Both the position numbers and the translations under genes were made by a program. Below are positions 1 to 64,000 of a DNA stretch of 64,000 nt, in pieces. Location of the stretch: assembly GCA_028717245.1 (NCBI GenBank), contig JAQUOD010000004.1, positions 65,508 through 129,507 on the forward strand. The letters run 5' to 3'. Each line of letters starts with the position of its first letter. Positions within the stretch are counted from its first letter, which is position 1. The stretch comes from Candidatus Omnitrophota bacterium (GTDB lineage Bacteria; Omnitrophota; Gorgyraeia; Gygaellales; Profunditerraquicolaceae). The notes below the pieces were generated by a model. That model was not told the origin of the DNA and ran no database searches. It worked only from the letters and a program-made list of their open reading frames with translations.

Positions 1-957
1 TCTCCGGATAAGATAATCTCGCCTGCCCCCCCTATTAATTCTTTTAATTGTGCCTCATTAAAAACAACTGCCTCTTGTTTTTCTCCCTCCTCCTGAACGG
101 CTTCCAAATCTTTTAATAAAATCTTGAACTCCAGGGATTTAAAGAGCCGGAATAATTCTTTGGTATTCGGCGCGCTTACTTTCAATTTCTCTAATTCAAA
201 ATCCAGCGCCACCTCTTCATCCAGGACAGCCAACTCTTTATTTAATTTTATTTTATCAATATTACCCTCTACTGCCGCCTTTAAGCGCGGCGGCTTTATT
301 TTATCAATATTATTTAATAGTCCCTCCAATGACCCGAACTCTTTAATCAACCCTACCGCCGTCTTCTCTCCGATACCGGCAACGCCGGGGATATTATCCA
401 CATCATCCCCCATCAGCGCGACTACATCAGTCATCCTCTTTGGCTCCACTCCAAAACGCGCAAAGACTCTTTGCCCGTCATATATTGTGTCTTCGTTTTT
501 ACCGGGGCTAAACACCGCGATACCCTCATCCACTAACTGCAGGATATCTTTATCGGAGCTGACTATGGTTGTGGCTATGCCTTTTTCTTTTGCCCTCTTA
601 GCCAGGGTAGCGATGATATCGTCTGCCTCAAAACCTTCTTTTTCAAATATGGCTATGCCATAAGCAGAGATTATCTCTTTAATAATCGGGATTTGGCCGC
701 TTAGGCCTTCGGGCATCGGCGGACGCTGTATTTTATACTCCGCAAATTTCTTAAGCCTGAAGGTGTCCCGGGAAACGTCAAAACACACCGCCAAAAACTC
801 CGGCTTTTTCTCTTTTAAGATTTTATTTAATATATTTATAAAACCATAGACGGCGTTTGTCGGCTGGCCAAAAGATGTGCTCAAGCCGCGTAGTGCGTAA
901 AAGGCCCTGTAACAAAAGGCAGTAGCATCGATTAAAAATAATCTCGATTCAACCATT
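1..957 (-). CDS. polA: DNA polymerase I, N-terminal 5'-3' exonuclease domain (partial; continues beyond the window start).
   Basis: The reverse-complement translation from ATG at 955-957 reads MVESRLFLIDATAFCYRAFYAL...GDDVDNIPGVAGIGEKTA, a typical PolA/FEN 5'-3' exonuclease N-terminus. There is no stop codon before position 1. The six-frame track misses it because it runs off the edge. Confidence 0.8.
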
Positions 958-1042
958 TAAAAAATAGGCCCGGGAGAATCTTTTTTTAACATTAATTAAA
1001 CACGGAAATTGATTAAGGGCTGGATGATTTTGCAGCTCTATC

Positions 1043-2542
1043 TCATTCTAAAAGTTTATTACGGATCGTATTTACCAGGTCGCTGATTTCTGTATCGGAA
1101 GGGTCCAGATATTCCGCCACAGTGGCTTCTTTTAAAGCCGCGGTGTATTGGCCCTGATAAAAACTCCGCCTGGCGAGTTCTAAATGCCCTAAGGCGCGGC
1201 TTTTATTATCTGGTTGAGCCTGCAAGGCAGTATCTTCTTCTAATGCCTGCCCTTCTTTTTTTTCAAATAATTGTTTTCTTTCCTCGTTCTTTTCCTCTAA
1301 TAATCCTTCTTCAAGAGGCTCCTCTTTTTTGCTGAGCCGGGGCGTTTCTGTTTCTATTTGAGGCTCAACCTGGCCAAAGGGCTCCTGCCCCTTTTGATCT
1401 CTTTCAGGTTGCGCGGTTTGCCCTTCAGACGGAAGAATCCGGCTTTCTCTCAAGGGCCTAAATAAAGAGAGCACAGAATTCAATTCTTCCTGTTCTTTTT
1501 CCAAGGCCCCAAATTCTCCGTTCAGCTGGCTGCCCCTATCTTCAACCCGGAGCAATTCTTCAGAGACCTGCGAGAGTTGCCGTTGATTTTCTTGAAGTCG
1601 AAACATCAATTCCTCTCTTCGTTTGTCAAAGTCTAAAGATTGGGCCTCCAAGCCGGCTATTTGCTTTGGAAGTTCCTTAAGGCCCTCTTTCTGTTTGTCT
1701 AAAATGAATTTCTGGGTCTCTAATTCTTTAAGCGTATCCTCAAGTTGTTTTTGCTGCTCTTCAAAGAACTCTCTCTGGCCCTGGCTCTCCTGAAGCTGGC
1801 GCCTAATATCTTCTTTACGGATGCTTAAATCTAAAGATTGAGATTCTAAGTTAGTTATTTGTTCTGAAAGCTGCGGATATTTGGCTTGAAGGCCTTGTTC
1901 TTTACGAATTAAATCCTGCTTCTGTTTGTCTAAGGCGGCTTTTTGATTTCTTAATTTTTTGATTTTTATATCAAGCTGTTCTTGTTGTTGCTCAAGAGGC
2001 TCTAGGAACTGCTGACAGGCTTCAGGATAAAGAAGCGAAATCCCTCTGATTTGCTTCTTTGCTATTTCTACCCAGGAGTCTAAGGGATCACCCAGCTTTA
2101 TTCTTTTTACCCAACATCCCACAGCATCGCTATATTTGCCTTGGCCTTCATAGAGCAGGGCCAAATTAGAATAGCTATTAGGATAATCCGGTTCTAATTC
2201 TATCGCCTTAAGATACATCTGTTTTGCCTGCGCAGGCTGCCCGAGAGTTTCAAGAATAACTCCGGTGTCGTTATACGCTGGCGCATAAGAAGGGTCAAGG
2301 ACAATCGCCTTCTGGTAATAGGAGAAGGCCTCTTCTATCTTACCTTCCTGCTGTAATGCCAGGCCTCTTTCACGATAACTTATCGCCTCTTCCTGAAGCA
2401 CGGTCAAACCGCTGCCTTGCGCGCAGAAACCGGGCAGGGGCAAAAAAAGCACGGCAATAATAAAATAAAAGGGGAGCAACTTTGCGGGGTAATTTGGCAT
2501 TCTCGTGTTTTTTAGTATATAAGAAAACCCATAGCCGGTCAA
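1043..2542 (-). CDS. TPR-repeat protein with N-terminal signal/TM segment and a long central coiled coil (Q/E/L/K-rich).
   Basis: TPR-like A/Y/L periodicity at both ends (e.g. AISYRERGLALQQEGKIEEAFSYYQKAI), with a heptad-rich EQ/KL middle. Confidence 0.65.
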   Translation of the reverse strand: MTGYGFSYILKNTRMPNYPAKLLPFYFIIAVLFLPLPGFCAQGSGLTVLQEEAISYRERGLALQQEGKIEEAFSYYQKAIVLDPSYAPAYNDTGVILETLGQPAQAKQMYLKAIELEPDYPNSYSNLALLYEGQGKYSDAVGCWVKRIKLGDPLDSWVEIAKKQIRGISLLYPEACQQFLEPLEQQQEQLDIKIKKLRNQKAALDKQKQDLIRKEQGLQAKYPQLSEQITNLESQSLDLSIRKEDIRRQLQESQGQREFFEEQQKQLEDTLKELETQKFILDKQKEGLKELPKQIAGLEAQSLDFDKRREELMFRLQENQRQLSQVSEELLRVEDRGSQLNGEFGALEKEQEELNSVLSLFRPLRESRILPSEGQTAQPERDQKGQEPFGQVEPQIETETPRLSKKEEPLEEGLLEEKNEERKQLFEKKEGQALEEDTALQAQPDNKSRALGHLELARRSFYQGQYTAALKEATVAEYLDPSDTEISDLVNTIRNKLLE

Positions 2543-2549
2543 GAGAAAA

Positions 2550-4730
2550 TTACATCAACGGCGGCAAATCCAGGACAGGATGGTGCACCTTCTGCAAAAA
2601 AACCAACAGCTCTTCTTGCGTCGTAGCTATTGTTTCATCGGCGATCTTATCAATTAAATCAGGTTCGCCTAAATCTTGAGCGCGTTTTTTTAACTTATCC
2701 CCCAACAACTCTTTTAACTCTTTAGGCATCCAAACTAAGCGCTTTAATGCGCCTTCGGCTGAAATAAACTTCTTGCTCACTATATAAAGCTTACCCACGC
2801 CTAAGAAACCCGGGGTCTGCACGCCTCCGCCTACTGAACCGGCTAAGGTAGTGAAGGTCATGCCGCAGGGGGTCATCCCAGGATAATCCCTGTGCACGGC
2901 CATCACCCCGTTTGCTTCCGGGATAATCGCCACGATACACTCAAAACAGCCGCAAGACGATTGCGGAGAATCCATCAGGGAATACATACTTACCTTTTCG
3001 ATGGCCTTATTGGATTTCTGGTTTACGAATTCATTTATATTTTTCCACTGCCCCAATTTCTCATCGAGCAGTTCACCCTTTAGCACAGGCTGGTTTGGCC
3101 CCGTCGGGACAATCTCGTAAGAGGCCTTGCCGTCAAGCCAGGAATATGCCCCGCATAACCCGAGGCGCTCGGGGGTAATAATACAGACATGATTAGGGGC
3201 AAAACTCTGACAGAGCGTGCAGCTGTAAAACGTATCTACGCTCTCATCAGTCATGCCGCTAATACGCTCATCGCGCTCATCAAAAACCTTCTTGGCTTGA
3301 GGTAATAATTTTTCCACATCCGCTGATTTAGTATATATTTTCACCTGTACCTTGTCCAGGATGGCGCTGTATTCCTGGTGCAGCATGGCATGTAAAATTA
3401 CGCCGATATGCTTAAGCCGGAAACCCTTATTAAAGGCATCGTTGGATATCCTGATCCAGTTCATATCCCTCTGGCCTATATGCATCAGGCCCATGGCATA
3501 ATTAACAAAGCGGTGGATCTGGCGCTCTAATATGGGTTCGAAGTCTTTTTGCATTTTGCGGCCGGCTACTTCCACCACAATCGCCAGGGGCATGGCCTTT
3601 TTATCTTTCTCCATCCGGTCGATATCCTCGCCAATAAGCTCTACCTTGCCGTCTTCAACTTCATCTAACTTTTTGGTCGTTAGGTATTCAAAGGCATGGC
3701 TAGCCTTACCGCCGAATTCAACATACAATTGTTCTTTCCTGACGCGTTCACCCTCAAATGCCGCGGCATAAGCAACCGGTATGGGTATAGAGGTAATCTT
3801 CACTTTAACGCCCCTTACCTCTATGCAACGCGGCACAATCTTTTTATAATCTAATTCCTTTACCAACGCCTCATAAACCGTAATCCCCGAGGGTTTTATT
3901 TCCGGGATATCCGTATCGGCAATGATGGGGAAACCCATATTAATTGCCCCGGCGCCGGTAGCATACTTTATATCATCAAGTTCGCCTAAGACCAGCCCGA
4001 AGGCAAAGACGCGCTCTTTGGTATACATCAGGCACTTTTGTGCCTGGCCGGGCTTAATCCCGCCGAAGGTCAAAGCGGAGCGTATGGCCCAGTTCAAGGG
4101 ATATATCGCAGAAATGGTATCGCGGCCGTAAGGGACAATATAATTATCCCAGCCCATCTGCACGTTTTCTTCCAAGAGCTGGTCGATGATGGAGCGTCCC
4201 TTGACGGAAGAACCGACAAAAATCAGGATATTCCTCTGTTGCAGCTGCCGTATAATATCCACTGCTGTTTTATTATCCGGGGCAGCCCCCAGTATCGCCG
4301 CAAACCCCGGCATACGGCCGTCTACCAGTTGTATCCCCAGGGAACGCATAATCGTATCCGTAAAGAAACCGTTACAATCCTTTTGCGGCTCTTCGCTGTA
4401 AAGATAGCGTAGCGCCACAATAATTTCTTCGCAGAATAATGCCGACATACCCGCATTCAAGGCATCCCCAAGGTAGGGAAGCCAGACTTTATCCGACGGC
4501 GGTTTAGGTAAAAGGGACTTAGCATGTTCTAAAATAGGTAATGCCTCCTTTAAGGTCTCAACCTTCGCGCCCAGGAGTGCATTAGCTAAAGGCAGATAGA
4601 ATGCCGTTTCGGGAAAATCGATTTTCTGACTAGGCCCTTTTTCTTTGATGGCCTTGTCTAAAAAACTTGAGGCCTCTTTAAAAATTTCATGCGCGCCCTT
4701 TATAACCGAAGTAGCTACAACCTTAGACAT
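2550..4730 (-). CDS. acsB: Acetyl-CoA synthase (CODH/ACS complex A-cluster subunit).
   Basis: 726 aa. A-cluster ligand pattern C-x2-C-x8-C-x9-C (SCTLCQSFAPNHVCIITPERLGLCG) plus the SSCGCFEC Cys-Gly-Cys bridge motif. Confidence 0.85.
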   Translation of the reverse strand: MSKVVATSVIKGAHEIFKEASSFLDKAIKEKGPSQKIDFPETAFYLPLANALLGAKVETLKEALPILEHAKSLLPKPPSDKVWLPYLGDALNAGMSALFCEEIIVALRYLYSEEPQKDCNGFFTDTIMRSLGIQLVDGRMPGFAAILGAAPDNKTAVDIIRQLQQRNILIFVGSSVKGRSIIDQLLEENVQMGWDNYIVPYGRDTISAIYPLNWAIRSALTFGGIKPGQAQKCLMYTKERVFAFGLVLGELDDIKYATGAGAINMGFPIIADTDIPEIKPSGITVYEALVKELDYKKIVPRCIEVRGVKVKITSIPIPVAYAAAFEGERVRKEQLYVEFGGKASHAFEYLTTKKLDEVEDGKVELIGEDIDRMEKDKKAMPLAIVVEVAGRKMQKDFEPILERQIHRFVNYAMGLMHIGQRDMNWIRISNDAFNKGFRLKHIGVILHAMLHQEYSAILDKVQVKIYTKSADVEKLLPQAKKVFDERDERISGMTDESVDTFYSCTLCQSFAPNHVCIITPERLGLCGAYSWLDGKASYEIVPTGPNQPVLKGELLDEKLGQWKNINEFVNQKSNKAIEKVSMYSLMDSPQSSCGCFECIVAIIPEANGVMAVHRDYPGMTPCGMTFTTLAGSVGGGVQTPGFLGVGKLYIVSKKFISAEGALKRLVWMPKELKELLGDKLKKRAQDLGEPDLIDKIADETIATTQEELLVFLQKVHHPVLDLPPLM

Positions 4731-5988
4731 ATAAGTGCTCCTTATCTTTAACTAAAGCCATAATATCAGGGTAACCGAAATTCTCCCGGAGTAACTTATC
4801 CTTAAAAGACGATACCTCTATGCGCTCTCTAATCAATCTCAAGAGGACGCCGCTATTCTTAATATCGCCTACCAATATTGCCCCCACCGCAAAATTATCT
4901 TTTAAGATTATCTTTTTGTAAAGATTTGCCTTTGTATCATGGAGTTTTAGTTCTTCAAAACCGGCCTCGCCGTCTTTTACTTTATATATACCCAAAGATA
5001 CCGCAGGCAGGCCAAAAAATTCTATGGAATTCATGCCCAGAGAACCCGCGTAATTCAAATTTCCTCCGGCTATATTCGCACCGGCAACCCTGCCCTGTTC
5101 CACTGCCACCGGCCAAAGGGCATTCACGCAAAGCCCGCCCAAAGTTAGATCAAAACTCTCCGCGCAATCACCGGCAGCGTAAATATTAGCTATGTTAGCC
5201 TGTAAAAGATTATTGGTAATTATGCCTTCGTTAAATTTTATCTCTGTTTCCTTGATGGGGTCCATATTCGGGGTAACGCCCTTACCTACGACGACCAGCG
5301 AGGTTTCAAAGGCCTTGCCCGAACCAAGCTTAATCGCCTTTATGTCGCCGTTACCGATAATCTCTGCTACATCCTCACCTAAAATGAATTCAATACCGTT
5401 CTCCTCTAATCTTTTCTGCACAAAACCGGCTGCCTCAGAATCCAGCATCTGCGATAATACCTGCCTGGACTTAATCACTACTTTTACGCCGACATTCCTC
5501 TTTTTTAAAGCATACGCGGCTTTAAGCCCGACGAGGCCGCCGCCCAAAACACAGGCTGCCTTGGTTATTGGCAGGAGGCCGGAGATTTCTTTCGCGTCTT
5601 TTATAGTGCGCAGGCCAAATACGCCCCTTTTCTTAATACCTTTTGTCTCGGGTAATTTTGGCGAAGCGCCTGTGGCTATAAGCAAGGTGTCGTAACTGAC
5701 CTGAGTCTTATCTTCTAAAGTTATACGGCTCTTCTTAGGGTCAATGCGCGCTACTTTCTTATTCAAAAATAACTCAATATTATTTTCGCGGTAGAAATCT
5801 TCCGGCCGGTATAAAATCTTTTCTTCTTTTACGTCGCCGGCTAAATAATAAGAGATAAGGCAACGGCAATAGGCAGGATAATCCTCATCGGAAAAAATGA
5901 GGATTTTAGCGGCTACGTCATTTTTTCTTATTGCCTCAGCCGCGCTTATGCCTGCTGCCGAATTGCCGATTATAACGTATTGTTTCAT
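4723..5988 (-). CDS. FAD-dependent pyridine nucleotide-disulfide oxidoreductase (CODH-associated NAD(P) oxidoreductase).
   Basis: N-terminal MKQYVIIGNSAAGISAAEAIRK dinucleotide-binding motif and a second GGGLVGLKAA Rossmann motif. It sits between cooF and acsB. Confidence 0.75.
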   Translation of the reverse strand: MKQYVIIGNSAAGISAAEAIRKNDVAAKILIFSDEDYPAYCRCLISYYLAGDVKEEKILYRPEDFYRENNIELFLNKKVARIDPKKSRITLEDKTQVSYDTLLIATGASPKLPETKGIKKRGVFGLRTIKDAKEISGLLPITKAACVLGGGLVGLKAAYALKKRNVGVKVVIKSRQVLSQMLDSEAAGFVQKRLEENGIEFILGEDVAEIIGNGDIKAIKLGSGKAFETSLVVVGKGVTPNMDPIKETEIKFNEGIITNNLLQANIANIYAAGDCAESFDLTLGGLCVNALWPVAVEQGRVAGANIAGGNLNYAGSLGMNSIEFFGLPAVSLGIYKVKDGEAGFEELKLHDTKANLYKKIILKDNFAVGAILVGDIKNSGVLLRLIRERIEVSSFKDKLLRENFGYPDIMALVKDKEHLYV

Positions 5989-6009
5989 CCTTAACCTATT
6001 ACCTCCAAC

Positions 6010-6044
6010 AACATTAAAACATTAAAACATTTAAACTTTCAAAC
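6010..6044. repeat. AAAACATT / AAACTTTC word repeat overlapping the cooF stop, upstream of the FAD oxidoreductase gene.
   Basis: aacattaaaacattaaaacatttaaactttcaaac. Confidence 0.75.
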
Positions 6045-6480
6045 TAAGTTCCTCTTGCCAGATAATCGCACCCGTAGGGCAGGCCTTAACACAACTCGGT
6101 TCATCTTTATCCTTACATTTATCACAGCGTAAGGGTAACTTTGTCTTTATATTCGGCCTGATAGCGCCGTAGGGACAAACCATCACGCACATCCAGCATC
6201 CTACGCAGCGCTTATCGTCATGCAGGACCATGCCTTTTTCTTTATCATAAACCAAGGCCGCAGCCATACAGGCATCTACGCAGACGGGGTCTTTACAATG
6301 CCGACAGGAAACCGGATAGTTCTTATCTTTTGAGGCTAAAACTTTTTTCCTGGGCAGGGATAAAACTTCTTCTTTAAACGCCTTAAATAAATCGCCCGTA
6401 AGAGAATGCGCCACGGCACAGGCGATCTCGCAGGATTTACAACCCAGGCATTTTTTTACATCATAATATAACTGCTTCAT
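6031..6480 (-). CDS. cooF: 4Fe-4S ferredoxin, CooF-like CODH electron-transfer subunit.
   Basis: Multiple CxxCxxCxxxCP motifs (CLGCKSCEIAC, CVGCWMCVMVCP). Immediately downstream of cooS. Confidence 0.75.
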   Translation of the reverse strand: MKQLYYDVKKCLGCKSCEIACAVAHSLTGDLFKAFKEEVLSLPRKKVLASKDKNYPVSCRHCKDPVCVDACMAAALVYDKEKGMVLHDDKRCVGCWMCVMVCPYGAIRPNIKTKLPLRCDKCKDKDEPSCVKACPTGAIIWQEELSLKV

Positions 6481-6488
6481 CTCGTCTC

Positions 6489-6563
6489 AGGGACGGTTCT
6501 CAAGATAATCTTAAAGTGTCCCCTGAAAAGGGACACTTTTGCTTTGAGTTGAGAACCGTCCCT
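6489..6563. promoter_or_regulatory. Nested perfect hairpins in the cooS-cooF intergenic region: 15-bp outer stem AGGGACGGTTCTCAA / TTGAGAACCGTCCCT enclosing a 9-bp inner stem AAGTGTCCC / GGGACACTT.
   Basis: Read directly. No U-tract follows on the transcribed strand. Confidence 0.55.
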
Positions 6564-6571
6564 ACTATTTT

Positions 6572-8482
6572 TCATTCATACATTACCGGCTTGAGCTTCA
6601 AATCTTTTCTTTTCTTATCAATATGTTCAATCATCAGATGTGCGGCTTTTATGGGATCAACCTCAAAAGCAAATTTTCCTCCCACTAAGTCCTGGAGGTC
6701 TCCGGTAATAAAATCGGTTACTTTCTGACTTCCTAGAACCGGTTGAGGCGTGCCAAAAACAGTGAATACGCCGCTGGCCACAAAATAAAAACCAATAGAA
6801 ACTGCCTTCTCGCTCATCCATTCTGGCGCTGCTCCTGCTACCGGCAGGTCGCTAATCTTCTCACCCAAGCCACCTTCTTCAATAATCTTGGAGCAGGCAA
6901 TTAAAATCCTGGAATTATCTACACAACTTCCTACATGCAAGACCGGAGGAATCCCTACTGCCTCGCAAATCTCCTGTAACCCCTTGCCGGCAAATTCAAA
7001 TGCTGATTCCGGCTTCAATAATCCTATCTTTGCGTTAGCAATGGCTGAACAACCAGTCACTACCACCAAGACATTATTCTTGAGCAGCTCCTTTACCATT
7101 GCCGTATGGCCAAGGTCATGGGGCACATTAGGATTATTGCAGCCAACCACTCCGGCTATCCCGCGCAATCTCCCTGAAATTATACCCTCATTTACCGGTT
7201 TCCAGGTAGAACGATATTCTCCGCCAATAATATAAGGAATATCTTCAGCGGTAAATCCGGCAATTAAATCCATTGATTCCTCAGGGATGACCACCCTGGC
7301 TTTATTCCTATTCTCAAAATTATCAACTGCCTTCTTGAGGATTAATTTACAGATTTCAAATGCCTTCTCTTGTTTAAATTCAATATGGGTAACACCGGGA
7401 AATTTAGCCTTGGGGCTTGTGGTGATCAATTGCGTATGGAAACAATTGGCAACCTCGGCTAACGCCGGCATAATGCATTGAACGTCAACCATCATCAATT
7501 CCACCGCTCCGGTAAGGATGGCTAATTCCTGTTGAAGAAAATTTCCTGCCACATGGATCCCGTGGCGCATAAGAATCTCATTAGCCGTACAACACATACC
7601 CACAATATTAATGCCTTCTGCGCCCTTTGCCTTGGCCAATTTGATTAGTTCCGGATCCTGGCCTGCCTGGACAATCACATCAGAAAGAGTAGGTTCATGC
7701 CCGTGGACAACTACATTGACGTAATTTTCTTTTAAAACCCCCAAATTAACTTTTGATTTAATGGGAATGGGCGCTCCGAACAGAATATCGCTTAATTCCG
7801 TGGCAATCATTGAGCCGCCCCAGCCATCAGATAGGGCGGTACGCAAGCCATGCATGATAATATTCTTATAATCGTTATCTACCCCCATATGCGTGCGGTG
7901 CATACATTCAACAATTTCGCGGTCAATACCCCGCGGCACAACCCCTAATTTTCTCCAGGCATCCTGGGTCTTTTTGGGGGCGCGCGAAATAAAGCGAAGC
8001 TCATCTTCTTGCTGACCAAATTCATGTAATGCCTTTGCTGCCACCTCACCTGCAATCTCTAAATCTTTTTTACCCTCAACCTTTATTCCATAAAGAAAAG
8101 CTACTTCTTTTAACTTGACCGGATTACTTATTTTATAATCATGGGCCTTGCCCTCTGAGGCCAAAAGTAAAGCCTCGGCAATGTCTCTTCCGTGATCAGA
8201 GTGGGCAGCCGCGCCTGAAGCAATCATTCTTAAAAGATTGCGGGCAACAATAGTATCGGCGCTTGCGCCGCAGACTCCCTTTTTCGCGCCTTCTCCGAAT
8301 GGATCAATCCGACAGGGGCCCATGTTACATATACGGCAACAGATACCTAATTGGCCAAATCCGCACTGCGGCTGCATAATCTCATAACGGTCCCAAACAA
8401 TCTCAATGTTATCAAGCCCTGCCTGCTCAATCATCTTTTGGCTGGCAGGATCTACTGATTTTGTTTTTATGTTATTATTCAC
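6572..8482 (-). CDS. cooS: Anaerobic carbon-monoxide dehydrogenase catalytic subunit.
   Basis: 636 aa. N-terminus CGFGQLGICCRICNMGPCRI (B/D-cluster Cys) and Ni-CODH-like conservation throughout. Confidence 0.9.
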   Translation of the reverse strand: MNNNIKTKSVDPASQKMIEQAGLDNIEIVWDRYEIMQPQCGFGQLGICCRICNMGPCRIDPFGEGAKKGVCGASADTIVARNLLRMIASGAAAHSDHGRDIAEALLLASEGKAHDYKISNPVKLKEVAFLYGIKVEGKKDLEIAGEVAAKALHEFGQQEDELRFISRAPKKTQDAWRKLGVVPRGIDREIVECMHRTHMGVDNDYKNIIMHGLRTALSDGWGGSMIATELSDILFGAPIPIKSKVNLGVLKENYVNVVVHGHEPTLSDVIVQAGQDPELIKLAKAKGAEGINIVGMCCTANEILMRHGIHVAGNFLQQELAILTGAVELMMVDVQCIMPALAEVANCFHTQLITTSPKAKFPGVTHIEFKQEKAFEICKLILKKAVDNFENRNKARVVIPEESMDLIAGFTAEDIPYIIGGEYRSTWKPVNEGIISGRLRGIAGVVGCNNPNVPHDLGHTAMVKELLKNNVLVVVTGCSAIANAKIGLLKPESAFEFAGKGLQEICEAVGIPPVLHVGSCVDNSRILIACSKIIEEGGLGEKISDLPVAGAAPEWMSEKAVSIGFYFVASGVFTVFGTPQPVLGSQKVTDFITGDLQDLVGGKFAFEVDPIKAAHLMIEHIDKKRKDLKLKPVMYE

Positions 8483-8499
8483 CTTAATCCTCCCGATAT

Positions 8500-9375
8500 C
8501 TATAGTCCTGCTGCATCCAATACCAAAGGGACCTTCTTATCCCAGCCAATGGGCATGATATGAATTCCATGACACATTGGTTTTAATTCTTTTATTAATC
8601 GTACGGCTATCTCTATAGACCTCTTCGCTCTCTCTTCTTTAGGCGCTGAGCTCATTTCATCTATCAGGTTCTGCGGGACAGTAACCCCGGCAACATTCTC
8701 ATTCATATACTTTGCCATACCCGCGGATTTCAATAAAACGATACCTGCCAATATGGTTGTCTTAAGGTGCTTTATTTTATTTAAAAAATTCTCAAAGACT
8801 TTTATATCATAAACTGCTTGGGTCTGAAAGAATTCTGCGCCAGCTTCTATCTTCTTTTCCATCTTCAGGATCTGCGGCTCTATGGGGTCTGCCCCGGGGT
8901 TAACCACAGCACCGACGCAAAATTTAGGCGGCTGGCCTTCCAATTTATTCCCTTTCATATCAGAACCTTCCTGAAGTTTCTTCACTACGCCTAATAATTG
9001 CACGGAATCCAAATCAAATACGGGTTTTGCTTCCGGGTGGTCGCCTAAAGTAGTATGGTCGCCGGTTAAAATAAGTAAATTTTCTATGCCCAAGGCGGCG
9101 GCGGATAAGATATCCGACTGAAGCGCAAGGCGATTCCTGTCGCGGCAGGTCACCTGGAATATCGGCTCAAACCCCTTCTGTTTTAATAAACTAGAAACGG
9201 CTAAAGACCCCAGGCGCATCACCGAGCTTTGTAAGTCCGTGACGTTTATAGCATCTACGCGGCCGCGGATGAGTTCAGCGTCCTCCAGAAGAATCTTGGT
9301 CTCAATCCCCTTCGGCGGCCCAATCTCCGAAGTCACCAAAAACTTCCCAGACTCTAATTTTTCTTTGAAAGTCAT
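8500..9375 (-). CDS. metF: Methylenetetrahydrofolate reductase (MetF-like).
   Basis: 291-aa MTHFR-like TIM-barrel sequence in a folate/WL cluster between folD and cooS. Confidence 0.7.
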   Translation of the reverse strand: MTFKEKLESGKFLVTSEIGPPKGIETKILLEDAELIRGRVDAINVTDLQSSVMRLGSLAVSSLLKQKGFEPIFQVTCRDRNRLALQSDILSAAALGIENLLILTGDHTTLGDHPEAKPVFDLDSVQLLGVVKKLQEGSDMKGNKLEGQPPKFCVGAVVNPGADPIEPQILKMEKKIEAGAEFFQTQAVYDIKVFENFLNKIKHLKTTILAGIVLLKSAGMAKYMNENVAGVTVPQNLIDEMSSAPKEERAKRSIEIAVRLIKELKPMCHGIHIMPIGWDKKVPLVLDAAGL

Positions 9376-9390
9376 TACTATCTTCTCTTT

Positions 9391-9490
9391 AGCGGGTGAC
9401 GCGGGAGATGCCTCGAGCCAAATTTGGCGAGAGGCTCATCACGCGGTGAGGACCCGCTACCTCACCAGCGAAAAAAAGACAGATTCATTT
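9391..9490. repeat. Short copy of the GC-rich 'X' element family. It has the outer arms of the 20826-21020 copy with the middle missing, and ends in a GACAGATTCATTT motif.
   Basis: AGCGGGTGACG...ATGCCTCG...GGACCCGCTACCTCACCAGCGAAAAAAAGACAGATTCATTT matches both ends of the 20826-21020 copy. Confidence 0.5.
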
Positions 9491-9502
9491 ACTATGTTAT
9501 CA

Positions 9503-9553
9503 GGGACAGTCCCCTTGGTTTGCTTCGGATTAGCTTTCTACGGGGACAGTCCC
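9503..9553. repeat. REP-like pair of GGGACAGTCCC(C) 5-1-5 palindromes spaced about 27 nt apart, starting 5 nt beyond the folD stop codon.
   Basis: AGGGACAGTCCCCTTGGTTT...TACGGGGACAGTCCCT. The same unit recurs at 18357-18407 and 21103-21154. Confidence 0.6.
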
Positions 9554-9558
9554 TGTTA

Positions 9559-10404
9559 CTATTCTTGTTGTAACTTTGCTGCTTCGACGACGTTACGCAT
9601 CAGCATAGTAACGGTCAGGGGGCCGACACCGCCGGGAACCGGGGTAATATAGGATGCGCGTTTTTCTGCAGCCTCAAATTCCACATCGCCGACGATTTTA
9701 TCAGCCACGCGGTTTATCCCCACATCAATCACCACTGCGCCCTCTTTAATCCATTCGCCTTTAATGAGCCCGGCCCTGCCTACTGCCACAATCAAAACTT
9801 CGGCCTTATTGACGTGCTCCTCTAATTTTTCTGCCTTTGACGTGCCGATATGGCAGACCGTAACCGTAGCAAATTTATCCAATAATAAAAGTGAAAGCGG
9901 CTTACCCACGATTTCGCTGTGGCCTACGACTACCACTTCCTTACCGTATAAATCCAACCCTGTTTCTTTCAATAGCTCCATTACCGCTGCCGGGGTACAA
10001 GGCAATATCTTCGCCTGGCCAAAAACAATCTTACCAATATTCGCCGGGTGCATTCCCTCCACATCTTTATCCGGTGAAATATACTGGCTGATTTTTTTAT
10101 AATCTATTTGGGGCGGAAGCGGCATCTGGATAATAATACCGTTAATAGACTTATCTATATTTAATTTCCAGATAAATTCAGTAAGGGAAACCTCAGTAGT
10201 ATCCGCGCTTAACTTATGGAATTGATATTCTATGCCTAAGCCCTCTGCGTTTTTTTTCTGAGACTTTGCGTAGGCCTCGGCACCGGCGTTATCCCCTACC
10301 TGGATACTGGCTAAAACCGGCTTATTCTTTAAAGAAACTATCTCTTGTTTGATCCCTTCTTTTATCTTCTCTGCTAACGGCTTACCCTCTAATAATTTTG
10401 CCAA
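9559..10404 (-). CDS. folD: Bifunctional methylene-THF dehydrogenase / methenyl-THF cyclohydrolase.
   Basis: MAKLLEGKPLAEKIKEGIKQEI... with FolD-family length and conservation. Confidence 0.9.
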   Translation of the reverse strand: MAKLLEGKPLAEKIKEGIKQEIVSLKNKPVLASIQVGDNAGAEAYAKSQKKNAEGLGIEYQFHKLSADTTEVSLTEFIWKLNIDKSINGIIIQMPLPPQIDYKKISQYISPDKDVEGMHPANIGKIVFGQAKILPCTPAAVMELLKETGLDLYGKEVVVVGHSEIVGKPLSLLLLDKFATVTVCHIGTSKAEKLEEHVNKAEVLIVAVGRAGLIKGEWIKEGAVVIDVGINRVADKIVGDVEFEAAEKRASYITPVPGGVGPLTVTMLMRNVVEAAKLQQE

Positions 10405-10945
10405 CTTTCTCCTCCATCTCCTGTCTTATCCTTTTTACGGTCTTTTCTTTCTGGATTAATTCTTTTCTCACGGCAGTAGCCAGCTTTTTATCGCCCAGCA
10501 TCTTTAGGTTTATCTCGACATTAAAATACGCCGAAGCAAAGGCTGCCTCTAAAAGAATTGCCGCCACTGCCACGTCGCTGATAAGGTTAAGGTTGCCTTT
10601 GGTAATCAGGGGCGGGCATAATTTTATCCCTTCATAAGAAAGCCGCGCTATCATAAAAGGAACATCCAGGGCATCCCGGATATTTTTACTCTGATAGGCG
10701 ACAACGTCTAAATCTACTAAATTTAAAAATTCCTCTCTTAATTTTTCGGATTTCTCTATTATCTTCTTTAACGCGTCTTCATATTTGGCATATTTGGGTT
10801 TTCCTAAGGTAAAATTTACCACCATACTGATTAAAGATGCGCCCAGGCCGGCGTTCAATGCGGCGGCAGAACCGCCTCCGGGAGCGGGAAGTTTAGCGGA
10901 TAGATCGTTTAAGTATCTTTTCAGGCTCAGGTCTTTATAGTTCAT
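10382..10945 (-). CDS. fchA: Cyclodeaminase/cyclohydrolase family protein (FchA/FtcD-like methenyl-THF cyclohydrolase).
   Basis: LPAPGGGSAAALNAGLGASL motif typical of the FTCD_C family. It sits between fhs and folD. Confidence 0.7.
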   Translation of the reverse strand: MNYKDLSLKRYLNDLSAKLPAPGGGSAAALNAGLGASLISMVVNFTLGKPKYAKYEDALKKIIEKSEKLREEFLNLVDLDVVAYQSKNIRDALDVPFMIARLSYEGIKLCPPLITKGNLNLISDVAVAAILLEAAFASAYFNVEINLKMLGDKKLATAVRKELIQKEKTVKRIRQEMEEKVGKIIRG

Positions 10946-12636
10946 GATAATCCGACGATTTCTCCTTTCTCATTCAGGTCAATCTTCTCGCCTACCGGAT
11001 GGCTGGGCAGCCCGGGCATAGTCTGCATATTTGCGCAGAGAGGGTACAAGAATCCTGCGCCGATAGAAGCGCGAATATCTCTTATTGGCAGGATAAAGTT
11101 TCTGGGCCTTCCCTTTAGGTTCGGGTCGTGGGATAAAGAAAGATGAGTTTTAGCCATACATATGGGCAATTTATCCCATCCGCGTTCGTTAAACAATTTA
11201 ATTTTTGCTTGCGCCAAGTCCGCATATTCTACGTCTTTGGCGCCGTAAATTTTAGTAGCAATAATCTTAATTTTCTCCTTAATGGGCGCATCCAGCGTAT
11301 AGAGGAATTTAAATTTCTTAGGCGAATTCGCTGCCTTAATTACTGCCCTGGCTAAATCTGTCCCGCCTTTTGAACCTTTGCTAAAGACTTCACTTACGCA
11401 ACAATCATGGGCGCCAAACCCTAAAGCCTTCTCCTTGACAAAATCTATTTCTTTATCCGTATCGCAGGAAAACCTGTTTATCGCTACTACTACCGGAATG
11501 CCGAATACCTTAACATTCTCTATTTGTTTTTCCAGATTACAGAGACCCTCCCCTATTGCCCTTATATCTTCTTTCTCAAAACAAGTATCTAAGGGCATGC
11601 CGGCGACAACTTTAAATCTTCCGCTGTGCGCCTTTAATGCCCTGATAGAACAAACAATTACTGCGGCATCGGGGATGAGCCCGCTGACCCGGCATTTGAT
11701 ATCAAAAAACTTTTCTGCCCCGCAGTCAGCGCCAAAGCCTGCCTCGGTAACTACATATTCGGAAAACGCCAAAGCAATCTTATCGGCTAATATCGAACTA
11801 TTGCCGTGCGCAATATTAGCAAAAGGCCCTGCGTGCACGAAACAAGGCGTATGCTCAATGGTCTGGATAAGGTTAGGTTTTATGGCATCTCGTAAAAGTA
11901 CGCTCATGCTGCCTGCGGCTTTTAAATCCTGGGCGGTTACCGGCTTATTGTCAAAAGTATCTGCCAAGACAACCCTGCCGATACGTTTACGCAGGTCAGC
12001 TAAACTACTGCTCAGCGCTAATATTGCCATCAGCTCTGAAGCAACGGTAATATCAAAACCAGTATCCCGCGCAATACCGTCTTCTTTTGCGCCTAAGCCG
12101 ATTTTTACGTTCCTCAAGAACCTGTCGCTTATATCTGCTACCCGGCGCCAGTAGATTTTTTCCGGGTCGATATTCAGGCGGTTGCCCTTAAAAACAGAAT
12201 TATCTAAAAACGCTGCTGCCAGATTATTAGCAATACCCACCGCATGCACATCGCCGGTAAAATTCAAATTAAAATCCTCCATGGGCAATACCTGGGAATA
12301 TCCTCCTCCTGCGGCACCGCCCTTTATACCAAAAACAGGGCCTAAGGAAGGCTGCCTTATGCAGGTTGAGGTAAGTTTACCCAACTTGTTTAAAGCCATA
12401 GAAAGGCCGATAGTAGTTACGGTCTTTCCTTCACCCAGCGGCGTAGGAGTGATAGCCGTAACTAAAATATATTTGCCTTTCTTTTTATTTTTGATCTTAT
12501 CCAGGATACCCAGGTCTATCTTGGCAATATTGCGGCCGTAAGGGATAAGGTATTCTTTGCCGATTTTTAATTTAGCGGCTATCTTTTCTATGGGTTCTTT
12601 TCGCGCCTTGCGGGCGATTTCAATATCGGGTAACAT
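10942..12636 (-). CDS. fhs: Formate--tetrahydrofolate ligase.
   Basis: 564 aa with TPTPLGEGKTVTTIGL P-loop and the FTHFS signature. Confidence 0.9.
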   Translation of the reverse strand: MLPDIEIARKARKEPIEKIAAKLKIGKEYLIPYGRNIAKIDLGILDKIKNKKKGKYILVTAITPTPLGEGKTVTTIGLSMALNKLGKLTSTCIRQPSLGPVFGIKGGAAGGGYSQVLPMEDFNLNFTGDVHAVGIANNLAAAFLDNSVFKGNRLNIDPEKIYWRRVADISDRFLRNVKIGLGAKEDGIARDTGFDITVASELMAILALSSSLADLRKRIGRVVLADTFDNKPVTAQDLKAAGSMSVLLRDAIKPNLIQTIEHTPCFVHAGPFANIAHGNSSILADKIALAFSEYVVTEAGFGADCGAEKFFDIKCRVSGLIPDAAVIVCSIRALKAHSGRFKVVAGMPLDTCFEKEDIRAIGEGLCNLEKQIENVKVFGIPVVVAINRFSCDTDKEIDFVKEKALGFGAHDCCVSEVFSKGSKGGTDLARAVIKAANSPKKFKFLYTLDAPIKEKIKIIATKIYGAKDVEYADLAQAKIKLFNERGWDKLPICMAKTHLSLSHDPNLKGRPRNFILPIRDIRASIGAGFLYPLCANMQTMPGLPSHPVGEKIDLNEKGEIVGLS

Positions 12637-12644
12637 AACTATAC

Positions 12645-13025
12645 CTAATAGATAAAACTGCTATCCAGTTCAAACGCGTTTTTGATTAGTTCCAGGCGGG
12701 GATTATCCTGCGCATATAATATAGAGATAACATCAAACCTGGCTTTTTTATCTAACAGATTATTTTCTTTAAGATATGTAAGGGCTGCTTTAGAGATTTG
12801 CCTTTGTTTAAAAGCCGGCACTGCCTCCTGCGGCAGGCCAAACCTATCCGAATGCCTCGTCTTTACTTCCACGAAGCAAAGCGTATCTTTATCAGAAGCT
12901 ATGATATCTATTTCGCCTAATTTTGTTTTATAGTTCCTGGCGAGAATCTTATAACCCTTATCTTTTAACAAGGCCGCGGCCAGTTCTTCCCCTGATTTGC
13001 CTGTAGCTAGATGTTGTTTACGCAC
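12645..13025 (-). CDS. yraN: YraN-family (UPF0102) endonuclease.
   Basis: 126 aa. GEELAAALLKDKGYKILARNYKT...GEIDIIA motif. Confidence 0.75.
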   Translation of the reverse strand: MRKQHLATGKSGEELAAALLKDKGYKILARNYKTKLGEIDIIASDKDTLCFVEVKTRHSDRFGLPQEAVPAFKQRQISKAALTYLKENNLLDKKARFDVISILYAQDNPRLELIKNAFELDSSFIY

Positions 13026-13621
13026 CCTAAGAAAGTTTTTCTATGAATCCTGGAGGGCCCGAATCTTTTAATCAAGCGCCTGTGCTGTTTTGTCGGGTAG
13101 CCCTTATGCTGCAAAAATCCGTATTGCGGGTATACCTTATCATATACAGACATGATGCGGTCACGGATAACCTTGGCGATGATGGAAGCGCAGGCAATAG
13201 TCTTGGATTTGGCGTCGCCTTTGATGATAGTCGTGAAGGGCAGGCTTATATCAAGGCCCATGTTCCCGTCTATAATGACGTGGATGCGCTTTTCGGGAGC
13301 CTCTTTTAGCTTATTTACGAGCGCAAGTATTGCCGCTTCCATAGCGCGGCGCGTCGCCACCAGGATATTCAAATTGTCAATGATCTTTTCGTTTATTACC
13401 CCGACGCCGAATACGGATTTCTGGGTGATTTCAAAAAAGGCCCTTTCTCTCTGTAAAGCGGTTAACTTTTTGGAATCGTCTATGCGGTTTTTAAAAGATA
13501 CGGTTCTTAAGGTTACTGCTGCTGCGACTACCGGCCCTGCCAGAGGGCCGCGGCCTGCTTCATCTACCCCGATGATGAAATCGTAGCCTCTTTTTTTAAG
13601 CTTACGCTCGTAGTAGAGCAA
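13007..13621 (-). CDS. rnhB: Ribonuclease HII.
   Basis: GVDEAGRGPLAGPVVAAAV catalytic motif. Confidence 0.9.
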   Translation of the reverse strand: MLYYERKLKKRGYDFIIGVDEAGRGPLAGPVVAAAVTLRTVSFKNRIDDSKKLTALQRERAFFEITQKSVFGVGVINEKIIDNLNILVATRRAMEAAILALVNKLKEAPEKRIHVIIDGNMGLDISLPFTTIIKGDAKSKTIACASIIAKVIRDRIMSVYDKVYPQYGFLQHKGYPTKQHRRLIKRFGPSRIHRKTFLGCVNNI

Positions 13622-13632
13622 TTTATTTCTAG

Positions 13633-13989
13633 CTAAGCCTTTTCTTCTTCCTGCGCTTCAATCTTAGTGGCGCGCTTGCCAATCTTACCGCGCAGGTAGT
13701 AAAGCTTTGCCCTCTTTACTTTACCGGAGCGGGTAACTTCAATGCGCTCGATGCTCGGTGAATATAAAGGAAACACACGTTCGATACCTTCACCGTAAGA
13801 GACTCTTCTTACGGTGAAATTTTCATTCACTCCGCTGCCCTTCTTGGCGATAACTACGCCTTCAAAAGGATGCAGGCGCACTTTATCGCCTTCGGGGATT
13901 TTGATCATTACTTTTACCGTATCACCGACGTTAAATTTAGGCATCTCTTTTTTTGTGTATTCCGCTTCGATAAGTTTCATTTTATCCAT
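13633..13989 (-). CDS. rplS: 50S ribosomal protein L19.
   Basis: 118 aa, L19 family. Canonical AAGGAGG RBS upstream. Confidence 0.9.
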
Positions 13990-14004
13990 AACATCCTCCT
14001 TAGA

Positions 14005-14739
14005 TTAATTATCTTTTAATAAATCCGGCCTTGATTTTTTGGTAATTTTTAAGGCTTGTTTTTTTCTCCACTGCGCTATTTTTTTATGATTACCTGATAA
14101 AAGGATTGCCGGGACCTTCATGCCTTGATAATTGGCAGGCCTGGTATACTGTGGATACTCCAATAGATTACCCGTAAATGACTCAAAATTCAAGGAATTT
14201 TTATCCCCCAATACACCCGGGATAAGGCGCACTAAGGCATCCACTAAAACCATAGCCGGCAATTCCCCGCCGGTCAAGACATAGTCGCCGATAGAGATCT
14301 CTTCATCCACAAGAGAAAGCCGCACCCTTTCGTCTATGCCTTCATAATGCCCGCAGATTAAAATGAGGTGCTTACATTTGGCCAACTTTTGCGCTACTCT
14401 TTGATTTAATTTCTCACCCCGCGGGCATAATAAAATAACTTTTGTTTTTTTCGTATCGCGTATCGCGTATCGCGTATCGCGTATCTTCGATGCACGACGA
14501 AAAATATCATTCACTGCCCGGAATATGGGCTCTGGGTTTATCACCATGCCTGAGCCGCCGCCAAAAGGCCGGTCATCGACTTTCCTGTGTTTATCCAAAG
14601 TATAATCCCGCAGGTTATGGATGTAAATCTTGACCTTACCTTTATTTTGCGCCCGCTTGAGAATAGATTCATTCAGCACGGGTTCGAACATCTTGGGGAA
14701 TATGGTGAGGATATCTATACGCATCGTATAAGGTATCAA
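14005..14739 (-). CDS. trmD: tRNA (guanine37-N1)-methyltransferase. Carries an in-frame heptamer tandem repeat insertion.
   Basis: [17 protein letters not shown]..., typical TrmD. The (CGTATCG)x4.5 array at 14452-14485 encodes [12 protein letters not shown] in a variable loop. Confidence 0.9.
14452..14485. repeat. Heptamer tandem array (CGTATCG)n inside the trmD coding sequence, in frame.
   Basis: cgtatcgcgtatcgcgtatcgcgtatcgcgtatc, read directly. Confidence 0.85.
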
Positions 14740-14803
14740 AGTATCAAGGTGTCAAGGTATCAAAGTTTTTTCTTTGACACAATGACACCTGACACTATGA
14801 CAC

Positions 14804-14805
<2 letters not shown>
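14732..14805. repeat. Junction palindrome (GTATCAAR)n-T6-(TGACACN)n between tgt and trmD.
   Basis: ggtatcaaagtatcaaggtgtcaaggtatcaaag tttttt ctttgacacaatgacacctgacactatgacact. Same word family as 33893-33960. Confidence 0.75.
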
Positions 14806-15973
<1,168 letters not shown>

Positions 15974-15980
<7 letters not shown>

Positions 15981-16969
15981 ATCAGCATGGCATCGCCATA
16001 ACTATAAAACCTGTATTTTTTATCAATAGCTTCCTGATATGCCTTTTTAATCAGTCCCTCGCCGGCAAAGGCGCAGGCTAACATAAACAGGGTAGTACGG
16101 GGAAGATGAAAATTGGTAATTAAAGCATCAGCCGCCTTAAATTTATACCCCGGATAGATAAATAAATCCGTCTCTCCTGCCTCATTACCAGAGGCATAAC
16201 TCTCCAGGGCGCGGCAGGCAGTTGTCCCAACAGCAATTATACGCGCCTTTCTTAAGCGCGCCTGCCTTATGCTCTGGCGCGCCTCTTCACTCACCTGAAA
16301 AAACTCTTTATCCATTTTATGAACGCTAATGTCCTCTGTTTTCACTGGCTTAAACGTAGAATAGTTTATATGCAAGGTAATATAAGCGATATCCACGCCA
16401 ATAGCTTTAATTTTATTTATTAATTCTTGAGTAAAATGTAACCCCGCCGTCGGAGAAGCAATAGAGCCTTCTTCTTTGGCATATACGGTCTGGTAATAAA
16501 TACTATCTGAATCTTCCGGTGGCCTTTTAATATAAGGCGGTAGCGGCATCCTGCCTAAATTATAAACCGTATCTATATCCGCGTCAGAAAAAGTAACTTC
16601 ATTTTTGGCGCTGATTTGCGCGGAAATTTTTCCTCCGTTAAAAACTATTTTTTCTTTAAGCCGCAATCGATGAGGCCTGATGAGTGCCTCAAAGGTTAAG
16701 CCGGATTTTTGCCTTAAGAGTAATAGCTCTACTCTCCCGCCGGTAGAGCGCGAGCCGATTAAACGGCTGGGTGTAACCTTAGTGTTATTTAATACCAAGA
16801 GGTCACCCGCCTGTAAATAATCTCTTATATCCTTAAAAATGCGGTGTTCGATAGTGGCTCGTTTACGGTCTAAAACTAAAAGCCGGGCCGTATCCCTCTC
16901 TTCTAAGGGGTATTGCGCGATTAATTCTTTGGGTAAGGGGTAATCGAAATCCGATAATTGCATCATCAC
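15974..16969 (-). CDS. queA: S-adenosylmethionine:tRNA ribosyltransferase-isomerase.
   Basis: FDYPLPKELIAQYPLEERDTARLLVL, typical QueA. Confidence 0.9.
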
Positions 16970-18150
16970 TTGAGGTTATCCACGGAAGAAATCTGCGCAC
17001 CGGGATAATAATATTCCAGTATCTTCTTATAGTCATATCCTTCTTTGGCCATAAAATAAGCGCCCCACTGGCAAAGGCCCACGCCATGGCCCCAACCCAG
17101 GCCTTCAAAGACTATATCATCATCCAATACTTTCACCTGGAAATTCGTGCTTCTGATAATATCCGGGCCTGCGATATTCCTGAAATCCTTGGCGGAAATC
17201 TTTATTTCTTTTTTATCACTTATTATTTTAAGGTCAGTAATACGGCTGGATTTATCATAACCCAAAATCAGGATATCCTCGATATCCCCAAGTTTGTATC
17301 CAGATTTTAGTAACGTATCTTTTAAATCTTTCCGCGCCAGAACGCTGTGCCAGCTAAAATGAGGAGACTCCCGGCAAAAATTGCAAGGTAGGCCCTTAAG
17401 TGGCCCTATATTTATATTCCAAAGTAGAGAGGCATCTTCTGTATGCCCGCCGCAGGTAGCGTGATAAAAAGCAGGAAGGATCTTATCCTTATAAGTAAGG
17501 ACCATGCCAGCCGTTTCATCCACTGCCTTATTGATACGGTAACGCTCAGCGCCACGACCGCCGTACACCTGAGAATAGACGTCGCTGGTTAAATCAAAAT
17601 CATTTTTGCTATTTTCCTGCATTTTATAGAGGGCAAAGGTACGGAATACTATGACCTCGGCCTTAAGCGATTCTATTGGCCGGTAATGCGAAGTCTCCCG
17701 CACCGAAATCCCTTTTATATAGTCCTCCAGGTCAATATAATTAATGGCCGTAAGCTTAGCGTAATCATCTTTGATAAACTGCATATTGCCTCTGAACATC
17801 CGGCCGTTAATCATAACGGCATCGGCTTTATCTGCCTTAATAAAAAGTTTATTTGTCCTGGATTTTATATCGCCCAATGAAATGCCTGTGCTATAAGATG
17901 TGAGGGTAGTGTTTAAGTTTTTGCCGCGGTTTAAAACTTTGTTCTCTGCCGGATCCAGGACTTCATAAGGCCCCTTTATCTCTAGCCTCAAAGAAGCAGC
18001 ATTTTGTAAAATGGCTACCCGGATATACCTGGCCGTTCCGGCAAAAGAACTAACGACTAGCGACAAACGACTAACGACTAAAATAATTATCAATATAAAT
18101 AATAATTTTAATTTGTTCAATGTGCTTTTTATCGGCGAGGCCATAGCCAA
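16966..18150 (-). CDS. SpoIID/LytB-domain protein (amidase enhancer-like) with N-terminal TM segment.
   Basis: C-terminal GWGHGVGLCQWGAYFMAKEGYDYKKILEYYYPG matches SpoIID/LytB domains. Confidence 0.7.
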   Translation of the reverse strand: MAMASPIKSTLNKLKLLFILIIILVVSRLSLVVSSFAGTARYIRVAILQNAASLRLEIKGPYEVLDPAENKVLNRGKNLNTTLTSYSTGISLGDIKSRTNKLFIKADKADAVMINGRMFRGNMQFIKDDYAKLTAINYIDLEDYIKGISVRETSHYRPIESLKAEVIVFRTFALYKMQENSKNDFDLTSDVYSQVYGGRGAERYRINKAVDETAGMVLTYKDKILPAFYHATCGGHTEDASLLWNINIGPLKGLPCNFCRESPHFSWHSVLARKDLKDTLLKSGYKLGDIEDILILGYDKSSRITDLKIISDKKEIKISAKDFRNIAGPDIIRSTNFQVKVLDDDIVFEGLGWGHGVGLCQWGAYFMAKEGYDYKKILEYYYPGAQISSVDNLK

Positions 18151-18344
18151 AATATTATAGAAAGGATGATACTAATTAATATAGATGTGGTTATAGGAAA
18201 ATAAAAACTGAAATTCTTCTTCTGGATGCAGATATCTCCCGGCAACCTCCCTAAAAAGGGAATTTTATGGGCGAAGGTTAATAATACGCCTACGCCTAAC
18301 AAAATAATACCGAAGATAATTAATGTTTTGCCGATTTCCTGCAT
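18129..18344 (-). CDS. DUF2905-family small membrane protein. The likely start is the internal Met (MQEIGKT...); the track ORF extends to 18413.
   Basis: KIPFLGRLPGDICIQKKNFSFYFPITTSILISIILSIIFWLW resembles the DUF2905 consensus. Confidence 0.55.
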   Translation of the reverse strand: MQEIGKTLIIFGIILLGVGVLLTFAHKIPFLGRLPGDICIQKKNFSFYFPITTSILISIILSIIFWLWPRR

Positions 18345-18356
18345 CTTTGCCCGAAA

Positions 18357-18407
18357 GGGACTGTCCCCGTAGATATCGAACCCGTTAGAAACCAAGGGGA
18401 CTGTCCC
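18357..18407. repeat. REP-like GGGACTGTCCCC...GGGGACTGTCCC pair, inverted relative to the other two copies, 7 nt beyond the queH stop.
   Basis: gggactgtccccgtagatatcgaacccgttagaaaccaaggggactgtccc. Confidence 0.6.
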
Positions 18408-18414
18408 TGCCACA

Positions 18415-18951
18415 TTATTTTTTCCTACTATACCTCTCTACTTCTGAATAAATGCAACCGCAATATTTCTGGCAATAAATACCGTGGGCCTTGGCTGAAT
18501 CATGCGCCTGCTTAAAGCCCGGGCGGAAGTCCTCGTAATAAAAATTAACTCCCTCCACCTGCGCGATAGCCTCTCCGATTTTTTTGAGTAACTCCTGGTC
18601 CTGATAGGGGCTGACTAATAAAGTAGTGGAAAAAGAATCAAATCCTTTATCTTTTGCAGTCTTAGCAGTTGCTTTCAGGCGGAAAGTCCAGCAGAGCGAA
18701 CACCTCTCGGGATTCTTTTCCTTAAGGTTCACCTCCTGAAAATACTGCGAAGGCTGATAATCAGGATAAATTACCTCCAGATTAACCCGCTTGCTATAAT
18801 CTTCTACTGCCCGCCTTCTGTTTTGATATTCTGCAAGCGGATGGACATTGGGATTATAGAAAAATCCCGCCACCTCAAAGTCCTTCTCCCTTAATCTCTC
18901 CAAGGGATATATCAAACACGGCGCACAGCAGGTATGTAATAATAGTTTCAT
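18415..18951 (-). CDS. queH: Epoxyqueuosine reductase QueH (DUF208).
   Basis: N-terminal LLLHTCCAPC and C-terminal CQKYCGCIYS cysteine motifs. Co-located with tgt and queA. Confidence 0.8.
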   Translation of the reverse strand: MKLLLHTCCAPCLIYPLERLREKDFEVAGFFYNPNVHPLAEYQNRRRAVEDYSKRVNLEVIYPDYQPSQYFQEVNLKEKNPERCSLCWTFRLKATAKTAKDKGFDSFSTTLLVSPYQDQELLKKIGEAIAQVEGVNFYYEDFRPGFKQAHDSAKAHGIYCQKYCGCIYSEVERYSRKK

Positions 18952-18953
18952 AT

Positions 18954-18990
18954 TTCGTAACTAGTAAGCTCGTAACTCGTAACTAGTAAT
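18954..18990. repeat. (CGTAACT / AGTAAGCT) word repeat immediately upstream of queH.
   Basis: tttcgtaactagtaagctcgtaactcgtaactagtaat. A related TTACTAGTTACGAGTTACTG lies at 35546-35582. Confidence 0.7.
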
Positions 18991-19037
18991 TTTAATACTA
19001 TGTAAAAGCAAGCCAATCCACCCGTAAAAATAAGCTC

Positions 19038-19066
19038 TTGACAACATGCCTATTATAACCTATACT
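19038..19066 (+). promoter_or_regulatory. Near-consensus sigma70-type promoter, TTGACA-N17-TATACT, on the plus strand. It sits next to a solo terminal fragment of the X element and reads antisense into the DUF3800 gene.
   Basis: ttgacaacatgcctattataacctatact, read directly. Confidence 0.35.
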
Positions 19067-19137
19067 TATGTTTGGCTGTATGACCGAAACGGGTTCTCTT
19101 TTCGAGACCCTAATAAAATTAGGAAATACAGCCATTT

Positions 19138-19833
19138 TTATTTAAAAATCCATTCCCTAAGGCGTATCTTCTTGCCTATATATTGCTTAACCACCTTCAC
19201 CACAGCCAATTTCATCGGATTTTCGCCTTTCTTCAAATCATAGTTAACCGCGCCTAACACTAAATCCGCAATACCAATCAAGTCATCTTTTTCAGAATCT
19301 CTGGGTTCAACGGTTTTTATAGTATTTCGTTTAGTACTTAAATTTATCTCCCGCTTAATATACTCGCAGATATTATCATCCCTCATCCTGACTTTTTTAT
19401 CTAGATAAACAACCGCTTCATTTAATATGCTAGCATTTTCTAAGAGCAATTCTTTGGTAAAGAAATTATAGGCTCGAAACATTCCTCTTGATTTAGCTAT
19501 TTTGATTTGTTTTTCCGTTAAATCTTTAATTTTCTTAATGTCATCGTCAAAATACCTCAATTCTAACTTCTCATTTGAAACTGCCAAGGCCCGAAAATAA
19601 ATATGCTGCCTCAAGATTTCATCTAAGACCTCACAGGCTACCCTTGAGCGTTTAGAAGAAAAATAATGTATTTCTTTAAAATGGAATTCCTTCTGATAAT
19701 TATGTTTTTGCCTTATTCGTTTTATAATTTCGTAAAGCGGCTCTCTATCCTTTACAAACAAAAGGCCGACAACAAACTTTCCCGTAGTACCGACTACGCC
19801 GCTCTCATCCTGATAAACAAAATGGCTCCTCAA
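19138..19833 (-). CDS. DUF3800-family protein with the conserved N-terminal DES motif. AT-rich and probably horizontally acquired.
   Basis: MRSHFVYQDESGVVG... N-terminus and ...DLIGIADLVLGA C-terminal motif. Codon usage is visibly more AT-rich than in the flanking genes. Confidence 0.6.
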   Translation of the reverse strand: MRSHFVYQDESGVVGTTGKFVVGLLFVKDREPLYEIIKRIRQKHNYQKEFHFKEIHYFSSKRSRVACEVLDEILRQHIYFRALAVSNEKLELRYFDDDIKKIKDLTEKQIKIAKSRGMFRAYNFFTKELLLENASILNEAVVYLDKKVRMRDDNICEYIKREINLSTKRNTIKTVEPRDSEKDDLIGIADLVLGAVNYDLKKGENPMKLAVVKVVKQYIGKKIRLREWIFK

Positions 19834-19894
19834 TCTTACTCCTTATACACACTCGCTTGAAAACCGTCTTAAGTTTTATAATCTTTTACTCGGT

Positions 19895-20068
19895 TTTACG
19901 GGTCCTGTCTTGGCTTGTTTTCTCGCAGGGACGCTCGTTTTGCCCAGCGTGCAAAACTTCGCTCGACTTTCGGCCTCGCTCTCACCGATAATTAATAGCG
20001 GGTGAACCGTGCCCGCTCGGCCTGCAAACGCCCTGCTCGAAACCAAGCCAATCCATCCGTAAAATACA
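19895..20068. mobile_element. GC-rich X element, MITE-like with imperfect TIRs TTTTACGG...CCGTAAAA. It is about 96% identical to 53500-53665 over roughly 145 nt.
   Basis: Direct comparison of the two loci. A terminal fragment recurs at 19005-19030. Confidence 0.6.
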
Positions 20069-20082
20069 TAACAACCCTCTAT

Positions 20083-20766
20083 CTATTCACCAACTTTAGT
20101 TTCTTTAGGCAATGGCGAATCACTAACTGATTCAGGTGGTACCGGTTTTAGTTTATCAAACCAATCAATGTAAGGTGTTATAGATCTAATTAACCCTACT
20201 CCAGGGAGAGCTTTACCAGTAGCTCTGTTCGGAATGTAAGCTGTTACAAAACCCACCAGTTCTGAAAAACGATCGAATGTTGGTCCGCCACTCACACCAT
20301 TTATAACTACACCATCTACTAAATATGCTTCTCTTTCAGCTAGCCATGCACTTACGCGACCAGAAAAAAAACAAAGTTGAGTTGGATATACCGAAGGGAA
20401 ACCACACCACCCCAACTCAACTCCTGCTTTTTTATGGCTTTTTTTCTCAAATAATGGTAAAACCTCATCTGGTAATGGCAGTTGACCTTTTGGAAGACGA
20501 ATTAAAGCCGAATCAGTTGCGTCGTCCCAGTGGATAGACCGATTACCTTCTTTTAATAGAATTGTTTTGCCTGTTATGTGATGTTTAACTTTTATGGGTT
20601 GATCCCATTCCACAGCGTAATTGACAACATGCCATGCTGTAGCGATACCTATTACTTTTTCTCCTTCGGAAGAAGCGACAAGAAAACCTGTTCCACTTCC
20701 TGCTGGAGTACTTATATAAACAACGTGATTCTGCAAGTTTTCCAATACCTCATACAATTCTTTCAC
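20083..20766 (-). CDS. Trypsin-like (S1 family) serine peptidase, cytoplasmic-looking and AT-rich.
   Basis: His in TAWHVV, Asp in DSALIRL, Ser in GVSGGP (GDSGGP-like). Codon usage differs from neighbours. Confidence 0.65.
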   Translation of the reverse strand: MKELYEVLENLQNHVVYISTPAGSGTGFLVASSEGEKVIGIATAWHVVNYAVEWDQPIKVKHHITGKTILLKEGNRSIHWDDATDSALIRLPKGQLPLPDEVLPLFEKKSHKKAGVELGWCGFPSVYPTQLCFFSGRVSAWLAEREAYLVDGVVINGVSGGPTFDRFSELVGFVTAYIPNRATGKALPGVGLIRSITPYIDWFDKLKPVPPESVSDSPLPKETKVGE

Positions 20767-20825
20767 CGTATTATCCTCCTATCTAATTAGTGTGAATTTG
20801 GTAGTTTCGAGCTTGCGTTAGCATT

Positions 20826-21020
20826 TAGCGGGTGACGAGGCATGTTTTGAGCAGCATCTTGAAAATTCGAGCGGGCACGGTTGCCCCGCTAAATACGAAG
20901 CCGGGCAGAGCGAGAATTTTCACCGAAGTGCAGTGAGCCACGCTGGGGCGAACAAACGGTGCTGCGAAAAATATGCCTCGGCAGGACCCGCTACCTCGCA
21001 AGCGAGAAAAGCTGTAGTAA
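20826..21020. mobile_element. Diverged long copy of the X element, in the opposite orientation to 19895-20068.
   Basis: CGAGCGGGCACGGTTGCCCCGCT...GAGCGAG... aligns with the reverse complement of the X core. Its ends match the 9391-9490 short copy. Confidence 0.5.
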
Positions 21021-21038
21021 AATTAGTTATCAAATATC

Positions 21039-31193: not shown

Positions 31194-32351
31194 TTATCCT
31201 AAATTATAAATAACTTGAGCGGCCTCTCTTCTCGCCCATGCATCTGCGTTAAGGATATCTGTTAAACGCGGCGCGGTTATATTGCGGTGCCTGCTGCAAA
31301 TTCTTGCGATAACTTTTGGTATTGAGACAAAATTTATCTTGTGCTTTAAGAATTGCTCCACGCCTACTTCATTGGCCGCATTCAGGACAGCAGGTATCGT
31401 CCCGCCTTCCCTGGCTGCCTTGTAAGCTAACTCTAAACAGGGAAACTTACTGAAATCGGGCCGCTGAAAAGATAAATTTTTAACCGCGCAAAAATCTATA
31501 TTAGTAAGTTTACTGGATAGCCTCTGTGGATAGGTGAGCGCATATTGTATGGGTATACGCATATCCGTAGCGGACAACTGCGCCAGAACCACCCCGTCAA
31601 TAAACTCTACCATAGAATGAACCAGGGCCTGGGGGTGTATCAGGACTTTGATTTTTTCAGGCGCTACGCCGAATAAGTGCATTGCCTCCAATACCTCTAA
31701 ACCCTTATTCATCAGGGTGGCCGAATCAACGGTAATTTTCGGGCCCATCCTCCACCTGGGATGTTTTAAGACCTGTTTTGCCGAGATATCCTTAAAATAT
31801 TTTTTATTTGTCTTTAGCAATGGCCCGCCTGAAGCAGTAAGATAAATATTCTTTAATTTATTTTTATCTTCAAACCTCAAACACTGCCATATCGCAGACT
31901 GCTCGCTGTCTATGGGTATAATTTTCACCTTATGCGCGGATGCCTTGTTCATAATGATAGAACCGGCCATCACCAGCGCCTCTTTATTCGCCAGGGCGAT
32001 ATCTTTACCGTTTTCTATTGCTTTCAATAAAGGTAAAAGCGCCGCTGCGCCGCTAACAGCTAAAACTACTTTATCTATTCTTTTATCCCCGGGCATCTCC
32101 TTAAGGCCTTCTTCTCCTGTAAAAAACCTGATGCCTTTTAAATTTATCCGGGACTTTAATCGCGCAGCTGCCTTTACATCTTTTATGCAGACCAGCTTCG
32201 GTTGAAATAACTTTATCTGCCGATAAAGCGTGTCAATATCGGAATTGGTGCTTAAGGCAATAACCTTAAACTTATCGCTGTGTGCCCTGATTACTTCCAG
32301 GGTGCTCTTACCTATAGAGCCAGTAGAACCCAATACAGCTATGTATTTCAT
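31194..32351 (-). CDS. dxr: 1-deoxy-D-xylulose 5-phosphate reductoisomerase.
   Basis: MKYIAVLGSTGSIGKSTLEVIRAH. Confidence 0.9.
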   Translation of the reverse strand: MKYIAVLGSTGSIGKSTLEVIRAHSDKFKVIALSTNSDIDTLYRQIKLFQPKLVCIKDVKAAARLKSRINLKGIRFFTGEEGLKEMPGDKRIDKVVLAVSGAAALLPLLKAIENGKDIALANKEALVMAGSIIMNKASAHKVKIIPIDSEQSAIWQCLRFEDKNKLKNIYLTASGGPLLKTNKKYFKDISAKQVLKHPRWRMGPKITVDSATLMNKGLEVLEAMHLFGVAPEKIKVLIHPQALVHSMVEFIDGVVLAQLSATDMRIPIQYALTYPQRLSSKLTNIDFCAVKNLSFQRPDFSKFPCLELAYKAAREGGTIPAVLNAANEVGVEQFLKHKINFVSIPKVIARICSRHRNITAPRLTDILNADAWARREAAQVIYNLG

Positions 32352-32385
32352 ACGGCTTACAGCTTATAGCTTACGGCTTACAACT
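32352..32385. repeat. (GTAAGCT / AGCTTAC)-family word repeat at the cdsA-dxr junction.
   Basis: acggcttacagcttatagcttacggcttacaac. Same word family as 47992-48022, 56009-56045 and 63152-63188. Confidence 0.75.
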
Positions 32386-32386
32386 T

Positions 32387-33181
32387 TTATTTCAATATGA
32401 CGCTCATTAAAAAATAAAATGCCGGGACAGTAAAAAGCAGGCTGTCGATAAAGTCTAAAACTCCGCCCATGCCCGGTAAAATACTACCGGCATCTTTTAT
32501 CTGGCAGTCGCGCTTTATAAGGGACTCGGAGAGGTCTCCTAACTGCCCCAGGATACCCAAAAATAAACCCAGGAAGATAAGCTCTAAATTTTTAAGGTGT
32601 AAAAAGGGATTGCTGATCAAAGCCCCTAACACGCTGAAAAATAATCCGCCTACTGCCCCTTCTACGGATTTATTGGGGCTGATCCGCGGGATTAAAGGGG
32701 TCTTACCGAAGCGGCTGCCGATAAAATAAGCGCCGATATCGCCTAACTTTGTAATCAGTATTACTGTCAGGACCAAGCCGATGCCGCCGGCAAGATACCT
32801 GATCTTAATAAAAAAACTCAAGAACCAGGAAACATAAAGTATGCCGAAGATAGTCGTAGAGATAGCCACAACTACCCCGGAATTATCGCGGCGGCGAAAC
32901 TGCATCACTATCAAAAATATCAATGCCGAGACAAGAAAAAAGAGCTCCCAGCTCCTGGTAAGTTCAAAACGTAAGAGTATAGACAGAGGAATGATTGCCC
33001 CCATCCCGATGCCAAAATACTTATAGATGCTTATCCCTTTCTTCTCTAACATAGTGAAAAACTCATAAAGCCCGATAATGATAAAAACACTCACTAAGAG
33101 CCCGAAGAGCCAATCAACAGATATGGCGCAGAAAAACAGGCCAAGGAGCACTATGGAACTGACTATCCTCTTACTTAACAT
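32387..33181 (-). CDS. cdsA: Phosphatidate cytidylyltransferase.
   Basis: Multi-TM CDP-diglyceride synthase signature at the C-terminus. Confidence 0.85.
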   Translation of the reverse strand: MLSKRIVSSIVLLGLFFCAISVDWLFGLLVSVFIIIGLYEFFTMLEKKGISIYKYFGIGMGAIIPLSILLRFELTRSWELFFLVSALIFLIVMQFRRRDNSGVVVAISTTIFGILYVSWFLSFFIKIRYLAGGIGLVLTVILITKLGDIGAYFIGSRFGKTPLIPRISPNKSVEGAVGGLFFSVLGALISNPFLHLKNLELIFLGLFLGILGQLGDLSESLIKRDCQIKDAGSILPGMGGVLDFIDSLLFTVPAFYFLMSVILK

Positions 33182-33892
33182 TTAAACCCTCCCGAACCTT
33201 CTTTCCCTCTTTTGGTATTCGCCGACGGCCTTTTCCAACTCCTGCTTGCCGAAATCAGGCCAATAGATTTTAGGGAAATAAAGTTCTGCGTAAGAAAGCT
33301 GCCAGAGCAAAAAATTACTTATACGCATCTCGCCGCTGGTACGGATTAAAAGATCAGGGTCGGGTAGTCCTGCGGTGTAAAAATAATTGCTGAAGCCCTC
33401 TTCGTCTAAACCCTCTAGGTTAGCATCCCCTCTCATTACCGCCTGCGTAAATTTCCTGACTGCATCAATTATCTCCTGCCTGGAACCGTAATTTAAGGCC
33501 AGGACGGCTGTCAGGCCCGTATTATCCCTGGTCTTCTCCTGGGCCTTCTTAATCTTATTCTGTAGATATTCAGGTACGGGCTTATCCCTGCCGATTACCA
33601 TCAGCCGGACATTATTCCTGTGTAATTCATTAATCCTGCGGGTTAAAAAATTATCCAGGTAGCGCATCAGCAGGCTTACTTCTTTTTGGGGCCTGGACCA
33701 ATTCTCCGCAGAGAAGGTAAAAAAAGTGATTACCTTAATCCCCAATTCGTCTGCTGCCTTAACAATCTCCTCTATCCTTTTTATGCCCGCGCGGTGCCCG
33801 GCTGAACGAGGAAGGCCTTTCTCTTTTGCCCAGCGGCCGTTGCCGTCCATGATTATGGCGACGTGTTTGGGGATATTATTTTTATCTAACAT
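33182..33892 (-). CDS. uppS: Undecaprenyl diphosphate synthase (isoprenyl transferase).
   Basis: HVAIIMDGNGRWAKEKGLPRSAGHRAG. Confidence 0.9.
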   Translation of the reverse strand: MLDKNNIPKHVAIIMDGNGRWAKEKGLPRSAGHRAGIKRIEEIVKAADELGIKVITFFTFSAENWSRPQKEVSLLMRYLDNFLTRRINELHRNNVRLMVIGRDKPVPEYLQNKIKKAQEKTRDNTGLTAVLALNYGSRQEIIDAVRKFTQAVMRGDANLEGLDEEGFSNYFYTAGLPDPDLLIRTSGEMRISNFLLWQLSYAELYFPKIYWPDFGKQELEKAVGEYQKRERRFGRV

Positions 33893-33960
33893 TTACTTTG
33901 TGTCAAAGTATCAATGTGTCAGAGTGTCAAAGAAAAAACTTTGATACCTTGACACTTTGA
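33893..33960. repeat. Junction palindrome (GTGTCAAAG / GTATCAAT)n-A6-(CTTTGATAC)n between the GH57 gene and uppS.
   Basis: gtgtcaaagtatcaatgtgtcagagtgtcaaag aaaaaa ctttgataccttgacactttgatact. Confidence 0.75.
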
Positions 33961-33964
33961 TACT

Positions 33965-35542
33965 CTAGCGGTGCACCCGATAATCTATATCCGGGAATAT
34001 ATTATCCTTGTATTCAATACCAGAGAGCCAGCCTTCGTCAATGCTATTTGAATTTATATCTTCGTAAAGGCGCGTAAATCTTAAGATGTGTTCTTTGGTG
34101 CGGCAGATAGCGTAACTGGTGTGCGTGCCTGTGCCCAGGATAAACGCCCAGTCCGAACTCTGGGCCAGCAGCAACTCCCTTAAGGCCTGGTTCAACGCCC
34201 TCTTTAATATGCCATTGGTATGGGGAAACTTTTTTACCAGTTCTGTCATCCTAAAAGACGCGCTATGCAGGTGAGGGTATATCCAGTCGTTGGTCCCTTG
34301 CAGCCACATTTCGCTATACCCCTTCCAGCCCCAGCTGGATAAAGAAGGCGAAACTACCTGGTTACGCGGGTTCTCGGCTAAATATTCGCTGGGCGTAATC
34401 AGGCGGATATTTTTCTGGTCAAAGCAGATCTTGCGCATGAGAAATTCAAGCCAGAGAGGGCCTTCATACCACCAATGGCCGAACAATTCGGCATCATAAG
34501 GAGAAATAATCAGGGGCTTTTTCTGCATAAAGGCATAAAGATGCTCCGCCTGTTTTTCGCGGTTAAACATAAAATTACCTGCCTGCTCTGCGGCCTTCTC
34601 CCTCGCCCAATGAGGGTTATAAGGTTCCTTATTATCGCTGCCGGTAATACGGTAGTATTTTATGCCTGTGCTAATCCTGACGCCGTCAGGATGGATATAG
34701 GGCTTTATATATTCGTAATCCAGGTCAAAACCAATATCACGGTAGAACTCACGATAAGAGTAATCTCCCGGATACCCCTCGATAGACGACCAGACTTGTT
34801 TAGAAGACTCCAGGTCCCTGCCAAAACAGGCTACACCCGAGCCCCGGCAATAAACAGGAGCGAATACCCCGTATTTAGGCCTAGGCGTTGCGTGCAATAC
34901 GGCGTGGGCATCAGTAAAAAAATAATTTAACCCCGCCTCTTTAAAAATTTCGTCGTGGCCGGGATGATAGCCGCACTCCGGAAGCCATATACCTCTGGGC
35001 CTCCTGCCAAAATGAGCCTGGTAATGGCTGACAGCGACCTTTACCTGCGCCCTTACTGATTCCTTGCAGATATCCATAAGCGGGAAATAACCATGCGTTG
35101 CCCCGCAAGTAATAATTTCAAGCTTCCCTTTATCCTGCAGGTCCTTAAAAGGAATAATCAGGTTCCGTCCGAATCTTTCAAAGGTAGCGCGGGCTTTATA
35201 GAAGTTGTCTAAATACATCTGGGCCAGAGAGTGGAATTCCTGCTGCCAACGCGTGCGTTCTACCTCCTTATGCGCCAACTCAATAAGCCTGTTGATGTGC
35301 CTTAAATATCTCTCTTGCAATAAGGCGTCGGTAAGCATGGAAATCAAAGTCGGGCTCAAAGACATAGTCAGGCGAAAATCAACCTTATCGTTTTCCAGCC
35401 TTTCTAAAGCCAGAATCAAAGGGATATAAGTTTCGGTGATGGCCTCATAGAGCCAGTCTTCCTCCAGGAAGTTCTCGTGTTCCGGGTGGCGCACGTACGG
35501 AAGATGGCTATGCAGGACTAAACACAAATAACCTCTGTGCAT
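33965..35542 (-). CDS. Glycoside hydrolase family 57 (GH57-type 1,4-alpha-glucan branching enzyme).
   Basis: CLVLHSHLPYVRHPE N-terminus, with GH57 length and motifs. Confidence 0.8.
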   Translation of the reverse strand: MHRGYLCLVLHSHLPYVRHPEHENFLEEDWLYEAITETYIPLILALERLENDKVDFRLTMSLSPTLISMLTDALLQERYLRHINRLIELAHKEVERTRWQQEFHSLAQMYLDNFYKARATFERFGRNLIIPFKDLQDKGKLEIITCGATHGYFPLMDICKESVRAQVKVAVSHYQAHFGRRPRGIWLPECGYHPGHDEIFKEAGLNYFFTDAHAVLHATPRPKYGVFAPVYCRGSGVACFGRDLESSKQVWSSIEGYPGDYSYREFYRDIGFDLDYEYIKPYIHPDGVRISTGIKYYRITGSDNKEPYNPHWAREKAAEQAGNFMFNREKQAEHLYAFMQKKPLIISPYDAELFGHWWYEGPLWLEFLMRKICFDQKNIRLITPSEYLAENPRNQVVSPSLSSWGWKGYSEMWLQGTNDWIYPHLHSASFRMTELVKKFPHTNGILKRALNQALRELLLAQSSDWAFILGTGTHTSYAICRTKEHILRFTRLYEDINSNSIDEGWLSGIEYKDNIFPDIDYRVHR

Positions 35543-35571
35543 TTTTAAATTACTAGTTACGAGTTACTGAT

Positions 35572-36324
35572 TTATTTACTAGGAGATTTTTTTATGGGGC
35601 TAGCCAAAGAAGAGACCCCCCCAAGTTGCCTTCTTACCTTTTCTTGCCATCCTTTACCCACGGGAGAACTCCTGCCCAATCCAAAACCCATGCCGTAAAG
35701 CCGCGCGAACATATCTTCGGGGATCATCCACTCTTCATCAGTAATCCAGGATGGGCCCTCAAGAGGCGTAGTTACCGTGTTGGAACGTAGTATGGTGATA
35801 AATCTGCCGTCGGGCAATAATAGCCCCAGGTCCACGCACCAGGACCTGCCGGGGCCTGCCGTATCAATATACCAGTTATTAGCCTGTTCATTTATCTGGA
35901 TGTCAAAAAAACAATGGGCGTTTTTTCCGTTGAATATGATATGGCTTACGTCGTATACGCGCAGGACGCGCCTGGCTTTATAAAAATTATCCTTAAGTTC
36001 GGCTTTAAGCCTCTTGAAAGTCTCTATCCCCGCTTCCCAATAGGCATGAATCCAGCGAGGGTCGCGTACCTGTAGGACCATCCTATCCTGTCCGTATCCA
36101 GAAGGCAGGTCTTGCGGTACTGCGCGCTTGGCCTCGGGGGCTTGCTGCGCAGCAGAAAATTTTGTCTGTTCTATTGCTGTTTCCTGCTGGCCAATAATCT
36201 CTTTTTTCCCTTGCGCAGGAATTTTCTTTAACCTGAGCCGTATGGTTGGCCTTTTGGCTCTTACCGGCTTTCTATTTTTTATTAATTTCTTTTTTGCCTT
36301 ATTTACCTTGCGTAACTTTGCCAT
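35572..36324 (-). CDS. DUF4912-domain protein, commonly found next to GH57 branching enzymes.
   Basis: WIHAYWEAGIETFKRLK region. Good AGGAGG RBS. Basic N-terminus. Confidence 0.55.
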   Translation of the reverse strand: MAKLRKVNKAKKKLIKNRKPVRAKRPTIRLRLKKIPAQGKKEIIGQQETAIEQTKFSAAQQAPEAKRAVPQDLPSGYGQDRMVLQVRDPRWIHAYWEAGIETFKRLKAELKDNFYKARRVLRVYDVSHIIFNGKNAHCFFDIQINEQANNWYIDTAGPGRSWCVDLGLLLPDGRFITILRSNTVTTPLEGPSWITDEEWMIPEDMFARLYGMGFGLGRSSPVGKGWQEKVRRQLGGVSSLASPIKKSPSK

Positions 36325-36442
36325 ATGCGCCTCCTTTTAACCCGAGGGATCCCTCGTTACCGATAAGTATTCGATATTGACTCGGGATAAGTTCGCACTT
36401 ATCCGCCTACGGCGGATGTGCTCACTTAATAAAAAAGGGGAT

Positions 36443-36470
36443 AGCTATCCCCCGGCGAAGAAAAGCCCGC
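36443..36470 (-). terminator. Rho-independent terminator for the 36493..36849 gene: GC hairpin GGGGATAGCTATCCCC followed by a T6 run on the minus strand.
   Basis: ccgggggatagctatcccctttttt on the minus strand. Confidence 0.6.
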
Positions 36471-36492
36471 TCTTTTTATTATCCCGCTTATT

Positions 36493-36849
36493 TCATTTTT
36501 TAGTCTTGGTTGATTTGCCGGTTACCAGTGCTTCTTTTAAATCTTCTTCGAGCCTATCTTTCAGTTTGGTTACTTTTTCTAATTCCTCTTTTAAACCCTG
36601 GTTAGCTAACCGTTCCTTAAGCAATTCGTTCTTGACAGCCTCATGCGCGGCCTTGGTCTCCGTTAGTTCTTTTTTCAACTCACCGGTCTTCTGCTCCGTG
36701 TCCCAACTTGCCGCCTTCTCTTTATCCAGCTCAATTAAAGCCAATTTTAATTTTCCGGTTGTGCCGCAGGAACGGATAGTCCCCATAAAAAATATTACCG
36801 CCAATATCACCAGGATCAAAATCGATCTATTCTTTAAATTCTCCTCCAT
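36493..36849 (-). CDS. Small membrane-anchored coiled-coil protein (hypothetical).
   Basis: N-terminal TM (ILILVILAVIFF) then a K/E/L-rich coiled coil. Chosen over the overlapping plus-strand ORF because of strand context and the terminator. Confidence 0.4.
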   Translation of the reverse strand: MEENLKNRSILILVILAVIFFMGTIRSCGTTGKLKLALIELDKEKAASWDTEQKTGELKKELTETKAAHEAVKNELLKERLANQGLKEELEKVTKLKDRLEEDLKEALVTGKSTKTKK

Positions 36850-36892
36850 TACCTAATGCTCCTTAAAATCTGTTTGAAGAAAAATATAAAGC

Positions 36893-37567
36893 CTATTTAA
36901 GGTTCTCTTTTGTTTCTAAGAGCCCCATGTCTTTTACCTGGCCCTTATCCTCTCTAATAACCTCGGCTTCTTTGGCTTTGGTCAACTGAGGCAGGATTAC
37001 GATTTCTACCCTGCGGTTTGCCTGACGGCCTTCTCTGGTATCATTAGAGGCAACCGGCCGGTATTCGCCATAACCCATTGCCGAGATCCGCTCGGGGACA
37101 ACGCCTTTTTCTTCAACCAGATAATGCAGGACGCTTAACGCGCGGGCAGTAGATAATTCCCAGTTTGATTTCCAGCTTGAAAATCTGATGGGCTGGTTAT
37201 CGGTATGGCCTTCTATCCCCACGTTCAGTTCGGGGACATTTTCATTCAGGACCGTGGCGACTTTATCCAATATAGTATAGGCCTCATTCCTGACCTTGGC
37301 CTTTCCTGAATCAAATAAAACATCTCCTACTACCGTAATCACCAGGCCCTTTTTCATCATCTTTAAGTCCACCTGCTTATCCCCGATTTCCGTACTGAGT
37401 ATGTCTTCCAGCCGGTTCTTAGCGGTAGTTAATTCATCCAGCTGGCGGGATAATTCCTCAATCCTCTGCATGTCCGAACGCCTGCCTGACTGAAAAATAA
37501 AAGTGCAGCCAGCCAAGGCCACGCTCAAGAATACCATCAATAAGGCCTTTAACAATTTTGTCTTCAT
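36893..37567 (-). CDS. OmpA-family peptidoglycan-binding lipoprotein.
   Basis: Lipobox LALAGCTF. C-terminal OmpA_C motif GHTDNQPI...NRRVEIVI. Confidence 0.7.
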   Translation of the reverse strand: MKTKLLKALLMVFLSVALAGCTFIFQSGRRSDMQRIEELSRQLDELTTAKNRLEDILSTEIGDKQVDLKMMKKGLVITVVGDVLFDSGKAKVRNEAYTILDKVATVLNENVPELNVGIEGHTDNQPIRFSSWKSNWELSTARALSVLHYLVEEKGVVPERISAMGYGEYRPVASNDTREGRQANRRVEIVILPQLTKAKEAEVIREDKGQVKDMGLLETKENLK

Positions 37568-37681
37568 TATCTACCTCCTTAGGTTAATCGGCTCTCTTAA
37601 TTTGCTTTTACCGTTTTTTAGGATGGAATTTAACTATAACATAGTCAATAAGTTTAGTCAAGATGTTTTGCAGGGCGCCTT

Positions 37682-39040
<1,359 letters not shown>

Positions 39041-39041
39041 A

Positions 39042-40277
39042 TTACGGGCTCATGGTGAATATTTTACGCGCAATCTCCGGATACTGGGCAATAAATTTTA
39101 ATTCATCATCCACAAGCGGTTTCTGGTTATGCACATTGGCATAACGCACCAGTTCCAGGACCTGCGTTGCCTCCTGGTCATCGCGAAAAACTACTTCCAG
39201 CTTTTCATAGACATTGCGAAAACCCTTTATGCCGGAATATTCTCCGGCGGTAATCTTACGGCCGGTTTCGACGATCTCAGGTTCGCCTCTGCCTAATTCC
39301 TCAAAATCATACAATTCGTAATTACGCCTGTCTTTGAGGGCGCCGTCGGCATGGATACCTGATTCATGGGCAAAGGCATTACTGCCTACGCCGGGCTGGT
39401 TTATGGGTATAGGCACGCCAAAGGCATAAGAGGCGTATTTACAAATCTTCCAGGCCATCTTCAAATCTATCTTTTCATCTAAGGCATAATCCTGCATGCC
39501 GCTGCCGTATTTTATGGCTAAGATTACGGAAACTAAATCCGCATTCCCTGCCCGTTCGCCCATACCGTTAACGCAGGTATTAATGTAGGCATCCAGGCCG
39601 CAGTCAAGGGCTGCTTTTGCCCCGGCAAGGGAATTCGCCACAACCAACCCTAAATCATTATGGCAGTGGATTTCTACAGGAACCCTTGCTTCTTCTGCCA
39701 AAAGTTTTATGCGTTCATAAATCGTAAAGGGCGTATCGCATCCTAACGTATCGCAGTAACGGATCCTATCCACCCCGCTCTCTTTTGCCGCCCGGGCAAA
39801 CTCAATTAGATAATCCATACGGCTGCGCGAGGCATCCTCGGCATTCACGCCTATGGATTCCGCCCCTGACTTACGCGCTTCTTTTACTGCCTCAGCCATC
39901 TCTTTTATTACCGAGGCATGGTCAAGTTTTCCTTTAAATTTATGGGTAATCATCTGATCAGAAGTAGAAATAGATAGGTTCAGATGCTTTAACCCCGGCA
40001 CAAGTTTAAAAGCGGCCTTGGCATCATCTTTGGTCGCCCTAAGCCACCCCCCTAATCTAATAGGAGAAAGTATCCCCTTCTTAGCCAATTCTAAATTAGC
40101 GTTTAAATAATTTGTTTCATGGCGGGTAACCGGAAAGCCAAACTCCGACTGGAATACGCCCATATCACTAAGATAAAGATTAATCATTGTTTTTTCTAAC
40201 TTCGAAAGGCAGATACGGGAGGTCTGCACCCCGTCGCGATTGGTGACGTCAATAATATAAATTTTGGGTTTAGCCAT
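39042..40277 (-). CDS. LeuA/NifV-family DRE-TIM metallolyase (2-isopropylmalate / homocitrate / citramalate synthase-like).
   Basis: IIDVTNRDGVQ N-terminal motif and HxH metal site (EIHCHNDLGL). Confidence 0.6.
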   Translation of the reverse strand: MAKPKIYIIDVTNRDGVQTSRICLSKLEKTMINLYLSDMGVFQSEFGFPVTRHETNYLNANLELAKKGILSPIRLGGWLRATKDDAKAAFKLVPGLKHLNLSISTSDQMITHKFKGKLDHASVIKEMAEAVKEARKSGAESIGVNAEDASRSRMDYLIEFARAAKESGVDRIRYCDTLGCDTPFTIYERIKLLAEEARVPVEIHCHNDLGLVVANSLAGAKAALDCGLDAYINTCVNGMGERAGNADLVSVILAIKYGSGMQDYALDEKIDLKMAWKICKYASYAFGVPIPINQPGVGSNAFAHESGIHADGALKDRRNYELYDFEELGRGEPEIVETGRKITAGEYSGIKGFRNVYEKLEVVFRDDQEATQVLELVRYANVHNQKPLVDDELKFIAQYPEIARKIFTMSP

Positions 40278-40290
40278 CTTTTACCTCGCT

Positions 40291-42057
40291 TTATTTTTTA
40301 CTTTTACCAATAAGCTTCTGGAAATCTTCTTTTTTAGGCACTGTCTTAGAGCCGAATACCTCCTGGTTATCCAAAAGATAAGTCGGCCCGAACATAATCC
40401 CTAATTCCTGATTCAGGCGGATATTTTCTTTTAGGAGCGTTTTACCTTCCGGCCCTTGAGCGCAACTCTTTATTTTCTGCGTATCCGCGCTGTTCTCCAG
40501 GCAATCCTGCCACCAGGAGCTGCTAGGATTCTTAGAACGGCAACTGATATAATCCCAAAACCCTTGAGGGTAATATTTTTGCACGCATACGCTACGCAAG
40601 GCCTCCTCAACTTCAGGGGCTCCTTTGGAGGCATCAAAATTATCTTTCTGCTCCACCACCAGAAAATGTATTGCCGGGCTAAAATCTTTTACTACCGCTA
40701 ATAGCTGGGGGGCATCTTTATCATACAAACTTAAAAAGAAGTCTAATTTACCTTTTAACTTTTCCCTCTTTAAAAAATAGGAGACGCCGCCGAAGTGGGG
40801 CTTGAGCAGATAAAAATCGCTTTTCATTTCCAGATTTTCTCTCAAATTATCAAAACCTTTTTCCTGTCTTACCTCTTTACCCAAAAGATAAACCGGCAAA
40901 GAATTAATTCCAAAATCTTTAATCAGTTTGGCAGCTTTGGCGCCGGGATAATACAAATAAGAAACAGACAGCCCCGGGAATAAGGCCTTTAAATTTTTAA
41001 TTACCCCCTCAGTATCGCATACCCTGCATTGCTTAGGTATAATCACCGAAAGGGGAATCTTTGATACCTCGGAGAACTGACAGTAAGACTTAAGCGTCCC
41101 GGCGGCCTGGCATATGCCTATGCGGGAAGCCTGCCTGCAATTATTATCCGAAAAACAATGGGGCAGGATAGAAAGTATCTGCGGGTCATCGCTTATCTTG
41201 TCTGAAAGGCGCAGCTCTTCTACTTTATGGCCCGTAATTTTGTTTTCCTTAAGCGTAAGCGTTAATTTTCCCAGCCTGCGGCCCTGCCAGGAAGGCCTCA
41301 GGAGTAAAGTGCGGCCTATTTTAGTGGAAGGCTCTTCTTTGGCGCGGTTATGGCCCACAATAAGTATATCTATGCCGATAGTATCCTTGAGCAAATTTAA
41401 ATCTTCGGCCTCGCCCTGGTGGCTTAAGAGTATAATAATATCCGCGTTATTTTTCTGCAAATCCGCTACTGCCTCTTTCACCGCCGCTTTGGGCTCCGTA
41501 AAATCTAACCCTCCTGCCTTCTGCCTGGCAGTAAGGCCGGTTACCCCGATTATCCCGACTTTTACGCCGGCGAACTCTTTGATCAGATAAGGCCTGAATA
41601 GTGTTTCTTTTGCTCCGGAAGTAGTAGAGGTAGAGATATTACAGGAGACTAAAGGTAACTTGTCCCTGCCGGCGCTTTCTTCTAAAAACTCCCGGCCGAA
41701 ATTAAACTCATCATCCCCCACCGCTAAGGCATCGTATTTCATCATCTCCATGCTTTTTAGGTTCACCAATGCCCGCTGCATATCCAGCGGCACATTCTGG
41801 GTATATTCATCCATGAGGCCGCCGGCAATAAATCCGCCTGAATCCAAAAGCAGGGTATTAGGGTTATCTTTTCTTAACTTTTTAATCAATGCGGCCCTGC
41901 GGGCAATGCCCCCGTCAGGCTCTTTAGGACAGTTGCAGGGATAAAGCATAGAATGCGTCTCGCCGGTATAAAGGAGAGTGATTTCTTTGGCATAAGCAAA
42001 ATTAAATATATTGGCCAACAACCAATAACCAACAACCAATAACTCCAATCTCTTCAT
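40291..42057 (-). CDS. Secreted metallophosphoesterase / 5'-nucleotidase-family protein with a C-terminal Cys-rich thioredoxin-like region.
   Basis: Signal peptide. ITLLYTGETHSML resembles the 5'-nucleotidase N-terminal metallophosphatase motif. Confidence 0.45.
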   Translation of the reverse strand: MKRLELLVVGYWLLANIFNFAYAKEITLLYTGETHSMLYPCNCPKEPDGGIARRAALIKKLRKDNPNTLLLDSGGFIAGGLMDEYTQNVPLDMQRALVNLKSMEMMKYDALAVGDDEFNFGREFLEESAGRDKLPLVSCNISTSTTSGAKETLFRPYLIKEFAGVKVGIIGVTGLTARQKAGGLDFTEPKAAVKEAVADLQKNNADIIILLSHQGEAEDLNLLKDTIGIDILIVGHNRAKEEPSTKIGRTLLLRPSWQGRRLGKLTLTLKENKITGHKVEELRLSDKISDDPQILSILPHCFSDNNCRQASRIGICQAAGTLKSYCQFSEVSKIPLSVIIPKQCRVCDTEGVIKNLKALFPGLSVSYLYYPGAKAAKLIKDFGINSLPVYLLGKEVRQEKGFDNLRENLEMKSDFYLLKPHFGGVSYFLKREKLKGKLDFFLSLYDKDAPQLLAVVKDFSPAIHFLVVEQKDNFDASKGAPEVEEALRSVCVQKYYPQGFWDYISCRSKNPSSSWWQDCLENSADTQKIKSCAQGPEGKTLLKENIRLNQELGIMFGPTYLLDNQEVFGSKTVPKKEDFQKLIGKSKK

Positions 42058-42066
42058 ATTTTTCCT

Positions 42067-43653
42067 TTATATCTTTATTACCTTTACCCCTAAAATATTC
42101 TCCGTCTTTTTTATTTTCTCCAGGACTTCAGCCGATACCGGGCTATCCACGTTTAATACGGTAATCGCCTTTCCCGCGGGCGCCTGACGGCCGAAGGTCA
42201 TGGAGGCGATATTGATCTTATGTTTACCAAAGAGCGTGCCCAAATTACCGATGATACCCGGTTTGTCCTGGTTTTGTATGACGACCATTTCCCCTAACGG
42301 AGAAATCTCCACATAATATTCGTCGATCTTGACAATGCGCGGCTTCTTATTCACTGAGAGCGTGCCATAGACCACTCTCGTTTCTTTGTCAGTCTTTATT
42401 TCCAGCCGGATGAGGTTGACGAACTCCTCTTCTTTGGAGGATTTTGACTCTTTAATTCTAATGCCTCTTTCTTTGGCTAAGGCCGTGGCATTGATAAAAT
42501 TCACCGTCTCTTTTAAAATGGGCGAGAGCACCCCTTTTACCAAAGCCATGGTCAAGGGGCTCAAATCATGCTGGATTATTTCCCCGGCATAACCGATATT
42601 TAACTCCTGGAATCTTCCTTCTGCTAATTGCCCGGAGAAAACACCTATTTTATCGCAAAGGTTTATATACGGCTCTAAAATTTTGCATACCTCTGCTTCT
42701 AAACAGGGATAATTTGCGGCATTACGTATGCCGTGCCCCAGGAGCGCATCGCGCACGATCTCAGCTACTTCAATAGCCACATTGACCTGCGCCTCCTCGG
42801 TAGAAGCGCCTAAATGCGGGGTAGCTATAAGATTATCCAATTTGATTAATTCGCTATCCGCAGGTATCGGCTCTTTTTCAAAGACATCCAAAGCGGCACC
42901 CGCAACCTTGCCTTCTTTGATGGCAACTGCTAAAGCCGCTTCATCAATTATGCCGCCGCGCGCGCAATTAACTATACGCACGCCTTCCTTCATTAAACCG
43001 AATTCTTTAGTAGAGAATAAATGTTTTGTTTCTTCGGTCAAAGGCGTATGCACGGTAATATAATCCGCCTGCTTAAGTAAATCCTTTAATTCCGCCACTT
43101 CAATGCCTAAACTCTCCGCAGCCTCGCACGATAAAAACGGATCATAAGCTAAAATCCTCATCCCGAAAGAAAGGGCGCGTCTAGCCACTTCCTTGCCGAT
43201 TCTCCCTAAACCTACTATGCCTAATGTTTTACCGTAGAGTTCAACGCCCATAAATTTAGAGCGCTTCCATTCGCCTTTTTTAGTAGAGGCATTAGCCTGG
43301 GGGATATTCCTGGAGAGCGATAAAATCATGCTTATAGTGTGTTCGGCGGTGGAAATAGTGTTACCGCCGGGGGTATTCATGACAATAATGCCTTTTTGCG
43401 TGGCTGCTTCCAAGTCTACGTTATCTAACCCTACGCCTGCCCGGCCGATGACTTTTAATTTCGCGGCGGCGTCAATTATCTCTTTAGTCACTTTGGTGGC
43501 GCTACGGACAATTAAGGCATCGTAATGCCTGATTTCTTCCTTTAAGTTTTCAGGCTTAAGTTCAGTCTTAACATCAACCTGAAAATCCTTGACGTCTTTA
43601 AGGATTTTTAAGCCTTCTTCGGATAAAGGGTCGCTGACTAATATTTTCATCAT
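42067..43653 (-). CDS. serA: D-3-phosphoglycerate dehydrogenase (with ACT domain).
   Basis: 528 aa. 2-hydroxyacid dehydrogenase NAD-binding motif GIVGLGRIG and C-terminal ACT. Confidence 0.85.
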   Translation of the reverse strand: MMKILVSDPLSEEGLKILKDVKDFQVDVKTELKPENLKEEIRHYDALIVRSATKVTKEIIDAAAKLKVIGRAGVGLDNVDLEAATQKGIIVMNTPGGNTISTAEHTISMILSLSRNIPQANASTKKGEWKRSKFMGVELYGKTLGIVGLGRIGKEVARRALSFGMRILAYDPFLSCEAAESLGIEVAELKDLLKQADYITVHTPLTEETKHLFSTKEFGLMKEGVRIVNCARGGIIDEAALAVAIKEGKVAGAALDVFEKEPIPADSELIKLDNLIATPHLGASTEEAQVNVAIEVAEIVRDALLGHGIRNAANYPCLEAEVCKILEPYINLCDKIGVFSGQLAEGRFQELNIGYAGEIIQHDLSPLTMALVKGVLSPILKETVNFINATALAKERGIRIKESKSSKEEEFVNLIRLEIKTDKETRVVYGTLSVNKKPRIVKIDEYYVEISPLGEMVVIQNQDKPGIIGNLGTLFGKHKINIASMTFGRQAPAGKAITVLNVDSPVSAEVLEKIKKTENILGVKVIKI

Positions 43654-43672
43654 TAAAAGCCTCCCAGAAAAA

Positions 43673-44809
43673 TTATTTGAGAAATATCTCTTCTGCGGCT
43701 TTGACGCCTGAACCTAACGCAAATTTATATCCCATCTGGTGCAATACTTTTTCTAAACAGGCGATGCCGGCAATAATATCAGACTCCTCGATAAAACCCA
43801 TATGCGCGATTCTAAAGACCTTGCCTTTTAGTTCTGCCTGGCCTCCGGCGATAGTTACGCCATAGGTATCGCGCATGGCCTTAACCATCTTTTCGCCATC
43901 TATGCCCTGCGGGGCCTTGACTGCGGTCACGACATCGGAAGCTGCTAAGGGTGCGAATAATTCTAACCCTAAGGCTTTCATCGCCGAGCGCGTAGCATCT
44001 GCCATTTTTTTATGACGGCTGAATACCTTTTCTAGGCCGTCTTCTTTGAGCATTTTTAAGGATTCGCAGAGAGCGATAATTAAAGTTATGGCCGGCGTAA
44101 AAGGGGTATCGGTTTTATCGAGCGCCTTTTTTGCTTCCTTTAAATCAAAATAATATTTCGGGCTTTTTGAGGCCTCTATTAATTTCCAGGCCTTAGGGCT
44201 TACAGAAATAAAACCTAAGCCCGGCGGTAACATCAGGCCTTTCTGCGAGCCGGAAACTACCACATCGCAAAACCAGCTATCAGTCTGTAAATCAATGGCC
44301 CCTAAGCCACTGATAGCATCTATGACTAATACCGCTTCTGTATCTTTTACTACCTCCCCGATTGCGGCAATATCAGTAGCTACGCCGGTAGAAGTTTCAC
44401 AAAGGGTGGTAAATACTGCCTTAATCTTAGGGTTGGCTTTAAGCCTCTTATCAATTTCGTCAGGCGTAACTGCCTTGCCCCATTCCACTTTAATAACATC
44501 GCAATTTATTCCGTATGCCCGGCAGATCTCTGTCCAGCGCTCGCCAAACTTTCCCCCCTCTACGGTAATTGCGCTGTCGCCGGGAGAAAGCAAATTTATT
44601 ATTGCTGCCTCCATAGCGCCGGTGCCGGAAGAAGCTAAGATAAAGACATCGCCTTTAGTCTGATAGACGTATTTTAAACCTTCTGTCGCTTCCTTCAATA
44701 TCGCCTGGAATTGGGGCGTGCGGTGATGGATGATGGGTTGCGCCATCGCCTGGCAGACTTGCGGCGGTAAAGGCGTCGGCCCGGGAGTTAATAAATAATT
44801 CTTCCTCAT
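43673..44809 (-). CDS. Class V aminotransferase (AGXT / phosphoserine aminotransferase-like), adjacent to serA.
   Basis: LLTPGPTPLPPQV N-terminus typical of class V aminotransferases. Confidence 0.75.
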   Translation of the reverse strand: MRKNYLLTPGPTPLPPQVCQAMAQPIIHHRTPQFQAILKEATEGLKYVYQTKGDVFILASSGTGAMEAAIINLLSPGDSAITVEGGKFGERWTEICRAYGINCDVIKVEWGKAVTPDEIDKRLKANPKIKAVFTTLCETSTGVATDIAAIGEVVKDTEAVLVIDAISGLGAIDLQTDSWFCDVVVSGSQKGLMLPPGLGFISVSPKAWKLIEASKSPKYYFDLKEAKKALDKTDTPFTPAITLIIALCESLKMLKEDGLEKVFSRHKKMADATRSAMKALGLELFAPLAASDVVTAVKAPQGIDGEKMVKAMRDTYGVTIAGGQAELKGKVFRIAHMGFIEESDIIAGIACLEKVLHQMGYKFALGSGVKAAEEIFLK

Positions 44810-44810
44810 A

Positions 44811-44916
44811 AGAGTTCCTTTCGTTATTGAGTTACTTGAGTTATTGAGTTACTTGAGTTTGCTAGACCAACTGCAAAACTCAAAAGACCCTATAAACTCA
44901 ACAAACTCTAAAAACT
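44811..44916. repeat. Long imperfect palindrome of (TATTGAGTT / TACTTGAGTT) words and their complements at the clpP-aminotransferase junction.
   Basis: cgttattgagttacttgagttattgagttacttgagttt...aaaactcaaaagaccctataaactcaacaaactc. Confidence 0.8.
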
Positions 44917-45525
44917 TTATTTTTTCTTGGTTACGATCACTTCATCTACCAAACCGTAGGCCTTTGCTTCTTCGGCAGACATAAAGTAATCGCGGTCAGT
45001 ATCCTTCTGGATTTTTTCCAACGGCTGCTTTGTATTCACGGATAAAATCTCATTGAGCTGGTCGCGTAATTTCAAGATTTCCTTGGCATGCCGGGAGATA
45101 TCCTCTGCTACTCCCTGAATCCCGCCCCAGGGTTGATGAATCATAATCCTTGAATTCGGCAGGGCAAAACGTTTGCCCTTAGTGCCGGCGCATAAGAGAA
45201 TTGCCCCCATACTTGTGGCCTGGCCTACGCAATAAGTGGCGACATCGGGTTTGACAAACTGTATAGTATCATATATTGCTAACCCCGCGGTTACCGAACC
45301 TCCGGGTGAATTAATATAGACGTTGATGTCCTTATTAGAATCCTCCATCTGTAAAAAGAGCATCTGGGCAATGATAAGATTAGCTACGTTGTCATCAATG
45401 CCCGTGCCGATAAAAATAATGCGGTCTTTAAGTAAACGCGAATAGATATCATAGGCCCGCTCGTAGCCTTTGGGCGATTGTTCAATCACCATCGGTACCA
45501 ATGTCTGCATTTTAACGCTCATCAA
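44917..45525 (-). CDS. clpP: ATP-dependent Clp protease proteolytic subunit.
   Basis: [11 protein letters not shown] and HQPWGG catalytic motifs. Confidence 0.9.
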
Positions 45526-46403
45526 TTACCTCCTTCTTGCCAATTCGCTTCTTTCAATAAAAATTCTATCACATGAGCTGGCATATGGTCATCCTGCGCG
45601 ATATTTTCCTTTTTGGCGATAGCGGATAAAACCAGATAAACCTTTACCTGCCTCTTTGCTTGCGGTTCTAGCTCCTGCCGCATAACCTTATCTTGCCCGT
45701 CTATCTTATCGCGGGGGATACCTTTTAATGCCAGGTCTAATTTTGTCTGCCGGACTAAATCATCTAACTGCCGCGTAACCATGGAAGAGGGTAACTTAAA
45801 ATCCAGGCCTTTGGTTATAGCTTCTACAATTTCATTCTCTATCTTCTGCCTCTGCAGGCTTTCTTTCTGAAGATAAATTTGCCTCTCAAACGCCTTTTCT
45901 AATTCCAGAAGGTTAGGATAGCCTAATCCCTTGGCGAAATTATCGTCAATAACCTCTACTTTCCTTGATTCTTTTAAGGAATCAAGGCTGCGCTTTAGCT
46001 CATCAGGGGTAACTTCTATTTTTTTATAATTTACCCTGATGCCTTTATAATTTTTTGCGCTGACCTGTGGGCTTATCTCCACGTGGGCCTTAAAAGAAAG
46101 ATTATCCCTCTCTAACTTCACATCAAATATATTCGGCAATTCCACTATATCCAGCCCTTCCTTTTCTATGGCCTGATTGTATAGCTCGGGAATCAGTTCT
46201 TTGAGCACCTGCTCATGGGCATGGGAAGAATAATGTTTTTCTAAGATATCGCGGGGGGCATTACCGGGCCGAAAACCCGGGACCTTTGCTTCCTTGGCGA
46301 TCTTCTTAAAGACATCCTCAAATTTATTCTTGACGATATCGCCGCTTATCTCAACGCTGACTTCTCTTTTGTTGCCGTCTAATTTCTTAACTTCAATTTT
46401 CAT
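45522..46403 (-). CDS. tig: Trigger factor (short form, 293 aa; apparently lacks the PPIase domain).
   Basis: N-terminal ribosome-binding [16 protein letters not shown] signature. Confidence 0.75.
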
Positions 46404-46464
46404 TTATCCCTCAACATTCAAACATTCAAAACATTTTAACATTCAAACATTCAAACATTAGCTG
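46404..46464. repeat. ACATTCAAAC-family repeat at the lptB-tig junction.
   Basis: caacattcaaacattcaaaacattttaacattcaaacattcaaacatta. Confidence 0.8.
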
Positions 46465-47187
46465 CTACATCCTAAACTTCTCGCCTAAATAAATTTCGCG
46501 CGCCTGGGGGTTATTAATCAGTTCCTCGGCAGTCCCGGAAATAAGGATCCTGCCTTCGGCGATCAAATACGCCCTGTCAGTAATAGAAAGGGTCTCTCTG
46601 ACGTTATGGTCGGTGAGTAAAATTCCCAGGCCCTTTTCCTTAAGTTCTTTAATTATCTCCTGCGCCTCATTCACGACGATAGGGTCTATCCCGGAAAACG
46701 GCTCATCCAAAAGGATAAAAGAGGGGTTAGTCACCAAAGCCCGGGTAATCTCCAGGCGCCTTCGTTCTCCGCCGGATAAGGTGTAAGCCCTGTTCTTAGC
46801 CAGATGCGCGATGTTTAATTCTTCAAGCAAGCCGGCCAACCGATGCCTTCTCTCTGTCTTACTGATAGGCAAGGTCTCTAAGATGGCCATAATATTTTCT
46901 TCCACGGTAAGCTTCCTGAAAATTGACGGCTCCTGAGAAAGATAACCTATGCCGAAACGCGCGCGCTCATGGATAGGTAAATTGGTGATATTGTAATTAT
47001 CAAATACGATAGAGCCGCTATTGGGAGAAATAACGCCTACCACCATATAAAAGGTAGTGGTCTTGCCTGCGCCGTTAGGCCCTAAAAGCCCCACTATCTC
47101 CCCGCGCTTGACATTTAAATCTACGCCCTTAACCACCTGCCTGGCGTCGTAAGATTTAGTCAGGCCTTTAATTTCCAAGAGATGCAT
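46465..47187 (-). CDS. lptB: LPS export ABC transporter ATP-binding protein.
   Basis: GPNGAGKTTTF Walker A, LSGGERRRLEI signature. Confidence 0.9.
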   Translation of the reverse strand: MHLLEIKGLTKSYDARQVVKGVDLNVKRGEIVGLLGPNGAGKTTTFYMVVGVISPNSGSIVFDNYNITNLPIHERARFGIGYLSQEPSIFRKLTVEENIMAILETLPISKTERRHRLAGLLEELNIAHLAKNRAYTLSGGERRRLEITRALVTNPSFILLDEPFSGIDPIVVNEAQEIIKELKEKGLGILLTDHNVRETLSITDRAYLIAEGRILISGTAEELINNPQAREIYLGEKFRM

Positions 47188-48115
47188 TCATACCCTCCGC
47201 GGAATAAATAACTAATCTCGGTTTGCCTGAAAGAGTAATCTTCCTGTCTAACGCGGTGTAAGTCGCTTCGTCGCTGTAGGAAATGTTTTCGCCCTGGCTG
47301 ATCTTTACGTTGCCGCGCGCCACAATCTTGTCTATCTTGCTGCCCATAGCGGCCATGCCTGCCTGGCCTGCGGAGATATCTTTGCCAGCGTCTGTGCCGC
47401 CGAAATAAACATCCATCTTATCGCTCTCAATCAGGGCATCCTGGGTATCTACCTTTACATTATTGCTGAAGGTAGCGATATTCTTCCCGTAATCTATCTC
47501 CAGGGGGCCATCGCAGGTAATGACAATCTTTTTTTGCCCGGCCGGCTCCTGGGCCTTAGCGTCAACGCTGGGATTGATATTTACCGTAACATCTTTTTCC
47601 AGGCTCACCTTTTTTAAGTCCGGTTCGCCGCTTGCGCCGCTGGCAGTGGTCACCATATTGCCCCTTTCTATGCTCACCATATCCTTGGTACTCACCAGGC
47701 GGTTTTTCCTGTCCCAATCCAGAGAATCCGTAGTCAGTTTTGCGCCGGTAGAAGTAGTGATGATGACATTCTCTTCCAGATGCACCTTGCCGTCTGCCTT
47801 ATCAAAATCGCCCTTGTCAGCGGTAAGCCTGATATCCTCTTTTTCGCCGTAAAGGTTACCGACTACGCTCTTGAGTTTTACTATGTTGTCAAATATATCC
47901 GCGGATTTTCCCGAAAGGTCCCAGCTGCGCTTGCCTTTTTCGCCAAAGCTGGCCAGGGAAAACTCATTAATCTGCTGGTCAGAGCCCGGAGCATTTTCTT
48001 CCTGGGCAACTAAGCTGTAAGCTGTAAGCTGTAAGCTGTAAGTAAAGATAAAAAAGAAAAATAAAATAATCTTAAGAATACCTGATTTATGACACCTGAC
48101 TTGTGACTCTGCCAT
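47168..48115 (-). CDS. lptA: LptA/OstA-family LPS transport protein. The (GTAAGCT)n repeat encodes part of the signal-peptide region.
   Basis: N-terminal hydrophobic segment, OstA-like beta-rich body. Position matches kdsC-lptA-lptB synteny. Confidence 0.55.
   Translation of the reverse strand: MAESQVRCHKSGILKIILFFFFIFTYSLQLTAYSLVAQEENAPGSDQQINEFSLASFGEKGKRSWDLSGKSADIFDNIVKLKSVVGNLYGEKEDIRLTADKGDFDKADGKVHLEENVIITTSTGAKLTTDSLDWDRKNRLVSTKDMVSIERGNMVTTASGASGEPDLKKVSLEKDVTVNINPSVDAKAQEPAGQKKIVITCDGPLEIDYGKNIATFSNNVKVDTQDALIESDKMDVYFGGTDAGKDISAGQAGMAAMGSKIDKIVARGNVKISQGENISYSDEATYTALDRKITLSGKPRLVIYSAEGMNASLGN
47992..48022. repeat. (AAGCTGT)x4.5 heptamer array inside the lptA 5' coding region, encoding QLTAYSL.
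   Basis: aagctgtaagctgtaagctgtaagctgtaag. Confidence 0.85.
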
Positions 48116-48124
48116 TTTTAATTT

Positions 48125-48658
48125 CTACAAATCATAAAGGCCTACCATCTCTTCCCACTTACCCTGCGCCTTCAGGATGAGTTCTGCTATTTCCCGTACT
48201 GCGCCGCGGCCGCCTTGCTTGAGGGTAATATAAGCAGCTGCCTGTTTTATTTCCGGCGCGGCATTAAATACAGCGATAGGAAAACCCACCTTTTTCATCA
48301 GGCCTAAATCTACCAGGTCATCTCCGGCAAAACATATTTCGCTAATATCTACCTTATATTTCTTTAGGATTTTATCCAGGGCTTTTGTCTTGGGAGAAAT
48401 ATTTTCAAAGACCGCCTCAACGCGCATATCGCGGGCGCGCGGGGCGATGGCACGCGAACCCTTGGCAGTAATCAGGATAGTCGGGATACCTGATTTTTTC
48501 AATAAATACACCCCCAGGCCGTCATGGCAATCAAAGAATTTCATATCCCGGCCGTGCGAATCGTAGATAATCCTGCCGTCAGTCAACACCCCGTCTACGT
48601 CCAGCATCAATAACCTGACCCTTTTAGCCTTCTCGATTAATTCTTCTTTAATATCCAT
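48125..48658 (-). CDS. kdsC: KDO 8-phosphate phosphatase (HAD).
   Basis: LLMLDVDGVLTDGRIIY HAD motif I. Confidence 0.8.
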   Translation of the reverse strand: MDIKEELIEKAKRVRLLMLDVDGVLTDGRIIYDSHGRDMKFFDCHDGLGVYLLKKSGIPTILITAKGSRAIAPRARDMRVEAVFENISPKTKALDKILKKYKVDISEICFAGDDLVDLGLMKKVGFPIAVFNAAPEIKQAAAYITLKQGGRGAVREIAELILKAQGKWEEMVGLYDL

Positions 48659-48826
48659 ACTCTATAATTGTATAATTGCACCAGGTGCCGAGCCAATCTC
48701 GTACCAGGTGCGAAACTAATCTTGTACCTGTCCCTTCTTTCTCTTGCTAACGGTACACACGCCGCCTCAGGGGACAGGTACAATCTCAAATTTGCACCAG
48801 GTGCCCGATTGGATTTGCACCTGGTG
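48659..48826. promoter_or_regulatory. Complex palindromic intergenic region. It has four GCACC-W-GGTGC-type 5-1-5 palindromes and a central GTACCTGTCCC...GGGACAGGTAC 11-bp inverted repeat.
   Basis: tgcaccaggtgc...gtaccaggtgcg...gtacctgtccc(36 nt)gggacaggtac...gcaccaggtgcc...gcacctggtgc. Confidence 0.45.
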
Positions 48827-49789
48827 CTAAACTAAGCCGGCTTTTAAAAGGTCCTGTATATCCAATAAACCTACTGGACGTTTATTTTTATCTACGACCG
48901 GCAGCTCATCTATCTTTTTCTCCTGTAATATGCGGCTGGCCTCTATTGCCAGCATCTGCGGGGAAACCGCAATCGGATTTTTAGTCATTGCATCCTTCAC
49001 CTGGCGTTTAGCTAAACTCAGGTCTTTTTCCAGATGGCGGCGTAAGTCTCCGTCAGTAAAGATACCGGTGAGCTGCTTATTTTTATTTATCACCGAGGCG
49101 CTGCCTGCGCGTGCCCTAGTGATCCTGAATAGAACCTCTGAAATTTTCATCTCTTCCCTGACTATGGGATTGGCATCGCCCTTACGCATAATATCCTCTA
49201 CTTTTAAGAGCAGCTTTCTGCCCAATAAGCCCCCCGGGTGATAAAAGGCAAAATCTTTTTCTTTAAAACCTTTTAAATCCAGAAGACAGACTGCCAGGGC
49301 ATCGGCCATGGCCAGCATCGCCGTCGTAGAAGTTGTAGGCGCAAGGCCTAAGGGACAGGCCTCTTTTTTTACAGCGGTATTTAAGACTGCATCCGCATAA
49401 CGGCCAAGCAGGGATTTGGTATTGCCGGTAATGGCGATTATCTGCGTGCCTATCTTCTTTAATAAAGGCAGTAATTTCTTAATCTCCTCTGTCTCTCCGC
49501 TGTTAGATAAAATAATCACTACATCTTCTTCGGCAACCCGGCCCAGGTCCCCGTGTATGGCTTCCGCAGAATGCAGAAATAAACTCGGGGTCCCGGTCGA
49601 AGAGAGGGTAGCGGATAATTTTTGGCCGATAATACCGGCCTTACCCATTCCGGTAACTACCACCCTGCCTTTGGAGCGTAAAATAAATTGGACTGCCTTT
49701 TTAAAATCCGTATTAATATTCTTTTTTAAATCGCTTACTGCCCCGGCCTCGATATCTAAAACCTGCCTGGCGCGTTTGATAATATTCAT
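48827..49789 (-). CDS. kdsD: Arabinose-5-phosphate isomerase (SIS + CBS).
   Basis: SIS domain GMGKAGIIGQK, C-terminal tandem CBS. Confidence 0.85.
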   Translation of the reverse strand: MNIIKRARQVLDIEAGAVSDLKKNINTDFKKAVQFILRSKGRVVVTGMGKAGIIGQKLSATLSSTGTPSLFLHSAEAIHGDLGRVAEEDVVIILSNSGETEEIKKLLPLLKKIGTQIIAITGNTKSLLGRYADAVLNTAVKKEACPLGLAPTTSTTAMLAMADALAVCLLDLKGFKEKDFAFYHPGGLLGRKLLLKVEDIMRKGDANPIVREEMKISEVLFRITRARAGSASVINKNKQLTGIFTDGDLRRHLEKDLSLAKRQVKDAMTKNPIAVSPQMLAIEASRILQEKKIDELPVVDKNKRPVGLLDIQDLLKAGLV

Positions 49790-49837
49790 AGGGCTTCCTC
49801 TTAATCCGCCGTAGGCGGATAAGTTCAGCCATATAAC

Positions 49838-50674
49838 TTATGTCGTACTTCGTACTCCATAAGTTATGGCTTCACTTATTTTCTTGATTTGCCGTAAGAG
49901 TTTTTCTAAATCCTTTAGACTAATCATATTCGGCCCGTCGCAGGGAGCATTATCCGGCTTCGGGTGTACTTCTAAAAACAAACCGTCACAGCCAAAACCA
50001 ACCGCAGCGCGCGAAAGCCCGGCCACAAATTCCCGTTGTCCGCCGGAGCATCTACCCTTACCCCCGGGAAGCTGCACGCTATGCGTGGCATCATAAATAA
50101 CCGGATAACCCATCTGGCGTATAATACTTAGGCTCCTGAAATCCGAGACTAAATTATTATAACCAAAACACACGCCCCGCTCGGTAATCAGGATATTTTT
50201 ATTCCCCGTAGATTCTATTTTTTTGATGATGGGCAGAATATCCCAGGGCGCCAGGAATTGGCCTTTCTTGATATTTACGGCTTTGCCTGTCCTGGCTGTT
50301 GCCACCACAATATCCGTCTGGCGGCATAAGAATGCCGGGATCTGTATTATATCCAAAACCTTGGCTGCTTCAACGATGTCCTTGCGACAATGGATATCGC
50401 TTAATACGGGGATGCGTAATTTTTGCTTCACTTTATTCAGGGTATCCAGGCCCTTCTTTATTCCCGGGCCGCGGTAAGATTCTATTGACAAACGGTTAGC
50501 TTTATCAAAACTGGATTTAAAGATAAAAGGTATGCTTAATTTTTCAGTAATATCCTTTATCCTCTTGGCAGTATCCAGGCAGAGTGTTTCTGACTCAATT
50601 ACGCAAGGCCCGGCAATCAAAACTAACGGGTTTTTATCACCTATGCGGATATTTTTTACGTTAATCTGGCGCAT
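49838..50674 (-). CDS. kdsA: 3-deoxy-8-phosphooctulonate synthase.
   Basis: VLIAGPCVIESE and KASFDKANR motifs. Confidence 0.9.
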   Translation of the reverse strand: MRQINVKNIRIGDKNPLVLIAGPCVIESETLCLDTAKRIKDITEKLSIPFIFKSSFDKANRLSIESYRGPGIKKGLDTLNKVKQKLRIPVLSDIHCRKDIVEAAKVLDIIQIPAFLCRQTDIVVATARTGKAVNIKKGQFLAPWDILPIIKKIESTGNKNILITERGVCFGYNNLVSDFRSLSIIRQMGYPVIYDATHSVQLPGGKGRCSGGQREFVAGLSRAAVGFGCDGLFLEVHPKPDNAPCDGPNMISLKDLEKLLRQIKKISEAITYGVRSTT

Positions 50675-51414
50675 TATATTTTTTCCCTCTGCAGGTATTC
50701 TCTGACTTTTTCTAAATCCTGCGGCGTATCTACGCCGATAGTCTCGTATTTTGTCTCAATGACTTTGATGCGAAAGCCCTCCTCCAGGACCCGCAATTGT
50801 TCCAGCCGCTCTATTTTTTCCAGGTTAGAGACCGGCAGATTTTTATAGGTAAAAAGAAAATCTTTGGTGTAGCCATATAAACCGATGTGCTTGTAATATA
50901 CGGGCGAAGCCGCTTCGGAACCTTGGGCAAGATAGGGAATGACTGACCTCGAAAAGTATAGGGCAAAATTATTTTTGTCCACCACCACCTTGACCACATG
51001 GGGGTCGTTCAACTCCTGGGGGTTTTCTATTTTTTTCATAATGGTAGCCATGGAAATTTTACGGTCATCGAGGAGCGACTGCGCCAGGGTATCAATCATC
51101 GTAGGATGTATCAAAGGCTCATCGCCCTGAATATTGATTACTATCTTCACCTCTATGGGGTTTATCACCTCGATGATCCTGTCCGTTCCCGATACATGGC
51201 CTTTTGCCGTAAAGGCGACCTTAGCGCCGAATTCTCTGGCTGCATCGGCAACGCGTTCGTCGTCGCAGGCAATGATTAAATCCTCTAAAAGCAGGGATTG
51301 TTTCGCCCGTTCCCAGACGTGCTGGATCATAGGTTTTCCCGATATATCCGCCAGGACCTTGCCTTCAAACCTGGTAGAAGAATACCTCGCCGGGATTATA
51401 CCGATAATATCCAT
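50674..51414 (-). CDS. kdsB: 3-deoxy-manno-octulosonate cytidylyltransferase.
   Basis: IIPARYSSTRFEGK N-terminus. Confidence 0.9.
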   Translation of the reverse strand: MDIIGIIPARYSSTRFEGKVLADISGKPMIQHVWERAKQSLLLEDLIIACDDERVADAAREFGAKVAFTAKGHVSGTDRIIEVINPIEVKIVINIQGDEPLIHPTMIDTLAQSLLDDRKISMATIMKKIENPQELNDPHVVKVVVDKNNFALYFSRSVIPYLAQGSEAASPVYYKHIGLYGYTKDFLFTYKNLPVSNLEKIERLEQLRVLEEGFRIKVIETKYETIGVDTPQDLEKVREYLQREKI

Positions 51415-52437
51415 CTATCTTATCCTCTCTGATAGCTCTTTTCTGGAGGCAACCGCCGTGCCTAATTTGCCCACGACAATACCGGCGGCAAAATTGGCGA
51501 TATGCGCTGCTTCAAGCTTGCTTGCGCCGCAAGCAAGCGCCACGGTAAATGTTGCTATTACGGTATCGCCTGCTCCTGAAACATCAAAAACCTCCTGAGC
51601 CACCGTCGGAATATGTTGATTTTTCCCTTTTTCAAAAAGCCACATCCCGTTCTCGCCAAGCGTAATCAAGAGGCTTTCTAACTCTAAATGCCCCAGGATT
51701 GCTTCGCCGGCCTTAATAATATCATTATGGGTGAGCAATTCTTCTTTATAAATTTTAAACTTATTGTGGGCGTCCTTCATTTTTAGGTATCTAACGGCAT
51801 TCTCGGTTTCTTTACGGTTAGGGGTAATACATGTAGCTTTAAAATAACAATCGAAATTATCCTCCTTGGGATCAATAGTTATTATTTTTTCTAACCTATT
51901 GGCTTCTTTGATAATAGTTTCAATCAAATTTCTATCAAGGAGGCCCTTCCCATAGTCTTCAACTATGACTGCATCAAAATCCTTTAAATTACCTGATATG
52001 TAACTACGCAGCTTATTGTCGGTTTCTCTTTTGATATTATGCACGTGCTCCCAATCAACCCTGACTACCTGCTGATGCCCGGCGATAATCCTGGTTTTAA
52101 GGGTCGTTTCTCTACCGTTTTCTAACATTACCCCTGACGCATCAATCCTGCGGTCCTTAAGTTCATTTAAAAGCCTTTTTGAAATCTCAGGGCTCCTGTC
52201 GCCTATAACTCCGCATAAGCTAACCTTACCCCCCAGCGCGCAGATGTTGTTTGCAACATTAGCGGCTCCGCCGGGTGAGTATTTTCTTTCTCTTGCCCAT
52301 ACAACCGGCACAGGTGCTTCCGGAGAAACCCTGTCGACGCCGCCATAGATATATTGGTCAAGAATCAAATCCCCTACTACTAAAATATTGGCCTTAGAAA
52401 ATTTAGAAATTATATTTTTTAAACTGCCTAATTTCAT
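51415..52437 (-). CDS. hldA: D-glycero-beta-D-manno-heptose 7-phosphate kinase (RfaE domain I / HldA-like, PfkB family).
   Basis: ILVVGDLILDQYIYGGVDRVSPEAPVPVV, with the PfkB GAGD motif near the C-terminus. Confidence 0.75.
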   Translation of the reverse strand: MKLGSLKNIISKFSKANILVVGDLILDQYIYGGVDRVSPEAPVPVVWARERKYSPGGAANVANNICALGGKVSLCGVIGDRSPEISKRLLNELKDRRIDASGVMLENGRETTLKTRIIAGHQQVVRVDWEHVHNIKRETDNKLRSYISGNLKDFDAVIVEDYGKGLLDRNLIETIIKEANRLEKIITIDPKEDNFDCYFKATCITPNRKETENAVRYLKMKDAHNKFKIYKEELLTHNDIIKAGEAILGHLELESLLITLGENGMWLFEKGKNQHIPTVAQEVFDVSGAGDTVIATFTVALACGASKLEAAHIANFAAGIVVGKLGTAVASRKELSERIR

Positions 52438-52490
52438 TTTTTACCCGCTAACATTTAAACTTTCAAACTTTCAAACATTTTAACAGACAC
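52438..52490. repeat. ACATTTAAAC / TTTCAAAC leader repeat at the DHS-like-hldA junction.
   Basis: ctaacatttaaactttcaaactttcaaacattttaac. Confidence 0.75.
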
Positions 52491-52508
52491 AGCATTACTC
52501 ATAGCTTT

Positions 52509-53438
52509 CTAAATTTTCTCTATTACCGCCTGCGCCAACAAAGGCAGCATTATCTCATGGTGGCCGATAATATAATACCCCTCGCCGCCTGCTTGAGTAG
52601 GCCGGTGAACCACATTCTGGCTGGGGCGGTAATGGTATATCATATCAAAATTTGCCGTCGTAAAATCCTTTACCTTATCCCCCAGGTTCCTGGCTAAATT
52701 CAGGGCCTTTAAGAATACCTCCGGTAATATCACCGCGGAACCGAAATTTAAAACTACTCCGCCCTGATTAAGGCCGCGGATATTTCCGACGAGAGAACGA
52801 AAATCCCTCAAACTGCCCTCGCCGGTTGAGCTGGCATCAAAAGAAGGATGCTGATGTATGATATCCGTGCCAATAGCAACAAAGACATAAACAGGAACCT
52901 TGTTTTTATAAGCCTGATAAATAATGCTTAAATCCTTATGGGGCAATTTCACGGCGCTGATTTTACGCGCCACTGCCTCGCCTAAGCCCAGGCCATCCCT
53001 CACTCCTTCTTTTATCGCGCTATTGAGGAAATCGGCAGTCTCTTTACCCATTCCGAAACGGCCGTCTTTTAAATTATCGGCTACGTCCTCGGAGGTTTTA
53101 CCCTGTAAGGCAATCTCGAAATCATGGATTATACCTGCGCCGTTTAAAACAATACAGCTGATTATTTTCTTTTTTAGCAGTTCAATGACCACAGGGCCAA
53201 GGCCGCATTTGATGACATGGGCGCCGGCCATAAAAATAACTGTTTTATTTTTCTTATGCGCCCTGACTATAGCGTTAACGACAGCGCGTATCTCCTTGGC
53301 TTTTAAGATATTAGGCAAGGAGCCGAAGAAACTTGAAAAGCTCCTTTTAGGCGCAGGCGTCTGGGCAAAATCCTGCCGCTTAACCCTGCTCTTCCTTGAC
53401 TTCAGCGAATATGTCTTTATCTTATTTATATTAATCAT
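52509..53438 (-). CDS. Deoxyhypusine synthase-like (DS family) protein. Tentative.
   Basis: The AGAHVIKCGLGPVVIELLKKKIISCIVLNGAGIIHDFEIAL pattern resembles the DHS AGAMV...VDVLVTTGANLTHDLIEA core. Basic N-terminal extension. Confidence 0.4.
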   Translation of the reverse strand: MININKIKTYSLKSRKSRVKRQDFAQTPAPKRSFSSFFGSLPNILKAKEIRAVVNAIVRAHKKNKTVIFMAGAHVIKCGLGPVVIELLKKKIISCIVLNGAGIIHDFEIALQGKTSEDVADNLKDGRFGMGKETADFLNSAIKEGVRDGLGLGEAVARKISAVKLPHKDLSIIYQAYKNKVPVYVFVAIGTDIIHQHPSFDASSTGEGSLRDFRSLVGNIRGLNQGGVVLNFGSAVILPEVFLKALNLARNLGDKVKDFTTANFDMIYHYRPSQNVVHRPTQAGGEGYYIIGHHEIMLPLLAQAVIEKI

Positions 53439-53499
53439 AGAGACTTATAATTTTAGCATAAATCCTGGTTAAATCAACTATATTTAGCTATTGAGCGTC

Positions 53500-53665
53500 T
53501 GTCTTGTCTTGTTTCTCGCAGGGACGCTCGTTTTGCCCAGCGTGCAAAACTTCGCTCGACTTTCGGCCTCGCTCTCACCGATAATTTAATAGCGGGTGAA
53601 CCGTGCCCGCTCGGCCTGCAAACGCCCTGCTCGAAATCAAGCCAAGCCATCCGCTAAATATACAT
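53500..53665. mobile_element. X element copy, near-identical to 19895-20068.
   Basis: About 145 nt at roughly 96% identity with 19908-20050. Confidence 0.6.
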
Positions 53666-53676
53666 CTGTCAACTTA

Positions 53677-53897
53677 CAAATGAATCTGGCAGTTTTCGAG
53701 CGAATGGAGGTTTTAGCCAAAGCAGCTTGAGTGAACGAGGGCATCCGAACGCGGAAGCATTCGGACAGCGAGGATGTTTGAGCCCGTCCTGGCGAAAGCC
53801 GACGGGCGAGTTCCGCAGCTGCCGAGTTCACGAAAGACCTTTGGCGTGCCCGATAGGGCAAAACCGACTTGAGCGAGAAAATTGACAGATTCATTTG
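53677..53897. mobile_element. GC-rich X-family element bounded by perfect 12-bp terminal inverted repeats CAAATGAATCTG / CAGATTCATTTG. It is oriented head-to-head with 53500-53665.
   Basis: TIRs read directly. The interior shares TTCGAGCG and GAGCGAGAAAATT motifs with other X copies and contains several GC hairpins, e.g. GCCCGTC-ctggcgaaagcc-GACGGGC. Confidence 0.55.
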
Positions 53898-53944
53898 ATT
53901 ATATGGCAAAGATTTTCAGTGCGCGGAAGCGAAAACCCTAAAAA

Positions 53945-56008
53945 TTATTCTTTCAAAATTTCATCCGTGGCGTTCACCACATCATCTACGCTAATCGCCT
54001 TTAAACAGGCGAATCCCTTAAGGCAATTATGGGCCAGGCATTCTATACAACCTGCGTCTTTATGCAAAAATTTATCCTTCTTACCCAACGGCCCCCAACG
54101 CAAAGGGCTTAAACCCTTCTGATTCCTTCCAAAAATAGAAATCACCGGCGTGCCTAATGCCGAGGCAATATGCACCGGGCCTGAATCATTGGAAATAAAT
54201 AAGCGGCACCTCTTTAAAATACTGGCCAACTGGCTGACCGAGGCCTTACCTGCCAGATTGATTGCGGGATGGCTAATTTTTTTAATGACCTCCTGGGCTA
54301 TTTTTATATCTTTCGGCCCGGCTACCACTAAAACCTTAAACCCATATTTTGCGATTAATCTATCCGCAACTTCAGAAAATCTTTCATTCGGCCAGACCTT
54401 AGACGGACAACTCGCCGCCGGATGAATGGCTAATAATTGATCCGTCTTTTTTATTCCCTCCTGCCGGAGCAATTCTTCTGCCCAATTTTCCGATTCCGGC
54501 TTAAGGGGCATCAACAGGTTTTTATCTTTCGGCTCAATACCTAAATACCTGACTAAATCCAGGATGTATTCCGATTCGTGCTTTTGGCCTGATTGTTTAG
54601 TGTGTTTTATCCTATCCGTAAGCAAGAACCCTAATTTACGGTTATAGCCGATCCTTTGGGGTATGCCGGCAATAAAAGCTATCAGATGTACGCGATTAGC
54701 AGGATGAAGGACTATGGCTAAATCAAACTTTTTTTTCTTTAAATTCAAGGCAAACCTTAAAGACCTATGCCAGCTCTTATGTTTTATGTCCTTATCATAA
54801 AGGATTACTTCGTCTATATAGGGATTACCCTCTAATATATCTTTGGCATAAGGATTAACCATCATTGCTATATAAGCTGAGGGATAATTATCCCTCAGCG
54901 CCTTGATAGCCGGCGTAGATAAAAGTACGTCTCCGATTCTATCCGTGCGCACAATTAATATGCGTTTATATTTTTGACTTGTGACTTGTGACTTGTGACT
55001 TGTGACTAATAGATTCCTCACCTGCCGCAATACGTCTTCTACTTTTATCAATTGCAGGCATTTCAATGTGCCGAAGCGGCATTGGGCCTTTTCGCAGGGC
55101 CGGCAAAAGATATCTTTCTTTACTACCGCGGAAATTTCCGACCAGGGCCCATACTTGGCTTCGTTTGTGGGCCCGAAAATAGCCACAATAGGCAGATTAA
55201 GATAACTTGCCAAATGCAATACTGCGCTGTCATTAGTAATAACGGCCTTCGCTTTCTTCAACAGGCAAGCCAACTGCCCCAGCGTCGTCTTGGCGCTTAA
55301 ATCCAGGACGGAACATCGGCAATTTTCAGTTATGTATCTGGTAATATAGGCATCGTCTTTATCACCTACCAGGGCCACTTTTACCCCAAATTCCTTTATC
55401 AAATGAGGAATCAATTCTGTGAATTTTTCCTTATCCCACCTTTTAGTATGGCTCCTTGCCCCCGGGGCAATTATAATTATTTTATCCTGTGCAGTGATAT
55501 TATTTTTCCTCAATATATTTTTAATGTACTCTTCATCTTCGGGTTTAATATATAAAGAATCCCCTTTTATTTTACCTGACACCTGACACCTTCCGCCAAA
55601 ATGCTTGGCGGACCCGCCAATATTTTTGGCGGGGACACCTGACACCTGACGCAAATGCTTGTCCTTCATATGCCTGATCTGCCCGGGCATAGACAAAGAC
55701 GGCAGCGCCTCTTTCCTTCCCGTAAGCGCTACCCCCAGCAAGCTGTTACGTAAATCCACGACCAAGTCGAAATTAATTTTTTTTAGTTCTTTAAATAAGC
55801 TAATCTTCTCCCTCAGAGAAGAGTGCTTCTCGTAAATAAACAGCTTTTGGATGCGGGGGTTATCCTGAAATATCTCCTTTGGCCGCGGGCCAGAGAGGAC
55901 CGTAATTTTAGCCTGGGGGAACTCTTGTAATAAGGTATCTAAAACCGGCAGGGTCAATATGCAGTCGCCGATGTTGCTTAAGGTAATAAAAAGAATCTTA
56001 TTTATCAT
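53945..56008 (-). CDS. Tandem fusion of two GT9 (heptosyltransferase-family) domains in a single 687-aa ORF. A repeat-derived linker (VTSHKSQVTSQ) joins the two domains. The N-terminal domain also carries a palindromic in-frame insertion.
   Basis: Two separate heptosyltransferase N-terminal signatures (MINKILFITLSNIGDCILTLPVL and KRILIVRTDRIGDVLLSTPAIKAL) with no intervening stop codon. Confidence 0.7.
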   Translation of the reverse strand: MINKILFITLSNIGDCILTLPVLDTLLQEFPQAKITVLSGPRPKEIFQDNPRIQKLFIYEKHSSLREKISLFKELKKINFDLVVDLRNSLLGVALTGRKEALPSLSMPGQIRHMKDKHLRQVSGVPAKNIGGSAKHFGGRCQVSGKIKGDSLYIKPEDEEYIKNILRKNNITAQDKIIIIAPGARSHTKRWDKEKFTELIPHLIKEFGVKVALVGDKDDAYITRYITENCRCSVLDLSAKTTLGQLACLLKKAKAVITNDSAVLHLASYLNLPIVAIFGPTNEAKYGPWSEISAVVKKDIFCRPCEKAQCRFGTLKCLQLIKVEDVLRQVRNLLVTSHKSQVTSQKYKRILIVRTDRIGDVLLSTPAIKALRDNYPSAYIAMMVNPYAKDILEGNPYIDEVILYDKDIKHKSWHRSLRFALNLKKKKFDLAIVLHPANRVHLIAFIAGIPQRIGYNRKLGFLLTDRIKHTKQSGQKHESEYILDLVRYLGIEPKDKNLLMPLKPESENWAEELLRQEGIKKTDQLLAIHPAASCPSKVWPNERFSEVADRLIAKYGFKVLVVAGPKDIKIAQEVIKKISHPAINLAGKASVSQLASILKRCRLFISNDSGPVHIASALGTPVISIFGRNQKGLSPLRWGPLGKKDKFLHKDAGCIECLAHNCLKGFACLKAISVDDVVNATDEILKE
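54975..55008. repeat. (GACTTGT)x4.5 heptamer array forming the in-frame linker between the two GT9 domains.
   Basis: gacttgtgacttgtgacttgtgacttgtgact. Confidence 0.85.
55574..55652. repeat. MITE-like in-frame insertion inside the GT9 fusion gene. (TGACACC) direct repeats flank two GC hairpins, CCGCCAA-aatgc-TTGGCGG and CCCGCCAA-tattt-TTGGCGGG.
   Basis: cctgacacctgacaccttccgccaaaatgcttggcggacccgccaatatttttggcggggacacctgacacctgacgc. It encodes roughly 26 extra residues without a stop. Confidence 0.7.
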
Positions 56009-56038
56009 GATATACTTAGTAAGCTGTAAGCTTAAAAC

Positions 56039-57067
56039 TTAGGGCTTAAGGCCTTTTACTTTCTCTATTGCCTCTTCGGGTGTTATTGCCTTCATACAAC
56101 GGTTATCTTGACAGCGCACATTATAACAGGGAATCTTGCAGCCTATGTCTTTAAATATAACAGTCGCGTTATATAAAGGAAACGGCCCGGTTATTTCAGG
56201 CGAGGTCGGCCCGAATAAGGCGATAATTCTTTTTGTGCCGACGCTATTAGCAATATGCAAAGGCCCGGTATCCGCGCTAATAAATAAATCCAGTCTCTTA
56301 AATAGTGCGCCCAATTGTTTAAGATTTAATGCGCCGCTTGCTATAACAGGCTTCTCTTGCATCAATGCCTTAATACTTGAAGCCAGGGATAAATCCTGGG
56401 GGGCGCCGGTAATTATGACACTAGCGCCTAATTCGGCGATTAACCTATCAGCTAACCTCGCCCAGTATTCTTTGGGCCAGCGCTTGAGCAGCCAATTCGC
56501 GCCCGGATTGATAGCTATCAAAAATCCGCCCTTACCAAGGGAATGTTTATCTAAAAATTCTTCTACGAATTTGCTGTCTTCATCGGAGACGAAAAACTCC
56601 GTGTACCTGTCCTCTACCGTTAAACCGGATTTTTCAATGAGGCTGAGGTAATAATCTATACGGTGTAAGGTATCTTTTTCAGGCGCTATAATTTTTTTAC
56701 TCAGGAGAAAACCGCGTTTTTTCGTATAGTAGCCTAATATATAACCGATACCTGCCAAGCGGCAGATTAGGGCACGGGTAAATGAACGGTGCAATAAAAA
56801 TGCCGTATCGAATCTCTTCTCTTTGAGTATCTTCACAAAATTAAATTGCGCCAGGACCCCCCTGTGCCTGTCCTTCTCGTCGAAAATTATGATTTCATCC
56901 AGATGGGGGTTACCTTTTAAGACAGGGTAACAGCGGCTGGGGATTACACAGGCGATAAAACTATCCGGGAAGTTCCTGCGGATATTCCTGATGGTAGCCG
57001 TAGAAAACAAAACATCGCCTACCCAGTTTACGTTAAAAATCAATATCCTTCTGTATTTATCCTTCAT
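56039..57067 (-). CDS. GT9-family heptosyltransferase (WaaC/WaaF-like).
   Basis: RILIFNVNWVGDVLFSTATIRNIRRNFP N-terminus. 342 aa. Confidence 0.8.
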   Translation of the reverse strand: MKDKYRRILIFNVNWVGDVLFSTATIRNIRRNFPDSFIACVIPSRCYPVLKGNPHLDEIIIFDEKDRHRGVLAQFNFVKILKEKRFDTAFLLHRSFTRALICRLAGIGYILGYYTKKRGFLLSKKIIAPEKDTLHRIDYYLSLIEKSGLTVEDRYTEFFVSDEDSKFVEEFLDKHSLGKGGFLIAINPGANWLLKRWPKEYWARLADRLIAELGASVIITGAPQDLSLASSIKALMQEKPVIASGALNLKQLGALFKRLDLFISADTGPLHIANSVGTKRIIALFGPTSPEITGPFPLYNATVIFKDIGCKIPCYNVRCQDNRCMKAITPEEAIEKVKGLKP

Positions 57068-57861
57068 TATCTATGCCTGTGCTCCCGCATAAAATTATAA
57101 AAACCCGAAGTCTCAACCCAAAAAACAAAGAGGTTACGGCAATTCTCGGATATCCTTAGCCTCTTTAAAGCAAAGATATCGTCATCGGCAGAGTCCTTGC
57201 CCGGGTTAGTGACCACGGCAAACTTATACCCTGCCTCGGCAACCAGCTCTTTTATTTTATCATTAAACCTGCCTTCGGGATAGCTAAAGGCGAGGACCTG
57301 GCGGCCTAACTTCTGCTCCAATATTTTCTTAGAGTCAAATATTTCCCTTTTTAACTCTCCATCCGATTTTATCTCTACCAGAAGGCCAGGGCCAAGAGCA
57401 TGGCTGCCAAAATTGATGAGCCCTGAATCCTGCATAATCTTAATCTGCTCCCAGCTTAACCTGTCATCCTGCATCCTGCCTACCTCATTAATGATGATAA
57501 ACATAGTAGCCGGAAAATTATATTTTCTTAATACCGGAAAGGCATAGAGATAAGTATCCTTATAGCCGTCATCAAAGGTTATAGCCACGGTCCTTGGAGG
57601 GAGCCTCTTCTTCTCTTTAATCAGAGCGGCAATTTCTTCTAAAGGTAAAACATGATAGTGCCGGCTCTTTAAAAAGCGCATCTGGCGCTGGAAAGTTTGT
57701 GCGGATACGCAGATTCGGTTTTCCGGGTTCGCCTCAGGAGCGACCGAGTGATACATCAATATGGGAACAACATAGTGTTGCCGGATAAAAACAGCTCCTG
57801 AAATAATCAAGGCAAAGATTAGACCCAAAACAATAATTACTACTCTTTTATACCTAGGCAT
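57067..57861 (-). CDS. Polysaccharide deacetylase (CE4 / NodB homology) with N-terminal TM.
   Basis: ITFDDGYKDTY motif. Confidence 0.8.
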   Translation of the reverse strand: MPRYKRVVIIVLGLIFALIISGAVFIRQHYVVPILMYHSVAPEANPENRICVSAQTFQRQMRFLKSRHYHVLPLEEIAALIKEKKRLPPRTVAITFDDGYKDTYLYAFPVLRKYNFPATMFIIINEVGRMQDDRLSWEQIKIMQDSGLINFGSHALGPGLLVEIKSDGELKREIFDSKKILEQKLGRQVLAFSYPEGRFNDKIKELVAEAGYKFAVVTNPGKDSADDDIFALKRLRISENCRNLFVFWVETSGFYNFMREHRHR

Positions 57862-58943
57862 TTTAAATATACCTTTTCCGTTTCTAAAGCCATTTTTTCC
57901 TGGGAAAAGTTCTGCTCTATAAAAACCCTGGCGTGGCTGCTAAAAGACGCTGTTTTATCAGGATGCCTTAGCAGTTCTAATATTGCGCAAGATAAATCCT
58001 GCGTATTTGCCGGCCTGGTTAATAAACCGCTATAGCCATCCTGAATCAAACTTTTTATGCCGCCTATATCCGAACCGATTACGCTTAAGCCTGAAGCCAT
58101 CGCCTCCATCAGCGCAAGGCCCAGCCCTTCTTTCGTAGAGGGTAAAACAAATAAATCCATGGCAGATAATACCCCCCGCGTATCCGTAACCGAAGGGAAG
58201 AAAAATATGTTTTTCTTCAGGCCGAGCGATTTGGTTAAATTTATTAATTTTTCTTTCATCCTGCCGTCCCCGACGATAAGCAATTGCGCATCCGTAATCT
58301 CAGCGATCACTGCCTGCATGGCTTCAATAAGATAGGCATGCCCTTTTTCTTCAGAGAGCCTGGCCACTATCCCTATTACCGGCCCATCGCCCAACCCGAG
58401 TTTTCTTTTTGTTTCAATTCTGGATCCTTTATCTAGGATTTGGAACTTTTTTACATCTATACCGTTATGGATAACCCTTATCTTAGCCTCTGCCACGCCA
58501 AAATCCTTTATCAGGTGTTCCTTTACGGACTCACTGATGGCAATAACCATATCACCCCAACAGGGAAAAATCCTACGGAAGATCCTCCTCTTAAAAAAGC
58601 CGTGGCAGGTAGAAACATAAGGCACCCCTAAAGAACGCTGGATGAACCAACTTAAAACCTGGGTCACGCGGGTATTGGCATGAAGGATATCGATTTTTTT
58701 CTCTTTGATAAATCTGGAGAGTTTAAATTTGCTGATGAAAACTTTATAGCTTATCTCTGATTTTGTTTTTATGGGTAAGGCCAAATGGGTTATGCCACAA
58801 GAGGTAAGATCCGGAATAAGTTCTCCGCCGCTTGAGGCCACAAACACATTGTGACCCCTGCGCTTAAGGCCCGCGGCTAAGGTCAGGGTATAACTGCTTA
58901 TTCCGCCGATGTTGAGATGATTTGTAAGATAAAGAATGTTCAT
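57840..58943 (-). CDS. GT4-family glycosyltransferase (WaaG-like).
   Basis: GGISSYTLTLAAGLKRRGHNV and the EGLGLALMEAMASG GT4 motif. Confidence 0.8.
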   Translation of the reverse strand: MNILYLTNHLNIGGISSYTLTLAAGLKRRGHNVFVASSGGELIPDLTSCGITHLALPIKTKSEISYKVFISKFKLSRFIKEKKIDILHANTRVTQVLSWFIQRSLGVPYVSTCHGFFKRRIFRRIFPCWGDMVIAISESVKEHLIKDFGVAEAKIRVIHNGIDVKKFQILDKGSRIETKRKLGLGDGPVIGIVARLSEEKGHAYLIEAMQAVIAEITDAQLLIVGDGRMKEKLINLTKSLGLKKNIFFFPSVTDTRGVLSAMDLFVLPSTKEGLGLALMEAMASGLSVIGSDIGGIKSLIQDGYSGLLTRPANTQDLSCAILELLRHPDKTASFSSHARVFIEQNFSQEKMALETEKVYLKCLGIKE

Positions 58944-59078
58944 ATTTTAAAATATGGAGCTAAATGTCCAATTATCCAATTGCCAAATCCCAATTAATTC
59001 CCAATTATTCAATTACCAATTGTAGAATTGGACATTGGTAATTTATTTGACATTGGAAATTGGTAATTGGCCATTACG
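58944..59078. repeat. Long imperfect palindrome of (CCAATTA)-type words and their complements (TAATTGG) at the GT4 junction.
   Basis: gtccaattatccaattgccaaatcccaattaattcccaattattcaattaccaattg tag aattggacattggtaatttatttgacattggaaattggtaattgg. Confidence 0.8.
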
Positions 59079-61175
59079 CTATTCTCTTTTTAATAACTTA
59101 TCAATCGCCTCCAATACCTCTTGCGGCTTTATCAACCCCATGCATTTTCCGGTTTTACACTTTGATTTATAACAAGGCTCGCAAGGCAGGTCTTTTTTTA
59201 TCACTATGCATTTTCCCGACGGCGGCAGATGGCGCTTGGGGTCAGTCGGGCCGAAGAGAGCGACAAAGGGGACGCCTTGGCTGGCAGCCACATGCAACGG
59301 CGCTGAATCGAAAGAAATAAAGGCCGCGCATTTTTTTATTAAACAGGCCAGCTGATTAACCGTAGTCTTAGCGCAGGCATTGATTATTTTTATATTCTTT
59401 AAGGCATTCATGAGCATATTGGCCTGGTTTAAATCTTTTTCCGTGCCCGTAACCACCACCCGCATATCCCGGCGTGCTAACTCTACGCAGAGTTTTATTA
59501 TATGCTCCAACGGCCAGTTTTTAGTTATCCACCTGGAGCTGGCGCTGATATTTATGCCGATAAGCAGCTGCTTGGCGCTTAACCACTGGGATTTCAGGAA
59601 TTCATCCACATAATCTTCATCCTGCGCCGTTGGCCACAGCTCCAACCGCGGATCTTCTAAATTTATATCCAGCATCTTTAAAATCCGGAATTGATGGGTT
59701 ACGGGGTCTATCGCGGGCTTTTCATCTTTTATGCGGTGGTTCAGCAGGAAACCGAATTTTTTATTGTCATACCCGTAACGATTTAAGGCCAGGCTTAAAA
59801 AAGCTAAAAGGTGGCTCTTACGGTTATTCTGCAAATCAATGATGATGTCAAAATTTTTCTTTCGCAAGTGCGCGGATAATTTCCACAGGCCGGCTATGCC
59901 CTTACCTTTATTTTTAAAATCGCTTAAGAGAAGCTCATCTATATACGGACAGTTTAAAAGCGCATCCTTTGATTCCCCGCCCACAAGAAAGCTGATTTTA
60001 TATCCGGAGGAAAACTTCTCTCTTATTGCCCTTAAGGCCGCGGTAGAGAGAATAATATCGCCTAAGGAGCTGAATTTAATAATCAGGATTTTGTAACTGC
60101 TTAAGGCCTCCTGATAAACATCTAACGTCTTCTTCACCATTAACCCGATATTATAAAATTCTTTTACCTTTTGATAGGCATTCTCAGCCAGGGTGCGGCT
60201 TAATTCTTTATCTTTAAATATACTGATGGCAGCGTCAGCAATGGCTTGGGGGTCAGCCGGGGGAACAAGCAGCCCGGTTTTATGGTTATCGATAATATCG
60301 ATTACGCCGCCTACGCGGCTGGCGATTACCGGAACGCCGCAGGCCTGCGCTTCTATAATCACCCTGCCGAATGCCTCGTGGGCCGTAGTAGGCAATACCA
60401 GAAGGTCCAGATTTGCCATTATTGCCGGGATATCCCTTTGGGTACCTAAAAATTGGGTGCAATGCCAAAGCCCCAGCCTCTTGATTAATACCTGTACCTG
60501 TTCTTTATAGGCCTCTTTTGAGGCAGGCGCCTCGCCTATAATCCATATTTTTAAACGCGGGATAACGCGGGCGGCCCTAGCCATGGCCTTAATAAAATGC
60601 AAATGGCCTTTTATGGGAGTGATCCTGCCTATTATACCTATATTAAATTCTTCTCTTCTTTTTTTATCCGGGCTCACATACCTGAACCTCTCCAGATCTA
60701 CGCTACGCGGTATTAATCTTAAACGCTCATGGGGCGTGTCAAAATCCTCAATCATATGCCGGGCAATCACATTACTCAAGACAATAACTCTTTTGCTCCA
60801 GCCCATGACATAACTAAAGGGGTGCTTTTTATAATAACCGTGGCAGGTAGTAATAAATACCCTATTGGTACGGCGGCAGGCAAAATAGGCAATCCAGGCA
60901 GGGACGCGCGAACGCGCATGCACGATATCGATCTGTTCCCTGCGGATAATCTCAGCTAACCTGGAAACCATCTTTACCATGGTGAATAAGGATTTCTTAT
61001 GCACGGGTAACTGATAATGTGTGGCGCCGAAGGACTCAAGCGTCCTGACCAGCTCTCCGCCGTTTGAAACCACCACTATCTTATGGCCCATCCCGACGAG
61101 TGCCTTCGCCAGGTCAAGCGTGCCGGTCTCTACTCCTCCCACATTAAGTTCGGGTAAAATCTGAAGGATATTCAT
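59079..61175 (-). CDS. Fusion of an N-terminal GT4 glycosyltransferase and a C-terminal GT9 heptosyltransferase-like domain (698 aa).
   Basis: MNILQILPELNVGGVETGTLDLAKAL, then a GT4 E-x7-E region, then SYKILIIKFSSLGDIILSTAALRAIREKF as the GT9 start. Confidence 0.7.
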   Translation of the reverse strand: MNILQILPELNVGGVETGTLDLAKALVGMGHKIVVVSNGGELVRTLESFGATHYQLPVHKKSLFTMVKMVSRLAEIIRREQIDIVHARSRVPAWIAYFACRRTNRVFITTCHGYYKKHPFSYVMGWSKRVIVLSNVIARHMIEDFDTPHERLRLIPRSVDLERFRYVSPDKKRREEFNIGIIGRITPIKGHLHFIKAMARAARVIPRLKIWIIGEAPASKEAYKEQVQVLIKRLGLWHCTQFLGTQRDIPAIMANLDLLVLPTTAHEAFGRVIIEAQACGVPVIASRVGGVIDIIDNHKTGLLVPPADPQAIADAAISIFKDKELSRTLAENAYQKVKEFYNIGLMVKKTLDVYQEALSSYKILIIKFSSLGDIILSTAALRAIREKFSSGYKISFLVGGESKDALLNCPYIDELLLSDFKNKGKGIAGLWKLSAHLRKKNFDIIIDLQNNRKSHLLAFLSLALNRYGYDNKKFGFLLNHRIKDEKPAIDPVTHQFRILKMLDINLEDPRLELWPTAQDEDYVDEFLKSQWLSAKQLLIGINISASSRWITKNWPLEHIIKLCVELARRDMRVVVTGTEKDLNQANMLMNALKNIKIINACAKTTVNQLACLIKKCAAFISFDSAPLHVAASQGVPFVALFGPTDPKRHLPPSGKCIVIKKDLPCEPCYKSKCKTGKCMGLIKPQEVLEAIDKLLKRE

Positions 61176-61178
61176 CTC

Positions 61179-64000: not shown

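Follow-up and report, generated by a model that had tools for sequence, protein, structure and literature searches.

Acetyl-CoA synthase genes split over two conserved loci in a clade of Candidatus Omnitrophota

Introduction

In Moorella thermoacetica and Carboxydothermus hydrogenoformans, the acs operon has the gene order acsA-acsB-acsC-cooC-acsD-acsE. Dehalococcoides mccartyi reportedly has an incomplete Wood-Ljungdahl pathway, in which AcsB, AcsC, and AcsD are kept and CODH, AcsE, and MetF are lacking.

The Wood-Ljungdahl pathway in Omnitrophota, including CooS/F and 'AcsB-E', has already been published (Seymour et al. 2023, PMC10066038). For the classes Gorgyraia and Velamenicoccia, that paper reports a pathway that has CooS/F and the complex 'AcsB-E' but no formate dehydrogenase (Fdh), and it describes Fdh as generally absent from the Omnitrophota pathways. 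A two-locus split of the acs genes in the clade studied here is not spelled out in the searchable text and supplements; the searchable supplement text gives KEGG module definitions only, with no per-genome presence of acsC, acsD, or acsE. The data set of Seymour et al. 2023 may lack the MAG from which our sequence derives. A 2026 preprint on complete Omnitrophota genomes leaves the pathway unmentioned.

A CODH-CooF-FNOR unit, in which FNOR is an FAD/NAD(P)-dependent oxidoreductase, is described as putative by Inoue et al. 2019 (PMC6344411), citing Whitham 2015 and Geelhoed 2016; the 2019 paper adds that FNORs of this type still lacked any biochemical study.

Results

The 64-kb stretch of DNA analysed here, which we call the window, carries a Wood-Ljungdahl cluster of eight genes on the minus strand, at 2550-12636. 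Their order is fhs, an fchA-like gene, folD, metF, cooS, cooF, an FAD/NAD(P) oxidoreductase gene, and acsB, and acsB is followed on the same strand by a TPR/coiled-coil gene and then by polA. ORF calls, Pfam, and NCBIfam confirm the eight genes, the order, and the strand given in the preliminary description. The cluster is tightly packed, with intergenic spacing from -23 to +183 bp; the widest gap lies between folD and metF, with 91 bp between cooS and cooF and 42 bp between cooF and the oxidoreductase gene. Promoter and terminator scans gave chance-level matches only, and Rfam gave no matches.

The methyl-branch enzymes Fhs, FolD, and MetF of the KEGG M00377 gene set are present, with Pfam scores far above gathering scores, and of these only Fhs passes an NCBIfam equivalog cut-off. 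The fhs gene, for formate-tetrahydrofolate ligase (10942..12636, 564 aa), scores 836 bits with PF01268 and 793 bits with NF010030 (cut-off 652). Next comes the gene for a methenyl-THF cyclohydrolase (10382..10945, 187 aa), which matches PF04961 (FTCD_C) with 158 bits; because its score with the FchA equivalog NF045657, 142 bits, is under the cut-off of 275, the label "fchA-like" is apt. The methylene-THF dehydrogenase/cyclohydrolase encoded by folD (9559..10404, 281 aa) scores 223 bits with PF02882, 112 bits with PF00763, and at most 316 bits with the FolD equivalogs, under their cut-offs. The metF-like gene for methylene-THF reductase (8500..9375, 291 aa) scores 123 bits with PF02219, and all NCBIfam MTHFR equivalogs are under their cut-offs, the top NCBIfam match of the protein being the MTHFR half of NF006396 (255 bits). 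No metV adjoins metF, and no formate dehydrogenase is found within the 64-kb window. Relatives have ORFs between folD and metF, which we considered as MetV candidates; those with Pfam matches are DMT_6 and DUF975-like membrane proteins, and two have no match.

The cooS gene encodes a Ni-CODH catalytic subunit (6572..8482, 636 aa; TIGR01702, 682 bits, cut-off 478) that has the Cys/His motifs of the D, B, and C clusters. It is followed by the gene of a cooF-like 4Fe-4S ferredoxin (6031..6480, 149 aa; PF13247 Fer4_11, 63 bits, and other Fer4 families) and by that of the FAD/NAD(P)-dependent oxidoreductase, hereafter FNOR (4723..5988, 421 aa), which matches PF07992 Pyr_redox_2 with 198 bits, PF00070, and PF18267 Rubredoxin_C. 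The top NCBIfam match of FNOR is PadH (293 bits), under its cut-off. These three adjacent genes on one strand thus have the CODH-CooF-FNOR arrangement. In this part of the Omnitrophota, acsB has no CODH gene beside it other than cooS, after which come cooF and the oxidoreductase gene; two sister lineages, L084 and L085, have a trio of NuoE-like, NuoF-like, and Fer2_4/Fer4 proteins in place of the oxidoreductase.

The acsB gene (2550..4730) encodes an acetyl-CoA synthase of 726 aa with an N-terminal CODH-docking domain (NF040764, 1051 bits, cut-off 800; PF18537, PF03598, PF19436). The protein aligns with C. hydrogenoformans ACS, 7ZKJ_B, over residues 9-726 (712 bits), and its CODH-binding domain, PF18537, lies at residues 24-110. 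A full set of A-cluster ligands, claimed from the first inspection of the sequence, is borne out by this alignment: Cys504, Cys507, Cys516, and Cys526, with Cys593-Gly594-Cys595. Among deposited proteins, AcsB is 100% identical to MDD4980346.1 and MDD5592366.1, which belong to two deposited copies of the MAG; the corresponding entries are MDD4980343.1 and ...369 for CooS and MDD4980342.1 and ...370 for MetF.

The preliminary description also had acsC, acsD, and acsE missing from the window, and this holds. None of the 65 longer ORFs (at least 118 aa) of the 64-kb window has a CdhD, FeS, or Pterin_bind Pfam match, and six-frame tblastn of the window with Omnitrophota AcsC, RACo, CooC, AcsD, and AcsE gave a best E value of 0.03, over 19 residues.

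Comparison of 80 species-representative loci places this layout in context. The acsC gene is beside or near acsB in 22 of the 80, and acsB is followed by the TPR gene and polA, as in the window, in 37; acsC, acsD, and acsE are all missing within 10 kb of acsB in these 37 related species loci. In the AcsB tree, the loci with the window-type layout group in a single clade. Locus L029, from a neighbouring clade of that tree, has acsB-acsC-RACo-acsD-acsE, three further genes, and then the TPR orthologue, in one piece. Since L029 keeps the acs module in one piece, it is the clade of the window that moved the methyl-transfer module away from acsB.

The TPR/coiled-coil gene (1043..2542, 499 aa; TPR Pfam families) is orthologous to the TPR gene of 250-340 aa found after acsB in most of the 37 loci, and its protein carries about 235 aa more in the form of a coiled-coil insert. 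It is a conserved downstream neighbour of acsB, outside the pathway. The 5′ part of polA (3..956) encodes 5′-3′ exonuclease domains (PF02739, 194 bits; PF01367, 107 bits), and the gene runs off the window; relatives have an 846-aa polA at the same position. The conserved genes downstream of polA (462, 202, 418, 352, 262, and 400 aa) were rejected as acs genes, being glgA, coaE, rho, prfA, prmC, and murA. Similarly, the genes inserted after acsB in L006, L007, and L008 were considered as substitute corrinoid methyltransferases and rejected: they encode GH77, a PP-loop ATPase, RmuC, EPSP synthase, MreB, and SpoIIE and GGDEF regulators.

An AcsC (P0355; MDD4980564.1 and MDD5592587.1) is encoded on a separate contig of 96,260 bp. 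It is full length (442 aa), with PF04060 and PF03599, scores 594 bits with the equivalog NF003195 (cut-off 306), and has the N-terminal motif Cys17, Cys20, Cys25, and Cys42. Its assignment to the same genome as AcsB rests on MAG binning and on the sequential numbering of NCBI accessions: the AcsC accessions equal those of AcsB plus 218 and plus 221 in the two deposited copies of the MAG. Between the two series, the offset is 612,020 for AcsB and 612,023 for AcsC, and for P0263, the AcsC of a different MAG in that batch, it is 614,364. The genome search proposed at the outset has located acsC, by accession adjacency and NF003195; from the synteny of relatives, AcsD, AcsE, RACo, and CooC probably flank AcsC in this MAG.

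The same split occurs in a second genome of the clade, assembly GCA_001805765.1 (MHGW01), with acsB on MHGW01000044.1 (L010) and acsC on MHGW01000006.1 (L169). In the relatives L166 and L175, the second locus reads larB, an fmdE-domain gene, acsC, RACo, cooC, acsD, and acsE; in L172 and L173, acsC through acsE are seen within the stretch covered, and L176-L186 are consistent with this layout as far as covered, the fmdE-domain ORF missing from some. In every relative whose contig is long enough (L094, L096, L100, L166, L172, L173, and L175), acsC-RACo-cooC is followed by acsD and acsE. The AcsC of L175 is 81% identical to P0355, and its AcsD (NF003376, 431 bits, cut-off 280) and AcsE (NF005719, 302 bits, cut-off 259) pass their cut-offs. 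A TPR gene also follows the second locus; it is not orthologous to the one that follows acsB.

A metagenome scan exposed the second-locus AcsC family, which comprises more than 120 Omnitrophota-type proteins and has the same layout in every context examined. Further contigs, from ENA, JGI, or Logan records, have the second-locus layout again and add no third genome pair of acsB and acsC. In other Omnitrophota, the AcsC proteins encoded beside acsB fall into sequence groups of their own and share no more than 61% identity with P0355; of the AcsC types encountered here, only the second-locus family has no adjoining acsB. A profile of the acsB-adjacent Omnitrophota AcsC matched only AcsC of the same kind, all at least 67% identical to known acsB-adjacent ones; 10 of 10 NCBI accessions checked among these matches lie outside the range of the window's MAG, and the contexts checked are acsB-adjacent. 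In the Omnitrophota clade of the window, the acs genes are consistently split over two conserved loci.

Discussion

Very probably, this uncultured Candidatus Omnitrophota bacterium has a Wood-Ljungdahl (reductive acetyl-CoA) pathway of the conventional bacterial kind, with its main locus in the window and the methyl-transfer module on another contig. The window would supply the methyl branch from formate onward, through Fhs, the FchA-like protein, FolD, and MetF, together with the carbonyl branch (the Ni-CODH CooS, CooF, and the FAD/NAD(P) oxidoreductase) and the acetyl-CoA synthase AcsB. Methyl transfer would come from the second locus, with AcsC/AcsD as corrinoid iron-sulfur protein (CFeSP), AcsE as methyltransferase, RACo as reductive activator, and a CooC-type ATPase. 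The enzymes encoded in the window would produce methyl-THF, which AcsE would hand on to the cobalt of AcsCD; CooS would convert CO2 to CO, or oxidise CO (we infer the direction of flux); and methyl, CO, and CoA would be joined at the A-cluster of AcsB.

Could the organism truly lack CFeSP and the methyltransferase? AcsB and CooS would then be non-canonical, for example using another corrinoid methyl donor or catalysing CO/acetyl-CoA exchange only. The 64-kb window, which lacks acsC, acsD, and acsE, and the 37 related loci, with no acs partner gene within 10 kb of acsB, agree with such an organism. However, both deposited copies place AcsC in the same MAG by accession adjacency, the MHGW01 assembly carries both loci, the more than 120 second-locus AcsC proteins have a uniform layout in the contexts examined, and the genes inserted beside acsB in relatives are unrelated to methyltransferases. 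We consider this scenario extremely improbable, and the ACS/CODH without CFeSP contemplated in the preliminary description has to be given up now that AcsC is found elsewhere in the same MAG. Only slightly less improbable is a binning artefact, in which the AcsC contig would come from a co-occurring Omnitrophota population and the pairing of the loci would be spurious. The source is indeed a MAG, and acsB is on a contig of 146,951 bp and acsC on another, of 96,260 bp. Yet the pairing recurs in MHGW01, an independent MAG of another study, and the two genomes diverge concordantly, being 83% identical in AcsB and 76% in AcsC. The low identity of P0355 to the acsB-adjacent groups, and the standing of the second-locus family as the sole AcsC type here without an adjacent acsB, likewise argue against an artefact.

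If the split pathway is complete, what is it for? It may be that the gene set serves mainly something other than autotrophic CO2 fixation, such as formate or CO assimilation, an electron sink in sugar fermentation, or reverse acetate oxidation. The window has no formate dehydrogenase, and the CODH sits with CooF and the FAD/NAD(P) oxidoreductase, a unit that the literature ties to CO oxidation (PMC6344411). In Seymour et al. 2023 (PMC10066038), Omnitrophota pathways are reported to lack Fdh, the proposed substrates are formate or CO, and operation in reverse is considered possible. We hold such a use to be a serious possibility, somewhat short of an even chance; however, the direction of flux lies beyond what sequence can tell, and this question of physiology is compatible with the split pathway.

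The CODH electron module deserves separate comment. Elsewhere the CODH-CooF-FNOR unit stands alone, whereas the trio in the window is embedded between metF and acsB in a Wood-Ljungdahl operon. The NAD(P)-coupled CODH module suggested in the preliminary description corresponds to this published unit (PMC6344411), and NAD(P) coupling of the CODH by the oxidoreductase is putative. A further step, that the ACS-bound CODH is wired to pyridine nucleotides, possibly by flavin-based electron bifurcation, rather than to free ferredoxin alone, strikes us as unlikely; if true, it would represent a biochemically uncharacterised variant of CODH/ACS energetics.

A gene missing from its usual neighbourhood in one window need not be missing from the genome, and the value of these results lies mainly in correct annotation. 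With two acs loci in this clade, pathway calls made from a single contig or operon would wrongly score incompleteness. The split layout, the L029 intermediate, and the swappable electron module beside CooS may help to reconstruct Omnitrophota carbon metabolism. None of these findings overturns current understanding.

As to Moorella and C. hydrogenoformans, the likeness is in the proteins: the window's AcsB is full length, matches the solved enzymes with 700-712 bits, and shares all their A-cluster ligands, and the AcsC, AcsD, and AcsE homologues of Omnitrophota pass their NCBIfam cut-offs. The gene order differs, with a CooS-type CODH and then CooF and the oxidoreductase ahead of acsB, and the CFeSP/methyltransferase module is at a separate locus. 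The ACS-bound CODHs of Moorella and C. hydrogenoformans score only 533-540 bits against the window's CooS.

Closer in this respect is the solved CODH/ACS complex of Clostridium autoethanogenum (6YTT), to whose CODH subunit, 6YTT_B, CooS scores 683 bits, with 706 bits for AcsB to 6YTT_A. A CODH of such a sequence type is thus known to form a complex with ACS, and in view of the match to 6YTT_B, a separate acsA-type CODH would not need to be invoked, judging from sequence. Docking of CooS on AcsB is plausible; unlike in C. autoethanogenum, the complex of the Omnitrophota proteins is an inferred one, and the top PDB match of CooS is closer still, the stand-alone Thermococcus sp. AM4 CODH2 (6T7J, 760 bits).

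Dehalococcoides mccartyi is an earlier case of acs genes that serve without a complete pathway, a scenario of the kind considered in the preliminary description, but the window has CODH and MetF, AcsC is in the same genome, and no incompleteness has been demonstrated. Within the phylum, the pathway of Seymour et al. has the same gene set: Fhs, FolD, MetF, CooS/F, and AcsB with CFeSP/methyltransferase are shared, and no Fdh is seen in the window. L011, which belongs to the window's clade, comes from isolate QZM4_1.bins.77, a name that matches the family placeholder QZM4-1-77, listed in that paper (PMC10066038) among those with the most complete pathways.

The Wood-Ljungdahl cluster

Gene identities in the window were taken from an ORF listing and from Pfam and NCBIfam scans, which bear out in full the gene list, coordinates and minus-strand orientation of the preliminary description. 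The cluster, entirely on the minus strand, runs from fhs (10942-12636; NF010030, 793 bits against a cut-off of 652) through an fchA-like gene (10382-10945; Pfam FTCD_C, with the FchA equivalog below cut-off), folD (9559-10404; PF00763 and PF02882) and a metF-like gene (8500-9375; PF02219, 123 bits) to cooS (6572-8482; TIGR01702, 682 bits, cut-off 478). It continues with a cooF-like ferredoxin gene (6031-6480; Fer4_11), an FAD/NAD(P) oxidoreductase gene (4723-5988; Pyr_redox_2 and Rubredoxin_C) and acsB (2550-4730; NF040764, 1051 bits, cut-off 800), followed by a TPR/coiled-coil gene (1043-2542; TPR families) and the 5′ end of polA (3-956). Since the intergenic spacing is -23 to +183 bp, the cluster looks like a single transcription unit, continuous with the upstream housekeeping genes.

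AcsB appears intact. Its residues 9-726 align with the solved enzymes of C. hydrogenoformans, C. autoethanogenum and Moorella at 700-712 bits, and the complete A-cluster ligand set noticed earlier is indeed present, with Cys504, Cys507, Cys516 and Cys526 and the nickel site Cys593-Gly-Cys595. At 83% identity or higher, AcsB has more than 120 matches in the database. CooS carries the Cys and His motifs for its D-, B- and C-clusters; among solved structures it is closest to CODH2 of Thermococcus sp. AM4 (6T7J, 760 bits) and to the CODH component of CODH/ACS from C. autoethanogenum (6YTT_B, 683 bits). A separate observation concerns a 1.55-Mb Omnitrophota contig (CP070837.1; L081, 6227-9991), in which AcsB reaches 1254 aa owing to an intein that carries a LAGLIDADG endonuclease domain and interrupts the C-terminal ACS domain.

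The TPR protein encoded after acsB has 499 aa, versus 250-340 aa in its orthologues. Both of its ends align to a 278-aa orthologue (L001); what separates them is a Gln/Glu-rich coiled-coil insert of some 235 aa (roughly aa 192-426).

No metV was seen beside metF in any locus examined. Small membrane-protein ORFs lie between folD and metF in some relatives (L030, 7513-7842; L079, 6713-7366; L059, 7626-8258); as candidates for MetV they were rejected, being DMT_6 (109 aa) and DUF975-like (210-217 aa) proteins.

The preliminary description had also reported that acsC, acsD and acsE are absent from the window, and a tblastn search of all six frames, with AcsC, RACo, CooC, AcsD and AcsE from Omnitrophota as queries, gave no match there. 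From 12.6 to 64 kb the window carries housekeeping genes, among them rnhB, rplS, trmD, tgt, queA, ruvB, infB, nusA, ispG, dxr, purA, serA, clpP, tig, lpt/kds, lpxK and LPS glycosyltransferase genes. All ORFs with a Pfam match are on the minus strand, an unusually uniform orientation over 64 kb, and the GC skew is negative in each 2-kb bin (cumulative -3.78). Between an HMGL-like gene and serA lies a 588-aa minus-strand ORF (40291-42057) with no Pfam match at E <= 1e-5. GC falls to 0.389 at 18000-21000, where a DUF3800 gene (19138-19833) and the gene of a trypsin-like peptidase (20083-20766) lie between queH and ruvB; this segment may be a small insertion. No Rfam family, tRNAs and riboswitches included, reached its gathering score on either strand of the 64 kb.

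Neighbourhoods of acsB in relatives

If the CFeSP genes are not beside acsB here, where do they lie in relatives? An AcsB scan with one genome per species gave 80 loci, mostly from Omnitrophota, whose ORFs were called and labelled by BLAST. In 22 of them acsC is beside or close to acsB, usually in the order acsB, acsC (~445 aa), an RACo-type activator gene (~640 aa), usually cooC, acsD (~320 aa) and acsE (262 aa); Pfam supports these identities in L081, L082 and L085. In 37 others, among them the window's nearest relatives, the TPR gene and polA come after acsB, directly in most, and are followed by glgA, coaE, rho, prfA, prmC and murA; in none of these 37 does a homologue of acsC, acsD or acsE occur within 10 kb of acsB.

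In a neighbour-joining AcsB tree, about 27 species representatives with the window layout group in a single clade. Another clade (L052-L080) has the same downstream neighbours but is without cooS and cooF; its acsB stands directly after metF or after an oxidoreductase-like ORF shortened to 265-308 aa. In one linked locus, L029, three further genes separate acsB-acsC-RACo-acsD-acsE from the TPR orthologue downstream, and the window layout looks like that of L029 minus its acsC-to-acsE block. There is also a third arrangement (L084, 7650-11344; L036, L037 and L119), in which adjacent acsB and acsC are followed by unrelated housekeeping genes; RACo, acsD and acsE must therefore lie elsewhere in those genomes.

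A separate acsC locus in the same genome

A profile of acsB-adjacent AcsC recovered the acsB-adjacent type only, and none of the 10 accessions checked fell in the range of the window's MAG. The best matches in a metagenome scan were AcsC genes without a preceding acsB (L086, L088-L091, L094, L096 and L100). Their neighbourhood is conserved: after tsaD, mgtC and bactofilin come one gene each of the HTH, AIRC-domain and FmdE-domain types, in that order, and then acsC, RACo, cooC, acsD and acsE. The tetranucleotide correlation of these contigs with the window is ~0.93, a similar composition. Outside their own group, the RACo, AcsD and AcsE of this second locus are nearest to their counterparts from Omnitrophota whose acs genes are adjacent (55-64% identity).

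A profile of the second-locus AcsC gave at least 120 matches, many named Omnitrophica, Omnitrophota or Omnitrophica WOR_2. One of them, P0355 (442 aa), passes the AcsC equivalog NF003195 with 594 bits (cut-off 306). Its closest relatives with retrievable DNA, L175 and L172 (AcsC 81% identical), have the whole module; in L175, AcsD scores 431 bits to NF003376 (cut-off 280) and AcsE 302 bits to NF005719 (cut-off 259). The activator, at 667 bits, is below the cut-off of 800 of the AcsV/RACo model, with all RACo Pfam domains present. Other second-locus contigs are concordant as far as they reach, the FmdE-domain ORF being missing in some. Where present, this ORF (133-150 aa) is usually immediately 5′ of acsC. 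A homologue of LarB, of nickel-pincer cofactor biosynthesis (NF033503, 289 bits, cut-off 175), always precedes the separate module (L175, 6836-7942; L166, L172, L181, L086, L094, L096 and L100).

Exact-sequence look-up shows the window AcsB to be 100% identical to MDD4980346.1 and MDD5592366.1, from a Candidatus Omnitrophota MAG. CooS (endings 343 and 369) and MetF (342 and 370) likewise occur in both accession series, so the MAG was deposited twice. P0355 is MDD4980564.1 and MDD5592587.1, numbered 218 and 221 after AcsB in the two series; the inter-series offset is 612,020 for AcsB and 612,023 for P0355, versus 614,364 for P0263, an AcsC of another MAG in the same batch. Because NCBI protein numbering is consecutive within one genome submission, AcsB and P0355 come from the same MAG, on different contigs of 146,951 bp and 96,260 bp, respectively.

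What links the two contigs is their binning together with the order of accessions, and a mis-binned AcsC contig would make the pairing spurious. Such an error is unlikely, however: the pairing is seen again in an independent MAG, GCA_001805765.1, which holds AcsC P0353 on MHGW01000006.1 (L169) and an acsB locus of the window's clade (L010) on MHGW01000044.1, and the second-locus family is the sole AcsC type found here without adjacent acsB. From the strong synteny in relatives, we infer that AcsD, AcsE, RACo and CooC are probably also encoded in the window's MAG. The preliminary description had left a choice between a split pathway, with acsCDE elsewhere in the genome, and a non-canonical arrangement of this ACS/CODH; acsC has been found directly, as P0355, and acsD and acsE are predicted from the relatives' synteny, which speaks against the second alternative.

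Comparison with known pathways

The pathway is a conventional Wood-Ljungdahl one, which this Omnitrophota clade keeps at two conserved chromosomal sites; the window locus is the larger half. As in the textbook scheme, Fhs, FchA/FolD and MetF would turn formate into methyl-THF, and the methyl group would pass via AcsE to the corrinoid of AcsCD, whose activity RACo would maintain. CooS would supply CO, and acetyl-CoA would be assembled at the A-cluster of AcsB. The direction of flux, the docking of CooS on AcsB and the coupling to NAD(P) are putative.

The feature is real but ordinary: the Wood-Ljungdahl genes are split, in a phylum for which the pathway has already been published. Omnitrophota pathways have been described with CooS/F and an 'AcsB-E' complex and, generally, without formate dehydrogenase (PMC10066038); the window resembles them, no formate dehydrogenase being encoded within its 64 kb. 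For Velamenicoccus-like Omnitrophota a 'truncated carbonyl branch' has been published, and the gene content of L052-L080 matches it.

The mildly novel part is only that the electron module beside the ACS-linked CooS varies. In two Omnitrophota SAGs (L084, 4636-7662, JBHPFI01; L085, 3614-6685, JBHPFV01), the oxidoreductase gene found between cooF and acsB in the window is replaced by three genes, for a NuoE-like (2Fe-2S thioredoxin-like), a NuoF-like (Complex1_51K) and a Fer2_4/Fer4 protein, a different NAD(P)H-linked module that is possibly bifurcating. For the cooS-cooF-oxidoreductase trio of the window itself, a putative role as a CO-oxidising or NAD(P)-linked gene unit has already been discussed (PMC6344411).

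Follow-up and report, generated by a model that had tools for sequence, protein, structure and literature searches.

Octamer repeat arrays at five gene starts of a Candidatus Omnitrophota genome: probably a young repeat family rather than a conserved leader

Five genes in a 64 kb stretch of a Candidatus Omnitrophota MAG start within or closely behind tandem copies of the same octamer. In this stretch, referred to below as the window, all genes are located on one strand. The initial annotation regarded the repeats as a dedicated class of leaders that take the place of a Shine–Dalgarno (SD) sequence. This raises the question whether the repeats are a regulatory device of the five genes or whether they came to lie next to the start codons in some other way.

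Octamer arrays at five gene junctions

Arrays were identified by direct reading and with TRF (period, copy number, percentage of matches). On the transcribed minus strand we found five imperfect arrays of the octamer AAWGTTNN, with four to six units each, which fill the junctions fer4–FAD oxidoreductase, queA–tgt, ispG–proS, lptB–tig, and X–hldA. The genes were identified by NCBIfam as FAD/NAD oxidoreductase, QueA and Tgt, IspG and ProS, LptB and Tig, and RfaE domain I/HldA. TRF returned a period of 8 at all five sites, with 3.8–6.6 copies and 78–88% matches. AAWGTTNN is the top direct-repeat family (D1) of the window. Allowing at most one mismatch, AATGTTNNAATGTT matches the window 16 times as compared to 0.59 ± 0.73 times in shuffled sequences, and none of 100 shuffles reached 16. 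All 16 matches are on the minus strand and none is found outside the five arrays, confirming the tandem arrays that had been described at these junctions.

At the fer4–oxidoreductase junction the array (6010..6044, minus strand as for all features given here) comprises four units (4.4 copies by TRF) and includes the fer4 stop codon TAA (6031-6033). The array is separated from the oxidoreductase ATG at 5988 by a stretch containing GGAGGT (about 6005-6000). The array between queA and tgt (15940..15984; 4–5 units, 5.6 copies by TRF) occupies the whole spacer. Its first unit contains the queA stop codon TGA (15974-15976) and its last unit the tgt ATG (15949), which is directly preceded by an in-frame TGA and has no SD. 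Between ispG and proS (29009..29062) six units are present, one of them short of a base (6.6 copies by TRF, at 29011-29062). The ispG stop codon TAA (29040-29042) is situated within this array, which also encodes the last approximately six codons of ispG, and the proS ATG (29011), likewise without SD, overlaps the last unit such that its A and T are the two variable bases of the unit. The lptB–tig spacer of 61 nt consists of an array starting 10 nt past the lptB stop codon (46413..46459; six units, one with an extra base; 5.8 copies by TRF), followed by GAGGGATAA and the tig ATG at 46403, with a GAGGG 5 nt before the ATG. Finally, the 71-nt spacer upstream of hldA (rfaE domain I) contains four units (52448..52484; 3.8 copies by TRF, at 52450-52479), and the hldA ATG at 52437 has no SD.

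The upstream stop codon is therefore inside the array at three of the five junctions (fer4, queA, ispG), and the distance from array to ATG varies between 0 and 22 nt. Direct reading bore out that the ATGs of tgt and proS are part of the last unit and lack an SD. The arrays had been said to run straight into the ATG in all five cases, which is true for these two genes only; at tig, hldA, and the oxidoreductase gene the ATG is found 9–22 nt beyond the array. An SD is lacking at tgt, proS, and hldA, but the array does not replace it at tig and the oxidoreductase gene, where GAGGG and, about 12 nt before the ATG, GGAGGT, respectively, are retained between array and start. When the SD is called by a 4-mer rule, 29 of 59 genes in the window have one, and a 5-mer rule leaves 16 of 59; rplS (start 13989) has the AAGGAGG already noted as a textbook example. 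About half of the window genes (30 of 59) thus start without an SD, whether an array is present or absent. At junctions with short-repeat arrays of any family an SD is present in 3 of 14 cases versus 26 of 45 at the other junctions (Fisher p = 0.03).

Mis-called start codons, a counter-explanation named in the initial annotation itself, were ruled out. The N-termini of Tgt, Tig, HldA, and the oxidoreductase agree with their orthologs, and ProS aligns to its family profiles from residue 1.

Composition, reading frames, and core of the arrays

The five arrays contain no C in 230 nt and 75–83% A+T; the initiation regions of the window in general have 65% A+T and 12% C. With fold z-scores of −1.3 to +0.7 the arrays are predicted to be unstructured. 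They show neither a significant structure nor similarity to a curated RNA family: in the whole window no Rfam match at the gathering score and no tRNA or tmRNA was detected. Being A/U-rich, unstructured, and adjacent to the start codon, with no SD at tgt, proS, and hldA, the arrays have by their sequence the characteristics of SD-independent initiation or standby sites. To this extent the proposal of an SD-independent leader was upheld. What could not be maintained is a dedicated class of elements, since two of the five genes keep their SD, SD-less genes are common in the window anyway, at least 10 array families are present, and the position of the array is not fixed. The location upstream of start codons and in sense orientation is automatic for any intergenic insert because every window gene is on the same strand, and a test for the common orientation of the five arrays gave p = 0.06 at best.

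As had been observed before, the repeats carry multiple ATG and TGA triplets in different frames; the sense strand of the arrays is closed by stops in two to three frames and has ATGs in all frames. We considered whether each unit could be a termination–reinitiation cassette consisting of a stop and an ATG (TGAATG, TAAATG, TAATG). A ribosome terminating in any frame would then meet an adjacent ATG, and the translational coupling of ancestral overlaps (ATGA, TAAATG) would be restored. The distribution of stops and ATGs, the three upstream ORFs ending within an array, the in-frame TGA-ATG at tgt, and ancestral junctions that are overlaps or abutments (see below) would be in line with such a function. 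However, most array ATGs do not share the frame of the downstream gene and would create mini-ORFs of 2–10 codons competing with the true start, which moreover lies past the array at tig, hldA, and the oxidoreductase gene. Nor do the stops need separate selection: by our own enumeration, a stop results in any case from 8 of the 9 linker dinucleotides that can be formed without C. Selection for a stop in every unit was therefore rejected as independent evidence, and we regard a coupling cassette as very unlikely.

A function at the DNA level, either as internal promoter or as site for a nucleoid or regulatory protein, appears extremely improbable. The units do contain TTGAAT and TAAAAT/TTTAAT hexamers, and one weak sigma-70-like match (9/12) overlaps the tgt array. 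Yet a promoter/terminator consensus scan gave no convincing promoter in the arrays and, at the oxidoreductase array, nothing promoter-like on the transcribed strand, and the number of promoter-like matches (50) is close to that in shuffled sequences (38.6 ± 4.9). In addition, repeats spaced 8 bp apart are not in phase with the helix, and the junctions are operon-internal in all relatives.

The variation within the octamer is confined to certain positions. Over 24 contiguous units the core A1 A2 G4 T5 T6 shows no change in 120 sites, whereas positions 3, 7, and 8 together depart from the consensus in 27 of 72 sites (Fisher p = 8e-14). Such invariance of the core alone does not fit neutral decay, suggesting either that the arrays are very young and their variation was already present in a master copy, or that the core is constrained as a candidate binding site. 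A conserved core repeated with short variable spacers is the pattern of multi-site protein-binding RNAs of the TRAP/CsrA type. As judged from the sequence, the five invariant bases may thus serve as a binding site.

Orthologous junctions and origin of the arrays

The orthologous junctions were compared in 70 relatives for tig, in 29 relatives for hldA, in the related loci L001, L002, L003, L005, and L207 for tgt, and in L001, L005, and L207 for the oxidoreductase gene. No octamer array was present at any of the 70 tig junctions, most of which consist of a short spacer with GGAGG/AAGGA, and none at the 29 hldA junctions. About 21 of these 29 relatives have an ATGA stop/start overlap at hldA, where the window has an insertion of about 75 nt that includes the array. 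The octamer is also absent from the three oxidoreductase junctions and the five tgt junctions. At tgt, L003 has a TAAATG abutment and L005 and L207 have other inserts, while L001 and L002 have a 7-nt TTTAATG array that runs into their own MFNV coding start and looks like an independent local slippage. In most relatives the same junctions are thus stop/start overlaps or short SD-bearing spacers, some with other inserted elements. Within 828 kb of related loci the motif occurs only as three isolated 14-mers, as opposed to 16 matches in the 64 kb window, and L207 has none. Conservation of the leaders in related genomes, which the initial annotation had proposed as a check, was consequently not observed at tig, hldA, tgt, and the oxidoreductase gene.

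This result bears on the possibility that the arrays are dedicated cis-regulatory leaders. Their AAUGUU cores would bind a putative multimeric or multi-domain RNA-binding protein (S1, cold-shock, KH, or TRAP/CsrA-like) or a small RNA, and this factor would co-regulate the translation of tgt, proS, tig, hldA, and the oxidoreductase gene. The invariant 5-nt core with variable 2–3-nt linkers, seen within the 24 units as well as between paralogous arrays, would be expected for such leaders, and so would the sense orientation of all five arrays at 0–22 nt from a checked start codon and the missing SD in three of five genes; a closely analogous proposal has been made for the TAACTGA repeats of Beggiatoaceae (PMC4679880). 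Besides the absence from orthologous junctions, however, the junctions are not uniform in copy number, in the distance of the array to the ATG, or in having an SD, and the genes behind the arrays are housekeeping genes with no functional relation. The other core-plus-linker families at equivalent junctions, at least 10 in number, would each require a factor of their own, the window contains no antisense copy as a possible small RNA, and the sense bias of intergenic arrays across the clade is weak (29 versus 20 with three-frame stops, window excluded). On balance, a cis-regulatory leader is unlikely.

The different arrays at queA/tgt could also point to a contingency locus, in which slippage would add or remove 8-nt units and in this way change how the downstream gene is spaced or expressed. 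The repeats are in tandem, unit number and period at queA/tgt differ by lineage (8-nt here, 7-nt in L001), and a 5'-UTR repeat of this kind is mentioned for Moraxella UspA2 in PMC4679880. Against phase variation, the units are imperfect (78–88% matches), which suppresses slippage, the genes are housekeeping and not surface or virulence genes, and gain or loss of a unit leaves both reading frames at tgt or proS intact. Hardly any probability can be assigned to this alternative.

We consider it probable that the five arrays form one family of long simple sequence repeats (LSSR) that is young and specific to this lineage, and that they are not a conserved SD-replacing leader. On this reading their leader behaviour would be a permissive by-product of the sequence rather than a conserved regulatory device. 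The family would have been born by replication slippage at the queA/tgt junction. This junction is the probable seed; here the end of queA, ATTGTTTGA, and the start of tgt, ATGTTTAAAT, in their ancestral form amount to two units once abutted. The queA end is ATTGTTTGA in both L207 and L005, and the tgt start of L207 is ATGTTTAAATTAAT without an array; these array-free ends imply that the terminal units at queA/tgt in the window are ancestral coding sequence. Ready-made arrays would then have been copied into other operon-internal junctions. The arrays of tgt and the oxidoreductase gene are identical at 32 of 35 positions (read by eye), and those of proS and hldA at 87% over 38 nt with the common 5' edge CTGTTAAAATGTTTG. 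Differences between paralogous arrays, as in the former pair, are confined to the variable positions, and this pairwise likeness suggests copying. An alignment of the five loci revealed no shared flanks or target site beyond the arrays, the flanks being otherwise unrelated. The missing flanks and target site, the core invariance, and the sense orientation of all five arrays were counted against a young repeat family.

Within the polycistronic mRNAs the arrays would be co-transcribed. They would be tolerated because their sense strand is free of C, rich in A+U, and unstructured, and because each of the three frames contains stops and ATGs. The array stops would cleanly terminate the upstream ORFs, and the downstream initiation region would stay single-stranded for an SD-independent, presumably S1-assisted, initiation or re-initiation, a mode by which about half of the genes would start in this genome anyway. 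The essential gene proS starts at an ATG abutting a C-free, SD-less repeat, from which it follows that this uncultured nanobacterial lineage must initiate efficiently without SD on unstructured A/U-rich RNA.

The octamer family belongs to a wider background of arrays. TRF gave 41 merged rows for the window, about 29 of which are 7–9-nt arrays of at least 10 families, located at junctions and in frame within ORFs. In about 820 kb of the clade 196 arrays were detected with a sharp peak at period 7. Heptamer arrays are translated in frame in Tgt, in TrmD, and in approximately a tenth of the genes, hairpin-forming array pairs occur at some junctions, and a 2.3-kb contig (L206) terminates inside a CAGCTTA array. 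A contig scan with three consecutive copies of AATGTTNN returned at least 120 stretches. Those listed come from Bacteroidota, Kiritimatiellia, Patescibacteria, Gammaproteobacteria, and others but not from Omnitrophota, and in a crude ORF test they showed no sense bias (34 sense versus 49 antisense). AATGTT-core octamer arrays are thus also present in other phyla, where their repeats are for the most part perfect, although the matches listed do not represent a true distribution.

It is conceivable, if quite unlikely, that the AAUGUU core and the 5–6-nt cores of the other 7–9-nt families are recognition modules, in which case the arrays would make up a modular and rapidly evolving code for post-transcriptional control at operon junctions. 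SD-independent loading or re-initiation would then take place at unstructured arrays of one direction, array-plus-inverted-array hairpins would be processing or stability elements, and a dedicated spreading mechanism would also seed the in-frame heptamer inserts in housekeeping proteins.

The arrays are a cautionary case: a repeat at the start codon resembles a purpose-built leader, and the comparison with relatives points to recent insertion into tightly coupled or SD-driven junctions. Beyond this narrow claim the wider pattern of dozens of 7–9-nt families, hairpin array pairs, and in-frame heptamers may merit attention. In Omnitrophota it has consequences for gene calling, for assembly, with contigs breaking at the arrays, and for variation in protein length.

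Comparison with known systems

A literature search gave no relevant description of tandem or heptamer repeats for Omnitrophota. The STRR of cyanobacteria are dispersed intergenic heptamer families, several per genome, restricted to heterocystous cyanobacteria, and published studies have employed them for fingerprinting. The AAWGTTNN arrays are likewise a lineage-bound, dispersed short tandem repeat family in intergenic regions; with their period of 8, their different sequence, and their occurrence in Omnitrophota they are not STRR. A/U-rich unstructured initiation regions that depend on S1 and ribosome standby sites are well established, but these are defined by function and are not tandem repeats. 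The arrays share with them the predicted single-stranded, A/U-rich RNA directly 5' of an SD-less start and, by analogy, most plausibly work like them.

A genome type with pervasive tandem repeats, intergenic as well as intragenic, is also known from the Borg and mini-Borg elements of Methanoperedens, where the intergenic ones have been suggested to be regulatory (10.1101/2023.08.02.551345). Unlike the arrays in Omnitrophota, Borg repeats are perfect and longer, have in-gene units divisible by three, and reside on archaeal extrachromosomal elements.

According to the account of Mrazek et al. (2007) given in PMC4679880, LSSR have tandem units of 5–11 nt, are longer than expected by chance, and are distributed sporadically over the phylogeny. 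They are proposed to originate by slippage and are most often heptamers, although within genes unit lengths divisible by three prevail. The AAWGTTNN arrays are head-to-tail repeats within this size range and more frequent than chance, and heptamers are also the most abundant class in the clade. Measured against the same account, the clade differs in that heptamers are common in frame inside housekeeping ORFs, and AAWGTTNN differs by its position-specific degeneracy.

As an analogue, the closest precedent is the TAACTGA heptamer, to which the arrays do not belong, a direct repeat of marine Beggiatoaceae and some Cyanobacteria and Bacteroidetes (MacGregor 2015, PMC4679880). Two to six tandem copies are found mostly in intergenic regions just upstream of starts. 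In forward orientation they provide stops in three frames and often overlap the upstream stop, and repeats in reverse orientation occur inside ORFs. Spacers with such repeats rarely have an SD, and the downstream genes, essential ones included, follow no functional pattern; the proposed role is translational, with S1, Csp, and CsrA as candidates (PMC4679880). AAWGTTNN differs from TAACTGA in being an octamer of unrelated sequence, in its imperfect units with invariant core and variable linker, and in being one of many co-existing families instead of a single dominant one; it occurs in Omnitrophota and is absent from the orthologous junctions of relatives. Like TAACTGA, it is found close to start codons (0–22 nt), carries stops in two to three frames, and precedes genes of which three in five have no SD.

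Octamer arrays and the starts of the genes behind them

At five junctions of the minus strand, tandem 8-nt units of the form AAWGTTNN occupy the stretch between the end of a gene and the next gene's start. These arrays, described in the initial annotation, were found again both by direct reading of the strand and with the tandem repeat finder TRF, which placed period-8 arrays at 6010-6044 (fer4 to FAD oxidoreductase, 4.4 copies), 15940-15984 (queA to tgt, 5.6 copies), 29011-29062 (ispG to proS, 6.6 copies), 46413-46459 (lptB to tig, 5.8 copies), and 52450-52479 (an unnamed gene to hldA, 3.8 copies). The search pattern AATGTTNNAATGTT gave 16 matches in the window at up to one mismatch, all on the minus strand and all within the five arrays, versus 0.59 ± 0.73 expected from dinucleotide-preserving shuffles. 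Among the direct-repeat families of the window, AAWGTTNN ranks first (D1).

The minus strand carries all of the approximately 59 long open reading frames of the full 64 kb. NCBIfam models identified the gene pairs as a 4Fe-4S protein and a FAD/NAD oxidoreductase within a CODH/ACS cluster, QueA and Tgt, IspG and ProS, LptB and trigger factor, and the unnamed gene followed by RfaE domain I/HldA. Tgt is 100% identical to a Candidatus Omnitrophica MAG protein, and its source-named close relatives all belong to the Omnitrophota. The synteny queA-tgt-trmD-rplS-rnhB...FTHFS...MTHFR-CODH/ACS (window 1-64000) is kept in relatives. Judged from protein alignments, the start codons of all five genes are sound: the Tgt N-terminus MFKLIHQDK agrees with 22 orthologs, the oxidoreductase start MKQY... 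with the related loci L001, L005, and L207, the Tig start MKxE with 70 relatives, and the HldA start with 29, and the family-profile alignment of ProS begins at residue 1. ProS (27761-29011) is a short form of 416 aa whose NCBIfam alignment comes in two pieces, consistent with a missing insertion (editing) domain. The trigger factor (45522-46403) has only 293 aa, a length common to all 80 relatives.

It had been proposed that the arrays replace the Shine-Dalgarno (SD) sequence. This holds for three genes: no SD is present upstream of the ATG of tgt, proS, and hldA, and, as annotated, the start codons of the first two are part of the last repeat unit, the ATG of tgt lying inside it directly after an in-frame TGA and that of proS overlapping it. 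It does not hold for tig and the oxidoreductase gene, which have kept GAGGG 5 nt and GGAGGT about 12 nt before the ATG, respectively, in both cases downstream of the array. In the whole window an SD of at least 4 nt was found for only 29 of 59 genes (at least 5 nt for 16 of 59), so that its absence is common and not peculiar to the AAWGTTNN family. Junctions with any short tandem array have an SD in 3 of 14 cases versus 26 of 45 for the others (Fisher p = 0.03); the same tendency toward SD-less repeat-bearing junctions has been reported for TAACTGA repeats (MacGregor, PMC4679880).

Over their 230 nt of sense strand, the five arrays are devoid of C, versus a strand average of 19.7%, and they consist of 75-83% A+T. 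Initiation regions of this genome in general have 65% A/T and 12% C, and the arrays are an exaggerated form of this A/T-rich, C-poor norm. The array leaders are unstructured (fold z -1.3 to +0.7). Multiple ATG and stop triplets in different frames, noted previously for ATG and TGA, are indeed there: two to three sense frames are closed, ATGs occur in all frames, and the stop codons of three upstream genes fall within the array. At the five arrays, a scan for promoter-like sequences gave a single weak match, which overlaps the tgt array. Most plausibly, to judge from these properties, the arrays act as permissive spacers, which would end translation of the upstream reading frames and hold the start region single-stranded, allowing SD-independent initiation or re-initiation.

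Orthologous junctions and the origin of the family

A dedicated leader class, as put forward in the initial annotation, would be expected to be conserved at orthologous junctions. At the four junctions compared, those before tig, hldA, the oxidoreductase gene, and tgt, the octamer arrays are not conserved. Between lptB and tig the array was found in 0 of 70 relatives (63-74% Tig identity); most of them have a spacer of 10-20 nt with GGAGG or AAGGA and others unrelated hairpins or other arrays, and in the window the array lies between the stop codon and the kept GAGGG. Upstream of hldA it was found in 0 of 29 relatives, and in about 21 of these stop and start codon overlap as ATGA; here the window has an insertion of about 75 nt that includes the array. 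No octamer array precedes the oxidoreductase gene in L001, L005, or L207: the genes overlap in L005, and in L001 and L207 a different sequence is found, with GGGAG after it. Between queA and tgt the octamer is absent from L003 (TAAATG abutment) and from L005 and L207 (other inserts), and a related array exists only in L001/L002, with the 7-nt unit TTTAATG running on into the coding start ATGTTTAATGTA of these two loci. The octamer pattern has no match in L207, and the 828 kb of related loci contain just three isolated 14-mer matches, which is within chance given the shuffle rate of 0.59 per 64 kb. The absence from the orthologous junctions compared, together with the frequent lack of an SD throughout the window, speaks against a dedicated class.

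The queA-tgt junction may also indicate where the family came from. In L207 and L005 queA ends in ...ATTGTTTGA, and in L207 tgt begins with ATGTTTAAATTAAT... without an array between the two genes. If abutted, the ancestral ends would read GTTTGAAT-GTTTAAAT, that is two units, and the window has 24 nt of extra units between them. The independent 7-nt array of L001 is made of that locus's own start sequence. The two ancestral units and the home-built array of L001 suggest that the family was born here, by local slippage. The remaining arrays seem to be copies that did not arise in place: those of tgt and the oxidoreductase gene are identical in 32 of 35 positions (read by eye), those of proS and hldA are 87% identical over 38 nt with a common 5' edge CTGTTAAAATGTTTG, and the aligned flanks are mutually unrelated, the native flanks of copied arrays being unlike the unit. 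No copying mechanism is evident.

Across 24 contiguous units the core positions A1, A2, G4, T5, and T6 show no change, whereas positions 3, 7, and 8 depart from the consensus 27 times (core versus linker p = 8e-14), and paralogous arrays differ at the variable positions only. A core-plus-linker build is apparently shared by other imperfect families (by eye, unquantified). A purely neutral view fits this invariant core poorly. Either the arrays are so young that their variation all goes back to a master copy, or there is constraint on the cores, which may for instance be binding modules. The latter is the main rival to the young-repeat reading, and a core that never varies next to positions that do argues for it; the lack of the arrays in relatives is what one would expect of a young repeat. 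On balance, we consider it rather probable that the arrays serve tgt, proS, and hldA as SD-less leaders only incidentally, being a young simple sequence repeat family private to this lineage and not a conserved dedicated class.

Further short repeats of the window and its relatives

TRF detected about 29 further arrays with 7-9-nt units in the window, belonging to at least 10 families with units such as GTGTCANN, GAGTTNNNN, TAAGCTG, CCAATTN, TAGTTAC, CGATACG, CAAACAC, TTATCGG, and CAAGTCA. They take three forms. The first, to which AAWGTTNN belongs, is one-directional and lies in short spacers. In the second an array is followed by its own inverted array, giving long, imperfect but very stable hairpins (RNA MFE -30 to -40 kcal/mol, z -3.3 to -9.3) at the junctions 14740-14803, 33893-33964, 38955-39037, 44812-44916, and 58968-59070; in one of them GTGTCANN x4 is followed by NNTGACAC x4, and two families (D3 and D4) each occur at two separate junctions. 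These hairpins could be terminator, processing, or stability elements.

The third form consists of mostly perfect heptamers inside housekeeping open reading frames, in frame, at 15370-15435 (tgt), 14452-14485 (trmD), 18049-18081, 29232-29263, 42015-42043, 48011-48042, 54975-55007, 55574-55650, and 63150-63187. The unit length of 7 nt is not a multiple of three, and the arrays encode loop inserts with a period of seven residues. The Tgt insert is encoded by TTATCGG x3.4 and CAAACAC x5.7 and is present in variant form in some relatives and missing from others; the TrmD insert, encoded by a CGATACG array, has no counterpart in L003 and L005, and L001 has another heptamer insert in its place. These in-frame arrays are real. 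Every sense frame of the in-frame arrays is open, and the intergenic arrays are mostly closed in two to three frames. In about 820 kb (window plus related loci) 84 arrays lie in reading frames (69 of them heptamers), all in the orientation with an open frame, 109 in co-directional spacers, and 3 elsewhere; the related loci alone show a sharp peak at period 7, with 101 arrays versus 15 each of periods 8 and 9. This organism has also been assembled independently from short reads (Logan, SRR22315506), and contig L206 of that assembly (1-30, corresponding to 63150-63177 of the window) breaks off exactly inside a CAGCTTA array, and heptamer arrays appear to break up assemblies of this clade. We regard these clade-wide repeats, above all the in-frame housekeeping heptamers, as a more interesting lead than the octamer finding.

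Large intergenic regions also contain two copies (95-100% identical) of a dispersed GC-rich element of about 150 nt (19919-20066 and 53512-53660), which has no match in Rfam and may represent a MITE or encode a small RNA. Paired REP-like palindromes of the GGGACAGTCCCC type occur in the larger intergenic regions (9498-9571, 21099-21172, 6481-6571) and, at other junctions, in relatives (L001 16881-16934).

Comparison with known repeat systems

Our literature search for such repeats in Omnitrophota found none. By its build the AAWGTTNN family is a member of the general class of long simple sequence repeats, in which, as cited in PMC4679880, heptamers predominate and slippage is invoked (Mrazek et al. 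2007). AATGTT-core octamer arrays occur in Bacteroidota, Kiritimatiellia, Patescibacteria, and others, and among the matches listed they are mostly perfect and without sense bias in a crude reading-frame test. Five Kiritimatiellia MAGs (L007, L031, L058, L089, L100) have GAATGTTN octamer arrays, followed directly by a GGTTTAGR array in all of these but L089; the composite is thus recurrent in Kiritimatiellia, another PVC lineage.

The nearest precedent are the TAACTGA heptamer repeats of Beggiatoaceae, cyanobacteria, and Bacteroidetes (MacGregor, PMC4679880). Both are placed shortly upstream of start codons, the forward orientation is shut in three frames and overlaps upstream stops, the repeat-containing spacers rarely have an SD, the reverse orientation is found inside open reading frames, and a translational role via S1, Csp, or CsrA has been proposed. 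The AAWGTTNN family differs from the known systems in that its absence from orthologous junctions is demonstrated, and in its 8-nt unit with a degenerate linker, its many co-existing families, and its different phylum.

Follow-up and report, generated by a model that had tools for sequence, protein, structure and literature searches.

The window, a 64,000-nucleotide stretch of a Candidatus Omnitrophota contig, contains two related non-coding families that are apparently specific to this phylum: X, a branched unit of 160-225 nt, and E, a second structured family of about 220 nt. A preliminary description of the same DNA had assigned five stretches to a single repeat. The repetition is real, but two families share it: there are three full copies of X, about 170 nt each, one mini X and one 25-nt X fragment, while 53677-53897 is not X. 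It belongs to the separate family E and has in common with X only an outer-rod module, UUUCGAGC...GCGAGAAA..GACAGAUUCAUUU. A covariance model of X shifted the boundaries of the other stretches to 9388-9458, 19897-20064, 20824-20992 and 53491-53658.

Copy A, the mini X (9388..9458, plus strand), scores 22.5 bits with an E-value of 0.0012 in a covariance-model search with filters off. It retains P1, P2, P2b, a module read as tandem G.A and a capped P3, and has lost the three-way-junction interior, with 104 model positions missing. Directly after it, at 9459..9490 (plus strand), comes an E-type outer rod reduced to its 3' half (AGCGAAAAAAAGACAGATTCATTT), as seen by motif scan, blastn and flank comparison; it matches the 3' end of E by blastn and its 5' partner is absent. 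The supposed short copy at 9391-9490 is thus a mini X without interior, followed by half a rod. An end motif had also been noted here: GACAGATTCATTT does recur, at 9478-9490 and 53884-53896 rather than at 9472-9484 and 53886-53897.

Around 20 kb the elements cluster. A truncated 5' fragment of X (TTTTACGGGTGGATTGGCTTGCTTT; 19005..19029, minus strand) lies between the QueH and DUF3800 genes; identified from the repeat family, its sequence and blastn, it consists of the 5' strands of P1 and P2 (25 nt, 92% by blastn). Copy B, a full X with a type II interior (19897..20064, minus strand; covariance model 155.8 bits, fold and neighbours), has the DUF3800 gene 64 nt downstream and a trypsin-like serine protease gene 19 nt upstream. 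That gene (20083..20766, minus strand; Pfam Trypsin_2) is enclosed by the head-to-head pair B(-)/C(+). Copy C, a full X with a type I interior (20824..20992, plus strand; 161.7 bits, fold), is antisense to the genes on its flanks. As first described, it is inverted and diverged, being the reverse complement of B and D at about 65% identity; its nearest relative lies in a different MAG (L053) and is 85% identical. Flank comparison places the two halves of an E-type outer rod around it, at 20800..20817 (GGTAGTTTCGAGCTTGCG) and 20997..21017 (CGCAAGCGAGAAAAGCTGTAG), both on the plus strand, and they pair with each other in the MFE fold.

Copy D (53491..53658, minus strand; type II, 156.8 bits, identities) bears out the reported near-identity to B: 95.8% over 168 nt, with two 75-nt blocks. 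The interiors of the two copies are 99% identical and their outer rods 76%. Element E (53677..53897, plus strand; inverted repeat, fold and homologues) stands head-to-head with D, 18 nt apart. It is closed by a perfect 12-bp stem, and the inverted repeat first noted, CAAATGAATCTG / CAGATTCATTTG, was found as such. Homologues of E occur in L038, L025 and L021; its fold has a z of -8.2, with compensatory changes at 25 of 71 predicted pairs. An overlapping ORF, 53637-53909(-), has no Pfam match.

All five stretches are far more structured than shuffled sequences (z from -3.9 to -8.2), and the elements are GC-rich as claimed, at 0.55-0.62 where the window averages about 0.44. What lies between the copies is not an accessory island: the 21-53 kb region carries housekeeping genes, among them IF-2, NusA, aminoacyl-tRNA synthetases and isoprenoid and LPS genes, and the only gene bracketed at B/C is the trypsin-like 20083-20766. 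About 62 ORFs of the window, scanned with Pfam, include no transposase or integrase, in agreement with the first reading. No tRNA or tmRNA was found. Rfam 15 gave no match in the whole window at gathering score and, for the elements at E <= 10, nothing relevant, including HEARO, IS605-orfB, DUF3800 motifs, 6S and ribozymes. Our literature searches on the phylum, the motif and the exact core sequence returned no account of the X element.

Further copies of X are abundant and phylum-wide. A 22-mer pattern from X with 20 specified bases, scanned over 596 Gb, yielded 47 true homologues in about 35 MAGs, nearly all of them Candidatus Omnitrophota, and 5 chance matches. With the covariance model 56 matches were found; their sense strands score about 105-182 bits and antisense strands about 15 bits. 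In the nearest relative, L054, there are three copies in 6 kb. X is absent from 900 kb of other TGT loci, and viral, phage and plasmid collections contained none. Two interior subtypes exist, each kept across different MAGs. A shorter variant of 77 bits occupies one syntenic site (UvrB / 117-aa gene) in three MAGs, and X adjoins the L28 gene in three. Five contigs (L003, L005, L028, L031, L051) end within a copy.

With homologues at 47 loci in other genomes, the fallback of a local segmental duplication, or of chance similarity, is refuted. It could draw on the 96% identity of B and D within one 64-kb window; these two copies have unrelated flanks, however, and the covariation described below lies far above controls.

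The sense strand of X folds as a long rod, closed by the two ends of the element. The terminal inverted repeats of the preliminary description are these paired ends: P1 closes every full copy, and the ends of copy B (19895-20068 in the original delimitation) indeed close as TTTTACGG...CCGTAAAA. The termini of X are UUUAGCGGG...CCCGCUAAA. The rod is interrupted by CGAGC/GCGAG modules, read here as probable tandem sheared G.A pairs, and then opens into a three-way junction. Arm 1 carries a near-invariant internal loop, GAGCGGGCANGGUU / AGAGCGA; arm 2 ends in the hairpin loop C(A/U)CGC(U/A)GGG. The E-type outer rod may enclose either the E interior or an entire X.

Covariation is very strong. Helix cells of X are paired in 88.6% of cases, against 34-44% in slid controls, and two-sided changes occur at 46 of 50 pairs; none of 500 shuffles matches the observed values. 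Covariation extends to the terminal stem, as in GAACGGG/CCCGTTC and TTTTGTGG/CCACAAAA. In eight copies found via the model and not the pattern, which test core conservation without ascertainment, the core reads GAGCGGGCA[C/U/A]GGUU with 0-3 mismatches. Given phylum-wide copies and such covariation, a structured family with a fold conserved on one strand is strongly supported.

Several other assignments were tried and dropped. A GCGGG/CCCGC alternative core hairpin is lost in copy c of L054, and a UUNNCC/GGNNAG hairpin covaries instead. The P6 loop does not pair with the conserved bulge: its positions covary among themselves. A K-turn at the P1/P2 loop fails the consensus on inspection. X is not a coding sequence either, as no open frame is preserved and lengths are even across mod 3.

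Of the two original proposals, a MITE-like element or a structured ncRNA, the structured family with its one-strand fold stands; the classical MITE does not. The latter would have its terminal repeats recognised in trans by a DDE transposase, with target-site duplications and an irrelevant interior. X is indeed small and intergenic, with many copies, terminal inverted repeats and no transposase inside. However, no flanking direct repeat of at least 3 nt exceeds chance: over 50 full copies, k = 3-8 and 64 boundary offsets, counts stayed at chance level, and the target-site duplications looked for around full copies are absent. The terminal stem covaries where a fixed transposase-binding sequence would be expected, and the interior, not only the ends, is conserved, being in fact the best conserved part. 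No autonomous IS with X-like ends was found in the window, among 83 neighbouring genes or in about 1.3 Mb of examined loci. With no duplications, no related transposase in the window or in about 60 related loci, and a conserved interior, the classical MITE is already largely refuted, and we consider it highly improbable.

X copies occupy gaps of 1-100 nt between unrelated housekeeping genes, the ORF gaps being often 1-70 nt, and no recurrent partner gene appears among the neighbours; one pair lies within trpF-trpB. All four combinations of orientation and gene context occur. Relative to co-directional neighbours the orientations divide 19:12 (p = 0.28), and about 40% of copies would be antisense in operon transcription. 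Since the loops and G.A modules are strand-specific, not every copy can act purely as a co-transcribed RNA. A cis-regulatory leader was rejected, its neighbours being unrelated and its position and orientation not fixed; scans for an intrinsic terminator or promoter role remained without signal. We likewise set aside a DUF3800-associated RNA motif: although a DUF3800 gene follows copy B, Rfam gave no match and such genes do not recur beside copies elsewhere.

This setting weighs on the idea that X and E are genes of trans-acting structured ncRNAs with many paralogues, serving as RNP scaffold, protein sponge or ribozyme. The sense RNA would then be functional, and the variable closing rod would merely hold the conserved junction core. 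Beyond the covariation, the idea gains from invariant junction and loop nucleotides, from a sense strand that is the more stable in 46 of 48 copies (by -7.7 kcal/mol on average), and from P6, where CGAGC/GCGAG modules interchange with Watson-Crick pairs. The conservation of two interior subtypes in different MAGs and the recurrent sites at UvrB and L28 point the same way. In contrast, ORF gaps of 1-20 nt exclude a promoter and terminator, consensus scans found no such signals above shuffles at the window copies, and upstream flanks are rich in T, downstream flanks in A. Orientation is random with respect to operons, truncated and mini copies exist, and no Rfam model matches even at E <= 10. 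G.U cells are no commoner than A.C (51 against 62), an unusual pattern for an RNA under selection. Altogether, we regard ncRNA genes as possible, though not very likely.

The decay products (mini and fragment copies) are accompanied by signs of homogenisation. For 17 of 25 X copies the nearest relative is a sibling in the same genome, and siblings have interiors 94-99% identical with outer rods at only 57-79%. Random orientation, tight wedging between genes, fragments, contig ends and intragenomic homogenisation point to the behaviour of a dispersed DNA-level repeat rather than of ordinary sRNA genes. Mobility of X and E is inferred. Yet some copies sit at apparently orthologous sites in different species, such as upstream of the L28 gene, as if they were inherited stably and not turned over. 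No empty site was found in a close relative; the TGT-anchored metagenome scan gave mostly distant phyla at identities of 71% or less.

Adjacent elements are arranged head-to-head in 10 of 11 pairs (p ~8e-6). Their spacers measure -5 to 78 nt, or else 0.8-1.9 kb with genes inside. These genes are accessory or unknown only: trypsin-like, DUF5677, or without Pfam match. The trypsin-like gene 20083-20766 counts as cargo of the B/C pair and not as part of the repeat. Homologues of it turn up here and there in many phyla, one of them beside an integrase; X was not found flanking the closest homologues in four other contigs.

Such pairs count in favour of a further reading, in which X and E fold as single-stranded or cruciform DNA and are recognised by a recombinase, or by a Y1 (RAYT / IS200-IS605-like) transposase, whose gene lies elsewhere; the pairs would then form the two ends of cassette-like units with accessory genes. 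The helices are almost purely Watson-Crick, G.U being roughly as frequent as A.C, which is expected if DNA duplex and hairpins must both persist. Tandem sheared G.A pairs, if the modules form them, are stable in DNA too. Missing target-site duplications fit as well: IS200/IS605, IS110 and REP/RAYT systems make none. Opposite orientations at apparently the same site (L010 and L031 versus L029) are also consistent with such sites. Against this stands the neighbourhood of about 60 copies: no transposase of the Y1 or another type, TnpB, IscB, IS110-type enzyme or serine/tyrosine recombinase is among the matches listed, which cover 25 of the 107 Pfam families matched for the 83 neighbours. At least one Phage_integrase match does occur among those neighbours. 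The 19:12 orientation, unlike that of IS200/IS605, reveals no bias with gene direction, and hence probably none with replication direction. The trypsin-like homologues elsewhere lack X at their flanks, viral, phage and plasmid collections gave no match, and the size and three-way junction far exceed REP or a typical attC. On balance we deem this unlikely.

Among known systems, the nearest functional counterparts of X and E are probably REP/BIME, ERIC or Correia-type intergenic repeats, although X and E are larger and far more elaborate. REP, BIME and REPIN elements of Proteobacteria are mobilised by RAYT transposases. X resembles them as an intergenic palindromic repeat with many copies in both orientations, inverted pairs, mosaic clusters and probable operon co-transcription, with no target-site duplication and with hairpins preserved through compensatory change. 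In contrast to the 20-40-nt REP hairpin, X spans 160-225 nt, branches at a three-way junction, has invariant internal loops, is conserved phylum-wide and not species-group-wide, and comes with no RAYT or Y1 transposase among the 25 Pfam families listed or the roughly 62 window ORFs. REPINs are two inverted REPs with a spacer between them (PMC3337134); X pairs are two complete palindromic elements placed 5'-to-5'.

ERIC (Enterobacteriaceae) and Correia (Neisseria) elements are likewise palindromic, intergenic, variable in size and without a transposase of their own. They are imperfect palindromes of about 100-170 bp in transcribed intergenic regions, whose size varies through internal deletions or insertions (general features in PMC3184786, PMC2229807). 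X differs in having no TA or other target-site duplication, in a terminal stem that varies and covaries while the interior and not the ends is conserved, and in its branched, strand-specific fold.

HEARO/IscB RNAs, TnpB omega RNAs and IS110 bridge/seek RNAs are also structured multicopy RNAs of 150-250 nt, strongly conserved and with covariation. Orphan copies without a partner gene exist, for example ssr9 of ISPpu9 (PMC12288879). However, no IscB, TnpB or IS110 gene lies beside X copies among the matches listed, the HEARO and IS605-orfB Rfam models do not match, and X is without an unpaired guide segment that varies, its variable portion being the paired rod. Unlike IS200/IS605 elements (PATE/omega RNA), X has ends that pair mutually, no strand bias (19:12) and no tnpA or tnpB neighbour among the matches listed.

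The attC sites of integrons are imperfect palindromes, variable in sequence and conserved in structure, which are used as folded single strands and delimit single accessory genes. X shares the variable sequence, conserved structure and internal loops. It lacks RYYYAAC / GTTRRRY core sites, its flanking elements are inverted instead of direct, the window holds no integrase and no array, and copies also occur within housekeeping operons.

We tentatively favour, at somewhat less than even confidence, the reading of X and E as a lineage-specific superfamily of non-autonomous structured repeats that spread and become homogenised as DNA, are transcribed along with operons and bind a host factor at their loops. 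Copies would arise, invert and homogenise as DNA, probably via gene conversion among copies, and may be mobilised in trans by a putative enzyme. With no space for a promoter or terminator of their own, they would be transcribed within neighbouring operons. The invariant purine-rich loops are a putative platform for a conserved host factor, and around genes of recent acquisition head-to-head pairs may serve as boundary, processing or insulating modules. Against this reading, an interior conserved phylum-wide goes beyond usual selfish intergenic repeats and looks like functional RNA.

Two bolder readings are worth stating. Head-to-head pairs could form a structure-delimited gene-cassette system, in which a putative enzyme reads the folded RNA or single-stranded DNA and mobilises accessory genes, solitary operon copies then being empty or decayed sites; we think this quite unlikely. 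Alternatively, X and E would represent a new class of ribonucleoprotein or ribozyme, spread across the phylum and present in tens of copies.

The bacteria of the Omnitrophota are ultra-small, have not been cultivated and probably depend on hosts, and to our knowledge almost nothing is known of their genome biology. X is a candidate new class of structured RNA or DNA without an Rfam entry; it accounts for contig breaks in Omnitrophota MAGs and serves as a lineage marker. If the pairs truly delimit acquired genes, they would reveal how reduced genomes acquire and insulate foreign DNA, and the search for the partner protein or enzyme would become a defined problem.

Structured element X, of about 170 nt, occurs in the window in four copies. 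With R1, our covariance model of X, copies C (20824-20992, plus strand), D (53491-53658, minus strand) and B (19897-20064, minus strand) score 161.7, 156.8 and 155.8 bits, respectively; the antisense strands of these full copies reach only about 15 bits. Copy A (9388-9458, plus strand; 22.5 bits, E 0.0012) keeps the rod and misses 104 interior model positions in the R1 alignment. Over 168 nt, B (19.9 kb) and D (53.5 kb) share 95.8% identity; C (20.8 kb) matches them in reverse complement, with about 65% identity. Similarity between A and C is confined to C's two ends, and A has only a 3' tail in common with E, a second structured family of about 220 nt (53677-53897, plus strand). The five stretches listed in the preliminary description are real, GC-rich and far more stable in folding than shuffles, and its terminal inverted repeats exist as terminal pairing: the two ends of X form P1, the outermost helix.

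Inward of P1 lies an asymmetric loop, UG(A/G) opposite ..CAGGA. The rod continues as P2, P2b and a CGAG/CGAG module, which we read as tandem sheared G.A pairs after the GGCGAGCC motif, and P3 then leads to a three-way junction. One arm, P4a-P4, holds a second module (CGAGC/GCGAG), followed by an invariant 8-nt bulge, GGGCANGG, and by hairpin P5, whose stem UUNNCC/GGNNAG covaries. Arm P6 contains a third purine-purine module, with U-A pairs instead in some copies, and a loop C(A/U)CGC(U/A)GGG in which letters 2 and 6 covary.

In the 56-sequence alignment, standard pairs fill 88.6% of helix cells, against 34-44% with partners slid by 1-3 columns, and 46 of 50 pairs show both-sided changes; none of 500 shuffles reaches the observed pairing or covariation values. 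Of 48 copies, 46 fold more stably on the sense strand (mean -7.7 kcal/mol), which also bears every conserved purine-rich motif. Against Rfam nothing matched, searches of short stretches at E <= 10 included. X as a coding sequence was rejected on a coding-potential test.

The pattern GAGCGGGCACGGTTNNCCCGCT, common to B, C and D, was scanned against GTDB with one genome per species. It matched 52 loci, of which 47 are true whole-element (~170-nt) homologues and 5 are chance. Thirty-one of the 47 X-bearing records carry the name Candidatus Omnitrophota or Omnitrophica, the other 16 being mostly third-party metagenome-assembled genomes (MAGs) with automatic labels; up to six loci come from a single MAG. 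Compensatory changes were obvious in A2, a trimmed alignment of 29 X sequences, on which the structure was written and tested before R1 was built. Over the collected loci R1 gave 56 matches, including five additional full-length copies that the pattern had missed. The core is also conserved in the model-found copies (GAGCGGGCA[C/U/A]GGUU, 0-3 mismatches), so the choice of search pattern does not account for its conservation. In a metagenome scan anchored on the TGT gene, the nearest relative (L054, TGT 65% identical) has three X copies in 6 kb; X was found in none of the remaining 79 TGT loci (about 900 kb), and it is absent from viral, phage and plasmid collections. A local segmental duplication, the fallback reading proposed at first, fails on the 47 homologous loci elsewhere and on covariation far above controls.

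In four X variants, 189-225 nt long, hairpin P6 contains an additional hairpin-forming insertion (L009:858-1082, L052:1708-1932, L024:1759-1961 and L027:4728-4916; L numbers denote loci from other genomes). A shorter divergent variant of about 77 bits (L040:3980-4138, L045:459-617, L047:3850-4008) has an AU-rich closing rod and a P3 without the tandem G.A module. All three examples, from separate MAGs of which two are labelled Saccharibacteria, lie at the same site, flanked by uvrB and a 117-aa gene of the Nitro_FeMo-Co family. The variant may be a single-copy form.

L038, L025 and L021 contain full-length homologues of E, at 65-76% identity. In only four sequences, compensatory change is seen at 25 of 71 predicted pairs, and the stem that closes E covaries. 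The E-type outer rod, with AAUGAAUCUGGC..UUUCGAGCGAAUG on its 5' side and GAGCGAGAAAA..GACAGAUUCAUUU on its 3' side, encloses a complete X in L046 and L020 (twice), and flank comparison places a shortened version around copy C (20800-20817 with 20997-21017). L009 retains the 5' half of this rod alone, and copy A is followed by the 3' half alone. Because the same rod encloses E or X interiors, what had been described as a single family is instead a superfamily of nested modules. A 90-aa ORF inside E (53637-53909, minus strand), without a Pfam match, is probably spurious.

The 55 copies examined have unrelated housekeeping genes as nearest neighbours, at gaps of 1-100 nt from X copy to flanking ORF; one pair sits between trpF and trpB. 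A neighbour family recurs only at a handful of seemingly orthologous sites, one being that of a small protein family, probably ribosomal protein L28, in three MAGs. Relative to co-directional flanking genes, 19 copies are sense and 12 antisense (p = 0.28). A role as cis-regulatory leader fails on these unrelated neighbours and mixed orientations. Scans for promoter and terminator consensus gave nothing notable; the flanks of the copies, T-rich 5' and A-rich 3', just prolong the palindrome. The phylum-wide, strand-specific conservation of the core is exactly the look expected of a functional RNA, and we rank a trans-acting ncRNA family second, as a somewhat unlikely explanation: gaps of 1-20 nt, random orientation, fragments and mini copies are all difficult to reconcile with an independent sRNA gene.

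At the L28 site, about 100 nt separate X from the small gene (L010:7158-7322, L031:1-163, L029:1-88). The orientation of X is the same in L010 and L031 and opposite in L029, the gene-facing end being 3' in two MAGs and 5' in the third, which suggests that X either inverted in situ between the rod arms or inserted repeatedly at a single site. In five cases a contig terminates within a copy.

A classical MITE, one of the two readings first offered, does not survive: there is no target-site duplication at the copies. The reported lack of a transposase in the window was borne out, Pfam scans of its roughly 62 ORFs yielding neither transposase nor integrase. For 17 of the 25 copies that have a sibling in the data, a same-genome sibling is the nearest relative. 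Sibling pairs are 94-99% identical in the interior and 57-79% in the outer rod, which is still paired (B vs D, 0.99 inside and 0.76 outside; L006 vs L050, 0.99 and 0.57). Gene conversion among dispersed copies, seldom extending to the element edges, would explain this most simply; an alternative is the exchange of interior modules.

Eleven pairs of X/E elements lie adjacent within 2.5 kb; in 10 of them the 5' ends face each other (p about 8e-6). Five pairs have a spacer of -5 to 78 nt (18 nt for D/E); five other head-to-head pairs enclose one or two genes each, all accessory-like or unknown: the trypsin-like protease of the window, DUF5677 and six ORFs lacking Pfam matches. Genes outside the pairs are mostly housekeeping. 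Homologues of the trypsin-like protease occur in many phyla, one adjoining a phage-type integrase (L136), and no X was found flanking them in other contigs. In X helices G.U is not commoner than A.C (51 vs 62 cells). A single-stranded DNA or recombination element would explain the paired brackets around accessory genes, the missing target-site duplication and Watson-Crick-only helices; with no candidate enzyme found near the copies and strand bias absent, we place it third and consider it unlikely.

The window comes from a bacterial chromosome, with nearly all genes on the minus strand and negative GC skew throughout; this co-orientation is unusually strict (roughly 62 genes on one strand in 64 kb, 1-64000). 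Housekeeping functions dominate in Pfam scans: a Wood-Ljungdahl/folate cluster (ACS/CODH, FTHFS, FolD, MTHFR), queuosine genes, RuvB, IF-2, NusA, aminoacyl-tRNA synthetases, and isoprenoid and LPS genes. One protein is identical to the NCBI entry 'MAG: serine protease [Candidatus Omnitrophica bacterium]'. The sole clearly accessory genes, DUF3800 and the trypsin-like serine protease (19138-20766, between QueH and RuvB), lie together, interspersed with B, C and a fragment of X. A 588-aa ORF (40291-42057, minus strand) has no Pfam match at E <= 1e-6.

Other repeats are present as well. A small unit of two GGGAC(A/T)(G/C)TCCC palindromes about 40 nt apart, with copies 85-94% alike (9501-9554, 18356-18409, 21040-21091, 21103-21155), directly adjoins X copies A and C and recurs at the DUF2905/QueH junction; as its motif is at background frequency in other loci, it seems to be genome-specific and REP/REPIN-like. 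Many gene junctions carry short tandem repeats with units of 7-9 nt, among them TAAGCTG, AACATTCA, ATTGAGTTC and GTATCAAG (14726-14803, 15940-15984, 29011-29062, 33899-33964, 38955-39037, 44812-44916, 46413-46459, 48011-48042, 52441-52486, 63150-63187), an identical unit being found again at distant ones; comparable heptamers are present in L134, a related contig (5540-5580). Two more intergenic palindromic structures, neither X nor E (6489-6563, 48678-48827), comprise AGGGACGGTTCTC.../...GAGAACCGTCCCT and an array of inverted GCACCAGGTGCC units.

No description of X or E was found in Rfam 15, annotated phage and plasmid records or the searchable literature. Closest in kind are REP/BIME/REPIN and ERIC/Correia-type repeats, from which X and E differ in size, branched fold, conserved interior and phylum-wide reach; there is a real chance that they are more than a variant of known repeat kinds. 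We rank first, tentatively and at a little under even chances, a non-autonomous, lineage-specific superfamily of structured repeats. The anatomy, covariation, distribution and genomic behaviour are observed; every step in the origin of the copies and in what binds them is our inference: they would spread and be homogenised at the DNA level, travel along in operon transcripts and be recognised by a host factor at their invariant loops, and the head-to-head pairs would act as boundary modules flanking acquired genes.

Follow-up and report, generated by a model that had tools for sequence, protein, structure and literature searches.

In-frame heptamer arrays and small hairpin modules in the linker and loop of a fused GT9 glycosyltransferase of Omnitrophota

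Cyanobacterial genomes reportedly carry heptamer arrays of few copies at many loci (STRR), and palindromic mini-elements of 21-27 nt (SDR) are said to be found inserted inside such arrays. Another heptamer system, the TAACTGA repeats of Beggiatoaceae, Cyanobacteria and Bacteroidetes, consists of arrays of 2-6 copies that are mostly intergenic and often positioned beside start codons, with occasional copies within ORFs, where they lie at the protein periphery, are read in the stop-free orientation, and mostly belong to hypothetical proteins (MacGregor 2015, PMC4679880). Heptamers are the commonest class of long simple-sequence repeat according to Mrazek 2007, as cited in the same paper (PMC4679880). 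Palindromic elements within genes are represented by the Rickettsia palindromic elements (RPEs), small palindromic repeats that are found in frame in unrelated functional genes at fold-compatible positions (PMC10969869). In LOS/LPS glycosyltransferase genes, simple-sequence repeats are associated with phase variation, as in Neisseria, Haemophilus and Campylobacter (PMC12721329, PMC8262952).

The locus described here, from the uncultured phylum Omnitrophota, encodes two GT9 glycosyltransferase units in a single chain (di-GT9), with a heptamer array in the linker between the units and a loop in the first unit that has the same architecture as the cyanobacterial STRR/SDR, namely palindromes within a heptamer array. 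The Omnitrophota vocabulary, however, is diverse and fast-changing, the phylum is a different one, and the elements are in frame in conserved enzymes and show 21/42-nt presence/absence polymorphism. Short 7-nt arrays at many loci, denser in intergenic than in other coding DNA, are shared with the TAACTGA type, but that system is built on one dominant word and rarely enters ORFs, whereas in Omnitrophota there are many words, without one or few fixed ones, and arrays are found inside Tgt, TrmD, IspG, LpxK and di-GT9. With the RPEs, the Omnitrophota elements share an in-frame position in unrelated functional genes, a likeness in features; RPEs are ~150 bp, encode conserved peptides and fall into ten families, whereas the Omnitrophota modules are 21 or 42 nt, with arrays of ~33 nt, are tied to heptamer arrays, and occur in a different phylum. 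A search of the literature on Omnitrophota heptamers, tandem repeats or fused GT9 proteins found nothing relevant. The reading that we consider probable is that an ancient di-GT9 fusion holds, in its permissive linker and loop, small repeat elements of a phylum-wide type as passengers.

The di-GT9 protein and the age of its fusion

The di-GT9 ORF (53945..56008) encodes 687 amino acids and is annotated by NCBI as lipopolysaccharide heptosyltransferase II. It lies on the minus strand of the window, the whole 64-kb stretch of DNA that was analysed, as do all parts of the gene described below, and a Candidatus Omnitrophica MAG protein (P0001) is 100% identical to its product. The first-pass annotation had proposed two GT9 units in this one ORF, each with an independent N-terminal signature, and both proposals are borne out. 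PF01075 (GT9) matches the protein in two stretches in Pfam, the two halves scored separately against TIGR02195 reach 140 bits (first) and 166.7 bits (second), both above the curated cut-off of 134.6 bits, and the GT9 N-terminal motif is found at the start of each half, as ILFITLSNIGD at aa 5-15 and as ILIVRTDRIGD at aa 350-360. The first unit (aa 1-336, 55001..56008) was assigned a GT-B fold from TIGR02195, the AF2 model and alignments with 3TOV and 1PSW, and the second (aa 347-687, 53948..54970) from TIGR02195, the AF2 model and a fold search. The AF2 model as a whole has two GT-B folds at a mean pLDDT of 81.7, and the best Foldseek matches in the PDB are 3TOV, 1PSW, 6DFE and 2GT1, with target TM-scores of 0.74-0.87.

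Each half shares the GT-B fold, PF01075, a TIGR02195 score above cut-off and the positions of an Asp/Lys/Asp set with WaaC (2H1H/6DFE), WaaF (1PSW) and the Veillonella GT9 protein 3TOV, from which di-GT9 differs in having two units per chain and a Cys4 motif, C-terminal in each unit, that 3TOV and 1PSW lack over the stretches aligned. In an alignment of 29 homologues, D15, K189 and D260 of the first unit and D360, K537 and D608 of the second are invariant; we take WaaC Asp13, Lys192 and Asp261, catalytic and donor-binding positions, to be their equivalents. Every invariant column of the 29-sequence alignment is kept in the window protein, including the GD/K-R-W/NDS residues of both halves, and both units look catalytically intact. 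Both may be classed as WaaF-like GT9 glycosyltransferases, for which the putative activity is to move heptose from ADP-heptose onto the Kdo/heptose core. The gene neighbourhood is a Kdo, lipid A and LPS-transport cluster, and a single-unit GT9 paralogue outside the fusion lies upstream (56039..57067, minus strand), in a position conserved in relatives. An Rfam search of the spacer downstream of the di-GT9 gene returned no match.

It had been suggested from the sequence of the locus that the repeat itself fused two adjacent genes, the linker being a former intergenic spacer in which a word-repeat array lost the stop codon, or that the array maintains the fusion. The array does sit exactly at the place expected of a stop, spacer and start, arrays of another word class, (AATGTTNR)n, adjoin start codons elsewhere in the window, and single-unit proteins resembling the N-half and the C-half, each with its own Met, are found in more distant lineages. 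Nevertheless, such an origin is very improbable. A tblastn test of fused versus split genes gave one uninterrupted di-GT9 ORF in 155 of 156 testable Omnitrophota loci, drawn from different species and metagenomes, and one stop-free ORF is present in all of the genome loci (80/80). More than 120 full-length homologues share 63-72% identity, and the closest relative is at 72%. In one clade of ~19 species, the gene is fused and the 27-aa loop conserved, yet the linker is non-repetitive, which is the repeat-free fusion in relatives that the first-pass annotation had named as speaking against its own account. In the only relative left as split (L132), the two genes share an ATGA overlap and lack both spacer and repeat; identity with the window protein is 72% for the C-half, as in fused relatives, and only 48% for the N-half, a pattern that would fit secondary fission or replacement. 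Two other apparent split variants were rejected, one being cut by a contig end (P0156) and the other, with a break at aa 370, off the linker, coming from a contig on which many genes are broken (P0124). In addition, other fusions of the same cluster (GT4-GT9 and LpxL-ELM1-like) have junctions without an array.

Because 155 of 156 loci are fused, a repeat-free clade exists and the split relative has no spacer, the repeat is unlikely to be the maker of the fusion. On these comparisons, and on an ancestral-state judgement from NJ/UPGMA trees that are crude, the di-GT9 fusion appears to be old and conserved across Omnitrophota, and the repeats would have colonised the fusion rather than created it. 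Linker words are moreover swapped between near-identical strains, and the present array must therefore be much younger than the fusion. In itself the fusion is ordinary: the gene is conserved in Omnitrophota and already has the NCBI annotation heptosyltransferase II.

The linker array and the loop insert

The linker between the units (aa 335-345) is encoded by a heptamer array at 54975..55007, which TRF and translation resolve into 4.7 perfect copies of GTCACAA as read on the coding strand (period 7, 100% matches), and an imperfect final unit, GTCAAAA, stretches the array to 54972. The array is read in frame as VTSHKSQVTSQ with no stop, as the first-pass annotation had stated, the peptide being predicted from the open frame. 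In 673 kb of block-shuffled controls, there are zero perfect arrays with at least three copies and a period of at least 5, and a perfect array of 4.7 copies implies recent homogenisation.

As in phase-variable LOS/LPS genes, the unit of this perfect array is not divisible by three and lies within an LPS glycosyltransferase ORF, and gain or loss of a single unit would cut the product short. In simulations, changes of -2, -1, +1 and +2 units brought a stop 3-9 codons past the array, with the first unit cleanly truncated, and a gain of three units kept the frame. The locus could on these grounds be a contingency locus, in which a slip of one or two heptamers turns the second unit off and varies the LPS core. 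This is quite unlikely. The di-GT9 tract is short, at only 4.7 copies, and variation at the linker keeps the frame: out-of-frame linkers were found at none of 155 related loci, all of which are in a stop-free, frame-keeping state, and what separates near-identical alleles is 21 or 42 nt of length, or a word swap at equal length. The broken genes that do occur in the protein clusters break off the linker or at contig ends, an in-frame ATG or a conserved start is missing from the second unit, and the same arrays are present in the housekeeping genes tgt, trmD and ispG, where on/off switching is implausible. JGI metagenomes were also scanned for alleles of the window linker that differ in length within the species; the pattern, in which the flanks enclose a gap of variable size, had 0 hits. 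Removal of the inserts from the mRNA or protein was likewise judged unlikely, because all 155 loci keep a stop-free, frame-preserving state.

The second element lies in the loop of the first unit, where the whole insert spans 55574-55650. At its centre are two tandem 21-nt units with GC stems, CCCGCCAAAAATATTGGCGGG and TCCGCCAAGCATTTTGGCGGA (55592..55633, aa 126-139), delimited by folding and array rejoining. The units, at 55592-55612 and 55613-55633, fold at -12.1 and -13.3 kcal/mol and are identical at 16/21 positions, and the 96-nt stretch here folds at -34.7 kcal/mol (z = -3.8). On either side are the 5' half (55634..55650) and the 3' half (55574..55591) of an interrupted (GGTGTCA) array, delimited by TRF and array rejoining. 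When the 42-nt hairpin pair, which is in register with the array and in frame with the ORF, is removed in silico, the two ends close up into an unbroken, perfect array of 35 nt, (GGTGTCA)x5.0, with the register kept; the flanking direct repeats are therefore the halves of a single heptamer array. Thus, of the two GC hairpins between direct repeats described earlier, the hairpins are real, but the flanks are one interrupted array. Elsewhere in the 64-kb window there is one related hairpin, at 29213-29231, with 2 mismatches.

The proposal that this insert is MITE-like is not supported. Terminal inverted repeats were not found around the window hairpins, whose arms are direct heptamer repeats, and a target-site duplication was not found at the window insert, the flanking repeats being one pre-existing array in two parts. 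For a 52-nt compound element at another locus (L008), the arms are also direct, with no terminal inverted repeat, and no duplication is present at the ends of its three copies. A classical MITE was rejected for both elements on these two counts, and a search for a transposase linked to the repeat elements found none.

The loop and the linker are the only hypervariable segments in the di-GT9 alignment (29 sequences), and the variable sites are at the same two positions in all relatives. Structural modelling of the fused protein, which the first-pass annotation had proposed, places both where the AlphaFold model is unstructured and its confidence lowest, with pLDDT < 50 at aa 116-147 (insert) and aa 337-344 (linker). 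The amino acids P, Q, T, N and Y are over-represented in linker peptides, and L, I, M and W under-represented. The variable loop of the first unit sits after the HMKDKHL/HMKDRHL helix in the N-terminal Rossmann subdomain. As modelled, the linker and the loop are predicted to be structurally permissive, disordered sites, which inflate apparent protein divergence and flag permissive insertion points in GT9 enzymes.

It is hardly credible that the gene is instead a decaying pseudogene with its ORF still open, or that the repeats are assembly artefacts. In favour of either is a single segment, aa 95-155 of the first unit, that is poorly modelled and not aligned to solved GT9 structures. However, all invariant residues are kept, a full-length frame is present in 155 loci from independent assemblies, the two variable sites are the same in all relatives, and the 33-nt arrays are shorter than sequencing reads and recurrent in independent MAGs. 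Between the two options left by the first-pass annotation, a tolerated loop or a gene in decay, the retained invariant columns and the low pLDDT of the insert point to the former.

Spread and turnover of the repeat elements

The elements are not confined to di-GT9. Within the window, in-frame arrays are also found in TrmD, Tgt, IspG, LptC and LpxK, and across Omnitrophota a hypervariable loop of Tgt is encoded by repeats, with the peptide VTSHxSxVTSQ common to Tgt and the di-GT9 linker. Repeat elements are in frame in unrelated functional genes, namely di-GT9, a GT4 gene at L008, Tgt and IspG. They can be read as a phylum-wide family of tiny repeats on which the reading frame acts as a filter and which disordered loops tolerate.

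A census of 1.02 Mb of related loci gave 148 arrays, with period 7 dominant. The linkers hold 38 arrays in 7.8 kb (4.9 per kb), the loops 13 in 6.5 kb (2.0 per kb), and the rest of the loci 97 in 1.0 Mb (0.1 per kb); array density is ~0.5-0.8 per kb in intergenic DNA versus 0.05 per kb in other coding DNA. Linker and loop are thus array hotspots, with an enrichment that stems partly from the shared ancestry of the loci and not from independent events; a detectable array is absent in ~2/3 of linkers. Array length is near-constant at ~33 nt for period 7 and period 8 alike, and the words are mostly 7 nt, sometimes 8 or 10 nt; the GC-stem hairpin modules of 21 or 42 nt lie within such arrays or next to them. 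The window alone has at least 12 different heptamer words, some of which recur, for instance CTTACAG at three sites, and pairs of arrays share the same word in 4.7% of cases within genomes, versus 0.7% between genomes and 0.1% at random.

Rapid, concerted turnover of words at constant length is apparent from genes that, outside the two variable sites, have 95-100% nucleotide identity in most windows of 150 nt. The linkers of such near-identical genes carry CCGAACA, CCGAGTA/TCGAGTA, GCACGCT or a non-repeat sequence. In one case (L088), a variant of the 3'-boundary unit of L016 took over all units with the length unchanged, and in another (L086) array decay is seen. Among alleles that are 99-100% identical, a 42-nt hairpin unit of the linker is absent, single or present twice, 42-nt indels occur in both loop and linker, and the 21-nt hairpin of the loop is present or absent. 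Length differences between near-identical alleles are always 21 or 42 nt and in frame, 21 being the least common multiple of 7 and 3. Simple slippage would need frame-breaking intermediates, none of which was observed in the 155 loci. The 52-nt compound element at L008 is present as three copies within 8 kb, in three coding contexts, at roughly 90% identity or more. Local slippage as the sole origin was rejected, as identical words and the compound element are found at separate sites.

The density, length and vocabulary of the arrays could also be taken as signs of function, with arrays and hairpins under positive selection as protein-binding sites, as pause or processing sites, or as products of a template-writing enzyme. 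Arrays are ~6-fold denser in the linker than in intergenic DNA, hold a near-constant ~33 nt at period 7 or 8, stay perfect though their surroundings diverge, and draw on a vocabulary common within and between genomes and across genes, as in the peptide shared by linker and Tgt. The (AATGTTNR)n arrays stand beside start codons, as TAACTGA arrays do (PMC4679880). This explanation is nonetheless improbable, given that there is no conserved word at the site, that ~2/3 of linkers and one whole clade are array-free, that arrays decay in some strains (L086), and that no candidate protein or template was found. The words within ORFs are A/C-rich and hydrophilic because they are tolerated at the peptide level, which accounts for this bias.

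For the passenger reading that we prefer, the arrays would be born and homogenised via slippage, or via out-of-register template switching and conversion, and words and hairpin modules would also be copied from site to site. Purifying selection would purge in-ORF changes other than multiples of 3, and because it removes these changes, in-ORF arrays would be locked in and outlast intergenic arrays, a persistence that may in turn give the two permissive sites the look of hotspots. The repeats would then be passengers of a pre-existing flexible linker, neither the origin of that linker nor a sign of decay. Since the elements share an open frame with the enzyme, translation is expected to turn them into hydrophilic peptide without structure.

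Implications for Omnitrophota

A bolder possibility, and a doubtful one, is that an active, sequence-directed process in Omnitrophota installs and homogenises ~33-nt arrays from a shared vocabulary and inserts 21-nt hairpins, with the di-GT9 linker as a preferred, maintained target. Such a process, if true, would act at many loci, conserved enzymes included, and would amount to a new kind of genome-wide repeat system; the linker array could then be a binding or pause site between the enzyme units at the nucleic-acid level, or a source of rapid LPS-enzyme variation.

The interest of the locus lies in non-triplet 7-nt arrays and 21/42-nt hairpins that are in frame inside conserved enzymes of an uncultured phylum, with words swapped between near-identical strains while length and frame stay. 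It offers a natural system for the spread of very small repeats without a recognisable transposase, for the way in which reading-frame selection shapes and preserves repeats (21 = lcm(3,7)), and for the creation and renewal of disordered protein linkers and loops.

The fused GT9 protein and its gene neighbourhood

The di-GT9 ORF (53945..56008, minus strand) encodes a protein of 687 aa in which Pfam matches the GT9 domain (PF01075) twice. Each half taken separately passes the NCBIfam cut-off for heptosyltransferase II, bearing out the first-pass annotation that two GT9 domains share one ORF. The same cut-off is passed by the product of a separate GT9 gene immediately upstream (56039-57067). The fusion itself is ordinary and has been annotated before; NCBI lists an identical protein, from a Candidatus Omnitrophica MAG, under the name lipopolysaccharide heptosyltransferase II.

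An AlphaFold2 model built from 29 homologues (mean pLDDT 81.7) predicts two GT-B units; among solved structures, they match best to 3TOV (a Veillonella GT9), to WaaF of E. coli (1PSW) and to WaaC. Residues D15, K189 and D260 in the first half, and D360, K537 and D608 in the second, are invariant in the protein alignment, and are presumably the equivalents of Asp13, Lys192 and Asp261 of WaaC. In addition, an invariant four-cysteine motif closes each GT9 unit (CRPCEKAQCRFGTLKC, CIECLAHNCLKGFAC, CKIPCYNVRCQDNRC), at aa 302-317 and aa 654-668 of ORF 53945-56008 and at the C-terminus of ORF 56039-57067. The motif is poorly modelled (pLDDT < 50) and is missing from the aligned parts of 3TOV and 1PSW. 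By analogy with TibC, a heptosyltransferase containing iron, it may represent a metal-binding finger.

The gene lies in a cluster for LPS, Kdo and lipid A, with neighbours encoding KdsA, KdsB, an SIS/CBS isomerase, LptC-LptA, LpxK, GT4 enzymes and a polysaccharide deacetylase. Fused proteins seem to be frequent in this lineage, other cases on the minus strand being a GT4-GT9 fusion (59079-61175, 698 aa), a lipid A acyltransferase (LpxL)-ELM1-like fusion (61179-63116, 645 aa) and the LptC-LptA fusion (47168-48115, 315 aa); inspection of the first two junctions in the window revealed no repeat array. Long gene-like ORFs are essentially all on the minus strand throughout the window (1-64000).

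A conserved non-coding element of ~170 nt is present in two copies in the window (53499-53665 and 19905-20069, minus strand) at 95.8% identity. It is also found beside the di-GT9 gene in at least 20 other Omnitrophota loci (L066, L149, L117, L043 and L014 among them), in either orientation and at 70-83% identity. RNAalifold on 18 copies gave 36 pairs, 14 with compensatory changes, and Rfam returned no match; the element may be a hitherto undescribed structured RNA or else a small mobile element.

Age and distribution of the fusion

Full-length homologues of the fused protein (665-716 aa, 63-72% identity) number more than 120, and every named one is from Omnitrophota. A single stop-free ORF spans both halves in 80 of 80 species-level genome loci, and tblastn on 160 loci from genomes and metagenomes identified 155 as fused and one as a true split, the remaining four being truncated contigs or mismatched pairs. 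In the lone split locus, L132, synteny is kept, and its two genes share an ATGA overlap, with neither spacer nor repeat. The C-half of L132 is 72% identical to the window, like fused relatives, and falls among fused sequences in a crude NJ tree, whereas the N-half is only 48% identical. These comparisons point to secondary fission or replacement in L132. Clustering at 50% gave ~25 fused representatives, together with many single-unit N-like or C-like proteins, each with its own start, from more distant lineages.

A clade of ~19 species is likewise fused, with a non-repetitive linker (LLKGK...YRRI) between the units and a conserved loop of 27 aa. Because fusion is near-universal among the loci and includes this repeat-free clade, the fusion is older than, and independent of, the present-day repeat. 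The proposal that a word repeat had apparently fused two adjacent genes named a fused, repeat-free architecture in relatives as its own refutation, and this clade shows that architecture.

Repeats at the linker and loop

Only two segments of the protein alignment are hypervariable, namely the loop following HMKDRHL in the first unit and the linker between units, both with pLDDT below 50 in the predicted structure. In the window, the linker is a heptamer array read in frame, as had been claimed: (GTCACAA)n on the coding strand encodes VTSHKSQVTSQ, and TRF assigns the array (54975-55007, minus strand) a perfect 7-nt period with 4.7 copies. The loop insert (55574-55650) consists of two 21-nt GC-stem hairpin units, with folding energies of -13.3 and -12.1 kcal/mol, flanked by GGTGTCA repeats. 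Shuffled sequence yields no perfect arrays like these; both the linker encoded by a repeat and the array split by hairpins in the loop are therefore real.

In-silico removal of the 42-nt hairpin pair (55592-55633) leaves a perfect in-register 35-nt (GGTGTCA)x5 array, and the flanks are therefore two halves of one array rather than target-site duplications. Neither terminal inverted repeats nor target duplications were found for the window loop insert or for copies of a compound element in the related locus L008, ruling out a classical MITE.

Many relatives carry a tandem array at the loop or linker DNA, with a different word in each. Linker words include ATTACCG, CCGAACA, GCACCGA, GGTGTCA, CATCCAT, CCAACTG, GACCCAC and GACCAAA, and among the loop words are CTCTACT, AAATCCA and the 10-mer GGTTACCAGA. 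A TRF census (period 5-12) of the 160 loci, covering 1.02 Mb, yielded 148 arrays, with 38 in linkers (7.8 kb), 13 in loops (6.5 kb) and 97 elsewhere, corresponding to 4.9, 2.0 and 0.1 per kb. The commonest period is 7, and linker arrays have a median length of 34 nt. Intergenic DNA carries ~0.5-0.8 arrays per kb, compared with 0.05 in the rest of the coding DNA, so that the linker exceeds even spacers. In linker peptides, P, Q, T, N and Y are over-represented and L, I, M and W under-represented; the elements are shown to occupy disordered, hydrophilic segments, in frame and stop-free.

Four alleles that are 95-100% identical at the nucleotide level over most 150-nt windows outside the two variable sites have unlike linkers: (CCGAACA)4, (CCGAGTA/TCGAGTA)5, (GCACGCT)4 and one that is non-repetitive. 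In the case of L016 and L088, the flanks are near-identical and linker length is constant (42 nt), and CCGAGTA, the variant unit that borders one array on its 3' side, has taken over every unit of the other, which is concerted evolution at constant length. Among proteins that are 99-100% identical, a 42-nt unit with a hairpin occurs zero, one or two times within a CAAGCCA/CCAGCCA array in the linker. Between other alleles, the loop or the linker differs in length by 42 nt, or one 21-nt loop hairpin (tgcctcgccggcaggcaggtc) is present or absent.

Every observed length step is divisible by 21, the smallest number that both 7 and 3 divide. Array slippage might serve phase variation of the di-GT9 gene, a reading with some support in that a one- or two-unit change in the linker array creates a stop 3-9 codons past it; however, the tract is short, the same arrays are also present in housekeeping genes, and no out-of-frame allele was found among the related loci (155 fused by tblastn). 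Under the mechanism that we propose instead, slippage, or template switching out of register, would give rise to arrays and homogenise them, and words and hairpin modules would be copied from site to site, by whatever route. In ORFs, selection would purge length changes that are not multiples of three, and such frame selection would lock arrays in, allowing longer persistence than in spacers. Frame lock and shared ancestry together could make the two permissive sites appear as hotspots.

Dispersal of repeats and known counterparts

In L008, a 52-nt compound element with sharp ends is present three times in 8 kb, once each in a GT4 gene (in frame), the di-GT9 loop and the di-GT9 linker, and has GTTCAGR words on both sides of a 21-nt CCTGCC...GGCAGG hairpin. 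Identical heptamer words are found in 4.7% of array pairs within genomes, 0.7% between genomes and 0.1% at random. CTTACAG is present at three window sites (32351, 48011 and 63150), and the window loop array is the same as the L014 linker array. The elements are shown to turn over fast and to recur at several sites.

Arrays of 8-nt words (AATGTTNR, coding strand) are located 0-20 nt upstream of the start codons of five genes (6008-6036, 15940-15966, 29011-29062, 46413-46459 and 52450-52479), at the expected position of the ribosome-binding site, similar to the Beggiatoaceae TAACTGA arrays that also precede start codons (PMC4679880). Intergenic spacers at 14726-14804, 33899-33964, 38953-39037, 44812-44916 and 58968-59070 carry inverted pairs of word arrays, for instance (GTRTCAAR)n facing (YTTGAYAC)n, that create long periodic palindromes between successive genes. 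Word families are shared among these spacers, and the palindromes may be terminators or processing sites.

Among the closest known cases to the window arrays are cyanobacterial heptamer repeats, which Elhai in 2008 reportedly described with small palindromic elements inserted inside. The TAACTGA heptamer arrays of Beggiatoaceae are similarly close (PMC4679880), and no other class of long simple-sequence repeat is as common in bacteria as heptamers, at least as Mrazek 2007 is cited there. Rickettsia palindromic elements are likewise in frame within functional genes, but are ~150 bp long (PMC10969869). Literature searches found no paper that describes either repeats of this type or GT9 fusions in Omnitrophota. 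The linker and loop elements are a novel form of already-known small repeat elements.

In-frame arrays are also found in the window in TrmD (14452-14485), IspG/GcpE (29232-29263), the LptC part of LptC-LptA (48011-48042) and LpxK (63150-63187 and 63823-63855). The IspG array adjoins a GC hairpin (29213-29231, CGGCCAATTTTATTGGCCG) resembling those of the di-GT9 loop, and in L067 and L001 the di-GT9 linker is built from ATTRCCG, the word of the second LpxK array. In the queuine tRNA-ribosyltransferase Tgt (ORF 14804-15949), adjacent heptamer arrays, (AACACCA)x6 and (CGGTTAT)x3.4, encode 22 residues (15368-15435, minus strand). In Omnitrophota, a single loop of Tgt, which follows WAKRSKA, is hypervariable; it is missing in some species and encoded by repeats or hairpins in others, and the peptides VTSHQSPVTSQ and CLSGRQ are common to this loop and di-GT9 proteins. 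Because other window genes and Omnitrophota Tgt carry such elements, the di-GT9 case is one instance of a phylum-wide phenomenon.
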